This document shows, in pieces, positions 1 through 64,000 of a stretch of DNA of 64,000 nucleotides. Position 1 is the stretch's first letter. Each line of letters begins with the position of its first letter. Position numbers and translations under genes: made by a program. The DNA comes from Anaerolineae bacterium. Lineage in GTDB: Bacteria; Chloroflexota; Anaerolineae; Epilineales; JAHCIE01. Where the stretch lies: NCBI GenBank assembly GCA_046328535.1, contig JAXLWJ010000010.1, forward strand, positions 25,552 through 89,551, given 5' to 3'. Below the pieces are notes generated by a model. That model was given only the letters and a program-made list of their open reading frames with translations, did not search any database and was not told the origin of the DNA.

Positions 1-1927
1 CGAGCGTCGGGTTGAGGCCGCCGAGGGGGATGCCGTTGCGCGTGAGGCTGTCAGGGTCAATGGCCGTGGTGGAGGTCACGGCGAACGATGCGCCGGCGGC
101 GCCGCTCACACGGTTGTTGAGAGTCTGAGTCGCCGTGACCCAGTGCCAACCATTCACGGCGATCGTCGTGGTCGGCGTGATGGCCCACGTGCGGTCGGCG
201 CGGACGACGGCGCTGCCGAGCTTCTGAGTCGGACCGGCGGCGCTGGCAGCCAGGTAGACCGACAACGTTGCGCCGGGTGTGCCAAGCCCTCGGAAGATCG
301 GGCGTGGGCCGACCATAGTGGTCTTTGGCGTGTAGATAGTCGGCCGGCTCAGGGGGACAATGTGCTCGACCTCGACCGCCTCGTTGTTGGACGGCTCGAT
401 GTCGGGCGCCTCGGCCGTGCCTGTAATAGTGGCCGTGGCAGTCATTAGACCCGAGTCGCGGATCGTGACGCGCACGGAAAACGGCGTCGCGGCAGTCTGA
501 CCATCCAGCAAGGGAATCTGCCACACTGCGGTATTGTTGCTGAACAACGTTGGCGGCGTCGCCCCAAAGTCGGGGTCGCTCACGCCATTCGGCAGTGTCA
601 GGGTCACGCGCGCCGGGGCGACATCGCCGACGCCGATATTTCCATAGGCGACCTGGTAGAATCGCTGGCCGCTGATCTCGTTGTCGCCAGTACTGACCAG
701 GCGCACATACATGTTGGGGCCTTGCCCCGGCGCGACCTGGGTGTCAGAGCTTTCGCTGTCTCGCTCCGGCTCACTGCCGACGACGTTGGCCATCGCGCCG
801 TTGATGCGCGCCGTCACTGAGATCGGCTGGCCCGGGGTTAGCGTATCGGCCAGGCGCAGCTGGGCGTAGATGCGCCCACTGCTGTCCGCCGCCAGCGTTC
901 CCAGGAAGAAGGAGACGACATTGCCGGCGACATTCGAGTTCAGCGTCGTTTGGCCGGAGTCATCCTCACGCGCGGCGGAGACGAACGTTGCCACGGTCGG
1001 GAGGTGCAGCGTGACCGTCACGTTCGGCGCGGCGACTTCGTCGGCGCGGTTGGCGTATTGGAGTGTGTACGTGACAACGCGGCCGGCCGCGAATGCGCCG
1101 CTGTCCTCGGACGGTCGCACACCGAGCGTCAGGCGCGGCACGGCGACCTGGCTGCTGTCCTCGGTATAGTGGTCACCCCGGCTATCGGCGTTGCTGGCTG
1201 AGATGCGCGCCGCCAGTATCACATCGCCGGTCGCAGGCAGCGGCGATGGCATTTGGACGCGCAGGTCTATCTGGTTCTCTGTGTCAGCTGCGACCGCGCC
1301 AAGAGCGTACACAAGGTCGGGGCCGACTTGGGACGAGGGTGGCAGGGGAACGCCGTGGCGCTGGGAAGAGAGCAGCGTTGCGCCAGACGGCAGCGTGACC
1401 GTCAGGACGGTGTTCTGCGCAATCGTCGAGTCGCTGCGGTTTTCGTAGATAATGTGATAGTCAATCGCCGCGCCGGGGGTGACCGGCTGGTCGCGGCTGG
1501 ATGTGACGGACAGCTCCGCCGGCTCGCCCGGCGGCGCCTGCCCCGTGACGTGAACCACGGCCGTCTCGCTCGCGTGGATCGCGCAGCTGTAGAGGAAGTC
1601 GCCCGCTGTATCGAAGGTACGCTCATACTTGTCGTTGGGGTGAAGGACTTGAGACGTCGGACCGCCGACGAACGCGACCTGGTGCGAGGCGCTGTCGGAG
1701 TTGTTCTCCCACACGACGAGGGATCCGGCAGCAATGGTGATGGCGCGCGGGACGAAGCCCGCGTCGGTGATCTGGATCGTGGTTTCGCGCGTCGGCCGCG
1801 CCTGAACCGTGGGAGCCGCGCGCAACGCTGTGAGCGCGACGACGGCGAGCACAAGTGGCGCTGCCATGAGGAGGGCAACGCGGATCAAGCGCGCCCGATG
1901 GGTAGAAGGTGTTCTTCGAAAAGTCAT
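1..1927 (-). CDS. Secreted/anchored cupredoxin-domain protein followed by repeated beta-sandwich (DUF11/CARDB-like) modules; C-terminus runs off the window
   Basis: Absent from the ORF track because this frame reaches no stop inside the window. Hand translation from the ATG at 1927 gives MTFRRTPSTHRARLIRVALLMAAPLVLAVVALTALRAAPTVQA (signal/anchor). It continues ...AGSLVVWENNSDSASHQVAF...FDTAGDFLYSCAIHASETAVVHV (cupredoxin His...Cys-x2-His pattern), then ...AIDYHIIYENRSDS...LTVTLPSGA (repeat-domain style). I hand-translated only 1927-1380 and 70-1. No complete minus ORF is listed in this frame, which fits one long open frame. Confidence 0.72.
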   Translation of the reverse strand, partial: MTFRRTPSTHRARLIRVALLMAAPLVLAVVALTALRAAPTVQARPTRETTIQITDAGFVPRAITIAAGSLVVWENNSDSASHQVAFVGGPTSQVLHPNDKYERTFDTAGDFLYSCAIHASETAVVHVTGQAPPGEPAELSVTSSRDQPVTPGAAIDYHIIYENRSDSTIAQNTVLTVTLPSGATLLSSQRHGVPLPPSSQVGPDLVYALGAVAADTENQIDLRVQMPSPLPATGDVILAARISASNADSRGDHYTEDSSQVAVPRLTLGVRPSEDSGAFAAGRVVTYTLQYANRADEVAAPNVTVTLHLPTVATFVSAAREDDSGQTTLNSNVAGNVVSFFLGTLAADSSGRIYAQLRLADTLTPGQPISVTARINGAMANVVGSEPERDSESSDTQVAPGQGPNMYVRLVSTGDNEISGQRFYQVAYGNIGVGDVAPARVTLTLPNGVSDPDFGATPPTLFSNNTAVWQIPLLDGQTAATPFSVRVTIRDSGLMTATATITGTAEAPDIEPSNNEAVEVEHIVPLSRPTIYTPKTTMVGPRPIFRGLGTPGATLSVYLAASAAGPTQKLGSAVVRADRTWAITPTTTIAVNGWHWVTATQTLNNRVSGAAGASFAVTSTTAIDPDSLTRNGIPLGGLNPTL

Positions 1928-2020
1928 GAGGCCTCACGTTCTGTGGCTGTGTGACTCATACGTTTGAGCGGGCCGCTCGGTTACCGCTATAGTGTGAATG
2001 ACGCCGCGCCATAGCCGTAG

Positions 2021-2665
2021 TTACGCGGGGTTGCGGGCGGAGATGTAGGCGCGGCGGCTCTGGTGTTCGACGTCGGGGTAGGGCGCGCGCTCGATGACCT
2101 CCTCGGCCACGAACCCGGCGTCTGTCAGATAGCCTACCATCGCGTCTGGCTGATAGAAGATGAAGTCAATGGCGACGGGCTGGCCCCACATCTCGTCGGG
2201 GCGCAGGACCTCGTCGCCCGCGTGAAAGGCCAGGAGCAGCGGCGCGCCCGGCCGCAGCACGCGGCGCATCTCTCGCAGCGCCGCCGTGACCTCGTCGCGC
2301 CCGATATGGATGATGCAGTAGAAGGCGGTCATGCCGGCCCAGGCGCTGTCCGGCTCGGCGAGCGCGAGCATGCTGCCTTCGCGGAACGGGATGGCCGGAT
2401 TCAGCCGCCGCGCCTGGGCCACCATGCCTGGCGACAGGTCCACGCCTATCACATCCACACCGCGCTCATGCAGGTAGCGGGCGACGTGGCCCGGCCCACA
2501 GCCCATGTCACGCACCGTCCCGCGCCCGCGCACATCGTCGGCGAAGCGGTCCAGGAGGGCGCGGTCGAGGGGCTTGTCGGCCAGCTCGCCGTAGATGTGC
2601 GCCACGTACTCGGCGGCGATGCGGTCGTAGCTGGCTTTCAGGTCGTCCGTTGTCTCAGTATCCAC
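2021..2665 (-). CDS. Class I SAM-dependent methyltransferase
   Basis: 214-aa ORF with the VRDMGCGPGHVARYL glycine-rich SAM motif followed by VIGVDLSPGMV. GTG start is preceded by AGGAGA. Confidence 0.85.
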   Translation of the reverse strand: MDTETTDDLKASYDRIAAEYVAHIYGELADKPLDRALLDRFADDVRGRGTVRDMGCGPGHVARYLHERGVDVIGVDLSPGMVAQARRLNPAIPFREGSMLALAEPDSAWAGMTAFYCIIHIGRDEVTAALREMRRVLRPGAPLLLAFHAGDEVLRPDEMWGQPVAIDFIFYQPDAMVGYLTDAGFVAEEVIERAPYPDVEHQSRRAYISARNPA

Positions 2666-2742
2666 GTCAGCGTTCTCCTACTTGACGGCTCTTTGCCCCG
2701 CGCCTACACTACCGACAGCGACCTTGAAAGGAACACAATCCC

Positions 2743-3870
2743 ATGCACGACGTGATTGTGGTTGGCGGTGGTATCGTTGGCGTCGCGGCAGCCTACTATC
2801 TGACACGGGGCGGCGCAGATACCCTGCTCATTGACCGCCCGGCGGCCGGCCGCGCGACGGACGCTGGCGCGGGCATCATCTCGCCGCAGACGAACTCCCG
2901 CGACCCCGGCCCGTGGTTCGACCTGGCGAGCGCCGCCGCCGCCGACTACCCGTCGCTCATCCAGAACCTGGCCGACGGGGGCGCGGGCGACACTGGCTTT
3001 GCCCGCGTCGGCCTGCTGCTCGTGGCGATGGACGCCCAGGACGCGGTGGCGTACGATGAGGCCAGCGCCCGCATCTTTGCCCGCCAGCGCGCCCGCGGCG
3101 AGCCGTCGGGCGACGACCTGCGCGAGGTGACGTCGGACGAGGCGCAGCGCCTATTCCCCTTGCTCGCACCTGTCACCCGCGCCCTGTATCACCGCCAGGC
3201 GGCGCGTCTCGACGGGCGGCTGCTGGCGCAGGCGCTACGCCGGGCGGCGCAGGAGGCGGGCCTGAACGTCCAGGCGGCGGCGGTCGAGGGCCTGGCGATC
3301 CGCGGGCGCGATGTCGGGGGCGTAGTCGTGGATGGGCAGCCCATCGTCGCGCGCAACGTCGTCATTGCCGGCGGCGCGTGGTCGGCGGCGTTCGGCGAAG
3401 CCCTCGACATCTCCATCCCGGTCGCGCCCCAGCGCGGCCAGATCATGCACCTGGGCCTGCCCACGGCCGATACGACGGGCTGGCCGGTGGTCAACAGCTT
3501 CCGCGGCCACTACATGGTTCCCTGGCCGAACCGCATGGTGGCGGGAGCCACGCGTGAGACCGGCGCCGGCTTTGCGCCCCACGTCACGGCGGGCGGCGTC
3601 GCGGAGGTGCTGCGGGAGGCGATGCGCGTCGCGCCCGGCCTGGCCGGGGCTACAGTGCTAGAGACGCGCGTCGGCCTGCGGCCCCTGTCCGCCGATGGCC
3701 TGGCGGTGCTGGGCGCTGTGCCGGGCGTTGGCGGCGTCTACCTGGCGACGGGGCATGGCCCGACGGGGCTGACGCTGGGGCCGTTCAGCGGGAAGCTCGT
3801 TGCCCAGATGATCCTGGGTCAGCCGCTCTCCGCCGACATCACGCCTTTCTCAGTATCCCGCTTCTCGTGA
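2743..3870 (+). CDS. FAD-dependent oxidoreductase (DAO / glycine-oxidase-like family)
   Basis: N-terminal dinucleotide fold HDVIVVGGGIVGVAAAYYL and 375-aa length typical of the DAO family. Confidence 0.8.
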   Translation: MHDVIVVGGGIVGVAAAYYLTRGGADTLLIDRPAAGRATDAGAGIISPQTNSRDPGPWFDLASAAAADYPSLIQNLADGGAGDTGFARVGLLLVAMDAQDAVAYDEASARIFARQRARGEPSGDDLREVTSDEAQRLFPLLAPVTRALYHRQAARLDGRLLAQALRRAAQEAGLNVQAAAVEGLAIRGRDVGGVVVDGQPIVARNVVIAGGAWSAAFGEALDISIPVAPQRGQIMHLGLPTADTTGWPVVNSFRGHYMVPWPNRMVAGATRETGAGFAPHVTAGGVAEVLREAMRVAPGLAGATVLETRVGLRPLSADGLAVLGAVPGVGGVYLATGHGPTGLTLGPFSGKLVAQMILGQPLSADITPFSVSRFS

Positions 3871-3923
3871 CAACTCTGCATTGATTATAACATCACACCC
3901 GTCTGGCGCTAAGAGAGGTTGAC

Positions 3924-3965
3924 CACGGAATACACGGAATACACGGAATGAAGAGAAGGGAGAGG
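3924..3965. repeat. Purine-rich tandem repeat (cacggaata x3) ending in gaagagaagggagagg; half-copy of the purine-rich hairpin family
   Basis: Direct reading: cacggaatacacggaatacacggaatgaagagaagggagagg. A related sequence (gaccacggaacagagggaacacacggacagggaaa) lies at 49726-49760. Confidence 0.6.
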
Positions 3966-3977
3966 CAGAGACCTACG

Positions 3978-4005
3978 TTGACGCAGTGCGAAACGGTGCT
4001 ATAAT
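3978..4005 (+). promoter_or_regulatory. Sigma70-like promoter candidate (TTGACG-N16-TATAAT) upstream of the TPP-enzyme gene
   Basis: ttgacg at 3978-3983, a 16-nt spacer and tataat at 4000-4005, about 30 nt upstream of the first in-frame ATG. Confidence 0.5.
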
Positions 4006-4034
4006 CCCTGTATCGCCACCGAAAGTTGAGTCCC

Positions 4035-5642
4035 ATGCCCATGTCCCGAATGACCGGCGGCCAGGCGGTTGTCCAGACTCTCAAGCACGAGGGTGTTGAC
4101 GTCGTTTTCGGCATCGCCTCTGTCCACATGCTCCCCGTCTACGACGCCTTGCGGGATGAGCCGTCGCTCCGCCTCGTCGTTCCGCGCCACGAGATGGCCG
4201 GTGGGTTCATGGCCGACGGCTACAGCCGCGTGAGCGGCCGCCCCGGCGTCTACCTGACGAGCACCGGGCCGGGCGCAGCCAACAGCGCCGGCGCCGTCGT
4301 CGAGTCGTGGATTAGCAGCACGCGCACGCTCCAGCTCACCGGCCAGGTCGAGAGCGCCTACCTCGACCGCGGTTTGGGCGTTCTCCACGAAGTACCAAAC
4401 CAGCTCGGCATGTTCGACGCCATGGGCGCCTGCACCCGGCGCATCGCCCGGCCGGAGGATGCGCCGCGCGCGCTTCACGAAGCGTTCTATACCTTGCGCG
4501 TCCGACGCCCCAGGCCCTACGTCCTCGAAATGCCGATAGACCAGCAGTTCGCCGAGGCCGAGATCGCCCTCGACGCCCCCTATGCCGTCAACCGCCCCGC
4601 GCCACTCGACGCGGATCTGGATCGCGCGGCGGACATTCTGCGGGCAGCGCGGCGGCCGGTGCTGTGGGTGGGCGGTGGGGTCAATGCGGCCGGCGCCCAC
4701 GCCGAGCTGCGCCGACTGGCGGAGCGGCTGGGCGCGCCCATCTTCTACACGCGCGGCGGGCGCGGCGCGATCCCCGACGACCATCCCCTGGTCATTGGCA
4801 ACTACACGTCGGACGCGGCGGCGCGGGCGTTCATCGAGGCGTCGGACGGCCTTGTCGCCGTCGGCACGCGCTTCGGCCACAGCTCGACGGCTTCCTGGCA
4901 GCTCCGTCTGCCCGCCAACACAGTCCGCATTGACCTCGACGCGGCGCAAGCGCGACGCGAGCCAGCGGCGGTGACGATGGTCGCCGACGAGGGCGCGGGG
5001 CTGGCCGGGCTGGCGGAGCGCCTCGGCGACGGGGGCGGGGCCAATGGGGCCTACGCGGCGGAGTTCGCGGCGCTCCGTGAGACGCTGCGGGCCGGGGCGC
5101 GCGCTCGCTGGCCCTTGAACACGGCGATCATGGACACCCTGCGCGCGGTCGCGCCGCGCGAGACGATTTTCGCCGCCGACTCGACACTGCCCGCCTACTG
5201 GGGCGCGCATCAGTATCTGCCGGTCTACGCGCAGCGGGGCTACCTCTACGCCCGCAGCGTGGCGATTGGCCCTGGCTACCCGCTGGCGCTGGGCGCGCAG
5301 CTCGCCGCGCCGGACCAGCCCGTTGTGTGCATCGCCGGCGACGGCGGTTTCGTGATGCACGCGACAGAGATGGCGACGGCAGTCGAGAACGACCTGCCGG
5401 TCGTGCTGTGCCTGTTCAACAATGGGGGCTACGGCATGATCCGCCATCTCCAGAACCGCCAGATGGAGGGGCGGCAGATCGGCGTTGACCTGCACACGCC
5501 CGATTTCGTCAAGCTCGCCGACGCTTTCGGCGTCGCCGCCGAGCGTGTCACCGATACGGCGACTCTCGCGCCGGCCCTGGAGCGCGCCTTCGCCGCGCGC
5601 CGGCCGGTGTTGCTCGACTTGCAGATACCCTTCGACTCGTAG
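4035..5642 (+). CDS. Thiamine-diphosphate-dependent enzyme (acetolactate synthase / benzoylformate decarboxylase-like)
   Basis: N-terminus GGQAVVQTLKHEGVDVVFGI and C-terminal TPP motif IAGDGGFVMHATEMATAVENDLPVVLCLFNNGGYG. Start is ambiguous among TTG 4026 and ATG 4035, 4041 and 4050. Confidence 0.85.
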   Translation: MPMSRMTGGQAVVQTLKHEGVDVVFGIASVHMLPVYDALRDEPSLRLVVPRHEMAGGFMADGYSRVSGRPGVYLTSTGPGAANSAGAVVESWISSTRTLQLTGQVESAYLDRGLGVLHEVPNQLGMFDAMGACTRRIARPEDAPRALHEAFYTLRVRRPRPYVLEMPIDQQFAEAEIALDAPYAVNRPAPLDADLDRAADILRAARRPVLWVGGGVNAAGAHAELRRLAERLGAPIFYTRGGRGAIPDDHPLVIGNYTSDAAARAFIEASDGLVAVGTRFGHSSTASWQLRLPANTVRIDLDAAQARREPAAVTMVADEGAGLAGLAERLGDGGGANGAYAAEFAALRETLRAGARARWPLNTAIMDTLRAVAPRETIFAADSTLPAYWGAHQYLPVYAQRGYLYARSVAIGPGYPLALGAQLAAPDQPVVCIAGDGGFVMHATEMATAVENDLPVVLCLFNNGGYGMIRHLQNRQMEGRQIGVDLHTPDFVKLADAFGVAAERVTDTATLAPALERAFAARRPVLLDLQIPFDS

Positions 5643-5776
5643 CCGCAGCCGCGTCCCGCATCCGATGTCTCGACGAACGAGGCGCCTTTCAATGTCGAAG
5701 CTCCGAGTCTCCTCCATCTCGTCCGCGATGGTCACCTTCTGCGGGCCATTGCCTATAATATAGTAACGGAGACACT

Positions 5777-6802
5777 ATGCGGCTTGGTCTAAACCTGGGA
5801 TATTGGGGCGCGGCCCCCGTGGATCAACTGGCGCTGGCGATGGAAGCGGACCGCCTCGGCTATCATTCGTTGTGGACGGCCGAAGCGTACGGCTCCGACG
5901 CGGTCACGCCGCTGACCTGGCTGGCCGCCAAGACGGAGCGCATCGGCGTCGGGACGGCCATTATGCAGATGCCGGCGCGGACGCCGGCGATGACGGCCAT
6001 GACCGCCGCCACGCTCGACATGCTCACCCAGGGGCGTGTCCTGCTCGGCCTCGGCGCGTCCGGCCCGCAGGTCGTCGAGGGCTGGCACGGCGTCGTCTAC
6101 GGCAACGCTCTCAAGCGCACCCGCGAATACGTCCACATTGTGCGCACGATCCTCAGGCGCGAGGAACCGCTGGAGTTCCACGGCGAGTACTACGACATCC
6201 CTGTCCCCGACGGCACCGGACTCGGCAAGCCCCTCAAGCTCATCATTCACCCCCTGCGCGCCAACATCCCCATCTACCTCGCGGCCATCGGGCCGAAGAA
6301 CATCGCCCTCGCCGCTGAGATCGCCGACGGCTGGCTGCCGGTGTTCTTCTCGCCGTTTCGCATGTCTGTCTTCCGCGACTCCTTGAACGAGGGGTTGGCG
6401 AAAGCTGGCAGCGGCAAGACCCTCGCCGACCTGGACATTGCGCCGACGGTGCAGGTGGCGATGGGGCCAGACCTGGACGCCTGCCGCGCCATGGTCAAGC
6501 CGTTCGTCGCCCTCTACATGGGCGGGATGGGGGCTAAGGGGAAGAATTTCTACAATGACCTGGCGCGCCGCTACGGCTTCGAAGAGGCGGCGGAGCGCGT
6601 CCAGGACCTGTACCTGGGTGGCCGCAAGAACGAAGCGATCGCCGCTGTCCCCGATGAGCTGGTGGACGAAGTGGCGCTCGTTGGCCCCAAGGAGCGCATC
6701 GCCGAACGACTAACCGCCTGGCGCGACTCGGGCGTGCAAACCCTGATCTGTGGCACCTTCGACGTCAACACTCTGCGCGCGATGGCAGAGCTCGTTTCGT
6801 AA
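5777..6802 (+). CDS. LLM-class F420-dependent oxidoreductase (luciferase-like, Rv3520c-type)
   Basis: [10 protein letters not shown]...[16 protein letters not shown]...[17 protein letters not shown]...[12 protein letters not shown] are hallmark strings of this luciferase-like subfamily. Confidence 0.8.
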
Positions 6803-6844
6803 ATGACCTATCCGATACCATTCATTCTCTGGAGGTGACTAACG

Positions 6845-8173
<1,329 letters not shown>

Positions 8174-8193
8174 ACGAGCCGCGGAGATAGACT

Positions 8194-9183
8194 ATGCGCG
8201 CCTGGCAGGTGACCGAGTGGTGCGAGCCGGAAGGCATGACCCTGGCCGACGTGGCCGTACCCGAACCGGGCGCCGGCCAGGTGCGCATCCAGACCAGGGC
8301 GGCGGCCCTCAACTTCTTCGACATCCTTGAGATTGCCGGGAAGTACCAGGTGCGGCCGCCTTTCCCCTTTACCCCTGGCGCCGAGGTCGGCGGCGTCGTG
8401 GACGCGGTCGGCCCCGGCGGGGCCGGCCTCGCCGTCGGCGACCGCGTTCTGGCGATGACCTGGCTCGGCGGCTTCGGCGAGTTCTGCCTCGCGCCCGCCC
8501 GCATGACCTTCCCCATTCCCGACAGCATGAGTTTCGTCGAAGCCGCGGCGATGCCCATCGTCTATCAAACCGGCTATCTGGCGCTGACGGTGCGCGGCGC
8601 GTTGCAGCCCGGCGAGTGGCTCCTGGTCCACGCGGCGGCCGGCGGCGTCGGCAGCGCGGCGGTGCAGCTCGGCAAGGCGATGGGCGCGCGCGTCATCGGC
8701 ACGGCCGGCAGCGATGAGAAGCTGGACTTCGTGCGCGCCCAGGGCGCGGACCACGCCCTGAGCTACCGCGACGAGGGTTGGGTCAAGCGGGTGATGGAGA
8801 TCACGGGGAGTGGGACCAACGTCATCTACGATCCGGTGGGTGGCGACATCTTCGACCTGTCCACGAAGTGCATCGCGCCGGAAGGGCGGCTGCTGGTCAT
8901 CGGCTTCGCCGGCGGCCGCATCTCGTCCGTCGCCGCCAACCGCCTGCTGCTCAAGAGTATGTCGGCCATCGGCGTTTACTGGGGCGGCTACATCGAGCGG
9001 CGTCCGGCGTTCGTCGCCGAGGCGCAGGCGGCGCTGTTCGATATGTACACGCGGGGGCAGATCAGGCCCGCCGTCTCGAAGGTGTACCGCCTGGACGAGG
9101 TCCCCCAGGCCATGCGCTCCCTGGCCGGACGGCAGACCGTCGGCAAAGTCGTGGTGGAGATGAACGACGACGTGTTGGTGTAG
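8194..9183 (+). CDS. NADPH:quinone oxidoreductase / zeta-crystallin-type MDR family protein
   Basis: 329 aa with LVHAAAGGVGSAAVQLGKAMGARVIGTAGS cofactor motif and no structural-zinc Cys cluster. Confidence 0.8.
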   Translation: MRAWQVTEWCEPEGMTLADVAVPEPGAGQVRIQTRAAALNFFDILEIAGKYQVRPPFPFTPGAEVGGVVDAVGPGGAGLAVGDRVLAMTWLGGFGEFCLAPARMTFPIPDSMSFVEAAAMPIVYQTGYLALTVRGALQPGEWLLVHAAAGGVGSAAVQLGKAMGARVIGTAGSDEKLDFVRAQGADHALSYRDEGWVKRVMEITGSGTNVIYDPVGGDIFDLSTKCIAPEGRLLVIGFAGGRISSVAANRLLLKSMSAIGVYWGGYIERRPAFVAEAQAALFDMYTRGQIRPAVSKVYRLDEVPQAMRSLAGRQTVGKVVVEMNDDVLV

Positions 9184-9289
9184 CTGTCGCCCTGAGTGCA
9201 ACGAAGGGCCTCCAGAAGCGTCGGGGATGCTTCGCTTTGCTCAGCATGACGACATGGCCTGTCATTGGGTAGTAGGAGGAACGCGCGTG

Positions 9290-9856
9290 ATGATTGTCGT
9301 GCCGCACCTGACGGACGAACAGTTCGAGGAGTTCTGCCAACGTAACCAGGACGTGCGCGTCGAGCGCACGTCGCACGGGGACCTCATCATCATGCCACCC
9401 ACCGGCGGAGCGACAGGCAACCGAAGCGCGGCGCTCATCACCATGCTGACCGTCTGGGCGTGGCAGGACGGCAGCGGCGAGACATTCGACTCCTCAACGG
9501 GCTTCGACCTCCCCAACGGCGCGACACGGTCGCCAGACGCAGCGTGGGTGAGCAAAGAGCGATTGGCGAGCCTCTTCCCGGCGGCGCGCGGCCGCTTCCT
9601 GCCGCTCTGCCCGGAGTTCGTGGCCGAGCTGCGCTCGCCCTCCGACGACCTGGCTGAGCTACAAGACAAGATGCAGGAGTACATCGAGAATGGCGCGCAG
9701 CTGGCGTGGCTGATTGACCCGGCCTATCGGCGCGTCTATGTCTACCGGCCCGATCTACCTGTGGAGGCGATGCGCGAGCCGTCGGCGGTGTCGGGCGAGC
9801 CGGTTCTGCCGGGTTTCGTTCTGGATCTGGCGCGGCTGTGGCGGTCGCTGGATTGA
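9290..9856 (+). CDS. Uma2-family (DUF820) restriction-endonuclease-fold protein
   Basis: TDEQFEEF...ERTSHGDLIIMPPTG...PDAAWV...PEFVAELRSPSD...KMQEYIENGAQLAWLIDP pattern. Start is ATG 9290 or GTG 9287, after AGGAGGA. The 9227 extension crosses a repeat-like spacer. Confidence 0.75.
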   Translation: MIVVPHLTDEQFEEFCQRNQDVRVERTSHGDLIIMPPTGGATGNRSAALITMLTVWAWQDGSGETFDSSTGFDLPNGATRSPDAAWVSKERLASLFPAARGRFLPLCPEFVAELRSPSDDLAELQDKMQEYIENGAQLAWLIDPAYRRVYVYRPDLPVEAMREPSAVSGEPVLPGFVLDLARLWRSLD

Positions 9857-9879
9857 TAGGTGAGGTGCAAGAGCAAGCT

Positions 9880-10260
9880 ATGGACGAGAAGGTACGCGAA
9901 GCGTTGGCGACGGGACGCACGATTGACATCACGACTATTGGGCGCAAGAGCGGCGAACCGCGCCGCATCGAAATCTGGTTCCACAACGTGGACGGCCACC
10001 TGTACATCACCGGCACGCCCGGCCACCGCGACTGGTACGCCAACCTGGTCGCCCACCCCGACTTCACCTTCCACGTGAAGGAGGGCGCGCAGGCGGACCT
10101 GCCAGCGCGCGCCCGCCCCATCACCGACCCGGCGGAGAAACGCGCGACGCTCGTGCCGATCCTGACGCGGCTCGGGCGGCAGGCCGACATCGAGCGTTGG
10201 GTGGAGGAAAGTCCGCTAGTCGAGGTGACGATTCTCGAGGACGGCGCCGCCAGCCCATGA
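9880..10260 (+). CDS. Deazaflavin (F420H2)-dependent nitroreductase-family oxidoreductase
   Basis: TTIGRKSGEPRRIEIWFHNVDGHLYITGTPGHRDWYANLVAHPDF is characteristic of the family. ATG 9880 is chosen after the stop of the upstream gene at 9856. Confidence 0.75.
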   Translation: MDEKVREALATGRTIDITTIGRKSGEPRRIEIWFHNVDGHLYITGTPGHRDWYANLVAHPDFTFHVKEGAQADLPARARPITDPAEKRATLVPILTRLGRQADIERWVEESPLVEVTILEDGAASP

Positions 10261-10976
10261 GCCACCTGGTCCTCGTGCGCCACGGCCAGGCCAGCATGTT
10301 CGCGGACGACTACGACCATCTCTCGCCGGCGGGCGAGGCGCAGTCGCGCTGCCTCGGCCACTACTGGCTGCGCCACGGCGTGACCTTCGACATGATCTAC
10401 GTCGGCCCGCGCCGCCGCCAGCAGGGGACGGAGGCCGTAGTGCGCCAGGTGTTCGCCGACGCCGGGCGGCCCTGGCCGGATGCGGCCATCCTGGCTGGGT
10501 TGGATGAGTACGACGGCGACGGCGTCCTGCGCGAATTCCTGCCCGTCCTGGTCGAGCGCGACGTGGAGATTCGGCGGCTGGCGGCGGCCTGGGAGCAGCA
10601 CCGCGACGGCCCGGAGCGCTACCGCCATTTCCAGCGGCTGTTCCAGGCGGTGATGGCGTACTGGGTGGCGGGCGATGTGGCGTCGCCGCTGGTCGAGTCG
10701 TGGTCGGCATTCCACGGCCGCGTCACCCGGTCGTTGCGGCAGATTATGGCGAACGCGGGGGGCGGGCGGCGCGTGGCCGTCTTTACATCCGGCGGTGTCA
10801 TCTCGGTCGCCGTTCAGCTGGCAATGCGCGCCCCCGCGCCCCTCGCCATCGAGCTGAACTGGCGCATCCGCAACGGCTCCCTCACCGAGATGGTGTTCTC
10901 CCGCGACAAAGTGACGCTGGACACGCTCAACACCATCCCCCATCTCGACGATCCGGCTTTGTGGACGTACCGCTGA
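10257..10976 (+). CDS. Histidine phosphatase (phosphoglycerate-mutase-like) family protein
   Basis: MSHLVLVRHGQ (RHG motif). ATGA overlap with the upstream stop. Confidence 0.8.
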   Translation: MSHLVLVRHGQASMFADDYDHLSPAGEAQSRCLGHYWLRHGVTFDMIYVGPRRRQQGTEAVVRQVFADAGRPWPDAAILAGLDEYDGDGVLREFLPVLVERDVEIRRLAAAWEQHRDGPERYRHFQRLFQAVMAYWVAGDVASPLVESWSAFHGRVTRSLRQIMANAGGGRRVAVFTSGGVISVAVQLAMRAPAPLAIELNWRIRNGSLTEMVFSRDKVTLDTLNTIPHLDDPALWTYR

Positions 10977-11006
10977 ATCTCAATCAATGTCGAAAGGATT
11001 GCGGCG

Positions 11007-12206
<1,200 letters not shown>

Positions 12207-12261
12207 CATGCGAAGTATCAGTGTACAGGGGCGTTGTCATTCTGCGTCATGAGAGGAAAGG

Positions 12262-12334
12262 AACGCAAAGACGCAAAGACGCGAAGGGAGAAAGATAGAA
12301 GTCTCTTCCCTTTGCGCCTCTGCGCCTTTGCGTT
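12262..12334. repeat. Imperfect ~30-bp-stem palindrome built from acgcaaag-type repeats (purine-rich arm / pyrimidine-rich arm)
   Basis: Left arm aacgcaaagacgcaaagacgcgaagggagaaag, loop, right arm ctcttccctttgcgcctctgcgcctttgcgtt. Lies 56 nt after the ACAD stop. Confidence 0.7.
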
Positions 12335-12402
12335 GCCAGCCTCTGGGAACGCCCGCTTGCGACGCGACATGCCACTGTGCAAGCTGTGAGGGGAGGGTCG
12401 GA

Positions 12403-13185
12403 GTGCTCTTGCGCGATAAGGCGGTGGTAATTACCGGCGGGGGAAACGGCATCGGCGCAGCGCTGTGTCGCCGTTTCGCCGCCGAGGCGCCGCGCGGCAT
12501 CGTCGTCGCCGACGTGGACGCGGCCGCCGCCGAGAGCGTGGCGGCCGAGGTCGGCGGGCTGGCGGTTCCGACGGATGTGAGCGTCGAGGCCGAGGTCACG
12601 CGCTTCGTCGCGCGCGCCAACGCCGCCTTCGGCCCCATTGACCTGTTCTGCTCCAACGCGGGCATCTTTGGGGACGAGGGCGGGCCAGAAGTACCGAATG
12701 CCACCTGGCAGCGCATCTGGGATATCAACGTCATGGCCCATGTCTACGCCGCCCGCGCCGTTCTCCCGCAGATGCTGGCGCGCGGCCACGGCTACCTGCT
12801 CAACACGGCGTCGGCGGCCGGTCTGCTGACCATGCTCGGCGCCGCGGCCTACACCGCGACCAAGCACGCCGCCGTCGGCTTCGCCGAGTGGCTGTCCATC
12901 ACCTACGGCGACCGGGGCATCAAGGTGTCCTGCCTCTGCCCGCAAGGGGTACGGACGCGGATGCTGCTGGGCGAGGATGGGACGCAGGAGAGCTTCCTGC
13001 TACCAACGGCGCTGACGGCGGAGCAGGTCGCGGACGCGGTTGTAGACGGGCTGGCGCAGGAGCAATTCCTGATCTTGCCGCACCCGGAAGTCGCCACCTA
13101 CTTCCGCCACAAGGCCGACGACTACGAGCGATGGCTGCGGGGGATGCGGCGGCTGAACGCCGAGATTTTCAGCGGTGAGGCATGA
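12403..13185 (+). CDS. Short-chain dehydrogenase/reductase (SDR)
   Basis: [14 protein letters not shown] cofactor motif and YTATKHA catalytic motif. GTG 12403 follows GAGGGGAGGG. The ORF-track start 12328 runs through the palindrome. Confidence 0.8.
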
Positions 13186-14003
13186 GCATGAACGACCGAC
13201 ACATCGAGCTGCGCGGGCTGCGCTTCCACTACCGCGAGGCCGGCGATCCGACGGCCCCGGCGATTGTCTTCCTGCACGGCCTGGCGTCCCAGGGCCGCTC
13301 GTGGGATACGGTCGCCGAGGCCTTGCTGGATCGCTACCGCACCCTCGCGCTCGATCAGCGCGGCCACGGCGAGACCGACTGGGCCGACGACTACTCGGCC
13401 GAGGCGATGGTCGCGGATGTGGCCGCGTTTGTGGACGCGCTCGGCCTTGATACGTTCACCCTGGTCGGCTTCTCGATGGGTGGGCGCAACGCCTACATGT
13501 ATGCGGCGGGGCATCTAGAGCGCATCGAGAAGCTGGTCATCATGGACATCGGGCCAGAGCTGATGCCCGTCGGCACGGACCGCGTGCGCGCGGCGGTCCA
13601 AGCGCCTGACGTGTTCGAGGACCCCGAGCACGCCTTCCGCCTGACCCGCCTCGGCAACCCGCGCCCGCCGGACGATGTCCTGCGCGCGCGCGTCTACCAC
13701 AACCTGGTCCAGCGCGAGGACGGCCTGTGGACGTGGCGCTACGACAGGGCGTTCCGCGCGCCCGACCGTCCGCTGCCGCGCCCTGACCCGGTCCAGGGGT
13801 GGGCGATGCTGCGCGCCATCACTGCGCCGACGCTGGTCATCCGCGCCCAGGCGAGCGACGTGTTGGCGCGGGATACGGCCGAGCGCATGGCCCGCGAGTT
13901 GCCCCACGGGCGGCTGGTGGAGATACCGTACAGCGGCCACAACATCGCGCTGGACAACCCCGACGCGCTCATCGCGGCGCTGCGCGAGTTCCTGTGTGGA
14001 TAG
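13182..14003 (+). CDS. Alpha/beta-fold hydrolase
   Basis: VFLHGLAS oxyanion region and GFSMGG nucleophile elbow. ATGA overlap with the SDR stop. Confidence 0.85.
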
Positions 14004-14026
14004 AACAGCGACCCAGGAGGGTGAAA

Positions 14027-15244
14027 GTGGATCTACATCTATCGCCTGAGGATGCGGCATTCCGCGAGCATGTCCGGGCCTGGCTGGCCGAGAACCTGCC
14101 GCGCCACGAGCTGGTCACGCTGGACGAGCGCGTCGCCTGGCAGCGCAAGCTCTATGAGGCCGGGTTCATCGGCATGGGGTGGCCGAAGGAGTACGGCGGC
14201 GCCGGCGCCCGCCCCATGGAGCAGGCCATCGTCGCCGCCGAGATGGCGCACGTCAACGCGCCGGGGCCGGTCAACCACCTGGGCCTCAACTTCATCGGCC
14301 CGACCCTCATCGTCCACGGCACGCCGGCGCAGAAAGCGGCGCACTTACAGAAGATTCTGAGCGCCGAGGAAATCTGGTGCCAGCTCTACTCCGAGCCGAA
14401 CGCCGGCTCGGACCTGGCGAGCCTGCGCACCAGCGCGGTGGACGCGGGCGACCACTGGATTGTCAACGGGCAGAAAGTCTGGACGACCAACGGCCCCATC
14501 TCCCACTGGGCCATCCTGCTGGCCCGCACCGACCCGAATGCCCCCAAGCACAAGGGCATCACGTGTTTCCTCATTAACATGCGCCAACCCGGCGTCGTCG
14601 TGCGACCGCTCAAGCAGCTGACCGGCGGCTCCGAGTTCAGCGAGGTGTTCATGACGGACGCCCGCGTCGAGAAGGCCGACATCATCGGCGAGGTCAACCA
14701 CGGCTGGGAGATCGCCCAGACGACACTGGGTTTCGAGCGCGGCGGCAGCATGCTAACGCGCTTCGCCGTGTACTCCGGCTCCCTGGAGCGCCTGGTGCAG
14801 GTGTGCAAGAGCCTGAAGCGCAACGGGGCGACGGAGTGGGACGACCCGGTCACCCGCCAGAAGATCGGCCAGGCGTTCGCCGAGCTGGAGGTGCTGCGCT
14901 ACATCGGCCTGCGCATCCTGTCGGGCGTGGAGAAGGGACACAACCCGGGGCCAGAGTCGGCGGTCGCCAAGCTCTACTACAGCGAGTTCGACAAGCGCTA
15001 CCACGAGCTTGTCATGTCCATCCTCGGCCCGTATGGGCTGCTGCTGGAGGGGACGCCGGCCGCGCTTGAGAAGGGGATGGGCGGCGACGCCGAAAGCCAC
15101 CCGAGTTGGGCGCACGACTTCCTGTGGTCCCGCGCCCCGACCATCTTCGCCGGCACGTCGGAGATTCAGCGAAACATCATCGGCGACCGCGTCCTGGGGC
15201 TGCCGAAGGAAGTCCGCGCCGACCGCCTCAAGGCCAGGGCGTAG
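14027..15244 (+). CDS. Acyl-CoA dehydrogenase, FadE-type large (alpha-like) subunit
   Basis: WCQLYSEPNAGSDLASLRT...WIVNGQKVWTTNG...FAGTSEIQRNIIGDRVLGLPKE. GTG start 14027 (or 14021) follows AGGAGGG. The 13799 extension overlaps the hydrolase. Confidence 0.85.
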   Translation: MDLHLSPEDAAFREHVRAWLAENLPRHELVTLDERVAWQRKLYEAGFIGMGWPKEYGGAGARPMEQAIVAAEMAHVNAPGPVNHLGLNFIGPTLIVHGTPAQKAAHLQKILSAEEIWCQLYSEPNAGSDLASLRTSAVDAGDHWIVNGQKVWTTNGPISHWAILLARTDPNAPKHKGITCFLINMRQPGVVVRPLKQLTGGSEFSEVFMTDARVEKADIIGEVNHGWEIAQTTLGFERGGSMLTRFAVYSGSLERLVQVCKSLKRNGATEWDDPVTRQKIGQAFAELEVLRYIGLRILSGVEKGHNPGPESAVAKLYYSEFDKRYHELVMSILGPYGLLLEGTPAALEKGMGGDAESHPSWAHDFLWSRAPTIFAGTSEIQRNIIGDRVLGLPKEVRADRLKARA

Positions 15245-15256
15245 GGGGAGCGAGCA

Positions 15257-16393
15257 ATGGATTTCGATTTCAGCCCCGAGCAAATGATGCTCCGCGACCA
15301 GGCGCGCGACTTCCTGGTCAACGAATGTCCCAGCGCCCTGGTGCGTCAAATGATGGACGACGAGCGCGGCCACAGCCCGGCGCTGTGGCGGCAGATGGCC
15401 GACCTGGGCCTGCTATCCGTGGCGATTCCGGAGGAGTACGGCGGTCTCGGCATGGGCATGGTCGAGCACGCCCTGATCCTGGAGCAGATGGGGCGCACCC
15501 TCTGCCCCGGCCCCTACTTCGCCACGACGGTCTTGACGGCGACGGCAATCCTCGCCGGCGGCACGGCGGCGCAGAAGCAGCAATATCTCTCCGCCATCGC
15601 GGCCGGCGATCTGATCGGGACGGTGGCGCTGCTGGAGGATGAGATCGCGTGGGACGCGAGCGGCGTCCACGCGCAAGCCACGCCCGTCGCGGGCGGCTAC
15701 CGCCTGAACGGTCTCAAGCGCCTGGTTCCCTTCGCCAAAGTCGCCGATTTCGTCATCGTTCCGGCGCGCATCGGCGGCCCCGACGGCGACGTCTCCCTGT
15801 TCCTGGTGGACCGCGCCACGGACGGCGTGACCGTCACGCCCCTCGTGAGCCTCGACATGACTGAGAAAGTTTCCCAGATCGAGCTGACGGACGCGATGGT
15901 TCCGGCGGCGTGCGTCCTGGGGCAGCCTGGCAACGGCGCGGCCGTGTTCGACGCGGTGGTGCAGCGCGCCGCCGTCGCCGCCGCCGCCGAGATGGTCGGC
16001 GCGGCGCGGGCCAGCCTGGACATGTCGGTCGAGTACGCCAAGACGCGCGAGCAATTCGGCCAGCCCATCGGCAGCTTCCAGGCGGTGAAGCACAGGCTCG
16101 CCGACATGCTGGTGGACGCCGAGGCCGCTTTCGCCGCGACGTACTACGCGGCGTGGGCGCAGGACGACCACGGCGACGAGGCGCAGGTGGCGGCCCACGT
16201 CGCCAAAGCGTACACCAACGAGGCGGCGCGCAAGATCTGCGGCGACGCCATCCAGGTCCACGGCGGCATCGGCTTCACCTGGGAGTACGACCTGCACCTG
16301 TACTTCAAGCGCGCGAAGCACTACGAGGCGCTCTACGGCGACACGCAGTTCCACCGCGAGAAGCTCGCCCAGCACGCCGGCGCCGCGCACTAA
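15257..16393 (+). CDS. Acyl-CoA dehydrogenase family protein, beta-like partner subunit
   Basis: 378 aa with ...SFQAVKHRLADM...IQVHGGIGFTWEYDLHLYFKRAK. Starts 12 nt after the preceding ACAD. Confidence 0.8.
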   Translation: MDFDFSPEQMMLRDQARDFLVNECPSALVRQMMDDERGHSPALWRQMADLGLLSVAIPEEYGGLGMGMVEHALILEQMGRTLCPGPYFATTVLTATAILAGGTAAQKQQYLSAIAAGDLIGTVALLEDEIAWDASGVHAQATPVAGGYRLNGLKRLVPFAKVADFVIVPARIGGPDGDVSLFLVDRATDGVTVTPLVSLDMTEKVSQIELTDAMVPAACVLGQPGNGAAVFDAVVQRAAVAAAAEMVGAARASLDMSVEYAKTREQFGQPIGSFQAVKHRLADMLVDAEAAFAATYYAAWAQDDHGDEAQVAAHVAKAYTNEAARKICGDAIQVHGGIGFTWEYDLHLYFKRAKHYEALYGDTQFHREKLAQHAGAAH

Positions 16394-16434
16394 TTCGGCA
16401 CACGACGAACGACCCGCCCGCGGCAGAAGAGGAC

Positions 16435-16510
16435 GCCACAGAGACACAGAGCGCGCGGAGAGCAGATGTATTCACCTGTCCTTCCGCTGTGTCCTCTGTG
16501 CCGCTGTGGC
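16435..16510. repeat. Imperfect palindrome built from cacagag-type repeats
   Basis: Left arm gccacagagacacagagcgcgcggagagcag, right arm ctgtccttccgctgtgtcctctgtgccgctgtggc. Lies 42 nt after the ACAD stop. Confidence 0.65.
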
Positions 16511-16546
16511 AATATTCTGGTGCGGGTTGCGAAGGGACTAGCAAGC

Positions 16547-17023
16547 ATGGATAACACTGAAGTCACCAGCATCGAGCAACTGAAGGGGTATATCGGGCAG
16601 GAGATTGCCGTCAGCCCGTGGGTACTCGTCACGCAAGAGATGGTGGACGCCTTCGCAGACGCGACCGGCGACCACCAGTTCATCCACGTGGACCCGGAGC
16701 GGGCGAAGCAAACCATGTTCGGCGGAACGGTCGCTCACGGCTTCTTCACCCTGTCCATGCTGGCCGGGTTCCTGCGCCAGCAGGAGTCGGGGCTGCGCCT
16801 CAACCTGCCGGTGCGCGTCAGCGTCAACTACGGCCTCAACCGCGTCCGCTTCCCGTCGCCGGTACCCGTCGGCAAACGCATCCGCAACCACACGAGCCTG
16901 CTCGCCATCGAGGAGGACCCGAAGGGCCAGTGGGTGCAGATTACGCGCGGGCAAACCGTCGAGATCGAGGGCAGCGACAAGCCGGGCCTGGTCGCCGAGT
17001 GGCTCGGCCGCTTCTACTTCTGA
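16547..17023 (+). CDS. MaoC-family (R)-specific enoyl-CoA hydratase / dehydratase
   Basis: DAFADATGDHQFIHVDPERAK...GGTVAHGF hot-dog hydratase motif. ATG 16547 is chosen because the 16466 extension lies in the palindrome. Confidence 0.8.
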   Translation: MDNTEVTSIEQLKGYIGQEIAVSPWVLVTQEMVDAFADATGDHQFIHVDPERAKQTMFGGTVAHGFFTLSMLAGFLRQQESGLRLNLPVRVSVNYGLNRVRFPSPVPVGKRIRNHTSLLAIEEDPKGQWVQITRGQTVEIEGSDKPGLVAEWLGRFYF

Positions 17024-17036
17024 GCGCGAGGGGCAC

Positions 17037-18068
17037 ATGGGGAGACTAGATGGACGGGCGGCGGTGGTCACCGGCGCGGGCGGCGGCATCGGGCGCGGCA
17101 TTGCCAGGCTCTTGGCGCGCGAGGGCGCGAGCGTCGTCGTGAACGACCTGGGCGCGAGCCTCGGTGGGAGCGGAACCGACACTCGCGCCGCGCAGGTGGT
17201 GGTGGACGAGATCACGGCCGAGGGTGGCCGCGCCGTCGCCAACTACGGCTCGGTGGCCGACTTTGCCCAGGCGGGCGCGATGATCGAGCAGTGCCTGGCT
17301 TCGTTTGGCCGCGTGGATATCCTGGTCAACGTGGCGGGCATCCTGCGCGACCGCATGATCTTCAACATGACCGAGGCCGAGTGGGACGCCGTCCTGGCCG
17401 TCCACCTCAAAGGCACGTTCAACACGATCCGCCACGCGGTCGGGCCGATGCGAGCGCAGGGGTACGGGCGCATCGTCAACTTCTCGTCCATCTCGGCCTG
17501 GGGTAACCCCGGCCAGCCCAACTATGCCGCCGCGAAGTACGGCATCCTGGGCCTGACGCTGGCGTGCGCCAATAGCCTGGCCGACGAGGGCATCACCGCC
17601 AACGCCATCGTTCCCGGTTTCGTCGCCACCCGCATGACGGACTCGACGCCGCGCGGCCGCCAGGTGCTGGAGGAGACGGGCAAGCCGCTGAGCGAGGTCT
17701 CCAAAGGCTCGGAGTTCGACCCCGACAACCTGGCCCCTATCGTCGCCTATCTCGCCACGGACCAGGCGGCGTATCTCAACGGCTGTTTCATTGGCATTCA
17801 GGGCTACGCGCTGCACCTCTACTCCCAGGTCGAGGCGGTGCGCGTCCTGCAAAGCGAGCCGCCCCTCGCGCCGGAGACGCTGGCGTCCCTCGCTGGCGCG
17901 ACGCTGGCCGCGGGCCTGCCGCCGCCGCCACTGCCGCCGGACCCGACGAAGGAGCGCCCGAAGACGCGCACCGCGGCCTTGCAGGAGGATGCCAGCGCGT
18001 GGCGCGACGTGGCGCCGGGCATCACGTCCTGGCTGTGGCCGGACTACTTCGAGACGAGGAGGGCGTGA
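17037..18068 (+). CDS. SDR-family oxidoreductase with ~90-aa Pro-rich C-terminal extension
   Basis: AVVTGAGGGIGRGIA cofactor motif, NFSS...NYAAAKYG catalytic motifs, and tail ...LPPPPLPPDP...ASAWRDVAPGITSWLWPDYF. Confidence 0.8.
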   Translation: MGRLDGRAAVVTGAGGGIGRGIARLLAREGASVVVNDLGASLGGSGTDTRAAQVVVDEITAEGGRAVANYGSVADFAQAGAMIEQCLASFGRVDILVNVAGILRDRMIFNMTEAEWDAVLAVHLKGTFNTIRHAVGPMRAQGYGRIVNFSSISAWGNPGQPNYAAAKYGILGLTLACANSLADEGITANAIVPGFVATRMTDSTPRGRQVLEETGKPLSEVSKGSEFDPDNLAPIVAYLATDQAAYLNGCFIGIQGYALHLYSQVEAVRVLQSEPPLAPETLASLAGATLAAGLPPPPLPPDPTKERPKTRTAALQEDASAWRDVAPGITSWLWPDYFETRRA

Positions 18069-18070
18069 CG

Positions 18071-18982
18071 ATGGCGCTTCTAGATGGCAAGGCGGCGCTG
18101 GTCATCCACGCCGGGCGTCCGGTCGGCCGACACATATCCCAAACCCTTGCCGCGCAGGGCGCGCGGGTCCTGGCGGCGTGCATCGGCGAGGGAGCGCGGA
18201 AGACGGCGGACACAATCTGCGCCGGCGGGCAGCACGCGATCTCTTTCGTCGGCGAGCTTGCCGATTACAACACGATGGCCGTCGTCGTGGGGATGGCCTA
18301 CGACACGTTCGGGCGGCTAGATATCCTCGTCAACGCGCCCGGCATTCGCAGCGAGACGCCCCTGTTCGAGCTATCCGAGGCCGAGTTCGACACGATGATG
18401 GCGGCCGACCTAAAGACGGCGTTCAACTCATCGAGCCTGGTCACGAAGCGTTTTCGGGAGCAGAAGAGCGGGCGCATCATCAACGTCACGTCGCTGGCGG
18501 CGTTCGGCCTGCCCGACCGGCCGGATGCGCCGACGAAGGCCGGCCTGCTCGGCCTCACCTGGACGACGGCCAACAGCATGCGGGCGTCGAACGTCACGGC
18601 CAACGTTGTCGTCGGCGACCACGAGCTGGCGCCGGGCCGCGATGGGGCGAGCCTCGGTCCCCTCGTGGCTTACCTTGCCAGCGACGGGGCGCAGGATGTG
18701 AGCGGCCAGCTTCTCGGCGTCACGGATGGCGCCCACTACTTGCTGTCGCAGCCGAAGATCATCCGCACGGTGCGCGCGGAGAGCGGCTGGACGGTAGACG
18801 CCCTGGCCGACGTGTTGCCCGCGACGTTTGGCGCGCCGCTGCCGGTCCGCGCCGACGCGAACCTGGGCTTGCGGGCCGGGCTGGTCACCCACGCCGACCT
18901 GCCGCCCGCCGCGTGGCGCGAGGTCGCGCCGGGTGTGCGCTTCTGGAGCGTCCCCCTGCCGCCGTACAGCGAACTGCGGTAA
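18071..18982 (+). CDS. Degenerate SDR paralogue (predicted non-catalytic partner)
   Basis: Clear paralogue of 17037-18068 (GRLDILVNAPGI..., ...TKAGLLGLT). The Gly motif is replaced by ALVIHAGRPVGRHI and the catalytic Tyr position reads PDAPTK. Shares the tail motif AAWREVAPGVRFW. Confidence 0.7.
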   Translation: MALLDGKAALVIHAGRPVGRHISQTLAAQGARVLAACIGEGARKTADTICAGGQHAISFVGELADYNTMAVVVGMAYDTFGRLDILVNAPGIRSETPLFELSEAEFDTMMAADLKTAFNSSSLVTKRFREQKSGRIINVTSLAAFGLPDRPDAPTKAGLLGLTWTTANSMRASNVTANVVVGDHELAPGRDGASLGPLVAYLASDGAQDVSGQLLGVTDGAHYLLSQPKIIRTVRAESGWTVDALADVLPATFGAPLPVRADANLGLRAGLVTHADLPPAAWREVAPGVRFWSVPLPPYSELR

Positions 18983-19500
18983 GGGCGAAGAAGTCGGCGC
19001 TACAAACATCGGTTGAGCATAGACCTCGACTGGGCGCACTTCGCCGAGCGCGCTCCTTCCCGAACCCGGCCATTAAGCCCGCCAGCCCCGATGAGACTGC
19101 CCCGGTAACCCGGTGGGCAAGTAGGGCGTGGCTCAAGACGCGAAAGGGTTGTGCGCCAGCGAGGTGTTCGCCGCCTAGCCACCTCTTTTGTCGCGCCTTT
19201 CCCCCCTTTCGTGTCCTTCGCGGTCCAAACCCCCCACCTGCACCATCGTCTAGTCACGGCGCTCTGCGGTGGCGAGTCCCCTCTCCCATCGGGTAGCCGC
19301 GGCCATTCGACTGGCGGTTCGATTTCCCTACCTTTGGCTCTTCCCTTTGGGCGCGTCTCGTGGTATTCTAAGAACGGCGCGGGCCGCGTCGCCAGTGGCC
19401 CAGGATTTGCAGCGCGATTCCACGCTCCGCCGCCGGCGTTCACCGCATACGCAAGGCCCTCAGGCTTTGCTTCAATATTCAAAGGGCAGGGAATGTGCCT

Positions 19501-21528
19501 ATGTTGACAAATCAAGACGTCTCCCAAGAAGTGTCCACCTCGCCCCTCCGCATGTTCGCCAACGCCATTCGCGTCCTCTCGATGGACGGCGTGCAGAAGG
19601 CGAACTCCGGCCACCCCGGCATGCCCCTGGGCATGGCGGACGCCGCGGCCGTGCTGTGGTCGCAATTCCTCAAATTCAACCCCAAAAACCCCAACTGGCC
19701 CGACCGTGACCGCTTCATTCTCTCGGCGGGCCACGGCAGCATGCTCCTCTACTCGCTGCTCTACCTGACCGGCTACGATCTGCCCCTGGAAGAGTTGAAG
19801 AACTTCCGCCAGTGGGGCAGCCGCACAGCGGGCCACCCGGAGCACGGCGTGGCCCCCGGCGTCGAGACGACCACCGGCCCCCTGGGCCAGGGCATCAGCA
19901 ACGCCGTCGGGTTCGCCCTGGCCGAGCGGTGGCTGGCCGCGCAGTTCAACCGCGAGGACTTCGATGTCGTCAACCACCGCACCTACGTTATCTGCGGCGA
20001 TGGCGACCTGGAGGAGGGTGTCTCCCACGAGGCGTGCTCCCTGGCCGGACACCTGGGCCTCGGCAAGCTCATCGTCCTTTACGACGACAACCACATCTCC
20101 ATTGACGGCCCCACGTCCCTCTCGTTCAGCGAGGACGTCCTGAAGCGGTTCGACGCCTACGGCTGGCACACCCAGCGTGTGGACGGCCAGGATGCAGCAG
20201 CTGTGGCGGCGGCCCTCCAGGTGGCCGAGGCGGAGACGCATCGGCCGTCCATCATCGCCTGCCGCACGACGATTGCCTATGGCAGCCCTAACAAGGCGGG
20301 CAGCGAGAAGGCGCACGGCGAGCCGCTGGGCGCGGAAGAGGTCAAGCTCACGAAAGAGAACCTCGGCTGGCCGTCGCAGGAGCCGTTCTACGTCCCCGAC
20401 GCCGTCCTGCAGTACACGCGGCAGATCGGCGCGAAGAGTGGCGAGCGCGAGGCCGAGTGGAACAAGATGATGGACGCCTATGCGGCGGCGCACCCTGACC
20501 TGGCGGCGCAGTTCCAGGGGTGGATGCGCGGCGAACTGCCGGTGGGCTGGAGCGATAACTTGCCGACGTTCCCGACCGACAAACCGTTGGCGACGCGCGC
20601 CGCGTCGGGCGCTATCCTCAACGAGATGTGGCAGCGCATCCCCAACCTCATCGGCGGCTCGGCCGACCTGACGCCGTCGAACAACACGCTGGCGAAGGGC
20701 GGCCAGTCCATCACGGCCGACGACTACTCCGGCCGCTACATCCGCTTCGGCGTCCGCGAGCACGGCATGGGCGCGATCCTCAACGGTCTCGTCCTGCACG
20801 GCGGCATCCGCGCCTATGGCGGCACGTTCCTCGTCTTCTCCGACTACATGCGCCCGCCCATCCGCCTGGCCGCGCTGATGGATGCGCCGTCCATCTTCGT
20901 CTTTACCCACGACAGCATCGGCCTGGGCGAGGACGGCCCGACGCACCAGCCGGTCGAACATCTCGCCGCACTGCGCGCTATCCCCGGCCTGTTCGTCATT
21001 CGCCCGTCGGACGCGAACGAGACGGCCTACGCGTGGCAGGTGGCGCTGGGTAACGGCCAGAACCCGACGGCGCTCATTCTCACCCGCCAGGCGCTGCCGG
21101 TCTTCGACCGCCAGCAGGTCGCGCCCGCCGATGGCCTGCTCAAGGGCGGCTACGTCCTCGCGGATGTCGAGAACCCGCAAGTCATTCTCATCGGCACTGG
21201 CTCCGAGGTGCAGCTCGCCCTGGGCGCGCAGCAGCAGCTTGCCGAGGCCGGCATTCGCGCCCGCGTCGTGGCGATGCCCTGCACCGAGCTGTTCGACCGG
21301 CAGCCGCTCGAGTACAGGGAGAGCGTCCTGCCGAAGAGCATTCGCGCCCGCGTCGCCGTCGAAGCGGGTATCACCCGCGATTGGTGGCCCTATGTTGGGC
21401 TGGATGGCGCGGTGGTCGGCCTGGATCACTTCGGCGCGTCAGCGCCCTACCAGACCATCTTCAAGGAGTTCGGCATCACGGCGGAGGCTGTGACTGCCGC
21501 CGCGATGCAGGTTCTCGGCCAGGCATAA
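19501..21528 (+). CDS. tkt: Transketolase
   Basis: [29 protein letters not shown] and [28 protein letters not shown] motifs. An alternative GTG start is at 19495. Confidence 0.93.
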
Positions 21529-21599
21529 CCGCGACACGAGCAAAGGAGAAGGGCGCGGTCATCGCGCCCTTCTGCTAAATCCCCTCCCGAGAGACAGCT

Positions 21600-22319
21600 A
21601 TGCCCCTGCGCGCGCTCATCTTCGACGTAGACGGCACCATCGCCGACACCGAACGCGACGGCCACCTGGCCGCGTGCAACGACGCCTTCGCCGCCCTCGG
21701 CTACCCCATCCACTGGTCGTGGGACGAGTTCAGGGCGATGCTCCACATCCCCGGCAATGCTCAGCGCATGCGCCTGGCCCTGGCGCGCCTCGAGCCGCCC
21801 CTAAGCGACGCCGCGCTTGACGACGCCGTAGCCCGCCTGGTGGCGCTCAAGCAGCGCCTCTACAATGAAACGTACGCGCCGCAGCTCCCCCTGCGGCCGG
21901 GAATCCGCGCCTTGATCTCGGACGCCGTGGCGCGCGGCGTCCGCCTCGCCATCGTCTCCACGTCAGACGAGAACCAGATCGTCGCCCTTCTGCGCCACCA
22001 CCTCGCCGCCGCCGCCGACTGCTTCAACCCCGTCCTCGGCAAGGGCGCGGGCGTCAAGACTGCCCCCGACTCGCCCGTCTACCGCCGCTGCATCGCGGAG
22101 CTGGGCCTGCCCCCTTGCGAGTGCCTGGTCATCGAGGACTCGGAGGTCGGCCTGCGGGCGGCGCGTGTCGCCGGGTTGCCGACGGCGGTGTTCTACAACG
22201 ACTACACCTTCGGGCAGAGCTTCGCCGGGGCCGCGCTCGTCGCCCGCAGCGCCGCGTTCTTCACTCTGGACGAGCTTGCCGCCCTCTGCCTGCCCGACGG
22301 GCGCGGCGCGGGAACATGA
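21600..22319 (+). CDS. HAD-IA hydrolase, CbbY-like
   Basis: LIFDVDGTIADTE (DxDG motif), ...AIVSTS..., ...IEDSEVGLRAARVAGL. Layout resembles CbbY-type phosphatases. Confidence 0.65.
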   Translation: MPLRALIFDVDGTIADTERDGHLAACNDAFAALGYPIHWSWDEFRAMLHIPGNAQRMRLALARLEPPLSDAALDDAVARLVALKQRLYNETYAPQLPLRPGIRALISDAVARGVRLAIVSTSDENQIVALLRHHLAAAADCFNPVLGKGAGVKTAPDSPVYRRCIAELGLPPCECLVIEDSEVGLRAARVAGLPTAVFYNDYTFGQSFAGAALVARSAAFFTLDELAALCLPDGRGAGT

Positions 22320-23107
22320 GCGACAAACCGCCAATGTACGAGTGGTACACGCAGTACTATGCCGCTGTTGCCAGCAGCCGCGCCAACGCGCTCTACTGTG
22401 AGCGCCTGGCCGGGCGCAACCTGTGCCAGCACGACTTCACCGAGATGTCCCACCTGGACCGCATCATCGAGGTCACGGGGATGAGCGGCGGGCAGCGCGT
22501 GCTCGACATGGGCTGCGGCAATGGCTTCATCGCCGAGTACCTCTCCGACACGAGCGGCGCGAACGTCACCGGGGTTGACTTCATCCCCGACGCCATCCGC
22601 CAGGCCCAGGAGCGCACCCGCGCCAAGGCCGACAGGCTCGACTTCCGCATCGGCGACATGGCCCACCTGGGCTTCCCGCCCGCGAGCTTTGAAATCATCG
22701 TCTCTATTGACACACTCTACTTTACGCCCCTGGATGAGACAGTGCGGCAGATGACGGCCCTCCTGAAGCAGGGCGGGCAGATGGCGATCTTCTACTCCTA
22801 TGGGCGCGAACCGTGGGTTCCCCGCGAGACATTCCCGACCGAAAACACCCTGCCCGACGCAACACCCCTTGCCCGCGCGCTCCGGGCCAACGGCCTCGCG
22901 TACGAAACCGTGGACTACACCGACGACGACTACCAGCACGCCCTGCGCAAGCGGGCGATTGCGGAGGAGCTACACGCGGCGTTCGAGGCCGAGGGCAACC
23001 TCTTCCTGTACGAGAACCACTATGGCGAGGCCGTGGGCGTCGCGGCGGCCATTGAAGAGGGCGCCCACCGCCGCTACCTCTACCATGTGCGACTGCCGGG
23101 GTCATAG
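22316..23107 (+). CDS. Class I SAM-dependent methyltransferase
   Basis: VLDMGCGNGFIAEYL motif. ATGA overlap with the upstream stop. Confidence 0.8.
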   Translation: MSDKPPMYEWYTQYYAAVASSRANALYCERLAGRNLCQHDFTEMSHLDRIIEVTGMSGGQRVLDMGCGNGFIAEYLSDTSGANVTGVDFIPDAIRQAQERTRAKADRLDFRIGDMAHLGFPPASFEIIVSIDTLYFTPLDETVRQMTALLKQGGQMAIFYSYGREPWVPRETFPTENTLPDATPLARALRANGLAYETVDYTDDDYQHALRKRAIAEELHAAFEAEGNLFLYENHYGEAVGVAAAIEEGAHRRYLYHVRLPGS

Positions 23108-23155
23108 AGGGTTACACGTTCTAGCGCCTTTGCGTTGTTGCGTTTCGCTACCTTC

Positions 23156-24001
23156 TCAGCCGAGGCGGTAGAAGGCGGTGGCGTTGGCGGCGAAGAGGCG
23201 CGCCTGGTCGGCGGCCGACAGGTCGCGCGTCGCGCCGCGCAGCGTCTCCACCCAGCGGTCGTAGGTCGTGGCGAGGTAGGCGACCGGCGCGTCGCTGCCG
23301 AACATGACTCGCGCCACGCCGAACGACTCAATGACCGCCTCGATGTAGGGGCGTAGGTCCTCCGCCGTCCAGTTCGCCGTGTCCGCCTCTGTCACCAGCC
23401 CCGAAATCTTGCACCAGACATTCGGCAGCGCCGCCAGCGCGGCGATGTTCTGCCGCCACGGCTCCAGGACGTGACCTTTGATATCCGGCTTCCCGATGTG
23501 ATCCAGGACGAAGCGCACGTCCGGGCATTGCTCCACGAGGCGGATGACGTCGGGGAGCTGCGGGTGCTTGATGCACAGGTCGCACGTGAAGCCATACTCG
23601 GCCAGCAGCTGCACGCCCTGGACAAACGCCGGCTGCACGCTGAAGCCGAGCGGCTCCGACTGAATGAGGCGGCGGATGCCTTTGACCAGCGGCCGCAGCG
23701 ACAGCGTCTCCAGGATGGGCGCGGCGGCGTCCGGGCGCTCTAGCGGGGCGAAGGCGACGATGCCGCGGATGCGGCGGTCGGTGTCGGCCAGCCCGCTGAC
23801 CCAATCCACCTCGGCGACGCCCTGGTTCGGCAGGCAGTCGGCCTGCACGAAGACGATGCGCTCCACGCGGTAGTCGGCGCCGCCGGTCGGCACGTGGTCG
23901 GGCAGGTAGGGGCGATTGAGGGACGGCAGCTCCTCTAGCCAGGGGTAGCTCAGGTAGCCGGTGTCCCAGAAGTGGGCGTGGCTGTCAACGACGGATAGCA
24001 T
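23156..24001 (-). CDS. Amidohydrolase-2 family protein (lactonase/decarboxylase-like TIM barrel)
   Basis: MLSVVDSHAHFWD start and ...VLDHIGKPD...MFGSDAPV motifs. Confidence 0.75.
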   Translation of the reverse strand: MLSVVDSHAHFWDTGYLSYPWLEELPSLNRPYLPDHVPTGGADYRVERIVFVQADCLPNQGVAEVDWVSGLADTDRRIRGIVAFAPLERPDAAAPILETLSLRPLVKGIRRLIQSEPLGFSVQPAFVQGVQLLAEYGFTCDLCIKHPQLPDVIRLVEQCPDVRFVLDHIGKPDIKGHVLEPWRQNIAALAALPNVWCKISGLVTEADTANWTAEDLRPYIEAVIESFGVARVMFGSDAPVAYLATTYDRWVETLRGATRDLSAADQARLFAANATAFYRLG

Positions 24002-24015
24002 AGAGTTGTCCCCTT

Positions 24016-25041
24016 TCACGCCCACTCGACGACGGCCTTGACGACGCCACTCTCCGGGCGCATCCACGTCTGGAACTCGTCGAGCATCGCCTCTGGCCCG
24101 GCGCGGTGGGTGATCCAGGGGTTGAGGTCAATCGCGTCCGCTTCGAGCGCCCCGATGACCCCGGCAAAGTCCTCGGCGGTGGCGTTGCGGCTGCGATAGA
24201 GCGTCACCTCGCGGCGGTGGAACTCCGGGTCGTCCAGGCTGAGCTGCCCCTGGACCAGGCCGACGAACACGAGCTTACCGGCGCTCGCCAGGTACTGCAC
24301 CGCGCCCATCATCGAACGCGGGTTGCCGGTCGCGTCGAACACGGCCGTCGGCAGGTCGCCGCCGAGCATCTCACGCAGGCGCGCCGGGGCGTCCTCCAGT
24401 GAGTCGAGGACGCGCTCCACGCCGCCGTGCCTTCGGGCGAACTCGACGCGCTTGGGGTTGATCTCCAGCAAGGTGACATCGGCGCCGGCGAGGCGGACGA
24501 ACTGCATCGTCGCCAGGCCGATGGGGCCGGCGCCGATGACGAGCGCCCTCTCGCCCGGCGTGAGGCCAGGGCGGCGGGCGGCGTGGGCGCCAATGGCGAG
24601 CGGCTCGACCAGCGCCAGGTGGTCGGCGGAGAGGGTCGGCGCGATGTGCAGGTTCTCCACCGGGACGACGAACGCATCGCGCATCCCGCCGTCAATATGG
24701 ACGCCGATGACCCGCAGCTTCTCGCAGCAGTTGGGCGCGCCCCGGCGGCAGGCGCTGCACTGCCCGCAAGCGATGTAGGGACGCACCGCGCAGCGGACGC
24801 CCTCAGTCAGGCCCGGCGGCATCTCGCCCGCCCCCAGGGCCACCACCTCGACGGCCAGCTCGTGGCCGAGGACACGCGGGTAGCTGAAGTACGGCTGCGT
24901 CCCTTCGAAGGCGTGGAAGTCGGTGCCGCAGACGCCGATGCGCAGGACACGGACGAGGGCCTCGCCCGGTCCGGGGCGGAGCGGGGACGCGGTGTCGGTC
25001 AGGGCAAAGCTGCCCGGTTCACTCAAGACGATTGTTTTCAT
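24016..25041 (-). CDS. Zinc-dependent alcohol/polyol dehydrogenase (MDR family)
   Basis: GVCGTDFHAFEG...GHELAVEV, Cys cluster CGQCSACRRGAPNCC and VIGAGPIGL motif. ATG 25041 is chosen because the upstream extension is repeat-like spacer. Confidence 0.85.
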   Translation of the reverse strand: MKTIVLSEPGSFALTDTASPLRPGPGEALVRVLRIGVCGTDFHAFEGTQPYFSYPRVLGHELAVEVVALGAGEMPPGLTEGVRCAVRPYIACGQCSACRRGAPNCCEKLRVIGVHIDGGMRDAFVVPVENLHIAPTLSADHLALVEPLAIGAHAARRPGLTPGERALVIGAGPIGLATMQFVRLAGADVTLLEINPKRVEFARRHGGVERVLDSLEDAPARLREMLGGDLPTAVFDATGNPRSMMGAVQYLASAGKLVFVGLVQGQLSLDDPEFHRREVTLYRSRNATAEDFAGVIGALEADAIDLNPWITHRAGPEAMLDEFQTWMRPESGVVKAVVEWA

Positions 25042-25416
25042 AGAGTGTATTTCCTGATGATACGCGTGGGCTGTCATGCTGAGACTCCCATGCCCGTGGC
25101 GGCATGCGCCGTCGCAAGAACACTGCCAGGCCGTCATTGCGAGGCGGGCTTTGCCGCCGAAGCAATCCCCCGCCCTTGTAACAAGGTTGCTCATTCAGCT
25201 ACAGCAGGTCAATAGCCTAACGTGAGGCTGTTTCGTCGTCCTATCGTCCTCCTCGCAGCGACGCCATCGTTTGTGTTCTGCCAGGATGATAGCGCAAGCG
25301 ACTCTGCGGTCAAGTCTGCGGTGACAAATCCAGCCGACAGGCCCAAGCGTCTGTCACATATGTTCCCGCGACGACGACAGCTTGAAACGCTAAAATGAGC
25401 TAACCTGGAGGATGAC

Positions 25417-25905
25417 ATGGCAACGAACATGGCGATGGCGACGGTGACACGGGCGGCCGAGGGGCAGACGTGCCGCTGCCTCGATACGGACTTTACCTTC
25501 AAGGTCACGGCGGCGGAGACCGGCGGCGCGTACTCAATGATGGAGATTGTCTCCGGGCCGCAGCTCGGTGTCCCGCCGCACATGAACGAGCAGGATGAGA
25601 CGCACATGGTCGCGGAAGGCACGTATGGCTTCGTCCTGGGCGATCAGCAGATGGTGCTTGGCCCCGGCGACCTGGTGTACGTTCCGCGGGGCGTGGCGCA
25701 CGGCTTCCAGAACATCGGCGAGACGGTGGGCCGTATCATTTTCATCGCGTCCCCCGGCGGGCCAGGCGAGCGCTTCGTCGAAGAGCTGGCCGTCGCGATG
25801 GCAGGCAAGGGGATTGCGGACACCGCCGATCCCGCCGTGCTACAACGAATCGCCGAGATCGGCGCCAGACATGGTGTGACGATGGCCCCGCCGCCCGGCG
25901 CGTGA
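25417..25905 (+). CDS. Cupin-domain protein
   Basis: PPHMNEQDETHMVAEG...GDLVYVPRGVAHGFQN two-motif cupin signature. GGAGGA ribosome-binding site. Confidence 0.75.
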   Translation: MATNMAMATVTRAAEGQTCRCLDTDFTFKVTAAETGGAYSMMEIVSGPQLGVPPHMNEQDETHMVAEGTYGFVLGDQQMVLGPGDLVYVPRGVAHGFQNIGETVGRIIFIASPGGPGERFVEELAVAMAGKGIADTADPAVLQRIAEIGARHGVTMAPPPGA

Positions 25906-25917
25906 GGCCGGGGGCAT

Positions 25918-25958
25918 GGGGCGGGCGGCGGACCATTCCGCTGCCTGCCCCTTTTCTG
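25918..25958 (+). terminator. Intrinsic terminator
   Basis: 14-bp GC-rich stem ggggcgggcggcgg / ccgctgcctgcccc (two G-T wobble positions), 6-nt loop, followed by ttttctgt. Lies 13 nt after the cupin stop. Confidence 0.7.
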
Positions 25959-26018
25959 TCGGCATACAATCCCGGCCTTCTGTGCTATGATTAAGAGGTC
26001 ATGGTCACAGGAGGCTCA

Positions 26019-27428
26019 ATGGACGCTGACACCACGTATGATTTGTTGGTAATCGGTTCCGGTCCGGCGGGACAGCGCGCGGCCATCCAGGGCGCGAAGC
26101 TCGGCAAGCGCGTCGCCGTCGTCGAGCGCAAGGCCGTCGTTGGCGGCGTGTGCATCAACACAGGCACGATCCCTAGCAAGACGCTGCGGGAAGCCGTGCT
26201 CTACCTGACGGGCTACCGCGAACGCGGCATGTACGGCGCGTCGTACACGGTCAAGCAAAATATCACGATTGCCGATCTGCTGTTCCGCGCCAACCACGTC
26301 ATGACCCACGAGGTCGAGGTGGTTCGGTCGCAGCTGATGCGCAATCGCATAGACGTCCTCTCCGCTGAGGCGACCTTTCTCGATCCCCACAGCATTCGCC
26401 TGCACTATCTCGTGGGCGGCGGCTACCGCGATGTCACGGCGGACAAGGTCATCATCGCCGTCGGCACCAATGCCACCCAGGACCCCCACATCCCGTTCGA
26501 CGGCCAGCACATCTTCATCAGCGACGACATTCTGCGGCTCGACCACCTGCCGCGCACACTCAGCATCATCGGCGCGGGCATCATTGGCCTGGAGTATGCC
26601 AGCCTGTTCGCGGCGCTGGGCGTCAAGGTCACCCTGGTGGACAAGCGGGACCGGCTGCTGCCATTCATTGACGCGGAGATCATGGATACCCTGGCGTATC
26701 ACCTGCGCGAGAATCTGGTGATGCTGCGCCTCGGCGAGGAGGTGCGCAGCATCGAGCCGCTCGACGACGCCCACAACGGGCGGGTCAGAATCAATCTAGA
26801 GAGTGGCAAGCAGATTGTGACGGAGAAGGCGCTGTACAGCATCGGCCGCACCGGCGCGACGGAGTCGCTGAACCTGGCGGCGGCCGGCCTCAGCGCCGAC
26901 GACCGCGGGCGTATCCCGGTGAACGAGAACTACCAGACGAGCGCCCCGCACATCTACGCCGTCGGCGACGTCATCGGCTTCCCCAGCCTGGCGTCCACGT
27001 CCATGGAGCAGGGGCGGCTGGCGGCGGCCCACGCCTTCGGCCTGCCGACGAACAGCATGCCGCACCTCTACCCGTATGGCATCTACGCCATCCCGGAGAT
27101 CTCGACCGTCGGCAAGAACGAGGAGGAGCTGACCAAGGCGGACATCCCCTATGAGGTCGGCAAGGCGTGGTACCGCGAGACGGCGCGCGGGCAGATCATC
27201 GGCGACACGAGCGGCTTTCTCAAGCTCATTTTCCACTTGGAGACGCGCGCGCTGCTGGGCGTACATATTATCGGGGAGGGGGCGAGTGAGCTGATCCACA
27301 TCGGCCAGGCGGTGATGAGCTGCGGCGGAACGGTGGACTACTTCGTCAACACCGTCTTCAACTACCCGACACTGGCCGAGTGCTACAAGGTCGCCGCCTT
27401 CGACGGCATCAACCGCCTCGTGGGGTAG
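26019..27428 (+). CDS. sthA: Soluble pyridine nucleotide transhydrogenase
   Basis: YDLLVIGSGPAGQ, single-Cys GGVCINTGTIPSK, YAVGDVIGFPSLAS and FNYPTLAECYKVAAFDG motifs track SthA along the full length. GGAGG precedes ATG 26019. Confidence 0.8.
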   Translation: MDADTTYDLLVIGSGPAGQRAAIQGAKLGKRVAVVERKAVVGGVCINTGTIPSKTLREAVLYLTGYRERGMYGASYTVKQNITIADLLFRANHVMTHEVEVVRSQLMRNRIDVLSAEATFLDPHSIRLHYLVGGGYRDVTADKVIIAVGTNATQDPHIPFDGQHIFISDDILRLDHLPRTLSIIGAGIIGLEYASLFAALGVKVTLVDKRDRLLPFIDAEIMDTLAYHLRENLVMLRLGEEVRSIEPLDDAHNGRVRINLESGKQIVTEKALYSIGRTGATESLNLAAAGLSADDRGRIPVNENYQTSAPHIYAVGDVIGFPSLASTSMEQGRLAAAHAFGLPTNSMPHLYPYGIYAIPEISTVGKNEEELTKADIPYEVGKAWYRETARGQIIGDTSGFLKLIFHLETRALLGVHIIGEGASELIHIGQAVMSCGGTVDYFVNTVFNYPTLAECYKVAAFDGINRLVG

Positions 27429-27438
27429 CGCCGCGGGT

Positions 27439-27467
27439 TTGGCAAGGGCGAAGACATTGCGTAAAAT
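27439..27467 (+). promoter_or_regulatory. Sigma70-like promoter candidate (TTGGCA-N17-TAAAAT) for the toxin-antitoxin pair
   Basis: ttggca at 27439-27444, a 17-nt spacer and taaaat at 27462-27467, followed by AAGGAGGAG and ATG 27503. Confidence 0.5.
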
Positions 27468-27502
27468 ACGTAGAGTGGTAGGGACGTAAGGAGGAGTTGG
27501 CT

Positions 27503-27979
27503 ATGTCTTCGGCGACGATCATCACCAGGACCGATCTCGCCCGGCGCACGCGCGACGTGGTTGACCAGGCTCAACGCGGCCACATCTTTGTTGTGGAGAG
27601 CTATGGGGAGGAGCAGGTTGCCATTCTCGACATCCAGGACTACCGTCTGCTGCTCGCCGTCGCCAGTTATCACGCTCAGCCGGAGGGAGACGCGTTGCGC
27701 GCCATGTCTGCGCGCGATACGGCGCAGGCGCCGGAGGGTTTGAGCGAAGCGGCTGTCGAAGAAGCAGTCGCTGCGGCCGCCGCCGACCCGCAAGTTGGCT
27801 GGAACATGATCATCAGGGCGTACCTGGATGGGAATATCAGCTTTGGTCGGATGGCCGATCTACTGGTCCTCTCGCGCTTCGATCTGGCTCAGCGCTTCAC
27901 CCGACTGGGGCTGCCGCTCCGTCTGGGCGCAGCAAATGCAGATGAAGCTAAAGCCGAACTAAGAGCCTTGCTCGATTAG
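27503..27979 (+). CDS. Antitoxin: Phd/YefM-like N-terminus fused to a UPF0175-like C-terminus
   Basis: N-terminus ITRTDLARRTRDVVDQAQRGHIFVVESYGEEQVAILDIQDY. C-terminus AYLDGNISFGRMADLLVLSRFDLAQRFTRLGLP. Confidence 0.65.
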   Translation: MSSATIITRTDLARRTRDVVDQAQRGHIFVVESYGEEQVAILDIQDYRLLLAVASYHAQPEGDALRAMSARDTAQAPEGLSEAAVEEAVAAAAADPQVGWNMIIRAYLDGNISFGRMADLLVLSRFDLAQRFTRLGLPLRLGAANADEAKAELRALLD

Positions 27980-27991
27980 GCTAGCAAGCCC

Positions 27992-28570
27992 GTGACCAGG
28001 CGTTTGCTCGACACCACCGTTCTCAACAACTTCGCTCAGGTGCAGCGGCCGGACCTTCTGCGGCTGGTGTTAGGCGAGACCGCCGCCACGACGCCAACGG
28101 TGATGGCGGAGCTGCGCGATGGTGAGCGACTTGGGTATGTTCCGGTTTGTGACTGGGCGTGGCTATCGGTGCTGAAGCCAACCGCTGAAGAGAGTGATGT
28201 GGCGGAAGGGTGGGAGACCCTGCTGGACCGAGGTGAAGCGGAGTGCCTGGCTGTGGCCGAGGCGCGAGGCTACGTATTTCTGTCAGATGACTTTGCAGCG
28301 CGGCGCCTGGCCCAACAGCGCCGCGTTGCTGTTTCCGGAACAATAGGTGTGCTGCTGCTGCTGATTCGCGGGGCGCATTTGACCACAGTTGAGGCGGATG
28401 TGCTTATAGCGGCCATGATAGGCCACGGCTACAGATCCCCGGTGCAGTCGCTCAAGGACTTGCTATTAGCCGAAGTAGCGGTCCACCGCGTTGGCGAAAG
28501 CGTCGGCGAGGGCGGCGCGGATGCGCGGCTGAGTGAGCAGCCGGGCCTCGTAGGCATTGCTGACGAATAG
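27992..28570 (+). CDS. PIN-like (DUF3368-type) toxin candidate
   Basis: LLDTTVLNNFAQV...GEAECLAVAEARG...FLSDDFAARR pattern. GTG start is 12 nt after the antitoxin stop. The last ~35 codons overlap the convergent amidase gene and may not be translated. Confidence 0.6.
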   Translation: MTRRLLDTTVLNNFAQVQRPDLLRLVLGETAATTPTVMAELRDGERLGYVPVCDWAWLSVLKPTAEESDVAEGWETLLDRGEAECLAVAEARGYVFLSDDFAARRLAQQRRVAVSGTIGVLLLLIRGAHLTTVEADVLIAAMIGHGYRSPVQSLKDLLLAEVAVHRVGESVGEGGADARLSEQPGLVGIADE

Positions 28571-29305
28571 CGCCTCCGACAGGACGCCGGGCATCTCCGT
28601 CGCGCGGAGCTTGGGCGCAAATCGTCGCCGCTCGCCGTTGGCCGGCGTCGGCCGGGCGAACAGGCTTGGGTTAGGAGCGCGAAGCGGGCCGAGGACGAAC
28701 AGGTGGCCGCGGTACGCGCCGCGCGAGTAGAGCAGGGCGTCGTCGGTCACGCCGCGATCCGGCGAGTCGTAGCCCTGGCGGGCCAGCGCCGCCAGCACTT
28801 CTTCCAGGACGAGCTGCCCAAACCGAAACGATTGGTCGGCGAACGGGCGGTCGGCGCAGTAGTAGACCTCGCTGCCCGCCGCGCTCGCGTTTGTGCTGCC
28901 GTTGTGGTGGATGGACAGGAACAGGTCGGCGTGGACGGCGTTGGCCTGGTCCACGACGGATTGGAGGCCGTCGCGGTTGGTACTCTGGCCGTCGCCGTTG
29001 ACATCCTCACTGCCGCCGGGCTGGTCCGCCGTCTCCCGCGACAGGTAGACCGTGTAGCCGTGTTCGCGCAGGCGGTCGGCGGTGCGCAGCGCAATATCCA
29101 GGTTGACCTCGGCTTCCTCCAGCGTGAAGCCAGCGCCGTGGAAGACGGCGCCGCTGTCGCTGCCGCCGTGTCCCGGGTCTATAAAGATGACGGCTTTGGG
29201 GGCGTTCGGCTCGTCAGGCTCATAGGCGCGAGCCGGCCGAACCGAGAGACTGAGAAGCAGGGCGGCGGCCGCCACAGCGGCCAGCCAGTAGAGACGACAC
29301 AGCAT
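28466..29305 (-). CDS. N-acetylmuramoyl-L-alanine amidase (Amidase_3) with signal anchor
   Basis: IFIDPGHGGSDSGA...EAEVNLDIAL...DLFLSIHHNG motifs, preceded by the hydrophobic N-terminus MLCRLYWLAAVAAAALLLSL. GGAG ribosome-binding site before ATG 29305. Confidence 0.85.
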   Translation of the reverse strand: MLCRLYWLAAVAAAALLLSLSVRPARAYEPDEPNAPKAVIFIDPGHGGSDSGAVFHGAGFTLEEAEVNLDIALRTADRLREHGYTVYLSRETADQPGGSEDVNGDGQSTNRDGLQSVVDQANAVHADLFLSIHHNGSTNASAAGSEVYYCADRPFADQSFRFGQLVLEEVLAALARQGYDSPDRGVTDDALLYSRGAYRGHLFVLGPLRAPNPSLFARPTPANGERRRFAPKLRATEMPGVLSEALFVSNAYEARLLTQPRIRAALADAFANAVDRYFG

Positions 29306-29687
29306 GAACTCTCCTCGCTTGTCGGAGCGCTTACCCACTAACACGAGGGACAGGTCAAAAAGTTTCAACCCTCGAAGGTAGAGAAATCACCACCTGGCGT
29401 TAAGAGGTGGTAACGACGAATGGCGGCCGGGGCTGGTATACTGGAAAGTGGCGTGAACAATTGTCGCCTGACGCGAGCAATTGTGATAGACCACCCGAGG
29501 CGCAACGAATCGATGCCGATTCCGAGCAGTGACTTCGCGATAGTACGGACGGGATACCGCAGCACAAGGTATGCCGTCTGTTCGTGTTTCTAGAGCATTG
29601 ACGCGCTTTGCGTAAGTGTCGCACGGCCAGCTCGCGCTCCGCCACCAACAAACAAAGGTCGAGCGCGGCGAGAAAGGAGACTCTTCA

Positions 29688-30908
29688 ATGGCGAAGACAA
29701 TTGGGGTTGTAGGGGCGCTGGATACGAAGGGCGTGGAGTTCGCGTTCGTGAAGCGCGAGATCGAGACGCGCGGGCATACCGCGCTGGTCATTGACGTCGG
29801 CGTCATCGGGCAGCCGGGTTTCCCGCCCGACATACCCGCGTCCGAGGTCGCGCTGGCGGGTGGCGTAAGCCTGCCCGACCTGCGCGCGAAAGATGACAAG
29901 GCGCTGGCGATGAGTGTGATGACGAACGGCGTCGCCGAGGTTGCAAAGCGGCTGTATGAGGCCGGCCGCATTGACGGCATCTTCTCGATGGGCGGCTCGG
30001 CCGGCACGGCTATCGGCACATCGGCCATGCGCGCGCTCCCCATCGGCGTGCCGAAGGTCATGGTCAGCACCGTGGCGTCGGGCGACACCAGGGCCTACGT
30101 CGGGACGAAGGACGTCGTCATGTTCCCCTCCATCGTGGACGTGGCCGGGGTCAACAGCATCAGCGCCCGCATCTACGCCAACGCGGTGGGCGCAATCGTC
30201 GGGATGGTCGAGACGGCCGCGCCGACGATGGAGCACAAGCCCCTGCTCGCCGCCTCGATGTTCGGCAACACCACGCCGGTCGTTACGCGCGTGCGCGAGG
30301 CGATGGAGGCGCGCGGGTTCGAGGTGCTGGTGTTCCACTGCACCGGGACGGGCGGCGCGACGATGGAGAGCCTGATCGAGGCCGGTTTCATCGCCGGTGT
30401 CCTGGACATCACGACGACGGAGTGGGCCGACGAGCTGGTTGGCGGGGTGCTCAACGCCGGGCCGACGCGGCTAGATGCCGCAGCGAAGGTCGGTGTGCCG
30501 CAGATCATCTGCCCCGGCTGCCTGGACATGGTGAACTTCTGGGCGCCCGACACGATCCCCGACAAGTTCAAGGATCGCAATTTCTACCGCTGGAACCCGA
30601 ACGTGACCCTGATGCGCACGACGCCGGAGGAGAACGCCGAGCTGGGGCGCATCCTGGCCGAGAAGGCGAACCAGTCTACCGCGCCCGTGGCGTTCTTCAT
30701 CCCGCTCCAGGGCGTCTCGCAGCTCGACTCGCCGGGCCACGAGTACTGGTGGCCGGCGGCCGACCAGGCGCTCTACGACGCCATCAAGAAGAACCTGCGG
30801 CCCGATATCCCGGTCTACGAGCTGGACAACAACATCAACGACGACGCGTTCGCCGACGCCATCGTCGCCAAGATGCTGGAGTTTCTCCACGTTGGCGTGC
30901 CAGCGTAA
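29688..30908 (+). CDS. UPF0261 / Tm-1 N-terminal-like ATP-binding protein
   Basis: MAKTIGVVGALDTKGVEFAFVK...MGGSAGT...FHCTGTGG pattern. AAAGGAGA ribosome-binding site. Confidence 0.7.
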   Translation: MAKTIGVVGALDTKGVEFAFVKREIETRGHTALVIDVGVIGQPGFPPDIPASEVALAGGVSLPDLRAKDDKALAMSVMTNGVAEVAKRLYEAGRIDGIFSMGGSAGTAIGTSAMRALPIGVPKVMVSTVASGDTRAYVGTKDVVMFPSIVDVAGVNSISARIYANAVGAIVGMVETAAPTMEHKPLLAASMFGNTTPVVTRVREAMEARGFEVLVFHCTGTGGATMESLIEAGFIAGVLDITTTEWADELVGGVLNAGPTRLDAAAKVGVPQIICPGCLDMVNFWAPDTIPDKFKDRNFYRWNPNVTLMRTTPEENAELGRILAEKANQSTAPVAFFIPLQGVSQLDSPGHEYWWPAADQALYDAIKKNLRPDIPVYELDNNINDDAFADAIVAKMLEFLHVGVPA

Positions 30909-30931
30909 AACAAAATCAAGGAGCATATCTC

Positions 30932-31786
30932 ATGGGCAAGAGAATTCCGCGTGAGGAGATCGTCAAGACTCTGAAAGACAAGGTTGCGCGTGGCGAGCCG
31001 ATTGTCGGCTGCGGCGCTGGCACAGGCATATCCGCCAAGATGGCCGAGGCCGGCGGGGCCGACCTCATCATCATCTACAACTCCGGCCGCTACCGCATGG
31101 CCGGGCGCGGCTCGCTGGCGGGCCTGCTGCCCTACGGCGACGCCAACGCGATTGTCCTCGACATGGCCCGCGAGGTCATCCCCGTCGTCAAGAAGACGCC
31201 GGTGCTGGCCGGCGTGTGCGGCACTGACCCATTCCGCGACATGGAGGTCTTCGTCAAGGAGCTGCAATTCGTCAATTTCAGCGGCGTGCAGAACTTCCCC
31301 ACCGTCGGCCTGATTGACGGCGACTTCCGCGCCAACCTCGAGGCGACCGGCATGGGCTACGACAAGGAAGTCGAGGCCATCAAGATCGCTCACGAGATGG
31401 GCATGCTGACGACGCCGTATGTGTTCGACGCCGACTCCGCGAAGGCGATGGCCGCCGCCGGCGCCGACATGCTCGTCGCTCACGTCGGCCTGACGACGGC
31501 CGGCACCATTGGGGCCGGCGTGGCGCTGACCCTGGACAAGGCCATCGAGAAGGTCATGCGGATGGCCGAGGCCGGTCGCACCGTCAACCCGGACGTCATC
31601 GTCATTTGCCACGGCGGGCCGTTCGACGAGCCGGACAACGTGGGCAAGGCGCTGGCCCAGATGCCGGGCATCGCCGGGTTCTTCGGCGCGTCGAGCATCG
31701 AACGCCTACCCACCGAGCGCGCCATCAAGGAGCAGGTGCAGACGTTCAAGGGGCTGAAGCTGGCGACACCGGAGAAGGTGTACTAG
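30932..31786 (+). CDS. Phosphoenolpyruvate-hydrolase-like TIM-barrel protein (Tm-1 C-terminal-like)
   Basis: PIVGCGAGTGISAKMAEAGGADLIIIYNSGRYRMAGRGSLAGLLPYGDAN... pattern. Starts 23 nt after its usual partner gene. Confidence 0.7.
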   Translation: MGKRIPREEIVKTLKDKVARGEPIVGCGAGTGISAKMAEAGGADLIIIYNSGRYRMAGRGSLAGLLPYGDANAIVLDMAREVIPVVKKTPVLAGVCGTDPFRDMEVFVKELQFVNFSGVQNFPTVGLIDGDFRANLEATGMGYDKEVEAIKIAHEMGMLTTPYVFDADSAKAMAAAGADMLVAHVGLTTAGTIGAGVALTLDKAIEKVMRMAEAGRTVNPDVIVICHGGPFDEPDNVGKALAQMPGIAGFFGASSIERLPTERAIKEQVQTFKGLKLATPEKVY

Positions 31787-31877
31787 CCGAGAATAGAGTG
31801 GCGACCTCCAGTCGCTCATCAGTCCGACGAACGACTGAAGTCGTCACTACATGACACCTGCGGCTGTTTCTCGATGC

Positions 31878-31919
31878 TAACGAAGAAACGCGCCGCACCC
31901 ATCAAAGGTGCGGCGCGTT
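31878..31919 (-). terminator. Intrinsic terminator downstream of gyrB (possibly bidirectional)
   Basis: Perfect 13-bp stem aacgcgccgcacc / ggtgcggcgcgtt with a 7-nt loop. On the minus strand it is followed by ttcttcgtt. Confidence 0.6.
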
Positions 31920-31948
31920 CTCTTGGCCGGTTCACGACCATCGGGTCG

Positions 31949-33877
<1,929 letters not shown>

Positions 33878-34021
33878 TCAAACCTCCTCCGGACACAACG
33901 AAGGATAAGCACACAAAAGAGTGCAAATACAGTATCAACCGAACAATTGTACAACATTTCGGGGAAAAATGCCAATGCTGGCGGAGCATATCAATGAAGG
34001 CGGTGCATAGATGCTGACTGA

Positions 34022-34059
34022 AGTCGGCGCTACGACGTTCTTACGGTAGCGCCGACTTA
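34022..34059. repeat. Perfect 13-bp inverted repeat aagtcggcgctac / gtagcgccgactt
   Basis: Direct reading. The same 13-mer recurs at 18991-19003. A close variant, gactgaagtcgtcactac, is at 31833-31850. Confidence 0.7.
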
Positions 34060-34131
34060 TGCTCCTTACGTATTTGTTGCCGCTTTCGCTGGCGGCAGCT
34101 CCGCACAATAGCGTGGAGACCACCTGCTGGC

Positions 34132-34186
34132 GGTGGAGTGACAACTCCACCGCTTTTTCGAGGCGCTGGAGATGGCTCTCCAGCGC
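34132..34186 (+). repeat. Double-hairpin repeat element, copy A
   Basis: H1 ggtggagtGACAactccacc at 34132-34151 and H2 gcgctggagaTGGCtctccagcgc at 34163-34186. Confidence 0.8.
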
Positions 34187-34220
34187 CAGCACGATAACGG
34201 CAAAAACTAGCTAGAGTTCA

Positions 34221-34739
34221 TCAGCCGGCATCCGGGCGCGTGAGTTCCTCGGCGCTGGCCTGCAATGCGGCGCGGAGGGTCTCCACGTCTTTGCGATGCA
34301 GGCTGTCGTGGATGGCGATGATGCGGAACAGGCCGCCGACTGTGGTGTCGCCCCAGACAGGGTGAACGGTGGGCAGGGCGAGCTGGTCATCAGTCCAGCC
34401 GTGCAGGACGGTGACGCTGTTGGCGCGGACGCTCGCCATCTCCTTCAGCGTGTCGTCCCAGCTCTGCGCCTGGCGCTTCTCGACCTGGCGGGCGTTGAAG
34501 CGGTTCAGGTCGAAGTCGGGGACGGGCTGATAGGTGCCGGCGACGGTGCGCTCCGCGACCGTGATCATGCTCTGCTCGGCGGAGGCGACGTGGCGCATGG
34601 CGTCGTGAATGGTTGTCCAGCCGTCTACGCCCTCGACGCGGCGGCTCGCCATTTCGTCGGTAATGCCTTCGAGCGCGGCCATGAGCCTCGCGCGCTCCTG
34701 ATTCAGTTTCTCCTCCAGCTCCTGCGCATCGGTTGTCAT
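34221..34739 (-). CDS. DinB-family (DinB_2) four-helix-bundle protein
   Basis: ...WTTIHDAMRHVASAE...IIAIHDSLHRKD His-triad style motifs. ATG 34739 is chosen. Confidence 0.7.
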   Translation of the reverse strand: MTTDAQELEEKLNQERARLMAALEGITDEMASRRVEGVDGWTTIHDAMRHVASAEQSMITVAERTVAGTYQPVPDFDLNRFNARQVEKRQAQSWDDTLKEMASVRANSVTVLHGWTDDQLALPTVHPVWGDTTVGGLFRIIAIHDSLHRKDVETLRAALQASAEELTRPDAG

Positions 34740-34896
34740 CGCTGATCTCCTGTGATAAGCCGGCCGCGGGTCCACGAGGCACATTGTAGCATACTCCCCT
34801 CACCTGGGCGAATATGTGGGTTAGGGAAGACGGGCGCATGGTGCTATACTTAGAAAGGATGAAGAGGTTTGCAGGTAGGTTAGCAACGGACGAGAG

Positions 34897-35403
34897 ATGT
34901 CAAACTCGCCTCTGGATTGGCAATTTCACGACGACCAGGACCGCCAGGTCGAGATGGACAACGCGCCCCGCCGCCGAACCCCCTCTGTGCGCTGGGGGCG
35001 ACTCGTCGCGTTGGCGCTGGTGTTTCTGGTGGTCATGGTGATAGTGACCGCGGTTGGCTTTGGTCTAGGCCGCTATCAACGCTCCAGCACTGCCGCGCGC
35101 GCGGATATCCAGGCGGCGCTCGACGTGGAGACGTGGGTCTGGCAGGGCGGGAATACCGACCTGTTTCAGACGACCCTGGACCCCGGCGCGCGCCCGCAAT
35201 GGCGCTCCGACCTGACGCAGCAGTTTGCGGCCAGCGGCCGGGACATCCGCGCCGTTCGCCTCCAGAGCGTCAAGCTGCTCAGCGATACGATGGCGCAGGT
35301 CGAGGTCGAGGTCGCCGACGCGAAAGGCACGCACCGCGAGCTGCGCTACTATCGCCTCGTGCAGGGACAGTGGCGGCGCACGTCGCCGCCGCCCTCGACG
35401 TAA
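34897..35403 (+). CDS. Hypothetical single-pass membrane protein
   Basis: 168 aa with one hydrophobic span LVALALVFLVVMVIVTAVGFGL. Coding-like codon bias. No recognisable family. Confidence 0.55.
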   Translation: MSNSPLDWQFHDDQDRQVEMDNAPRRRTPSVRWGRLVALALVFLVVMVIVTAVGFGLGRYQRSSTAARADIQAALDVETWVWQGGNTDLFQTTLDPGARPQWRSDLTQQFAASGRDIRAVRLQSVKLLSDTMAQVEVEVADAKGTHRELRYYRLVQGQWRRTSPPPST

Positions 35404-35404
35404 A

Positions 35405-35563
35405 GCAAGGATAACGGACCTGATAGGCTACCCAAGCCCGCCTGCCCGTCGAACGGGCAGGCTACGACGGGCAAGCCTGGGAGGCTACCTCTCAGCCCCT
35501 TGGGCTTCCATCCCATAGCGCGACGCTCGAAGCGTCGCGCGGGCGCACGATGCCGTACTTGTC
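35405..35563 (+). repeat. ~150-nt multi-hairpin repeat element, copy 1
   Basis: Aligns by eye with 46409-46557 with few mismatches. Contains stems cctgcccg/cgggcagg, tgggagg/cctctca and gcgcgacgc/gcgtcgcgc. Confidence 0.8.
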
Positions 35564-35585
35564 GCGCTTGTCGGAGGGCCGTATC

Positions 35586-36995
35586 ATGCGCTTTCTCAGC
35601 CGAGGCATCGCGCTCGTGTTGGTCGCGTCCCTGGCCGCGCTCATGCTCACCACCATGACCTCGGCCCACGACAGGGATGCCGCCGACGCCGAAGCGCTCG
35701 ACCAGCAGCTAGAGGCTGTCCTTCGAGGGCAGGGGTTCACCGGGCGAGTCGAGGAGACTCTGACGCAGCGGCTCGGCCGGCCGGTGGACCGCCGCCTGGC
35801 CGATCTCGGCCGCTTGCTCTGGTTCGACACGATTATTGGGCTGAACAGCGACAACACGTGCGCCGGCTGCCACTCGCCGACGGCCGGCTTCGGCGATACG
35901 CAGTCCATCGCCATCGGAATTGACAACAACGGCATCGTCGGCCCGCACCGCGCCGGCCCGCGCAATATGCGCCGCGCACCTATGGCCGCCAACACGGCCT
36001 TCTTCCCGAACCTGATGTGGAACTCGCGCTTCGCGGCGCTCTCCGGCGACCCCTTCGACAACAGCGCGGGCTTTCTCTTCCCGGCGCCCGAAGGTCTGTC
36101 GCTCTCATACCAGCCGCATCTGCTGGTGGCCCAGGCGTTCATCCCACCGACGGAGCGAACCGAGGCGGCCGGCGTTCACTTCGGCGGTGACAACAACGCG
36201 ATTCGCGCCGAGGTGCTGCGGCGGCTCAACGCCGTCCCGGCCTACCGCAGGCTGTTCGGCCAGAGCTTCGGCCACGTGCGCGCGGGCGCCCCCATCACCT
36301 TCGACCAGGTCGGCCAGGCCATCGCCGAGTTCGAGTTCAGCCTGACCTTCGCCAACGCGCCAATTGATCGCTACGCGCGAGGCGACAAGGCGGCGCTCAC
36401 TGCGGACGAGAAGCGGGGCGCGCTGCTGTTCTTCGGCGTCGCGCGCTGTGTTCAGTGCCACGCGGTTTCAGGTAGATCGAACGAGATGTTCAGTGACTTT
36501 CAGGATCACGTGATTGGCGTGCCGCAGATCGCGCCGAAGGCGACCAACAACACGTTCGATGGGCCGGGAGTGAATGAGGATTTCGGGCGCGAGGAGATCA
36601 CGGGCGAGGCGGCTGACCGCTACAAGTTCCGCACCTCGCCGCTCCGCAACGTTGCCGTGCAGCCGACATTCATGCACAACGGGGCATTCACCAGCCTCGA
36701 AGATGCGGTGCGCCATCACCTCAACGTCGCCGCGTCGGCGCGGAGCTACCACCCAGCGAAAGCCGGGTTGGCGGCCGATCTGACCGGCCCGACCGGCCCC
36801 GTTGACCCGGTCCTGGCGCGCGTGGACCCGCTCCTGGCGGCGCCGATTGACCTGACGCCGGACGAGTTCCGCCAGCTCGTCGCGTTCGTTCGCAACGGCC
36901 TGCTCGACGCCCGCGCCACCCCGCAGCAGTTGCGCCGGCTCGTCCCGGCGTCCGTACCGAGCGGTCGGCCGATGCTGACGTTCGAAACGCCGTAG
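35586..36995 (+). CDS. Di-haem cytochrome c peroxidase (CCP/MauG family), secreted
   Basis: Two haem-binding sites, CAGCHSP and CVQCHAV. N-terminal signal MRFLSRGIALVLVASLAALML. ATG 35586 is preferred because ATG 35550 lies inside the repeat element. Confidence 0.85.
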   Translation: MRFLSRGIALVLVASLAALMLTTMTSAHDRDAADAEALDQQLEAVLRGQGFTGRVEETLTQRLGRPVDRRLADLGRLLWFDTIIGLNSDNTCAGCHSPTAGFGDTQSIAIGIDNNGIVGPHRAGPRNMRRAPMAANTAFFPNLMWNSRFAALSGDPFDNSAGFLFPAPEGLSLSYQPHLLVAQAFIPPTERTEAAGVHFGGDNNAIRAEVLRRLNAVPAYRRLFGQSFGHVRAGAPITFDQVGQAIAEFEFSLTFANAPIDRYARGDKAALTADEKRGALLFFGVARCVQCHAVSGRSNEMFSDFQDHVIGVPQIAPKATNNTFDGPGVNEDFGREEITGEAADRYKFRTSPLRNVAVQPTFMHNGAFTSLEDAVRHHLNVAASARSYHPAKAGLAADLTGPTGPVDPVLARVDPLLAAPIDLTPDEFRQLVAFVRNGLLDARATPQQLRRLVPASVPSGRPMLTFETP

Positions 36996-37015
36996 ACCTC
37001 ACGGGGTCACAGCGG

Positions 37016-38461
37016 TTACGGCGTCACGAGCAGGTCCATGAACCGGTGCGCGGGCGTGGCGTCGAGGCGGGCGGCGTCGGCGCACAACTCCTCGATGGCC
37101 TGGCGCTGGCGGGCGGCGAAGCGCGTGGCGAGGGCGGCGCGGAACTTCGCGTCCAGCAAGGGGATGCCCTCCGTCCGGCGGCGCGGATGCCCCAGCGGGT
37201 ACGCGACAGCGACGGGCGCGGTGGACGAGCCATCGTGGAAGAAGACCTGGAGCGCGTTGGCGATGGAGCGCTTGTCCGGGGCGAGGTAGTCGGCGCTGTA
37301 CCCCTTGTCCTCCTGGGTGACCATCTTCTGGCGCAAGGCGTCTATCCGTCCGTCGGCGGCGACGGCGTCCTCGTAGTCCTCGGCGGTGAGGCGGCCGAAG
37401 ATGAGCGGCACGGCGACCATGTACTGAAGACAGTGGTCGCGGTCGGCGGGGTTGTACAGCGGCCCGGTCTTGTCAATGATGCGGATGGCGGACTCGTGGG
37501 TGGTGATGACGATGCGCTCGATGTCGTCCAGGCGGTCGCGCACCACGGGATGCAGCTGGAGGGCGCACTCGACGGCCGTCTGGGCGTGGAACTCGGCCGG
37601 GAAGGCGACCTTGAAGAGAATATTCTCGATGACGTACGAGCCGTAGGGACGCGGGAGCGTGAGACTCCGGCCCTTGAACAGGACATCGTTGAAGCCCCAG
37701 CGGGGCGCGGTGAGCGCCGACGGATAGCCCATCTCGCCGCCCAGCGCCATCAGCGCCAGGCGCACCCCACGGCTGGCCGCGTCGCCGGCCGCCCACGACT
37801 TCCGCGCGCCGGTGTTCGGCGCGTGGCGGTAGGCGCGCAGGGGGTGGCCGTCAAGCCAGGCGTTCGAGAGGGCATTGACGACATCGTCCTTGCCGCCACC
37901 GAGCAGCCAGGTGACGACGGCGGTGGACGCGACCTTGACGAGGATGACGTGGTCCAGCCCGACGCGGTTGAAGCTGTTGTCGAGGGCCAGGACGCCCTGG
38001 ATTTCGTACGCCTTGATGGCCGCCGTCAGCACGTCGCGCACCGTCAGGGGCGGGCCGCCGGCGGCGGCGCGGGCGCGGCTCACGTAGTCGGCCACGGCGA
38101 GGATCGCGCCGAAGTTGTCGCTAGGGTGGCCCCACTCGGCCGCCAGCCAGGTATCGTTGATGTCTACCGCGCGGATGAGCAGCCCGATGTCGAAGGCGGC
38201 CTTGACCGGGTCGAGGCAGTAGTTCGTGCCGGGGACGCGCGCGCCGTGGGGGACAATCGTGCCGGGGACGAGCGGGCCGAGGAGTTTCGTAAACTCCGGG
38301 AAGCGCAGGGCGATGCACAGGCAGGCCAGGGAATCGGTCAGGCAGTAGCGCGCTGTGGTGTACGCCAGTTCGCTGGCGACATCGTCGGCCATCACGTAGT
38401 CGGCGATGTCCACAAGCACAGAGTCAGGCGCCGGGCGAACGTTCGATGTATGCGTGGACAT
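37016..38461 (-). CDS. prpD: 2-methylcitrate dehydratase (MmgE/PrpD family)
   Basis: ~480 aa immediately downstream of a citrate-synthase-family gene, with PrpD-like strings throughout ([12 protein letters not shown]..., [14 protein letters not shown]). Confidence 0.8.
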
Positions 38462-38474
38462 GGCTCTCTCAGTT

Positions 38475-39596
38475 TCAACGTGCGGCAAGCGGCAGGTAGG
38501 GCTGTGGGTCGGGGCCGATGTACTCGGCGAGCGGGCGAATCAGCTTGCTCGTGCGGCGCTGCTCGTAGGCGTGGGCCGCCCAGCCACTTGTGCGCGCCAT
38601 CACGAACAGCGGGGTAAACATCGGCGTCGGGATGCCAGCGAAGTGATAGGCCAGCGCCGAGTAGAAATCCACGTTGGGGAACAGGGCGCGCTCGCGCCAC
38701 ATCACCTCTTCGATGCGGTTGGCGATGGCGAACAGCCGCCACTCGCCCGCCTCGGCGCACAGCCGCTCGACCCAGCCCTTCACGATATCGGAGCGCGGGT
38801 CCGACTTCTTGTAGACGCGGTGGCCGAAGCCCATGACCAGCTCCTTCCGCGCCAGCATGTCCAGCACGCCGCGCTCCGCCTCGTCCGGGTCGCTGAAACG
38901 CTCGATCAGCAGCATGGCGGCCTCGTTCGCCCCGCCGTGGAGCGGGCCTTTGAGCGTGCCAATCGCCGAGGTGATAGCGGAGTAGACATCGGAGCGGGTG
39001 GACATGGTGACGCGGGCGGCGAAGGTCGAGGCGTTGAACTCGTGTTCCGCGTAGACGATGAGCGAGACGTTGAGGGCCTCGGATGGTAGGGTTTGGGGTT
39101 GCCGGCGGTGGAGCAGGCGCAGGAAGTGGCCGGCCAGCGTCGCTTCCTCGGTGGCCGTCTCGATGCGCGCGCCGTGGGTGTGGAAGTGGTACCAGTAGAG
39201 CAGCATGCTGGGGAACGCCGCGATGAGCCGGTCGGCGATGTGGTGCTGGTCTATGAAGCGGCCCTCCGGCTCGAGCGTGCCGAGCATCGAGCAGCCCGTG
39301 CGCAGCACATCCATCGGGTCGGTGCTGCCGGGGATGCTCTCCAACACACTCTTCAGGGCGGTCGGCAGGCTGCGCAGCTCCATGAGATGCTGTTGATAGC
39401 GCGCCAGCTCCAGGGCATTCGGCAGCCACCCGTAGATGAGCAGGTGCGCCACCTCCTCGAAAGCGGCGTGTTCGGCTAGGTCACGGACATCGTAGCCGCG
39501 ATAGGTCAACGCCAGTCCAGCCTTCCCGACGGTACTGATAGCGGTCTCGCCGGCGACAATGCCGGCCAGCCCGGCGGACGACTTTGTGTCGGTCAT
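38475..39596 (-). CDS. prpC: 2-methylcitrate synthase / citrate synthase family
   Basis: [13 protein letters not shown]..., [11 protein letters not shown] and [13 protein letters not shown] motifs. Its stop is 13 nt upstream of the prpD start. Confidence 0.8.
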
Positions 39597-39792
39597 GGGC
39601 GGCCCCCTTCCGGCAGCAAAATGAACATAGATTGAGGATGGTTTGCCCAATATTATAGCACACCGCGTCATAATTGGCAATACCCTGGCCCCCCCTCACG
39701 ACACAGGTTACGGCGGCCGTAGCGGTGGACAACAGCGGGGGCGGCGGCGTGGACTTGCATCCGCGCCGCCGCCCTATTAAACTGGTTTCACA

Positions 39793-40128
39793 GTGCAACG
39801 CCTGGTCGCGTCGCCGCGCAAGGCGGCATACAGCGCATCGAAGGGCGTCGTCATGCTGACCCGGCAGATCGCCGTTGACTACGTCCGGGAGGGCATTCGC
39901 GTGAACTGCATCTGCCCCAGTGAGGTGGATACACCCTTGCAGCGCCGCTTCATTGCCGACTCGCCGGACCCCGAAGAGACCCGACGCCGTCTCGTGGAAC
40001 GAATTCCCCTCGGCCGCGTCGCGCTGCCCGAGGAAGTCGCGCGCGTGGCCCTGTTCCTCGCCAGCGACGACTCATCCTATATCACCGCCATTGCCCTGCC
40101 CGTGGATGGCGGGCTGACGACCATGTGA
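39793..40128 (+). pseudogene. C-terminal half of an SDR (N-terminal Rossmann part missing)
   Basis: The ORF begins just before the catalytic AAYSASKG motif and continues to a normal SDR C-terminus (...ALPVDGGLTTM). An in-frame TAA lies 5 codons upstream and no cofactor-binding region is found upstream. Confidence 0.6.
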
Positions 40129-40154
40129 AACGCCCTAATGGAGGGGCTATCTCA

Positions 40155-41135
40155 ATGAAACGCAAACTGGGACATTCGGGAATCGAGGTCAGCGCGCTTG
40201 GCATGGGCTGTTGGGCCATCGGCGGCCCGTTTTGGGCCGGAGACACACCTCTCGGGTGGGGCGAAGTGGACGACGACGAGTCTATTCGCGCCATCCACGC
40301 TGCCCTCGACCGAGGGGTGTCCTTCTTCGATACGGCCAATGTCTATGGCGCGGGACATAGTGAACGCGTGCTTGGCCGCGCCCTCGCTGGCCGCCGCGCG
40401 CAGGTCGTCATCGCCACCAAGTTCAACGCTGTGTTCGACGAAGCGACGCGCCAGGTGACGGGCGCGGATACATCGCCGGTCGGTATCCGCAAGGCGTGCG
40501 AAGACTCTCTGCGCCGCCTGAACACCGACACCGTTGACCTGTACCAATTCCACGACAACGGCTTCCCGGCGGATAGAGCCGCGCCAGTGCGCGACACGCT
40601 TGAGGCGCTCGTGGAAAGCGGCAAAATCCGCGCCTATGGGTGGAGTACCGATTTCCCCGACCGGGCGGCGGTCTTCGCCCCGGGGTCTCACTGCGCTGCC
40701 ATCCAGTTGCAGCTCAACGTGCTGGACGACAACCCTGCCGTCCTCGCCATCTGCGAGCAATATGACCTGGCGGCCATCAACCGCGGCCCGCTGGCCATGG
40801 GCCTGCTAACCAACAAGTACAGCGCCGAGACGAAGCCTTCGGCGGACGATGTGCGCGGCGAGAAAAGCCCTGAATGGATGAAGTACTTTGCCGATGGCCG
40901 GCCAAGCCCGGCGTGGTTGGCGAAGCGCGATGCCGTCCGCGACATCCTCACCAGTGGCGGGAGAACGGTGGCACAGGGCGCGCTGGCCTGGCTCTGGGCG
41001 CGCAGCTCCCGGACGATTCCGATCCCCGGCTTCCGCACGGTGAAGCAGGTCGAGGAGAATGCGCGGGCGATGGAGTTCGGCCCGCTGACGCCGGCACAGA
41101 TGCGTGAGATCGCTCAGGTGTTGGACCGAGTGTGA
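40155..41135 (+). CDS. Aldo/keto reductase
   Basis: LGHSGIEVSALGMGCWAIGG...FFDTANVYGAGHSERVLG pattern. GGAGGGG ribosome-binding site. Confidence 0.85.
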   Translation: MKRKLGHSGIEVSALGMGCWAIGGPFWAGDTPLGWGEVDDDESIRAIHAALDRGVSFFDTANVYGAGHSERVLGRALAGRRAQVVIATKFNAVFDEATRQVTGADTSPVGIRKACEDSLRRLNTDTVDLYQFHDNGFPADRAAPVRDTLEALVESGKIRAYGWSTDFPDRAAVFAPGSHCAAIQLQLNVLDDNPAVLAICEQYDLAAINRGPLAMGLLTNKYSAETKPSADDVRGEKSPEWMKYFADGRPSPAWLAKRDAVRDILTSGGRTVAQGALAWLWARSSRTIPIPGFRTVKQVEENARAMEFGPLTPAQMREIAQVLDRV

Positions 41136-41243
41136 CGACGCGGGAAAGGGCGCGGGGACCTTGCTGGGCCTGGAGCTACAGTCAATCCATTTCGGCGGCG
41201 AAACACGTATTCATAGAGTGTGAGCCATCGTTGCCGCGCTAGC

Positions 41244-41275
41244 GCTGGCAGCGGAGTTGACACTCCGCCGCCAGC
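41244..41275. repeat. Solo H1-type hairpin related to the double-hairpin element
   Basis: gctggc-a-gcggagtTGACactccgc-c-gccagc. Shares the gctggcgg(t/c)ggagt core with copies A and B. Confidence 0.55.
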
Positions 41276-41353
41276 TGGATGTGGCAATAATCTCACCAAT
41301 CATAAGCTGCGCCAAACTGCCTGACTGCGTGCCATCGGGAGGCGAAGGAGCGA

Positions 41354-43189
41354 ATGACTCGTCAGCTTGCCAACCTTACCGGCCGTCTCGCCTGGCTGGC
41401 TCTCGTCGCCCTCGCCCTCCTTGCCCCGTTCCAGCCCACCAAACCCCTGCTCCAGACCCGCTACTCCGACCTGCACACCGCGGCCGCGCTCGCCGCGCTC
41501 GCCGTCGGCCTGTGGCTCGCCCACCTGATCCTCGCGCGCCGCCCGCCGCGTCTGTCCACCCCTGTGATCCTCGCCCTCGCCGTGTTCCTCGTCGTCGCCG
41601 ACCTATCCACCCTGTTCGCGCCGAGCAACCGCCTGGACGCGGCCAAGTTCGCCGTCGGCCTGGCCCTCGGCGCCGCCGTGGGCGCGGCCGTCACCGATCT
41701 GGCGGTCGAACCGCGCCGTCGCGCGCAGCTTGCCCTGGGACTCATCGCCGGCGCCGCCGTCGTCGCCGCGTTGGGGCTAGGGGAGTACGCCGGGCCTGGG
41801 CCTGTCGCGCGCTTCCTGACGCAGTTTCGCCCATCGTCCTCGCACGTCGGCGATGTTGTGCGCGTCAGCTCGACCTTCATCTACCCCACCATCACGTCAA
41901 TGTACCTGGAGCTGGCTTTGCCGTTTGTCCTGGCTGGCATCTGGCTGGCGCGGCGCGCGCGGCGGCGCGGCGCCGCCATCGTTCTCATGCTCGTCTTCGC
42001 GCTCATCGCCGAGGCCATCATCATCACCTTCACGCGCACGGGCCTGCTCTCGACAGCCGTCGTCGTGATGTTCATGGCCGCAGCGCGGTGGTGGTACGAG
42101 CGCCGCGTCGGCGCGTGGCAAGTCGCGCTGGCCGCGATGACCGTCGCCGTTCTGCTAGGCGCAACGACGTTCGTGACGCCGGCGCTCGCCCTCCGCCTGC
42201 GGACGGAAAACGACCGCGCGTGGTATGGCGCGGAGTACATCGCCGACCCGCTGCCGCCGCTGGCCGCCGGCGAGCAGGCGACGGTGAGCGTGCGTGTCGT
42301 GAATACGGGGGAGATGGCCTGGCAGCCTACGCCGGGGCGAGCGTTCAGCGTGTCGTATCACTGGCTGGCCCACAACGAGGACTCCGTCGCGGAGTGGGAC
42401 GGCGCGCGCGCGCCCATTGCCCAGGTCGTGGCGCCGGGCGAGGCGGTGACAGTCACCCTGCCTGTCGTCGCGCCACGCCAGGCGGGGCCATTTCGCCTGG
42501 CGTACGACATGGTGCAGGACAACGTGACGTGGTTCAGCGCGAAAGCTGTTCCGATGGGGATCGTCCCGGTCGTTATCGCGCCGCGCCGGGCCGCCCCTGC
42601 CGTCCAGCCCGCGCCCATCCGCCTCGCGCCGATGCCGCAGGCCAGCGCCGTTGACCTGTCGCCCGGCCGGCGCACTCTGTGGGCCGTGGCGCTGACAATG
42701 GTGCGCGATCGGCCGCTCCTCGGCGTCGGCCCGGACAACTTCCGCTTTGCCTATGGCCGCTACACGGGGCAGACCGTCTGGGATAGTGGGCTGCACACCA
42801 ACAATATGTACATCGAGATGTTCGCGGACACCGGCGTGCTTGGCGGCCTCCTGTTCCTGGTGTTCAACATCGCCGTTATCGGGACGGCCATCCAGGGTCT
42901 ACGAATGGTAGGGCGAGCGGGGGCCGCGAATGAAGACTCTATCGTGCCACAAGCCGCGGCTCTTTCGAGCGATGCGGCGTTCGCCGTGGCGGCGGCGGCG
43001 GCGGCCGGCCTGATCGCCTGGGCCATCCACGGTTTCGTGGACTACTTCTACGAGTTCCTGCCGCTGGTTTTCATCTACTGGATCATCATCGGGCTGGCCG
43101 CAAGCGGCGCCGTACACGCGCTCAATGGAACCGCTGCGCCTCTCGGCGAGCCATCCGACTCTGCCGCGCCGCCCACCGCCGATGCCTAG
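41354..43189 (+). CDS. O-antigen ligase/polymerase-like (Wzy_C) polytopic membrane protein with inserted beta-sandwich domain
   Basis: Many hydrophobic spans. Motifs ITFTRTGLLS, RTLWAVALTMVRDRPLLGVGPDNF and HTNNMYIEMFADTGVLG. A ~110-aa soluble insert (GEQATVSVRVVNTGEMAW...FRLAYDMVQDNVTWF) sits in a loop. Confidence 0.75.
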   Translation: MTRQLANLTGRLAWLALVALALLAPFQPTKPLLQTRYSDLHTAAALAALAVGLWLAHLILARRPPRLSTPVILALAVFLVVADLSTLFAPSNRLDAAKFAVGLALGAAVGAAVTDLAVEPRRRAQLALGLIAGAAVVAALGLGEYAGPGPVARFLTQFRPSSSHVGDVVRVSSTFIYPTITSMYLELALPFVLAGIWLARRARRRGAAIVLMLVFALIAEAIIITFTRTGLLSTAVVVMFMAAARWWYERRVGAWQVALAAMTVAVLLGATTFVTPALALRLRTENDRAWYGAEYIADPLPPLAAGEQATVSVRVVNTGEMAWQPTPGRAFSVSYHWLAHNEDSVAEWDGARAPIAQVVAPGEAVTVTLPVVAPRQAGPFRLAYDMVQDNVTWFSAKAVPMGIVPVVIAPRRAAPAVQPAPIRLAPMPQASAVDLSPGRRTLWAVALTMVRDRPLLGVGPDNFRFAYGRYTGQTVWDSGLHTNNMYIEMFADTGVLGGLLFLVFNIAVIGTAIQGLRMVGRAGAANEDSIVPQAAALSSDAAFAVAAAAAAGLIAWAIHGFVDYFYEFLPLVFIYWIIIGLAASGAVHALNGTAAPLGEPSDSAAPPTADA

Positions 43190-45098
43190 CCCTCATGGCG
43201 CGGGAGCAGGCGATTGGTCCGCCCGCCTCGACGTGGGCCTACTCGTCCTCCTGCTCGCCACATTGTTCCTCCTCCCCTTCGAGCAGCCAGCACCGCTGCT
43301 GGCGCTGGGCGGCATCGTCGTCACCAACCTGGAAGCGCTGCTGTTTCTCGCGCTCGCTGTCTGGCTGTGCCGCGTGGCCTTGCGGCCCGATACTCTTCGG
43401 CCGCCGTTCTTCGCCTGGCCGGCGGCCGCCATCGTTCTCTCCGCCTGCCTCTCCGCGCTATTCGCAGTCTCCTTCCAGATCAGCGCCCTGAAGGTGGCGG
43501 CGCGCTGGAGCCTCGGCGTCGTGTTCGCCGTCGCCCTCGCTGATACCCTGCGCCGCACGCGCCGCGACCGCTTCGCCTTCGCCGCCATCGTTCTCGGCGC
43601 GACCACGGCGGCGGGGCTTGGCCTGCTGGAGATGGGGGGCAGTTCGTGGGCCGCCGGTTTCCTGGCCCTGTTCAGGGACGCGCCCGCGCAACTCGGCCCG
43701 ACAGCTCGCTTGAGCGCCGCCTTCGGCTCCGCCAACGCGGCGGCCATGCTGTTGGAGACTGCGCTCTGCCTGGCGGTCGGCCTGGCGCTCGATGCGGCCC
43801 ACCGGCGCCGGCGTCACGCCCAGGCAGTCTGGGCCGCCTGCCTCGTCGCGCTTGCCGCCGCTCTCGCGCTGACCTACAGCCGGGGCGGCATCGTCGCAGG
43901 CGCGGTGGGGCTGATGGTCGCGCTCGTCCTGGCTATTCCGCACAGGAAGCAGCTGAATGGGCGCCGACTCGGCTGGACTGTCCTGGCAATGGCGGCTGTT
44001 GTCGTCGCCGTCCTGGCGCTCAACCCTGTCCTCCGCGCTCGCCTCGCCGTCTGGGATGGGCGCCCGCTCGACGCGGCGGTCGTCAGCGCGCCCCCGACCC
44101 TGTCGGCAGAAGCCGGGAGCGCCTTGCCTGTCTCGGTCAACGTGACGAACAGCGGCCGTCTCACCTGGCGAGCGAACGGCCCTGACAGCGTCGCCCTGGG
44201 CTACCACTGGTTGACCGAGGACGGGCAGGGCGTCGCCGAGTGGGACAACGCCCGACTACCGCTGCCCGCCGATGTGCCGCCCGGCGGCGCCGTGACGCTG
44301 GCGGCGGCGCTCGTCGCGCCCCCAGCGGGCCGCTATGCCCTGGCGTGGGACGTGGTCCACGCGCCGAATGAGTGGCTGGGGAGCCGTGAGGCGATGCCCG
44401 GCTGGAGCGCCGTCGTCACCACCGGCGCAGGCGGGACGCCCTTCCCCCCGTCTAGCCGCGGCCGAGCGCCCGCGCTCCCACCGGACCGGGGGCAGTTGTG
44501 GCGGGCGGCGCTCCAGATGGCGCGGGAGCATCCCATCCTGGGCGTCGGCCCGAGCAACTTCCGCCGCCTCTACGGGACGTATCTGGGCCTGGCGACCTGG
44601 GATGATCGGATTCTAGCTAATAACCTGTACCTGGAACTCCTGGCCGATGTCGGCGTGGTGGGGCTGCTCGCCTGGGGTTGGCTGTTCGCGAGCGCTGCCG
44701 CGCATCTGTGGCGCGCTTTGCCGTCGCCCCGCTTGCCTGCCCCGCTCGCCCGCGGGGTTGAAGGACGGACAGATGCGAATTTGGGGCAATCTCCTCCCAT
44801 TTCTGGCCCCCTCTCCCCATGGGAGAGGGATGGGGTGAGGGTCTTGAAATCTAGCGAGCGGATTAAGACCCTCACCCAACCTCTCCCAAAGGGAGAGGGG
44901 GCAGATCTGTCCGCCCTTGAACTCCGGGTGGGAGAGGAGTCGTGGCCGTTCGCCATTGCGCTGCTGGCGGCGTTCGCGGCGTGGCTGGTCCACGGGCTGA
45001 CCGACGTCGCGTTCGAGACCACGGGCATCTACCTCCTGCTGTGGGCGCTCGTCGGCCTCGCGGCGAGCCTGAACGCGGCCCCCGATGTCCAGCGTTAG
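43182..45098 (+). CDS. O-antigen ligase/polymerase-like membrane protein, paralogue 2
   Basis: Same architecture (TYSRGGIV, GQLWRAALQMAREHPILGVGPSNF, ANNLYLELLADVGVVG, insert ALPVSVNVTNSGRLTW...YALAWDVVHAPNEWL). ATG 43182 overlaps the upstream stop by 8 nt. Confidence 0.75.
   Translation: MPSPHGAGAGDWSARLDVGLLVLLLATLFLLPFEQPAPLLALGGIVVTNLEALLFLALAVWLCRVALRPDTLRPPFFAWPAAAIVLSACLSALFAVSFQISALKVAARWSLGVVFAVALADTLRRTRRDRFAFAAIVLGATTAAGLGLLEMGGSSWAAGFLALFRDAPAQLGPTARLSAAFGSANAAAMLLETALCLAVGLALDAAHRRRRHAQAVWAACLVALAAALALTYSRGGIVAGAVGLMVALVLAIPHRKQLNGRRLGWTVLAMAAVVVAVLALNPVLRARLAVWDGRPLDAAVVSAPPTLSAEAGSALPVSVNVTNSGRLTWRANGPDSVALGYHWLTEDGQGVAEWDNARLPLPADVPPGGAVTLAAALVAPPAGRYALAWDVVHAPNEWLGSREAMPGWSAVVTTGAGGTPFPPSSRGRAPALPPDRGQLWRAALQMAREHPILGVGPSNFRRLYGTYLGLATWDDRILANNLYLELLADVGVVGLLAWGWLFASAAAHLWRALPSPRLPAPLARGVEGRTDANLGQSPPISGPLSPWERDGVRVLKSSERIKTLTQPLPKGEGADLSALELRVGEESWPFAIALLAAFAAWLVHGLTDVAFETTGIYLLLWALVGLAASLNAAPDVQR
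44807..44901. mobile_element. Palindromic (MITE/REP-like) element inserted in frame within the paralogue-2 coding sequence
   Basis: Left arm ccccctctccccatgggagagggatggggtgagggtctt, right arm aagaccctcacccaacctctcccaaagggagaggggg. Translates to ...PLSPWERDGVRVLKSSERIKTLTQPLPKGEGA..., which has no counterpart in paralogue 1. Confidence 0.55.
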
Positions 45099-46407
45099 CC
45101 GGCCGCTGGCTGCCGCGCGCCGCGCCGCCGCCGACCCGATCACGCGGAGCTGGGCCATCGTCACGGCTGGCAGCGTGGCGCGGCTAGGGCTGGGGTTCGT
45201 GGCGAGCGTGCTCATCGCCCGCGAGCTGGGCGTGGGTGACTTCGGCGTGTATGTGAGCCTGGGGGCTGTCGCCAGCATTGTCGGCGCGGTGGCGGATTTT
45301 GGGTTGACGGAAGCGGCGGTCAAGCGCATCGCCGAGGTCTGGAGTGGGGACGAGACGGCGGCGCGGGAACGGGGGCAGGTGTTCTTCTGGGTGCGGCTGG
45401 CAGCAGCCGCTGGCGTTGCGCTGATGGGTGTCCTGCTCTTCCTCGCGTTCGCCGCCGTCGTTCCGGCCAACACGCTGCCCGTCCCCCTCGTCGCCCTGAC
45501 CCTCGGCGGTGTCGTGGCGGCGGCCTTGAGCGGCGCGGTGAGCGCGATGCTCCAGGCCATTGGGCGCTTCGGGCGGCTGTCGGCGGTCATGCTGGTGAAC
45601 TCAGGCGCGACCGCGCTGGCGGCCCTGGCGCTGGCGTATCTCGGTCGGCTGACGGTGGTCACGACCCTCGTCGTCCTCGGCATCGGCGCATCGTTCCTGA
45701 GCTTTGGCGTCGGCCGCTATCTCTTGCCGCGCGGCTGGACGCTGCGGCCGCCGACGCTGGCGCGGGTGAGGGATGAGACGCGGCGGCTGGCGCGTTTCGC
45801 CGGCTGGGTTGGCGCCGCCAACAGCCTGGCCATGCTGGCCGCCTACCTCGATGTCCTGCTGGTGGGGTGGTGGAGTGGCGCGACGAGCGCGGCGTTCTAC
45901 GGGCTGGCGCTCAACCTGGCGAACAAAGTAGACGTCGTCAATCAAAGTTTGCATGCGGTCACGCTACCCGCCGCCGCAGGCGTCTTCCAGGCCGACGCCC
46001 TGCTCGCCTATATCCGCCGCAGTCTGCTGCGGAGCGCCGCCATCAGTGTCATCCTGCTGCCCCTGTTCTGGCTGGCGGCGCCGTTCATCGGCTTCTTCTA
46101 CGGCGCGACCTACCTGCCGGCGGCGACGACGTTCGGCCTGCTGCTGGCCGTCGTCATCTTTGACATCTTCACCCAGCCGATGCTGCTGCTCGCCCTCCCC
46201 CTCAATGAGCCGCGACTGCTGGCCGCCGCCGATGCGGTGCGCGTCGTCGTCCTGGTGGCCGTCGGCGTATGGCTCATCCCGCTCTACGGCGCGAATGGCG
46301 CGGCGATCGCGCGCCTGATCGCCCGCTGCGTCGGTGTCGCGCTCGTCCTGGCGATCCTGGCCGTTCGCTATCGCCAGGGCGCGCTGCGCTTCGAGCGCCG
46401 GCCGTAG
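45085..46407 (+). CDS. Wzx-like oligosaccharide flippase (polysaccharide biosynthesis protein, MOP superfamily)
   Basis: 440 aa, polytopic. N-terminal GSVARLGLGFVASVLIARELGVGDFGVY pattern. 14-nt overlap with the upstream gene. Confidence 0.7.
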   Translation: MSSVSRPLAAARRAAADPITRSWAIVTAGSVARLGLGFVASVLIARELGVGDFGVYVSLGAVASIVGAVADFGLTEAAVKRIAEVWSGDETAARERGQVFFWVRLAAAAGVALMGVLLFLAFAAVVPANTLPVPLVALTLGGVVAAALSGAVSAMLQAIGRFGRLSAVMLVNSGATALAALALAYLGRLTVVTTLVVLGIGASFLSFGVGRYLLPRGWTLRPPTLARVRDETRRLARFAGWVGAANSLAMLAAYLDVLLVGWWSGATSAAFYGLALNLANKVDVVNQSLHAVTLPAAAGVFQADALLAYIRRSLLRSAAISVILLPLFWLAAPFIGFFYGATYLPAATTFGLLLAVVIFDIFTQPMLLLALPLNEPRLLAAADAVRVVVLVAVGVWLIPLYGANGAAIARLIARCVGVALVLAILAVRYRQGALRFERRP

Positions 46408-46408
46408 T

Positions 46409-46557
46409 GCAAGGACACCGGACCTGTTAGGCGACCCACGCCCGCCTGTCCGTCGAACGGGCAGGCTACGACGGGCAAGCCTGAGAGGCTCCCTCTCAGC
46501 CCCTCGGGCTTCCATCCAGTAGCGCGACGCTTCGAGCGTCGCGCGGGCGCACGATGC
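46409..46557 (+). repeat. ~150-nt multi-hairpin repeat element, copy 2
   Basis: Aligns with 35405-35563. Starts immediately after the stop of the upstream plus-strand gene, as copy 1 does. Confidence 0.8.
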
Positions 46558-46579
46558 CGAACATGTCTCTGACTATGCC

Positions 46580-47719
46580 CTAGCCTGTCATGCCCCCGTA
46601 CAACTCGCGCAGATCGGTGACGGTGCGTTCCAGGCTATAGCGCGTGTGAGTGGCGTTCAACGCGGCCTCGGCCGCACAAGACGACGCATCGTCGAGCGCC
46701 GCGCCGATGGCCTCGGCCAGACGTTGGGGATCGCCCGGCGGGGCGACATACGCGGGCGGCATGAGGTCTGGCAGGAGGCCGACCGCCGTGCCGGCGGTCC
46801 TACGGCCGCACGCCGCCGCCTCCAGCGTCACAAGCTCCTGGCCCTCGTGCCGCGACGAGAGGACGCACAGGTCGGCGGCGCGATACCACGCCGCCAGCGC
46901 CGCATGGGGAACAGCGCCGTGGAAGGTCACGCGCCCTCTCAGCCCTGGCTGGGCGGCGAGGGCGTCAAGCCCACCGCGCAGCGGCCCGTCGCCGACAATG
47001 TGCAGGTGGATGCCGGGCGCGTCGCGCTGGAGACGGGCCACGGCCGCCAGCAGCGTGGCCTGGTCCTTCACGGGAACCAGCGACGCCACGTGCAAGAGCG
47101 CTGGGTGGCCGTCAAGGGCAATCGCGCACCCGTCGCCGTCGCCGCGGGGGTGAAAGAGATCGGTGTTCACCCCCAGGGTGAGCGGGACGAGGCGGGGCGG
47201 CGGGACGCGCGGCGCGGCAAGGCGGCGCAGGTAGGACGAGCCAGCGGTGACGCGCCCGGCGCGGCGCAGGGTGACGCCAATCAGGGCGCGATTGATGGGG
47301 CTGAGTTGCGCGCCATAGCCGATGTCGCGCAGCCCCACCAGCTCGCCGCCAAGCAGCGACGCGAGGGCGGGGACGCTGAGCAGCCGGCCCGCTGCGACGG
47401 CGACAAAGCCAGGTTCGTCGGCCCACATCGCGTGCAGCGCGTCGAATGGGCGGCGACGATGTTCGGCGACGATGGCGGCCACGGCTCGCCGCAGCAGACC
47501 CAACCGCGCGGCGCCCCCGACAAGGCGGCCGCCCTGCGGGCGCACCTGGATGTCGCCGATGGCGTAGGACCGCCGGTGATGCGGGTAGCGCAGCGGGAAC
47601 ACGGTGACATCGGCCTCGGCCGCCAGCCGATGCGCCAGGTCGAGCTGCACCGGGATGCACCAGTCGTCCGCGGCGGCGCTGAAGCCGGGGATGACGATGC
47701 CAACCCGCCGCCGCGTCAC
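46580..47719 (-). CDS. GT4-family glycosyltransferase
   Basis: SRHEGQELVTLEAAACG (E-x7-E) motif. GTG 47719 forms a GTGA overlap with the upstream stop. Confidence 0.8.
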   Translation of the reverse strand: MTRRRVGIVIPGFSAAADDWCIPVQLDLAHRLAAEADVTVFPLRYPHHRRSYAIGDIQVRPQGGRLVGGAARLGLLRRAVAAIVAEHRRRPFDALHAMWADEPGFVAVAAGRLLSVPALASLLGGELVGLRDIGYGAQLSPINRALIGVTLRRAGRVTAGSSYLRRLAAPRVPPPRLVPLTLGVNTDLFHPRGDGDGCAIALDGHPALLHVASLVPVKDQATLLAAVARLQRDAPGIHLHIVGDGPLRGGLDALAAQPGLRGRVTFHGAVPHAALAAWYRAADLCVLSSRHEGQELVTLEAAACGRRTAGTAVGLLPDLMPPAYVAPPGDPQRLAEAIGAALDDASSCAAEAALNATHTRYSLERTVTDLRELYGGMTG

Positions 47720-48882
47720 GCCAGACTCTCGTAAAGCGCGGCGAGCTGCCGCGCCATCGCCGCAAAGCTCAAGGCGGCCTCGAAATGCTCCCGGACAGCG
47801 GCGGAGCGCGTGGGGATGTCGGCCGGACAGATGCGCAGAGCGCCCTCGGCCAGCGCGTCCGGTCGGCCGGGCGGGAAGAGCGCGCCGTGGCAGCCGCCGT
47901 CGGTCATGGCGCGGAAGGACGGGATATCCGTCACGACGGGGATAACGCCGCACGACATGGCCTCGAGCACGGCGCAGCCGCTGAACTCGCGGCGGCTGGC
48001 CTGGAGCAGAAAGTCCGCGCTATTGTAGATGTCGGGCATGCGCTCATACGGCGCAACGCCGCGAAAGTGGACATGCGCGCGCAGGCCGGGCCGCTGCTCG
48101 CAGAAGGCGCGCATCTGTGGCAGAAGCTCGTCGGTGAGGTAGTGCATGTACAGCTCGGCCTGCGGCCAGGCCGCGAGGATGCGCTCGAACCCCGCCAGCG
48201 CCGTCAGCGGGTCTTTGATGGGGGCGAGGCGGCCGACCCACAGGAACACCGGCTGGCCCGCCATGCCGGTGCGTTGGCGCGCCTCGCGCCGAGGCGCCGG
48301 CGCGAAGTCGCTGGACGTCTCCATCACCGCCACGACGCGCTCGTCCCCCGCCAGGACACCGGCCGCGATGAACGGCTGCGCGTGGGCGTGGGTGGTGAAG
48401 AGGAGGCGGGCGGCGCGGCGGACGTTGGCGCGCTGGAGGGCGCGCCCGACGCGGGAGGCGGCCGGGTAGCCGCCGTGGTAGTGGAGGACAATGGGCGGCG
48501 TCCGGCCGAGCGCGTGGCTGAGCAGGAACAGGTTGAGGTTCAGGCCGATGCCGTGGACGTGGACGATGTCCGGCTGAAGCGCCCGCACCGCTTCGACAGC
48601 GCGAAACGCCGGCTCGTACAACGCCGGGTCGCGCTGACGGAGGCGGCTCGCGATATCGGCCGCACCCCGCGCGATGCGGCCTGACGCCACAAAGTGATGC
48701 GTCACGCCGCCGTCCATGGTGCGGGCATCCGTCGGGTACAGATGCACAACATGGACATCGTACCCCAGCGCGGCCATCTCGCGGGGTAGGGCGCGGTGAA
48801 TGGGGACGCGCGCCAGGTACGCCGCCACGTCGCGCTCGGCGACGCGGTCGTCATAGTGCAGGACGGCGTAGCACACCCTCAT
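47716..48882 (-). CDS. GT4-family glycosyltransferase
   Basis: MRVCYAVLHY... start and REFSGCAVLEAMSCGVIPVVTD (E-x7-E) motif. ATGA overlap with the upstream stop. The longer 720-aa ORF is a frame artefact. Confidence 0.8.
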   Translation of the reverse strand: MRVCYAVLHYDDRVAERDVAAYLARVPIHRALPREMAALGYDVHVVHLYPTDARTMDGGVTHHFVASGRIARGAADIASRLRQRDPALYEPAFRAVEAVRALQPDIVHVHGIGLNLNLFLLSHALGRTPPIVLHYHGGYPAASRVGRALQRANVRRAARLLFTTHAHAQPFIAAGVLAGDERVVAVMETSSDFAPAPRREARQRTGMAGQPVFLWVGRLAPIKDPLTALAGFERILAAWPQAELYMHYLTDELLPQMRAFCEQRPGLRAHVHFRGVAPYERMPDIYNSADFLLQASRREFSGCAVLEAMSCGVIPVVTDIPSFRAMTDGGCHGALFPPGRPDALAEGALRICPADIPTRSAAVREHFEAALSFAAMARQLAALYESLA

Positions 48883-49700
48883 CGCCGCACCATGTCTAGC
48901 ACGAAGAAGCGCCCCCGGTCGAGCAGCGGTGGGTGAGCGGCGAACGGACGCTCCAGCGCGCCAAGCGCCTGCGGGATCGGAGGCGGGAGACCATGCAGGG
49001 TATGCGGCGGACGCAGCGCGCCGAGGCTGTAGGCGCGCTGAAGGCGGAAGTGCCGGGCGAAATAAGCGCCGAAGGCTTCGCGCGGCAAGTACAAGAAATG
49101 TGGGACGGGCTGGCCGCCAATCGTGTAGACGCGGCGGGATTGGCTGCCGAGCGTCCGCGCCGCCCGCCACCGCCCCCGCGCCGCGAGAGCCAGCCACTCC
49201 CACGCGCTGCGCCGGCTCAGCATATGGACGATGAGATGCCCGCCCGGCCGAAGCAGCCGCGCGGCGGCGCACGCGAACGCCGCCAGGTCCGGCAGCGTAT
49301 TGAGGCCGGCGAACGTCGAGACCACGCCGTCGAAGCGTGCGTCCGCCCGAATCGCCAGCGCCGCCGCGTCGCCGACGAGCGCCCGCACCCGCTCGCCGAC
49401 CCCCGCCCGCGCAGCTTTGTGGCGCAGCATCTGCGCCATGCCCGGCGAGATGTCCAGGGCTGTGACCTGCATGCCGTGTTGAGCCAGAAAGATGGCGTCC
49501 GTGCCTGTGCCGCACGTCACGTCCAGGATGTGGTCGCCCGGTTCGAAGACGGCGAGAACGTTGGCCCACAGGATGCGGCGCATCCAATCGTCGCCCTGGA
49601 CCTGGCTGTCGTAGTCGGCGGCAATGGAGTCGTAGGCTGCGGCCACCAGGTTGGCCGCCGGCGGTGACGACGGGTGAACATCTAGAATAACGTCGCGCAA
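48879..49700 (-). CDS. Class I SAM-dependent methyltransferase
   Basis: ILDVTCGTGTDAIFLA motif. Paralogue of the N-terminal domain of 52377-53957. Start is uncertain (TTG 49700 or a downstream in-frame GTG). Confidence 0.75.
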   Translation of the reverse strand: MRDVILDVHPSSPPAANLVAAAYDSIAADYDSQVQGDDWMRRILWANVLAVFEPGDHILDVTCGTGTDAIFLAQHGMQVTALDISPGMAQMLRHKAARAGVGERVRALVGDAAALAIRADARFDGVVSTFAGLNTLPDLAAFACAAARLLRPGGHLIVHMLSRRSAWEWLALAARGRWRAARTLGSQSRRVYTIGGQPVPHFLYLPREAFGAYFARHFRLQRAYSLGALRPPHTLHGLPPPIPQALGALERPFAAHPPLLDRGRFFVLDMVRR

Positions 49701-49725
49701 AGCTGCACCATGCCTTTAAGAGGCT

Positions 49726-49760
49726 GACCACGGAACAGAGGGAACACACGGACAGGGAAA
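49726..49760. repeat. Purine-rich repeat half-element (gaccacggaa... type)
   Basis: gaccacggaacagagggaacacacggacagggaaa shares the gaccacggaa lead with 3921-3965. Confidence 0.5.
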
Positions 49761-49784
49761 TGCGCGCTATGGCATTCCGCTGGC

Positions 49785-49839
49785 GGTGGAGAGCCAACTC
49801 CACCGCCCCTCGGCGGCGCTGGAGATGGCTCTCCAGCGC
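49785..49839 (+). repeat. Double-hairpin repeat element, copy B
   Basis: H1 ggtggagAGCCaactccacc at 49785-49804 and H2 gcgctggagaTGGCtctccagcgc at 49816-49839. Sits in the only sizeable gap of the minus-strand operon. Confidence 0.8.
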
Positions 49840-49855
49840 GAGCAGGATGCAGCAA

Positions 49856-50917
49856 CTATTTCTGAAGCCCGCTCCCATTCAGGTCCCGCGTCGGACTGAG
49901 GTAGAGGCTGCACGTGCAGCGCTGGCAGATGGGGTTCTCGGCGACGTCGAGCGTCTGGCGGAACTGCCGCGCCCTCGGCGCGTTGAGCACGGCATCCAGC
50001 GCCCCCTCGCCCAGGTGGCCGATGGCCGGATGAAAGAAGCACGGCTTCACCGCACCGTCACTCTCCACCACCGCCGACACCCACGGCGCGTTACAGCGCA
50101 CCGTCGGAAACTCGCCCTGGCCCAGGAGCGCCGCGAAGTACTGCGGCAGGCGGCGGAGCTTGGCCGGCGACTCGGCGATGTAGCCGCTGGCGAAGTCGTC
50201 GGCATAGCGCGCAATCGTCTCTTCGACCACGTCGCGGAAGTGGGCCACCTCATCGGCGGACAGGGCCACGTCCGCCACGCGCGCCGTGTCCCACGGCGTT
50301 GGGCGATTGAAGGCGCTGCTGGAGACGTCGGCGGCCAGGAAGCTGATGCCGTCCAGGCCCAGGTCGTGCGCCGCCGCGACGATGTTGGGCAGGTCGGCGT
50401 AGTTCAGGCGCTGGAGGGTGCAGCGGGCGGTGACCGGGAAATCGCGCCGCTCGGCCTTCAGGGCGGCGACGCCCTGGGCCAGCCGGGCGTAGGCGCAGGG
50501 GATGTTGCGGATGCGGTCGTGGACCGGCCGACTGCCGTCGAGCGATATGATCACATCCGAGGTGGCGCCCACAACGGCGGCGGCGTTCCGGTCCAGGAGC
50601 AGGCCGGTGCTCAAGAGCGTGACGCGGGCCGGGAGGGCGGCGAGCATGTCGCACAGCGTCCACAGGTTCGCGTGCATGAGCGCCTCGCCGCCGGACAGCA
50701 CCACCCACTGCACGCCGAGCCGCCGCATAGCGGCGACGTGGGGCGCCAGGTCGTCGGCGGCCAGCTCGACGCTGTGGGCGTTGGCCTTCCAGATGTCGCA
50801 CATCACGCAGCGGCAGTTGCACGAGCTGTGGGGCATGAGCACAAGCACCGGCAGGCTGTAGATGCGGTGCGTCGCCCGCGTCATCACCCGCCGCGCCGCC
50901 TCGATCATCTTCGTCAC
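49856..50917 (-). CDS. Radical SAM enzyme with SPASM/twitch-like C-terminal Cys motif
   Basis: CNCRCVMC (C-x3-C-x2-C) near the N-terminus. C-terminal C-x13-G-x4-C (CNAPWVSAVVESDGAVKPC) plus CQRCTC. GTG start follows GAGGTG. Confidence 0.8.
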   Translation of the reverse strand: MTKMIEAARRVMTRATHRIYSLPVLVLMPHSSCNCRCVMCDIWKANAHSVELAADDLAPHVAAMRRLGVQWVVLSGGEALMHANLWTLCDMLAALPARVTLLSTGLLLDRNAAAVVGATSDVIISLDGSRPVHDRIRNIPCAYARLAQGVAALKAERRDFPVTARCTLQRLNYADLPNIVAAAHDLGLDGISFLAADVSSSAFNRPTPWDTARVADVALSADEVAHFRDVVEETIARYADDFASGYIAESPAKLRRLPQYFAALLGQGEFPTVRCNAPWVSAVVESDGAVKPCFFHPAIGHLGEGALDAVLNAPRARQFRQTLDVAENPICQRCTCSLYLSPTRDLNGSGLQK

Positions 50918-50926
50918 TATGACACC

Positions 50927-52399
50927 TCAGAAGCCGGTGGTTTCCGGGCGCTGGTAGGCGATGACCTTGTGCAACGCCCGCAACTCGAGCGGGTAGTCGT
51001 AGACGCGCAGGTGGTAGCGCCAGGCGCTCGCGGCCCGCAGCACGGCGCGCCACCCTCGCGTCAGCCTGGGGTCGGTCGCTGTCGGATAGTAGGCGTTCAG
51101 GACGCGCTCGAAGTCGTGGGTGAGGTCGCGCAGGTCGCCGCGCAGCCAGGGCATCGTCGTACTGCGGCGGAGCGAGAAGCTCGTCCATGCCGGGCCGACC
51201 CATTCGTCGAGCGTCTCCGGGAAGCGGAAGCCGTTGGCCCTGGCCTGGTCGTACAGCTCGCCGGCCAGCGGCACGGGGGTGTACATGTACATGACGATCT
51301 CGGCCGCCGGGTGGACGCCCTTGACGCGCCGGATGAACTCGATGGTGTCGCGGATGTCGGCCGCCGGGTCGGGCGGATTGCCCATGACGAACGAGAACTC
51401 CGGAATGATGCCGTAGCCCCGCATGATGCGGGCGATCTCGAGCGTCTTGTCGGCGCTGGCCGTCCCGCCCTTGTTCATGCGCCGCAGCGTCTCGTCGGAG
51501 CCGGACTCCGCGCCCAGGTACACCATCTTCAGGCCGCTGTCAGCCATCAGCCGCCAGGTGCGCGCGCTCATCTTGAGCAGCGTGTCAATGCGCGCCTCGC
51601 CCCACCAGCCGATGTCCAGGTCCATGATGCGCTCGGCGAACTCGGCCGTGCGCGCCTCGTGGACGAAGAAGTTGTTGTCGAAGAACTCGACGGCGTCAGC
51701 GCCGTAGCGGTCGTGCAGGAGACGGATGGTGTTGGCGGTCCGCGCCGCGCTCTGCGCCAGCCACCGCCCGTTGACCATGTTGACGACCGCGCAGAAGTTG
51801 CAGAAGAACGGGCAGCCGTAGGAGGAGTGGTGGGGCAGGGTGCGGCGGCCCAGGTAGCACGCCCGCGCGTAGTGGTCCATGGGGACACGGTGGTAGGGGA
51901 AGTCGGGCAGGTGATCAGGGTGGGGGATGGGCGCGAGGGCGTTGGAGCGCGGCGCGCCGCCGTCCACGTAGGCCAGGCCCGGCACGTCGGCGAGGGCGCC
52001 GCCCCGCTCCAGTCGGTCGAGAAGCTGCATGAAAACCATCTCGCCATGTCCGCGCACGACGTAGTCCACGTACTCGGCGCGCAGGCAGGTGTCCCAGTGC
52101 TGCGTCGGGAAGTAGCCGCCCCAGACGATGGTCAGGCCGGGGTGGCGGCGCTTCAGCTCGCGGCACAGCGGGACGGCCTCGGCCAGCTGCGGGCCGGGCA
52201 TGACCGTGACGCCCAACACGCTCGCCCCTTCACCGGCCAGCTGGTCCAGCCGCGCCAGCGGCTCCGCCTCAAGGTTGCCATCCACGATGACGTAGTCGCG
52301 GCCCCCCTCTAGCAGCGCGCCCAGGGCCAGCAGCGACATGGGCAGGATGCGCTTGCCGGAGGCATTGCTGCGCGGGTTATACAGAACGATCATGGTCAT
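50927..52399 (-). CDS. Cobalamin-binding-domain radical SAM enzyme (subfamily 2: IVLYNP... N-terminus)
   Basis: N-terminal Rossmann-like region (IVLYNPRS..., TIVWGGYFPT) followed by SSYGCPFFCNFC. Alternative starts at 52393 and 52405. Confidence 0.8.
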   Translation of the reverse strand: MTMIVLYNPRSNASGKRILPMSLLALGALLEGGRDYVIVDGNLEAEPLARLDQLAGEGASVLGVTVMPGPQLAEAVPLCRELKRRHPGLTIVWGGYFPTQHWDTCLRAEYVDYVVRGHGEMVFMQLLDRLERGGALADVPGLAYVDGGAPRSNALAPIPHPDHLPDFPYHRVPMDHYARACYLGRRTLPHHSSYGCPFFCNFCAVVNMVNGRWLAQSAARTANTIRLLHDRYGADAVEFFDNNFFVHEARTAEFAERIMDLDIGWWGEARIDTLLKMSARTWRLMADSGLKMVYLGAESGSDETLRRMNKGGTASADKTLEIARIMRGYGIIPEFSFVMGNPPDPAADIRDTIEFIRRVKGVHPAAEIVMYMYTPVPLAGELYDQARANGFRFPETLDEWVGPAWTSFSLRRSTTMPWLRGDLRDLTHDFERVLNAYYPTATDPRLTRGWRAVLRAASAWRYHLRVYDYPLELRALHKVIAYQRPETTGF

Positions 52400-53957
52400 T
52401 CTCACACGTAAGTCGGTATACCGTGATCACCTCGTGGATGAAGTCGCGCCGCGAGACGACTTGCACGCGGAGATCGTTGGCGGCAGCGGTCGCCAGAAAG
52501 CCGCGCTCGTCGGCGTCGCTGGACAGCACGACGAGCGCAGCGCCCCCCGGCGCGAGAACTGCGGCGAGAGCGGCCAGGAAACGCGGCGCGACATCGGTCG
52601 CGCGCCAGGCGTGGTCGTACAGGTCGGTCGGCCGGCCAGCGAAGTAGGGCGGGTTGAACAACACGAGGTCGAAGCGCTCGCCCGCCACGGGCGCGAACAG
52701 GTCGCCGAGCCGCGCTTCGATGCGCCCCTCGACGTTGTGGGCCAGGGCGTTCAGGCGCACGCAGCGCACCGCCGCCGGGTTGATGTCCACAGCGACGACC
52801 CGCGCTTCCCGCTGCGCGGCGAAGACCGCCGCCGCCCCCGCGCCCGCGCCCATGTCCAGCACGACGGCTGGCGGCGCGGGCAGGTCGTTCAGGGCCTGCG
52901 CCAGGATTTCGCCTGTGCGGAAGAGCTTCGGGTTGAACACGTCCGGCAAGACGACGAACCGCTCGCCGCACACGGTCTCGACCACGAGGCGGCGGTGGCG
53001 GTGGGCCACGAAGGGCCGCCGCAGGGCCTGCGCCCGCGTCCAGAGGCGGCGGACAAGGGGCGGCCACGGGCCGCTACGAGGGTGAAGCGTCGCCATTGCG
53101 TGGACCCTCCCCGGCCGCGTTTCACTCTGGGTTGTCACAAGTTGCTCGGTTCGCCGCAGCTCGATCAGGTAGTGATCGTTCAGCCGGCCGGCGAGCCACG
53201 TGTCGGCGATGCGCGCCTCCCAGCGGGCCAGGCGCTCGAACGCGGCCGGGTGGCGCTCGACGAGACCGCCTAGATAGGTGGGCGGCAGAAGGACGCCGAT
53301 GCCGCGCACACTGACCGGCTCGAAGTGCGGCGCGAAGGCGCGTGCAATCTGGCCCGGCGGCGGGTAGTATACGCGCAACATTTCATCACCGACTCGCGCG
53401 ACGGCGCCGCCGCGACGGAGACGGCGGCTCGCTGCCGCCAGGTCGCCACGCGCCGCGTGCCACAGTATCTCCCACGGACACCACGGACCCATGATGACGA
53501 AAGCGACGCGGCCGCCGGGCCGGATGAGCCGCGCCAGCGCCCGCGCAACAGGCGCGAGGTCCGCGACGCAGTTGAGCGCGCCGAAGTTCGACAGCGCCCC
53601 GTCGAACGAGGCGGGCGCTTCTTCCTCCGCCATCGCGCCGGCCAGGTCTTCGATGCGCAGCACGCGCGCGTCCACGCCGGCCGCGACACCGGCGCGCGCC
53701 GCCTTCTGCCGCGCCATCTCCACCATGCGCGGCGAGGCGTCGGTTGCGAAGACGCGCACCCCGCGCTGCGCCAGCCACACGGCGTCTTCCCCCGTGCCGC
53801 AGCCTAGCTCCAGGACGCGGCTGCCCGGCGGGAGCAGCGTGGCGAGGCGGGCGTGGACGGCGTCGCGCAGCCAGCGGCCGAGGCGCGTCGCGGTGAACGT
53901 CGCGTCGTAGGTCGCGGCTGCGCCATCGAAGGGCGCGACGCCAAGCGCCTGGCTCAC
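52377..53957 (-). CDS. Two-domain methyltransferase fusion: class I SAM MTase plus NPPY-motif MTase
   Basis: Domain 1 has VLELGCGTGEDAVWLA. Domain 2 has VLDMGAGAGAAAVFAA and LVLFNPPYF. One uninterrupted frame. GTG 53957 forms a GTGA overlap with the upstream stop. Confidence 0.75.
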   Translation of the reverse strand: MSQALGVAPFDGAAATYDATFTATRLGRWLRDAVHARLATLLPPGSRVLELGCGTGEDAVWLAQRGVRVFATDASPRMVEMARQKAARAGVAAGVDARVLRIEDLAGAMAEEEAPASFDGALSNFGALNCVADLAPVARALARLIRPGGRVAFVIMGPWCPWEILWHAARGDLAAASRRLRRGGAVARVGDEMLRVYYPPPGQIARAFAPHFEPVSVRGIGVLLPPTYLGGLVERHPAAFERLARWEARIADTWLAGRLNDHYLIELRRTEQLVTTQSETRPGRVHAMATLHPRSGPWPPLVRRLWTRAQALRRPFVAHRHRRLVVETVCGERFVVLPDVFNPKLFRTGEILAQALNDLPAPPAVVLDMGAGAGAAAVFAAQREARVVAVDINPAAVRCVRLNALAHNVEGRIEARLGDLFAPVAGERFDLVLFNPPYFAGRPTDLYDHAWRATDVAPRFLAALAAVLAPGGAALVVLSSDADERGFLATAAANDLRVQVVSRRDFIHEVITVYRLTCENDHDRSV

Positions 53958-55360
53958 GAAGTCCCGCCCTTCTCGACCTCGCCCGACGTGAGCGCCATCC
54001 CCAGCCGGCCGACGCGCGCATTCACGAACGTCCTGGCGATGCGCAGCGGGTCCTTGCGGCCGTTGGTGAGCTGCTTGTGCAGGGCGACCTCGTTCACCAT
54101 CCAGCGCGTGGCGAAGGAGTAGAAGCGCTTCGAGTGGCGGCCGGCGACGGTCAGGTCGCGGTCGGTGCGCTCGTCCCACGGCCTGTCGCTTAGCACGCGG
54201 CCCTCGACCTCGGCGTAGTAGGCCGTCCCTTTGATGGGGTAGGCGACGGTCGTCAGGAAGATGTCCGGGTTGGACTTCTTGAGGTGTTCGACCGTCTCCT
54301 CCAACTGCGGCACGTCCTCGCCCTCGTAGCCAAGCATGATGAACATCCCCGCCTGGATGCCGCGCTTCTGGAGCAGGCGCGTCATGCGCTGCACGTCCTC
54401 GACGTTCGTGCGCCGCGACATGGCGTCCAGAACGTGCTGCGAGCCGCTCTCCGAGCCGATCCACAGGCGGAAGCAGCCCATCTCGGCCAGGGTATCTATG
54501 ATGTGCTCGTTGAGGCGGTCCGCCCGCGAGATGCACTCGAACGGGAGGCGCAGCCCGCGCCGCTTGAGGAGGTCGGCGTAGGCCAGGAACCAGCGCGGGT
54601 GGATGGTCAGCACGTCGTCGGCGTACCACAGCATGTCGGGCCGGTAGCGCTCGACGAGCTGCTCGACCTCGGCGACGACGTTTTCCGGCGAGCGGCGGCG
54701 GTGGGTATGCCCGAACACCGTGTGGCTGCACCACTTGCACGTGTACGGGCAGCCGCGCGCCGTGATGAGCGACGCCGACCCCATGCCGTGGTGGGTACGC
54801 CAGGTCTCGACGTAGTCCGACATGGGGATGGCCTCGCGGTCGGGGAAGGGCAGCTCGTCCAGGCGCTGGAGGTAGGGGCGCGGCGCCGTCCGCGTCAGTA
54901 TTCCGTCGTCGTCCCGATAGACGAGGCCCGCGATGTGGCGCATGTCGCGCGGGCCGTAGCGGGCCAGGTGCGGCAGCAGCTCCGCCAGCGTTGCTTCCCC
55001 CTCGCCCACAACAACCACGTCCGCGCCGCGCGCCAGGTAATCCTCGGCGTAGTGGGGCGGCTCCGGCCCCCCCAGGACGACGAGCGAGCCCGCCGCCTTC
55101 GCCTGCTGGATCATAGGCAGAATCCAGCGCTTGGTCATCAGGTTGCAGTAGAGGCCCACGACGGCGGGGCGCTCGTGCTGGAGGACGGCGGCGAAGTCCT
55201 GGGGCCGGCGGAACGTCGCGTCGAAGACGCCGACGGCGAAGCCGCGCGCCTTGAGGTACGACGAGATGTAGAGCAGCCCGAGCGTCGGGTAGGGCTTCAT
55301 CACCTTCCGCTCGTGGGGGTCCTCCGACAGGTAGTAGCCGTGGGCCAGCAGAATATCCAT
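53954..55360 (-). CDS. Cobalamin-binding-domain radical SAM enzyme (subfamily 1: LLAHGYYLSEDPHE N-terminus)
   Basis: MDILLAHGYYLSEDPHERKVMKPYPTLGLLYISSYL..., VVLGGPEPP and TARGCPYTCKWC motifs. Confidence 0.8.
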   Translation of the reverse strand: MDILLAHGYYLSEDPHERKVMKPYPTLGLLYISSYLKARGFAVGVFDATFRRPQDFAAVLQHERPAVVGLYCNLMTKRWILPMIQQAKAAGSLVVLGGPEPPHYAEDYLARGADVVVVGEGEATLAELLPHLARYGPRDMRHIAGLVYRDDDGILTRTAPRPYLQRLDELPFPDREAIPMSDYVETWRTHHGMGSASLITARGCPYTCKWCSHTVFGHTHRRRSPENVVAEVEQLVERYRPDMLWYADDVLTIHPRWFLAYADLLKRRGLRLPFECISRADRLNEHIIDTLAEMGCFRLWIGSESGSQHVLDAMSRRTNVEDVQRMTRLLQKRGIQAGMFIMLGYEGEDVPQLEETVEHLKKSNPDIFLTTVAYPIKGTAYYAEVEGRVLSDRPWDERTDRDLTVAGRHSKRFYSFATRWMVNEVALHKQLTNGRKDPLRIARTFVNARVGRLGMALTSGEVEKGGTS

Positions 55361-55365
55361 AGGTC

Positions 55366-56781
55366 TCACGCCAGCTTTGGCGCCGGGTACAGCGCCTCGA
55401 CAAGGCGCTGTTCGACCGGCCAGCGGTAGAAGTCGCGCTGCACGCGCCAGCGCGCGACCGCCTGGAGCGGCCGCGCCAGCGGGTGCGCGTGGCGGCCGTA
55501 GGCGTACTTCTGGTAGAACTTGAAGCGCTCGACGCGCGCCCACTTCTCGGCCGACACCCACGGCCCGGTCGAGCCAACATAGTCGAAATCGGCCCACTCT
55601 TCCAGCGTCGTCGGGAACGGGTACGCGCCGTCCAGGCTATCGGCGATGTCATTGCCTGGATAGGGGCGGTAGAAGAAGATGGCGACGTCGAAGTCGGCGC
55701 TCATCTCCCGCAGACGCCGAGCGACCTGCAGGCCAGCCTCGAAGCTCTCGTCCGGCTCATCGGGGAAGCCGACGATGAAGTTCCAGATCGCGCCGATGTC
55801 GCGCCGCGCCAGCTTCTCCGCCGTGGCGAACACCTGGGCGATGGTAATGTCCTTCTTGATGCGCCTGAGCATCTCGTCCGTGCCAGCTTCGACGCCGACC
55901 ATGACCCGCCGCAGCCCCGCCTGCCGCGCCAGGGCCAGCGCCGCGTCGGGCAAACGCGCGCCCTGGTCCGCCCGCATCGTCGCCGTCCAGATCGCGTCCA
56001 GACCGGCGGCGATGAAGGCCTGGCTGATGTCGGCGACGCGCTGGGCGCTGGTGAAGAACGTCTCGTCCTGGAACGCAATCTCGGTGAAGCGGTGGCGCTG
56101 CCACAGCGCGCCCAGTTCGTCGGCCATGCGCTGCGGCGCGAGGCCATGCCAGCCGCGGCGGTAGACGAACGGGTCGGCGCAGAAGGCGCAGCGGAAGCGG
56201 CAGCCGATGGACGAGATGTAGTCGAGCTGGCGCTTGCCCTTGCGGGCGAAGTACGCCTCGACGGGGATCAGGTCGTAGTTCAGCGGGGGCAGCGCGTTCA
56301 CGTCGCGCAGCGGGCGGGGTATGTTCTGGATGACCGCGCCGTGTCTGTCGCGCCAGGTCACGCCGGCGACGCCCGCCAGGTCGCGCCCCGCCGTGTAGCG
56401 CTCGACGATCTCAGCGAATGTCTCCTCGCCCTGGCCGCTGACCACGGCATCCACCGTCGGCTCGTCCAGGCACTCGCGCGGAAACAGCGACGGGTGCCAG
56501 CCGCCCCAGACGACGGGCAGATCGGGCCGCGCGGCTTTGACCGCGCGAGTCACGGCCAGGGCGTCGCGGATCGGCGCGCCGGTGAGGACGGTCACGCCGA
56601 AGCACAGGGCGTCGCGGGCCTCGGCCAGAGCGACGTTGAGCGCGTCGGCCTCGAGCCGCGCGTCTATGATTCTGACGTCGAAGCGCGCCGGGTCGAGGGC
56701 CGAGCTGACGGCGAGCAGGCCGAGGGGCATCGTCCAGAACACGGCGTAGGGGTTGTAGAGCACAATCTTGGGGCGGGTCAC
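55366..56781 (-). CDS. Cobalamin-binding-domain radical SAM enzyme (subfamily 2)
   Basis: KIVLYNPYAVFWTMPLGLLAV..., VVWGGWHPS and SSIGCRFRCAFC motifs. GTG start after AAGGGGG. Confidence 0.8.
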   Translation of the reverse strand: MTRPKIVLYNPYAVFWTMPLGLLAVSSALDPARFDVRIIDARLEADALNVALAEARDALCFGVTVLTGAPIRDALAVTRAVKAARPDLPVVWGGWHPSLFPRECLDEPTVDAVVSGQGEETFAEIVERYTAGRDLAGVAGVTWRDRHGAVIQNIPRPLRDVNALPPLNYDLIPVEAYFARKGKRQLDYISSIGCRFRCAFCADPFVYRRGWHGLAPQRMADELGALWQRHRFTEIAFQDETFFTSAQRVADISQAFIAAGLDAIWTATMRADQGARLPDAALALARQAGLRRVMVGVEAGTDEMLRRIKKDITIAQVFATAEKLARRDIGAIWNFIVGFPDEPDESFEAGLQVARRLREMSADFDVAIFFYRPYPGNDIADSLDGAYPFPTTLEEWADFDYVGSTGPWVSAEKWARVERFKFYQKYAYGRHAHPLARPLQAVARWRVQRDFYRWPVEQRLVEALYPAPKLA

Positions 56782-56828
56782 ACAACCCCCTTATACCAAA
56801 CGCGCAATGACAGCTTTTCCAATTGGTG

Positions 56829-58358
56829 TTACTCCGGCTGCGCCGAGGGTATCGCGGCCGCCTCGGCGCTCATCGCCAGCGGCAGGGCGCTCACGCTGCG
56901 GGGTGACTGTTCCGCCAGCCGCGCCAGCCGCCACCGCGCCCAGGGCAGCGTCAGCGTGTGATAGGCGGCGGCCGCTGCCTGGCGCACAGGATGGCGCGGC
57001 GCGGCGCCGAGTCTGTCCGGCTGCGCCCGCCACGCGCGCCGCGCCCGGAACTCCTTGTGCAGAACGGTGTGCAGCTGGCGGTAGAACGCGGTGGAGTACG
57101 GGCCGCGATAGAGCATCGCCAGGTCGGCGCTGTCCTGCCAGTTCTGCTTGTCGCCTAGCTGCATGCGAATGCTATCGTAGAACTTCGTGCCGGGCAGCGG
57201 GTAGGAGACGGACATGCCGATGTCATCCGGCGCGCACTCCCGCACCATGCGCAGTGTCGCCGCGATATCGTCGCGGTCTTCGCCGGGGTAGCCGAACTGG
57301 AGGAAGAAGCCCACGGCGATGCCGGCGCGGCGCAGCTTCTCCGTCGCGGCGTAGATTTGCGCGACTGTCGTGCCTTTGTCCATCGCGTCGAGAATCTTTT
57401 GCGAGCCGGACTCCGCGCCCACCCACACGGTGTCGCAGCCCGCCATCGCCAGCGCCTCCACCACGCTGTCTTTGATGAGGTCCACGCGCAGCAAGCACTT
57501 GAAGGGGACGACGGTGTCGGCCGCCTGCGCCAGCCGCCCGAACTCTTCGAGCCAGCCGGGCTTGAGGCCGAGGATGTCGTCCACGAACCAGATGTGGTCG
57601 GGGGCGTAGGTCGCCTTGAGCCAGGCCATCTCGGCGACGACGTTCTGCGGGCTGCGAACGTTGTAGCGCTGGCCCCAGATGGGTTTGGCGCACCAGTTGC
57701 AGTGGTACGGGCAGCCGCGCGTCGTGACCATGTTCATGGAGAAGTAGCCGTGGCGTTCCTGCCACAGGCGGCGGTAGCGCGGCACGTCTACCAGGTCCCA
57801 GGCCGGGAACGGCAGGCTGTCCAGGTCCCGGATTAGGGGACGGGGCAGCCCCGGCTGCGCCCCGCCCGCCCCAGCCGGCTGCGACACTCCGGCGACGGAC
57901 TCGATCCCCCGCGTGCTGCGCCCCGTCAGCGCGTCCAGCAGCTCTAGCAGCGTCATCTCGCCTTCGCCGCGCAGAGCATAGTCCGCCCCCTGCGCGAAGT
58001 ACAGCGCGGCGTGGTCCGTCGCGTCCGCCCCGGCCACGATGACGGCGCAGCCGCGCGCCTTCGCCAGCGCAATCATGCGGAACGCGGCCTCGCGCATCCG
58101 CAGCAGGCACATCTTGCTGAGGTAGTTGAAGTTGTCCTCGAACAACACGGCGAAGTGGGGCCGGTGCGCGTCCAGGGCCGCCGCCCATTCGTCCTCGGAC
58201 GCGGCGAGCATCGCGTCGAACAGGGCCACGTCGTAGCCGCGCTGGCGCAGGAGAGACGCGGCGTACAGCGCGCCCAGCGGCGGGTAGGGCTGCATCGCGT
58301 CCCACAGCTTCGGGTCGAACCGCAGGTAGTAGCTTTGTCCCAACAATACGTCTGTCAT
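56829..58358 (-). CDS. Cobalamin-binding-domain radical SAM enzyme (subfamily 1)
   Basis: MTDVLLGQSYYLRFDPKLWDAMQPYPPLGALYAASLL..., VIVAGADAT and TTRGCPYHCNWC motifs. Confidence 0.8.
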   Translation of the reverse strand: MTDVLLGQSYYLRFDPKLWDAMQPYPPLGALYAASLLRQRGYDVALFDAMLAASEDEWAAALDAHRPHFAVLFEDNFNYLSKMCLLRMREAAFRMIALAKARGCAVIVAGADATDHAALYFAQGADYALRGEGEMTLLELLDALTGRSTRGIESVAGVSQPAGAGGAQPGLPRPLIRDLDSLPFPAWDLVDVPRYRRLWQERHGYFSMNMVTTRGCPYHCNWCAKPIWGQRYNVRSPQNVVAEMAWLKATYAPDHIWFVDDILGLKPGWLEEFGRLAQAADTVVPFKCLLRVDLIKDSVVEALAMAGCDTVWVGAESGSQKILDAMDKGTTVAQIYAATEKLRRAGIAVGFFLQFGYPGEDRDDIAATLRMVRECAPDDIGMSVSYPLPGTKFYDSIRMQLGDKQNWQDSADLAMLYRGPYSTAFYRQLHTVLHKEFRARRAWRAQPDRLGAAPRHPVRQAAAAAYHTLTLPWARWRLARLAEQSPRSVSALPLAMSAEAAAIPSAQPE

Positions 58359-58365
58359 GCGCACC

Positions 58366-60489
58366 TCATGCCGGGGCCGCGATGGCCTGGCGGTAGACCG
58401 CCAGCGTCTGCCGCGCCGTCTCGCGCCACGAAAGCTCACTCGCGCGCGCCAGGCCGCGCTCGCGCATCTGGCCGGCGAGCGGCCGGTCACTCACCACGGC
58501 GGTGAGCGCGTCGGCCAGCTCGCCGACGGACAGCGGGTCTACCGTGAGCGCGGCGTCGCCGGCCACCTCGGCCAGCGACCCGGCCCGCGTGGTGACGACC
58601 GGCGTCCCGCACGCCATCGCCTCGATGACCGGCAGGCCGAAGCCCTCGTAGAGCGAGGGGAACGCGAACACCTCGGCCATGTTGTAGAGGCTAACCAGGT
58701 CGTCCGATGGGACGTAGCCGAGGAAGTGGACATCGCCGCCCACGCCGAGCGCCGCGATGCGCTCATACAGCGCCTTGTAGTCCCAGCCGAGCTTGCCGAC
58801 GAGGAGCATCTGATGCGGCAGGCCCGCCGCCCGCAAGCGGGCGTAGGCTTCGACGAGCCGGACGAGGTTCTTGCGCGGCTCGATGGTGCCGACATAGAGA
58901 ATATAGCGCCCATGCAGCCCGTAGCGCTGTCGCGTTGCGGCGACCTGGGCGGTGGAGACAGGCTGGAAGCGGGCGGCGGCCGCCTCGTAGATGACATGCA
59001 CCTTGCTCTCGGGTACACCCAGCAAGCGCACGATATCGGCCCTGGCGCTGTGGGACACGGCGATAATCGCCGCCGCCCGCCGCGCGATCATCGGCACGAA
59101 CGGCCGCATGACAACGTGCTGCCGCATGGGGTGGAGGCGCGGAAAGAGCGACAGCGTCATGTCGTGGATCGTGACGACGAACGGCGTCTGGCACGACAGC
59201 GGGGCGGTGAAGTTGGTGAAATGGCACAGCACCGGCTGCTCGGCGCGCAGGGCGGCCGGCAGCACCATGTGCATCCAGATGCTGCGGTTGGGGAAGGCGT
59301 AGCGCGGCGAGAGGCGGCGGCCGGCCGCCTCGCCTTCGACGCTGCGGTTCGAGAGGAGCAGATAGTCATGCTCCGCGTCTTCTTCGACAAGGTGCGCGAG
59401 CAGGTTGCTGGTATAGTAGCCGACGCCGGACTTCGCGCCCCGCAGCGTCGTCGCGTCGAAGCCAATCGTCGGGCGGCGCGGCGCGGCGTGGGGCGCGATA
59501 CCGTTCGCGGGGCGCGGCGTGACCGGAACCGCCGTCTCAAGCTCCGAGGGAAGAGCGTCATTCGTGAGGCCGTAGCGGGTGAGGCGGGCGGTGTAGGCGG
59601 CGAGGATGCGGCGGCCGTGGCCGTCGAAGTGGCCTTTGCAGCAGTCAGGCGACAGCACGATCGTGTCGGCGTGGGCGGGGGCTTCACGTTTGAGCTGCGC
59701 GATCTTGCGCCGCTGAATCCACTGCTCGGCGCGAGCGCCCCACCGACCGCCGAGGAATCGCTCGCCGGCTGTCTTGAGCCGCGCGCGGACCGGCCCCAGG
59801 TGGTCGCTCGCGTTGGGCGGCTGTGCGTCTCGCGCCTGGGGCAGATAGGCGTCCGCCCAGCTATTCGCGTCGCGCATCTGCTGGTGGACGCGACGACCAT
59901 AGACCGGCGTCATCTGCGCCAGCTCGCGGGCGGTGAACAGGTTGCGCTCGTCCAGCGACAAGCGCGTCTCGGCGAGCAGGTAGTTGGGGCAGAGGCGTTG
60001 GCGTCTCAGGGCGGCCACGCGCACGACGGTCGTGGTCAGCGCGCGCGCCAGCCACAGGCGTCCCGGCGCGGTCACCAGGAGGTAGTCAATGTCGTCGCCG
60101 GGCGTCGGGGCGCCGGCGGCGAGAGCGCCGGTGACGATGACCGATCGGACGAAGGGGAGGCTGCCAAGCACGTTGCCCCAGCGACGAGCGGTCGGCCAGA
60201 GCGCCGCCGCCGCCTGATCGCGCGCGCGGCGCCGCGCGACGATGCCCTCGCGGCCCGTCAGGCAGTAGAAGCCATCGCGTGACGCGATCCGCTCGGCCAG
60301 CCACGCGTCGCCCACCAGGGCGGCATGGACGGCCTCGGCGGTCGTCGCCTCGCCGATCAGATAGTGGGCAATCTCGGCCTCATTCAGAGGAAAGTCGAAG
60401 ATGTCGGCATAGAGCAGGGTCTTCAGAATCGCCACGCCCAGCGACGTGGCGCTCTCGGCTGGCCGTGTCAAAGCGACCTCCCCGCACAA
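58366..60489 (-). CDS. Fusion protein: nucleotidyltransferase-fold-like N-terminal domain plus GT4 glycosyltransferase
   Basis: The N-terminal ~330 aa contain GALAAGAPTPGDDIDYLLV (G...DxD-type motif). The C-terminal half has PSLYEGFGLPVIEAMACGTPVV (E-x7-E). Start is uncertain (TTG 60489 or GTG 60435). Confidence 0.7.
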   Translation of the reverse strand: MCGEVALTRPAESATSLGVAILKTLLYADIFDFPLNEAEIAHYLIGEATTAEAVHAALVGDAWLAERIASRDGFYCLTGREGIVARRRARDQAAAALWPTARRWGNVLGSLPFVRSVIVTGALAAGAPTPGDDIDYLLVTAPGRLWLARALTTTVVRVAALRRQRLCPNYLLAETRLSLDERNLFTARELAQMTPVYGRRVHQQMRDANSWADAYLPQARDAQPPNASDHLGPVRARLKTAGERFLGGRWGARAEQWIQRRKIAQLKREAPAHADTIVLSPDCCKGHFDGHGRRILAAYTARLTRYGLTNDALPSELETAVPVTPRPANGIAPHAAPRRPTIGFDATTLRGAKSGVGYYTSNLLAHLVEEDAEHDYLLLSNRSVEGEAAGRRLSPRYAFPNRSIWMHMVLPAALRAEQPVLCHFTNFTAPLSCQTPFVVTIHDMTLSLFPRLHPMRQHVVMRPFVPMIARRAAAIIAVSHSARADIVRLLGVPESKVHVIYEAAAARFQPVSTAQVAATRQRYGLHGRYILYVGTIEPRKNLVRLVEAYARLRAAGLPHQMLLVGKLGWDYKALYERIAALGVGGDVHFLGYVPSDDLVSLYNMAEVFAFPSLYEGFGLPVIEAMACGTPVVTTRAGSLAEVAGDAALTVDPLSVGELADALTAVVSDRPLAGQMRERGLARASELSWRETARQTLAVYRQAIAAPA

Positions 60490-60639
60490 ACTGGGTCACG
60501 TCGCACGCTGTGGGGAGTGGGGGTGAGTGGCGCGGCGATGTGTCGGAGGCGTAACTGCTATGTCCATTACTACGGCCCCGCCGCCGACTTGGATTTCGGA
60601 GTTGCGCCGCAGTTTGCCGTGGAAGAGCCTATCGTGCGG

Positions 60640-60695
60640 GCGCTGGAGAGCCATCTCCAGCGCCTCCCAGAGGCGGCGGAGTTGTCACTCCACGC
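60640..60695 (-). repeat. Double-hairpin repeat element, copy C (inverted orientation)
   Basis: H2 gcgctggagaGCCAtctccagcgc at 60640-60663, then H1-like gcggagtTGTCactccac at 60676-60695. Confidence 0.75.
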
Positions 60696-60782
60696 CCAAC
60701 TGCGGAGCTAGCAACGCGAAGGCCCTGGCAGTCGTTGAACCACCAGGGCCTCGCGGTATGTGCGGCGCGTGCGCTTGAGGAT

Positions 60783-61013
60783 TTACTTGGCCTTGGCCTT
60801 CGGGGCGGGCTTGGGCGCAGCGGTCTGCTTCTTCAGCACCGGCAACCCCGTCGCCGTCTCGGACACTTCGTACCCCTCCGGAACTTTGTCGAGCGAGCCT
60901 TCGCCTGCCTCGCCAGAGAAGAAGTACAGCGTGCGCTTCCCGCTCGCCGTCTCCGTCGTCCGCGCGTGCAGATGATATGTCTTGCCCTTGCTATTCTTGT
61001 ACGTGAATGCCAC
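60783..61013 (-). CDS. Small basic protein with Lys/Ala/Pro-rich tail, function unknown
   Basis: 76 aa, MAFTYKNSKGKTYHLHARTT...LPVLKKQTAAPKPAPKAKAK. Strong AAGGAGG ribosome-binding site 6 nt before the ATG. Coding-like codon usage. Confidence 0.65.
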   Translation of the reverse strand: MAFTYKNSKGKTYHLHARTTETASGKRTLYFFSGEAGEGSLDKVPEGYEVSETATGLPVLKKQTAAPKPAPKAKAK

Positions 61014-61131
61014 GGTCGCCTCCTTGCTTAATGCAGATAATCGAGCTTGCCAACCACCCGTTCCGAAGCCTTCCCATCCTTACGCTATATTATACCATAT
61101 GTAGTCAAGCGCCGCATATTGGACACTAGTC

Positions 61132-63261
61132 CTAGTATTCGCGCCCGGACTTGCCCCCGCGCAGGCCCCGCGCCGAGTTGCCCAGCACCACCAGGTCGGG
61201 CAGTGACTGCAACGCCGCCGCCAGAACCGGCGGCAGGAAGCCGAACGCGGCCAGGGTGACGCCGGCGACGTTGTAGATAGCGGCGAAGCCGAGGTTCTGG
61301 CGGATCAGGCGCGCGGCTTGCTTGCCAATCGCCAGGGCCTCCGGCGCGAGCCGCCAGTCGGCCCGCATCAGCGCGACGTCGGCGGCGGCCAGCGCCACGT
61401 CCGACGCCGCCGCGCCGAGGGCGATGCCCACATCGGCCTGGGCCAGGGCGGGCGCGTCGTTGACGCCGTCACCGATCATGGCGACCACGCGGCCCGCCGC
61501 CTGCATCTCTTTCACGATGCGAATCTTGTCCTCGGGCAGCAGCTCGGCCTGATAGTCTACGCCCAGCTCCTCGGCCAGGGACGCGGCGGCGGCGCGGCGG
61601 TCGCCGGTCAGAATGGCGATGTGGCCCACGCCGATGCGGCGCAGCTCCGCCAGGGACTCGGCCACGCCGGCGCGCAAGGTGTCCGATGTCGCCAGCAGCC
61701 CCACGATTTCGCCATCTTCGGCGAGCCAGAATGTTGATTTACCCGCCCTCTCCAGAGCATCTGCCGTGCCAACGTATCGGGCCGGGTCGCTGCCCGCGTC
61801 GGCGAGCATGCGGCGCGTGCCGAGCGTCATCTGGCGCCCCTCGACCGTGCCGCTAACCCCGCGCCCGGCCTCGCTGCGGAGGGCGGCGGCGGGTTGGACC
61901 GGCAGGCCGCGCTGCTGGGCGGCGCGCACGACGGCGGCGGCGATAGGGTGCTCGGACAGGCTCTCCAGGGCGGCGGCGCGGCGCAGGATGTCGTCGGCCG
62001 TCGCGCCGTTGAGGGGGACGATGTCCGTGACGGTCGGCGCGCCCAGGGTGAGGGTGCCGGTCTTGTCTATCAGCACGGTGTCCACCTTCGCCAGCGCCTC
62101 CAGCACCGCGCCGCCCTTGATGAGGATGCCCTGCTTGGCGGCGCGGCCGACGCTGGCGAGGACGACCACCGGCGTGGCGATGGCGATGGAGCACGTGCAG
62201 GTGACGACGAGGACGGCGACCATGGCGCTGACGCTCTGGCTAAAGACCCACGTCAGGCCGGCGACGATGGCGACGAAGGGCAGGTAGTAGGCGGTGAAGC
62301 GGTCGGCGAGGCGCTGCACCGGCGCTTTGGCGCTCTCGGCCTCCTCGACGAGTCGGACCACTTTGCCGAAGGTGGTGTCGGCGCCGACGCGGCGGACGCG
62401 GACGGTGAGCGAGCCTTGCGCCGTCAGCGTCGCGGCCAGGACGTCGTCGCCGGCCCCGCGCTCGATCGGCGTCGCTTCGCCGGTAATGGCGGCCTGGTTG
62501 ACCGCCGCCTGCCCATCGAGGACGACGCCGTCGGCGGGAATCGTCTCGCCGGGGCGGACGACGATGATGTCGCCCGGCGTCAGGCTGTCGGCGTCCACGT
62601 CCACCAGCGCGCCGTCCCGCTGCACGTGGGCCACGCGCGGGGCCAGGCGCGTCAGGGAGCGCACGGCCTCGCGGGAGCGGTCTGTGGTGTAGGATTCGAT
62701 GGCGTCGCCGACACGCATCAGGAGGACGAGGATGACGGCCGTCGCGCCCTCGCCGGCGAATGCGGCCGCCAGGACGCCGACGGTCATGAGGGTGTGGGCG
62801 GTGACGCGGCCCGACCGGGCGGCGAGGGCGACGTTGCGGAAGATGGGCCAGCCGCCGACCAGGAGCACGGCGGCCAGGATCGGCCAGGGGATGCCGGTCA
62901 GAGCGACATCCAGCACGCCGAGGCGCTCCCCGACCACCAGGAGCAACATGATGCCGACGACGACGCCCAGCACTACCCAGCCGGCGAGGCGCGCGACGCG
63001 GGCCGTCGCCTGCTGCGTCTGCGACGTCGCCGTTCCGACGCGGTAGCCCGCCCGCGCCACGGCCGCCGCCAACGCCGCCTCGTCTGCCTGGCGCGGGTCG
63101 TACTCGACCTCGGCGCGCTCGGCGGCGAGGAGGACGGCGGCGCGGCGCACCCCCGGCACCGACGCCAGGGCGTGCTCGACGTGGGCGGCGCATTCGGCGC
63201 AGTCCATGCCTTCGATGCGCAGGTCAATGCGCTGGAGATCGAGGCTCCTCTGTCCGTTCAT
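61132..63261 (-). CDS. Heavy-metal-translocating P1B-type ATPase with one N-terminal HMA domain
   Basis: GMDCAECAAHV (CxxC), DKTGTLT, GDGVNDAPAL and TGD motifs. The membrane metal motif reads VVTCTCSIAIATP instead of CPC. Confidence 0.88.
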   Translation of the reverse strand: MNGQRSLDLQRIDLRIEGMDCAECAAHVEHALASVPGVRRAAVLLAAERAEVEYDPRQADEAALAAAVARAGYRVGTATSQTQQATARVARLAGWVVLGVVVGIMLLLVVGERLGVLDVALTGIPWPILAAVLLVGGWPIFRNVALAARSGRVTAHTLMTVGVLAAAFAGEGATAVILVLLMRVGDAIESYTTDRSREAVRSLTRLAPRVAHVQRDGALVDVDADSLTPGDIIVVRPGETIPADGVVLDGQAAVNQAAITGEATPIERGAGDDVLAATLTAQGSLTVRVRRVGADTTFGKVVRLVEEAESAKAPVQRLADRFTAYYLPFVAIVAGLTWVFSQSVSAMVAVLVVTCTCSIAIATPVVVLASVGRAAKQGILIKGGAVLEALAKVDTVLIDKTGTLTLGAPTVTDIVPLNGATADDILRRAAALESLSEHPIAAAVVRAAQQRGLPVQPAAALRSEAGRGVSGTVEGRQMTLGTRRMLADAGSDPARYVGTADALERAGKSTFWLAEDGEIVGLLATSDTLRAGVAESLAELRRIGVGHIAILTGDRRAAAASLAEELGVDYQAELLPEDKIRIVKEMQAAGRVVAMIGDGVNDAPALAQADVGIALGAAASDVALAAADVALMRADWRLAPEALAIGKQAARLIRQNLGFAAIYNVAGVTLAAFGFLPPVLAAALQSLPDLVVLGNSARGLRGGKSGREY

Positions 63262-63305
63262 GCCTGGTCAAAGCCCTTCAGTAAGCGTTGCACTGTTCCG
63301 CTCAC

Positions 63306-63360
63306 GGTGGAGTTGTCACTCCACCGTCGGGCGGGGGGCGCTGGAGAGGCTCTCCCGCGC
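63306..63360. repeat. Double-hairpin repeat element, copy D (variant)
   Basis: H1 ggtggagtTGTCactccacc at 63306-63325 and a degenerate H2 gcgctggagaggctctcccgcgc at 63338-63360. Confidence 0.7.
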
Positions 63361-63399
63361 CGGCAGGAGTGGCACACCATTGGGGCAAAGTTCATCCGT

Positions 63400-63954
63400 T
63401 CACGCGACGCCGGGCGGGGCGACGGGGGCCGTCGCGCCCGCGATGTCGTCCTCTTTCAGGTCATCATCGTCGGGTGACGGCCCGCCGGGCTGATACGCCG
63501 TCACGAGCACAGTCAGGGTCAGCGTGCGAAACGTCGGGTTGAGCTTGCCGGGACGAAAATCGCAGGTGATCACCTGGGCGGTCAGGCGCAGGTGGGCGGT
63601 CTCCATGATGAGCGGCTGCCCCATCGCTTCGACATTGACCGCCGGCTTATACCAATCGTTTTCGAGCCGGTTGACCAACTCAGCCGTAATCGGGTCGCGG
63701 GCGGCCTGGGCGCTGACCAGGATGACTTTCTTGGTGCGATCCGAGGTCTCGTAGAGGCTCAGTTCCAGCCCGGTCGGCGCGCCGGTGTTCGGGTCGCGCA
63801 CCGGAATCTCGGACACGTGCAGCGCGACGTCGCCGATGCCGTGGCGCGTGGCGTCTATGATGCGCAGGTCCTGGCGGAAGTTCTCGATGTCGGCGGAGTA
63901 CCGCATCTCGACGGGGCTGTCCAGCGCGATATACGTCGCGGGCGCGGGGCGCAT
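63400..63954 (-). CDS. Hypothetical protein (frame remains open upstream to the window edge)
   Basis: 184-aa ORF with coding-like composition and an acidic/Pro-rich tail. There is no stop between ATG 63954 and position 64000, so the true start may lie outside the window. Confidence 0.5.
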   Translation of the reverse strand: MRPAPATYIALDSPVEMRYSADIENFRQDLRIIDATRHGIGDVALHVSEIPVRDPNTGAPTGLELSLYETSDRTKKVILVSAQAARDPITAELVNRLENDWYKPAVNVEAMGQPLIMETAHLRLTAQVITCDFRPGKLNPTFRTLTLTVLVTAYQPGGPSPDDDDLKEDDIAGATAPVAPPGVA

Positions 63955-64000
63955 GCCCCCGCGACGCGAGGCGGGCGGCAGCGGTTCCTGCGCGGAGGCG

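Follow-up and report, generated by a model that had tools for sequence, protein, structure and literature searches.

A candidate glycoconjugate locus carrying a conserved radical SAM and methyltransferase cassette in an Anaerolineae bacterium

To our knowledge, no described Wzx/Wzy locus carries a cassette of several radical SAM (rSAM) enzymes, and no description of the cassette reported here was found in the literature searched. The window under study, a 64,000-nt stretch of an Anaerolineae genome, contains such a cassette beside a flippase, two Wzy_C proteins and three GT4 glycosyltransferases (gtA, gtB and gtC). Does the cassette belong to glycan assembly, or is the adjacency fortuitous? 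The initial annotation had proposed radical tailoring of an envelope glycan or glycolipid. That proposal is supported by the observations below; the chemistry, the substrate and transcription as a single operon remain inferences.

The coordinates of the 13 genes (Table 1) were confirmed. By GC3 frame analysis, listing of open reading frames and inspection of start codons, ten genes run co-directionally on the minus strand from 60489 to 46580, with three 4-nt overlaps (GTGA at 47716-47719, ATGA at 48879-48882 and GTGA at 53954-53957) and spacers of 7, 47, 5 and 9 nt; if the start supported by homologues is used, rsB4 has no spacer and overlaps mt2 by 23 nt. The sole large intergenic gap (155 nt, 49701-49855) is occupied by a REP-like element, one of three copies in the window (the others lie at ~34.12-34.24 kb and 60.61-60.73 kb). 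The plus-strand Wzy_C and Wzx genes converge with this operon, and the structured region between both units (fold, -89.6 kcal/mol; z = -5.4 versus shuffles) is likely to be a bidirectional terminator or an insulator. The initial annotation had described the tight packing with its three overlaps, the repeat-filled gap and the convergence on two O-antigen-ligase/polymerase-like proteins and a flippase, and all of this held except for one spacer, now amended to the 23-nt overlap.

Table 1. Features of the locus and their positions in the window.
Feature	Coordinates	Strand	Remarks
Gene block	41354-60489		13 genes (ten minus-strand, three plus-strand), 19 kb
wzy1, polytopic Wzy_C	41354..43189	+	Pfam; loop bears NBR1-like Ig domain
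wzy2, polytopic Wzy_C (O-antigen ligase/polymerase-like)	43125..45098	+	Pfam
Wzx-type flippase (Polysacc_synt)	45085..46407	+	Pfam
GC-rich, highly structured hairpin region	46408..46579	none	Between convergent units
gtC, GT4 glycosyltransferase	46580..47719	-	Pfam
gtB, GT4 glycosyltransferase	47716..48882	-	Pfam
mt1, class I SAM methyltransferase	48879..49700	-	Pfam
REP-like double-hairpin repeat	49765..49850	none	In the sole large operon gap
SPASM-type radical SAM enzyme	49856..50917	-	Radical_SAM 1.1e-11, SPASM 1.2e-10
rsB4, B12-binding-domain radical SAM	50927..52399	-	Cassette anchor, most conserved member
mtC, mt2 C-terminal MTS/HemK-type methyltransferase	52377..53057	-	MTS 5.9e-23; NPPY at residue 435
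mtN, mt2 N-terminal class I SAM methyltransferase	53148..53957	-	Methyltransf_25 and Methyltransf_11, residues 48-153
rsB3, B12-binding-domain radical SAM	53954..55360	-	Pfam, NCBIfam
rsB2, B12-binding-domain radical SAM	55366..56781	-	Pfam
rsB1, B12-binding-domain radical SAM	56829..58358	-	CPYHCNWC at residue 216
GT4a, gtA C-terminal GT4 domain	58366..59484	-	Glycos_transf_1 8.4e-37, Glyco_transf_4
NT, gtA N-terminal domain, uncharacterised ~310-aa family	59530..60489	-	AF2 pLDDT 89

In two related Anaerolineae MAGs, synteny at the nucleotide level spans positions 41337-60580 of the window and ends there, so that the edges of the block agree with the coordinates given in the initial annotation. 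The entire block is thus common to three Anaerolineae genomes with different flanks, showing that it has been passed on as a unit and is not a chance adjacency. Outside the block, the window encodes general metabolism only.

Domains were called with Pfam gathering scores, and family membership was judged by NCBIfam curated cut-offs. Four proteins (rsB1-4) combine B12-binding and Radical_SAM domains, all above the gathering score and each with a CxxxCxxC motif, and a fifth rSAM enzyme is of the SPASM type, as initially read. The SPASM half-motif is, however, C275-x12-G288-x4-C293 and not C-x13-G-x4-C; the C-terminal part has only five cysteines. rsB1 and rsB3 are paralogues (36% identity), and so are rsB2 and rsB4 (30%). 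Membership of a characterised family had been named as a refutation test, and none of the five proteins reached a curated cut-off of such a family in NCBIfam: their best matches (BchE, HpnJ, ladderane-type, PhpK and ScmE) scored ~77-138 bits against cut-offs of 360-750.

The closest solved sequence relative of rsB1 and rsB4 is AprD4, and that of the SPASM enzyme is the cytosylglucuronate decarboxylase BlsE, both of which act on sugars. Together with GenK/GenD1 and BtrN, these enzymes of aminoglycoside and nucleoside pathways provide examples of radical reactions on sugar carbons. The likeness is nonetheless modest, and it does not exceed the likeness to BchE, HpnJ or PhpK-type profiles: E values across the rSAM core range only from 1e-9 to 1e-20, and the AprD4 NCBIfam profile, with its cut-off of 500 bits, yields 43-83. 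Furthermore, aminocyclitol genes are absent, and the context is envelope assembly rather than antibiotic synthesis. The AF2 model of rsB2 (pLDDT 89.7) matches MgmA, OxsB, TsrM, AprD4, CysS and TokK with E values of 1e-17 to 1e-21, MgmA, a protein-modifying MCR glutamine C-methylase, being the top Foldseek match; the fold cannot separate methylases from other class B enzymes.

Three methyltransferase domains are present, not the four (three class I plus one NPPY) initially counted: the class I and NPPY/MTS-type halves of mt2, the first of which (mtN) stands as a separate gene in relatives, and mt1. The mtC domain passes the cut-off of the HemK2/MTQ2 family TIGR00537 (101.8 bits versus 87), a score that would also suit a protein glutamine target.

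The presence of three GT4 proteins, one of them fused to a nucleotidyltransferase (NTase)-like domain, was also confirmed, with the reservation that the NTase fold is only predicted. The fusion protein, gtA, has 707 aa (its start codon is uncertain, 60435-60489), and its N-terminal ~330 aa, which include the NT domain, have no Pfam match; NT itself finds no sequence match in Pfam or PDB. Structural modelling predicts a winged helix, a Pol-beta-type NTase fold and a helical domain. Foldseek gives only weak matches (best E, 9.5e-3), with NTase-fold proteins (MNT, ANT(4'), AadA, LinB, GlnE) numerous among them; a small number of winged-helix regulators align with the N-terminal part. A G121-x11-D133-x-D135 motif is invariant, and the predicted NTase assignment has no basis other than this motif and the weak scores. 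The closest solved relatives of GT4a are MshA, PimB and PimA.

The fusions of NT to other domains are directly observed. NT-GT4a is found in the window and in P0241, the reverse order in four loci (L085, P0252, P0325 and P0374), a GT2-NT fusion in P0268 and a Wzy_C-NT fusion in P0303; length and coverage make the latter architecture likely in three longer relatives (741-776 aa). In other phyla, NT has GT4a orthologues (38-50% identity) as neighbours or fusion partners. Of the 39 loci with both NT and rsB1, 37 have NT as a standalone gene immediately upstream of rsB1, and an NT homologue (L088) is found in another context. Fusion with GT4 in both orders, with GT2 and with Wzy_C therefore ties the cassette to the synthesis of a membrane glycoconjugate.

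Clustering of a Polysacc_synt flippase, Wzy_C proteins and several GT4 enzymes is shared with Wzx/Wzy loci for O-antigen, capsule or EPS. Unlike such loci, the window lacks an initiating phosphoglycosyltransferase, a chain-length regulator (Wzz) and NDP-sugar genes, absences that the initial annotation had noted along with that of a precursor peptide gene. The "Wzy" label is ambiguous, as ligases and O-oligosaccharyltransferases also carry a Wzy_C domain, and wzy2 has no sequence relative in PDB. Since classical LPS is absent in Chloroflexota, a ligase or O-oligosaccharyltransferase role is possible for the Wzy_C proteins here.

A role in defence against phages or in conflict, with GT4, NTase and methyltransferases as components, can be all but discarded. 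gtA and gtC do cross-match Pfam GT4-conflict, the PADLOC mad2 model matches mt2 and mt1, and pVip weakly matches the SPASM enzyme. However, far stronger generic GT4, methyltransferase and rSAM matches overlie these hits, other MADS or viperin components are absent, four of ten proteins have no PADLOC match, and the neighbours are flippase, ligase and GT-C genes.

Conservation across phyla is shown by the rsB4 homologues (61-93% identity) found in 80 genomes of Chloroflexota, Acidobacteriota, KSB1 and Gemmatimonadota; two more loci (Latescibacteria and Gemmatimonadetes) were located via rsB2. The recurring core consists of the NTase-like DUF, rsB1, (rsB2), rsB3, two methyltransferases, rsB4, (SPASM rSAM) and (methyltransferase), where brackets denote optional members; rsB2 occurs in only 13 of the 80 rsB4 loci, and an rsB2 homologue with 67% identity (L002) sits in another context. 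Local gene order is fixed over these 80 loci, with rsB1 adjoining rsB3 in 28/30 and mtC adjoining rsB4 in 51/60, and gtC homologues occur in 31.

Linkage to glycan genes, which had been questioned as possibly coincidental, also held. Of the 38 fully flanked loci, 30 (from Chloroflexota, Acidobacteriota, KSB1 and Gemmatimonadota) have glycan-assembly genes beside the core, 88 genes in total with 29 at ≤ 400 nt from a core gene, and in 17 of the 38 such genes immediately adjoin it; the Latescibacteria locus is likewise linked. The same query set detected none in the remaining 44.8 kb of the window nor in solo-rsB2 loci. The flanking modules vary: GT4, GT2, GT-C of the PMT_2 (24 loci) or GT87 (11 loci) type, Wzx variants, Wzy_C, LCP, ABC exporter and amidohydrolase. 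Assembly modules that change around a constant core are what a module for sugar tailoring would be expected to show. In the eight other fully flanked loci no recognised glycan gene was found near the core, and three of these, checked by Pfam, have unrelated flanks. Hence, the conserved unit is the NTase-DUF/rSAM/methyltransferase cassette and not the whole Wzx/Wzy locus.

Those eight loci admit another explanation: the product of the cassette might be a small soluble compound (cofactor, solute or nucleoside-type metabolite), its glycan neighbours being non-functional bystanders. The rsB2 family is also found with QueG-like and Rieske genes, and a nucleobase or nucleotide substrate would fit an NPPY methyltransferase and an NTase fold. 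This explanation seems very unlikely given the independent NT fusions, the frequency of glycan neighbours and the inheritance of the 13-gene block as a unit.

Equally improbable is a proteusin-like system in which a peptide or protein precursor from another locus would be modified by B12-rSAM C-methyltransferases, a HemK-type N-methyltransferase and one more rSAM enzyme, with the product then glycosylated by the glycosyltransferases. Polytheonamide-type clusters have such an enzyme mix, SPASM enzymes commonly have peptide substrates, and both the mtC score and the MgmA match of rsB2 are compatible with a protein target. However, a survey of 86 loci found no conserved small ORF within the cassette or next to it, a result that weakens the peptide alternative raised initially; tight packing leaves no space for a precursor, genes for proteases, leader recognition and RiPP export are absent, and the conserved partners are glycosyltransferases, flippases and GT-C enzymes.

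A third possibility, unlikely though less easily dismissed, is that the rSAM enzymes alter the lipid part of a glycolipid or a carrier lipid (for instance, by cyclising alkyl or polyprenyl chains or giving them methyl branches) while the glycosyltransferases only supply a head group. The top NCBIfam matches of rsB1-3 include HpnJ, HpnR and a ladderane-type B12/rSAM family of lipid biosynthesis, class B enzymes acting on lipids are well documented (PMC13459092), and GT4 enzymes often make glycolipids, with weak matches here to MGlcDAG, GlcNAc-PG and LTA-anchor synthases. Against this view, every such match falls far below its cut-off, the 86 loci have no acyl, prenyl, fatty-acid or ether-lipid gene conserved among them, and the fusion partners of NT are glycosyltransferases and Wzy_C proteins, not lipid enzymes.

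Glycan tailoring is thus preferred on the grounds of neighbourhood and fusions; the reaction and the product are inferred only. Remodelling of a glycolipid sugar head group by rSAM enzymes has precedent in the archaeal calditol synthase Cds and in HpnJ (PMC13459092). Hopanoid head groups are tailored by the HpnI glycosyltransferase, the HpnK deacetylase and the B12-domain enzyme HpnJ, with HpnP and HpnR as methylases; there, as with Cds, a glycosyltransferase step is followed by remodelling or methylation of a membrane-anchored glycoconjugate by rSAM enzymes, B12-domain ones among them (PMC13459092), and an amidohydrolase adjoins the rSAM genes in some of our related loci. Yet the block lacks hopanoid and tetraether genes, the profiles of HpnJ, HpnR and HpnH give 42-108 bits where 225-650 are required, and three to five rSAM enzymes are present here together with an NTase-fold DUF, a Wzx and Wzy_C proteins.

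A likeness of logic, without any claim of orthology, exists with Arn-type modification of lipid-linked aminosugars (ArnC GT2, ArnD deformylase, ArnT GT-C): GT2, amidohydrolase and PMT_2-type GT-C genes surround the cassette in related loci, suggesting a polyprenyl-phosphate sugar tailored before its transfer outside the membrane, whereas the window carries GT4, Wzx and Wzy_C instead. TIGR04295 is a computationally defined B12-rSAM family of rhizobia, found in a glycan-type cassette and associated with oligosaccharide-type genes. It is unmentioned in the literature searched, and rsB1-4 are not members (25-81 bits versus a cut-off of 400).

On balance, we favour, by a modest margin, the view that the block is a biosynthetic locus for a glycoconjugate (surface glycan or glycolipid) with a conserved tailoring cassette, although substrate, reactions and step order are all inferred. 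As part of this best explanation, the cassette would be horizontally shared and the distinguishing part of the locus. GT4 enzymes would assemble a short sugar unit at the cytoplasmic membrane face on a carrier (polyprenyl phosphate, a diacylglycerol-type lipid or a small acceptor), GT4a acting jointly with the NTase-fold domain, whose probable role would be substrate activation or phospho-linking. The rsB1/rsB3 and rsB2/rsB4 pairs and the SPASM enzyme would perform radical reactions on unactivated carbons of the unit, most likely C-methylations and possibly also ring rearrangement, oxidation or epimerisation, and the three conventional methyltransferase domains would attach N- or O-methyl groups, an amine or amide nitrogen being the probable site for the NPPY domain. 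Wzx would then flip the finished unit, after which the two Wzy_C proteins would either polymerise the unit or ligate it onto an acceptor in the envelope.

If this view is correct, a sugar linked to its carrier would undergo radical and methyl tailoring on the cytoplasmic side before being flipped and ligated. Since glycan genes accompany the cassette in five or more bacterial phyla, its product is probably a cell-surface sugar or glycolipid that is heavily modified and so far unknown.

Ten genes read in the same direction on the minus strand converge with three genes on the plus strand, as seen by GC3 frame analysis and ORF listing of a window with a GC content of 63–72%. Pfam searches confirmed the domain content of the locus: four proteins with B12-binding and Radical_SAM domains (rsB1 to rsB4), one protein with Radical_SAM and SPASM domains, a two-domain methyltransferase (mt2, made of a class I domain, mtN, followed by an MTS/HemK-type domain with an NPPY motif, mtC), a single-domain class I methyltransferase (mt1), three GT4 glycosyltransferases (gtA, gtB and gtC), two Wzy_C membrane proteins (wzy1 and wzy2) and a Polysacc_synt flippase. 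The remaining genes of the window belong to general metabolism. The observation made in the initial annotation is confirmed with minor corrections. Its three GTGA/ATGA start-stop overlaps proved exact in position, and its spacers of 5–47 nt held for the remaining junctions, except where mt2 and rsB4 overlap by 23 nt and where a single gap measures 155 nt, the largest intergenic space within the operon. The claim of four methyltransferase domains failed, as only three could be counted (two in mt2 and one in mt1), and the SPASM half-motif had to be corrected to C-x12-G-x4-C, followed by only three further cysteines (C-x2-C-x-C). The lack of an initiating phosphoglycosyltransferase, a chain-length regulator or an NDP-sugar enzyme among the genes of the 64-kb window also held.

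The 172 nt that lie between the two converging stop codons show an unusually high degree of structure (z = −5.4). A scan of the locus for sigma-70 promoters and intrinsic terminators gave background levels only, and was uninformative on transcription units. A REP-like element of about 70 bp, made of two GC-rich hairpins (CTGGAGAGCCATCTCCAG ... GTGGAGTTGnCnCTCCAC), is present in three copies, all of them intergenic, and two copies bracket or interrupt the rSAM (radical SAM) operon. A strong AAGGAGG ribosome-binding site, a TTGACT...TATAAT-like promoter and a tail rich in Lys, Ala and Pro mark a 76-aa ORF that is located directly upstream of the operon; it has no Pfam match and no counterpart among the related loci. 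Elsewhere in the window, the only match of a 111-aa ORF is to the C-terminal half of short-chain dehydrogenases (profile positions 135–236); as a citrate synthase gene fills the space of the missing half, the ORF seems to be what remains of a gene at a site of rearrangement. Two citrate-synthase-family genes are found, and pairing of the second with a PrpD-type dehydratase suggests a methylcitrate cycle.

Coordinates of features in the window and in related loci
Feature	Sequence	Position	Strand	Remark
Ten-gene operon	window	60489-46580	−	
Three convergent genes	window	41354-46407	+	
wzy1	window	41354-43189		
wzy2	window	43125-45098		
mt2	window	52377-53957		
REP-like element	window	34120-34240		
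REP-like element	window	49740-49860		within the 155-nt gap
REP-like element	window	60610-60730		
76-aa ORF	window	60783-61013	−	
111-aa ORF	window	39793-40128	+	
Citrate-synthase-family gene, first	window	6845-8173		
Citrate-synthase-family gene, second	window	37016-39680		
Limits of homology with the two nearest relatives	window	41337 and 60580		
Separate mtN and mtC genes	L001	12829-14648		
rsB2 homologue with QueG-like and Rieske genes	L002	10001-13689		also in L003
Reduced cassette	L087	1168-9123		metagenomic contig
Inserted gene pair	L084	8076-8791		

The CxxxCxxC motif is found in rsB1, rsB2, rsB3 and rsB4 (at residues 216, 194, 204 and 196, respectively), the Radical_SAM scores of the four proteins exceed the Pfam gathering score, and all of them carry the PF02310 B12-binding domain (37–70 bits against a cut-off of 32.1). 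By motif and domain they qualify as class B (cobalamin-domain) rSAM enzymes, cobalamin binding and methyl transfer being inferred only. Two paralogue pairs can be distinguished, rsB1/rsB3 (36% identity) and rsB2/rsB4 (30%). A confident model of rsB2 (pLDDT 89.7) shows class B architecture and matches the structures of MgmA, OxsB, TsrM, CysS and TokK with E-values from 1e-17 to 1e-21. Methylases (MgmA, TsrM, CysS, TokK) and non-methylases (OxsB, AprD4) fit the model equally well, and the fold leaves the reaction type undecided because AprD4, which shares it, is a dehydratase.

None of the five rSAM proteins attains a curated NCBIfam cut-off. Their best matches (BchE, HpnJ, ladderane-type, PhpK, ApyD and ScmE) reach around 77–138 bits when 360–750 are needed, the top score being that of BchE (137.5 bits, cut-off 481). 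The characterised B12-rSAM families found to score below cut-off were BchE, HpnJ, HpnR, PhpK, ladderane-type, ApyD, MCR methylases, BzaD and TsrM-type. The SPASM enzyme scores 41.9 bits for PF13186 (cut-off 21.5), has only five C-terminal cysteines rather than the full seven-Cys motif, and attains no NCBIfam SPASM equivalog cut-off. The closest solved relatives by sequence, with modest E-values, are AprD4 for rsB1 and rsB4 and BlsE for the SPASM enzyme; both act on sugars. A BchE-type annotation, the JGI name of many homologues, was rejected as the scores are far under the cut-off and a photosynthesis context is lacking.

Homologues of rsB2 number in the thousands, and the best 120 are all at least 59% identical; those bearing names come from MAGs of Chloroflexota, Latescibacteria, Acidobacteria and Gemmatimonadetes. 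On this basis the source of the window was placed in the Chloroflexota, as an Anaerolineae-like member. In two loci, an rsB2 homologue with 67% identity stands alone without a nearby glycan gene, and seems to share an operon with a Rieske oxygenase and a QueG-like (DUF1730/Fer4_16/HEAT) protein. The rsB2 family has, therefore, a second and unrelated context.

Among the domains compared with NCBIfam, only the NPPY domain mtC exceeds a curated cut-off: it scores 101.8 bits for TIGR00537 (HemK2/MTQ2; cut-off 87), with NPPY at residue 435. The family score is thus met, but the genomic context argues for another substrate, and specificity for release factors is not established. In the window, mtN and mtC form a single ORF of 526 aa. 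In a relative with 85% identity they are two genes (332 and 251 aa) separated by 66 nt, and they are also separate in most other loci. Either the fusion is a recent event or a stop codon has been lost.

The N-terminal region of gtA, of about 310 aa (henceforth NT), has no match in Pfam or in searches of PDB sequences and PDB profiles, and all homologues with source names are labelled hypothetical. When 1.84 billion cluster representatives were searched with a profile of NT, 6,648 members were retrieved, 2,469 of them at E ≤ 1e-30. Three parts can be recognised in the confident AF2 model (pLDDT 89.3): winged helix, alpha/beta core and helical domain. Foldseek gave only weak matches (best E 9.5e-3; TM 0.2–0.6 on the target); Pol-beta-type nucleotidyltransferases (MNT antitoxins, ANT(4'), AadA, LinB and GlnE) account for many of them, and a few are winged-helix regulators aligned to the N-terminal part. 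The motif G121-A-x10-D133-I-D135 fits the nucleotidyltransferase (NTase) signature hG[GS]x9-13Dh[DE]h, but the second residue is A rather than G/S; G121, D133 and D135 are invariant in 40 homologues. The nucleotidyltransferase-like domain proposed for gtA is therefore kept, as an inference from motif and weak predicted-fold matches, and would be of Pol-beta type.

Fusions of NT are diverse. NT precedes the GT4 domain in gtA and in the NT-family protein P0241, while the reverse order is found in a Latescibacteria locus and in P0252, P0325 and P0374. P0268 is a GT2-NT fusion. P0303 is a Wzy_C-NT fusion, and the same is implied for three longer relatives (741–776 aa) by length and coverage. Identification of Wzy_C in P0303 rests on a precomputed Pfam match, and BLASTP comparison of its N-terminal part with wzy1 was not significant. 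Because NT is independently fused to three kinds of glycan-assembly proteins, a role of NT and of the cassette that it heads in membrane glycoconjugate synthesis is likely; the evidence is strong, albeit inferred from fusions.

The flippase satisfies the Wzx criterion (Polysacc_synt 3e-18, Polysacc_synt_3 1.4e-16). Assignment of the two Wzy_C proteins as polymerases is ambiguous, as Wzy_C also occurs in O-oligosaccharyltransferases and ligases, and no relative turned up in the PDB. With the starts used here, the wzy1 and wzy2 ORFs overlap by 65 nt. In a large loop of wzy1, Pfam matches an NBR1-type Ig-like domain, but only weakly and below threshold (23.2 bits, gathering score 28); such a domain is unusual among O-antigen ligase-like proteins, and no such match is found in wzy2.

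For a comparative survey of the cassette (NT, the rsB and methyltransferase genes, and the SPASM rSAM gene), one genome per GTDB species was scanned with rsB4. The scan yielded 208 confirmed relatives; 80 loci with flanks of up to 10 kb were kept, and all window proteins were mapped onto them. The recurring order is NT - rsB1 - (rsB2) - rsB3 - mtN - mtC - rsB4 - (SPASM rSAM) - (mt1), where brackets denote optional genes and NT is usually a separate gene. Adjacency was found for NT-rsB1 in 37/39 cases, for rsB1-rsB3 in 28/30 and for mtC-rsB4 in 51/60. Carriers include Chloroflexota (Anaerolineae, Ardenticatenaceae, Promineifilaceae, Caldilineales, Thermoflexales, Thermomicrobiales, Herpetosiphonaceae and Chloroflexia), Acidobacteriota (Thermoanaerobaculaceae), KSB1 and Gemmatimonadota; loci from Latescibacteria and Gemmatimonadetes were found via rsB2. 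Identity of rsB4 between phyla (64–69%) equals that within Chloroflexota outside the clade of the window, which suggests lateral spread. The two nearest relatives (76–88% nucleotide identity) have all 13 genes in the same arrangement. Flanks differ in L005, the sole relative whose flanks can be read, while the other, L004, runs to the contig end.

The variable neighbours are mostly glycan-assembly genes: GT4s resembling gtC or the GT4 domain of gtA, GT2, GT-C of the PMT_2 type (24 loci) and of the GT87 type (11 loci), several Wzx-like families, Wzy_C, LCP, an ABC exporter and an amidohydrolase. When the analysis was restricted to the 38 complete loci (at least 8 kb on either side of rsB4), 30 contained glycan-assembly genes, 88 in all, one third of them at 400 nt or less from a core gene. 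The same query set gave zero matches in the other 44.8 kb of the window and in two control loci, a background control that must be considered rough. That the cassette makes a soluble product and is linked to glycan genes by chance is held to be very unlikely. The eight other complete loci lack a recognised glycan gene; three of them, checked by Pfam, contain a six-gene core with unrelated flanks, hence the cassette is a separable module. Neither of two outcomes that the initial annotation had named as refuting its reading was realised: the rSAM enzymes do not meet the cut-offs of characterised NCBIfam families, and their homologues are not normally unlinked to glycan genes, with the above reservation on the control.

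Individual loci show further variation. A reduced cassette (NT, SPASM rSAM, rsB1, rsB4, a methyltransferase, an amidohydrolase, GT87 and PMT_2) comes immediately after a glycogen/alpha-glucan set (GH57, GT5 synthase, GlgC-like and GH77), and a glucan substrate is possible in that lineage. In another locus, two small opposite-strand genes of 119 aa each, one with a weak DUF5678 match, are inserted between rsB2 and rsB3 in an otherwise intact cassette.

Two other explanations concern the kind of system involved. One is a proteusin-like peptide system, which is very unlikely: no conserved small ORF was found across 86 loci, no precursor gene is present in or beside the cassette, and intergenic space in the operon is limited to 155 nt or less. 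The other, an anti-phage defence system, was rejected and can be all but excluded. PADLOC gave only generic methyltransferase and rSAM cross-matches (mad2, pVip, PDC-M51A), without specific matches to several components of one defence system.

Our preferred reading, held by a modest margin, is a glycoconjugate locus with a sugar-tailoring cassette. A sugar unit would be built by the GT4 enzymes on a membrane carrier and tailored in the cytoplasm by the rSAM enzymes and the methyltransferases, and NT would activate or phospho-link a partner; Wzx would then flip the product, and the Wzy_C proteins may polymerise or ligate it. Radical SAM steps on glycolipid head groups are known for HpnI/K/J and calditol synthase, which provide a precedent for this tailoring logic (PMC13459092). 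By analogy, an Arn-like trio found in related loci (GT2, amidohydrolase, PMT_2 GT-C) may be a parallel. An alternative, considered unlikely, is that the rSAM enzymes modify the lipid moiety. The sugar-tailoring reading remains insecure because stand-alone cores exist without recognised glycan genes, one NT homologue was found without rSAM neighbours, the 67%-identical rsB2 homologue sits with QueG-like and Rieske genes, and the window lacks a priming enzyme. Radical tailoring of an envelope glycan or glycolipid, as initially proposed, is supported as far as genomics reaches, with product and reactions inferred only.

A bolder reading, which taken as a whole we regard as falling slightly short of probable, is that the cassette, present in at least five phyla, makes an undescribed sugar or cyclitol-like head group that carries several C-methylations and/or radical rearrangements as well as N/O-methylation. 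A membrane carrier would serve for its assembly, aided by a new NTase-fold family (some 6,600 clusters without a Pfam family) that couples physically to GT4, GT2 and Wzy_C enzymes, and the product would be a major unseen envelope component in Chloroflexota and in further phyla of soil and sediment that are poorly cultured.

No description of the cassette was found in the literature searched. Only a few pathways, for antibiotics and lipid head groups, are known to tailor sugars with radical SAM enzymes; to our knowledge, no conserved module of several such enzymes has been recognised in cell-envelope glycan loci. The locus is thus a glycoconjugate locus of a known general kind, whose multi-phylum rSAM/methyltransferase/NTase-like module is uncharacterised. 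With the cassette come four class B rSAM families that have yet to be characterised, one SPASM enzyme and a new, unannotated family of enzyme-like domains. Its carriers (filamentous Chloroflexota, Thermoanaerobaculaceae, KSB1, Latescibacteria and Gemmatimonadota) abound in soil, sediment and wastewater, and their envelopes have hardly been studied. Once identified, the product would extend the known chemistry of glycans or glycolipids, and novel biomarkers of lipid or sugar type could follow, as could new enzymes for C-H functionalisation. Thousands of metagenomic proteins now labelled 'hypothetical' or misnamed ('BchE', 'YgiQ') would also gain an annotation.
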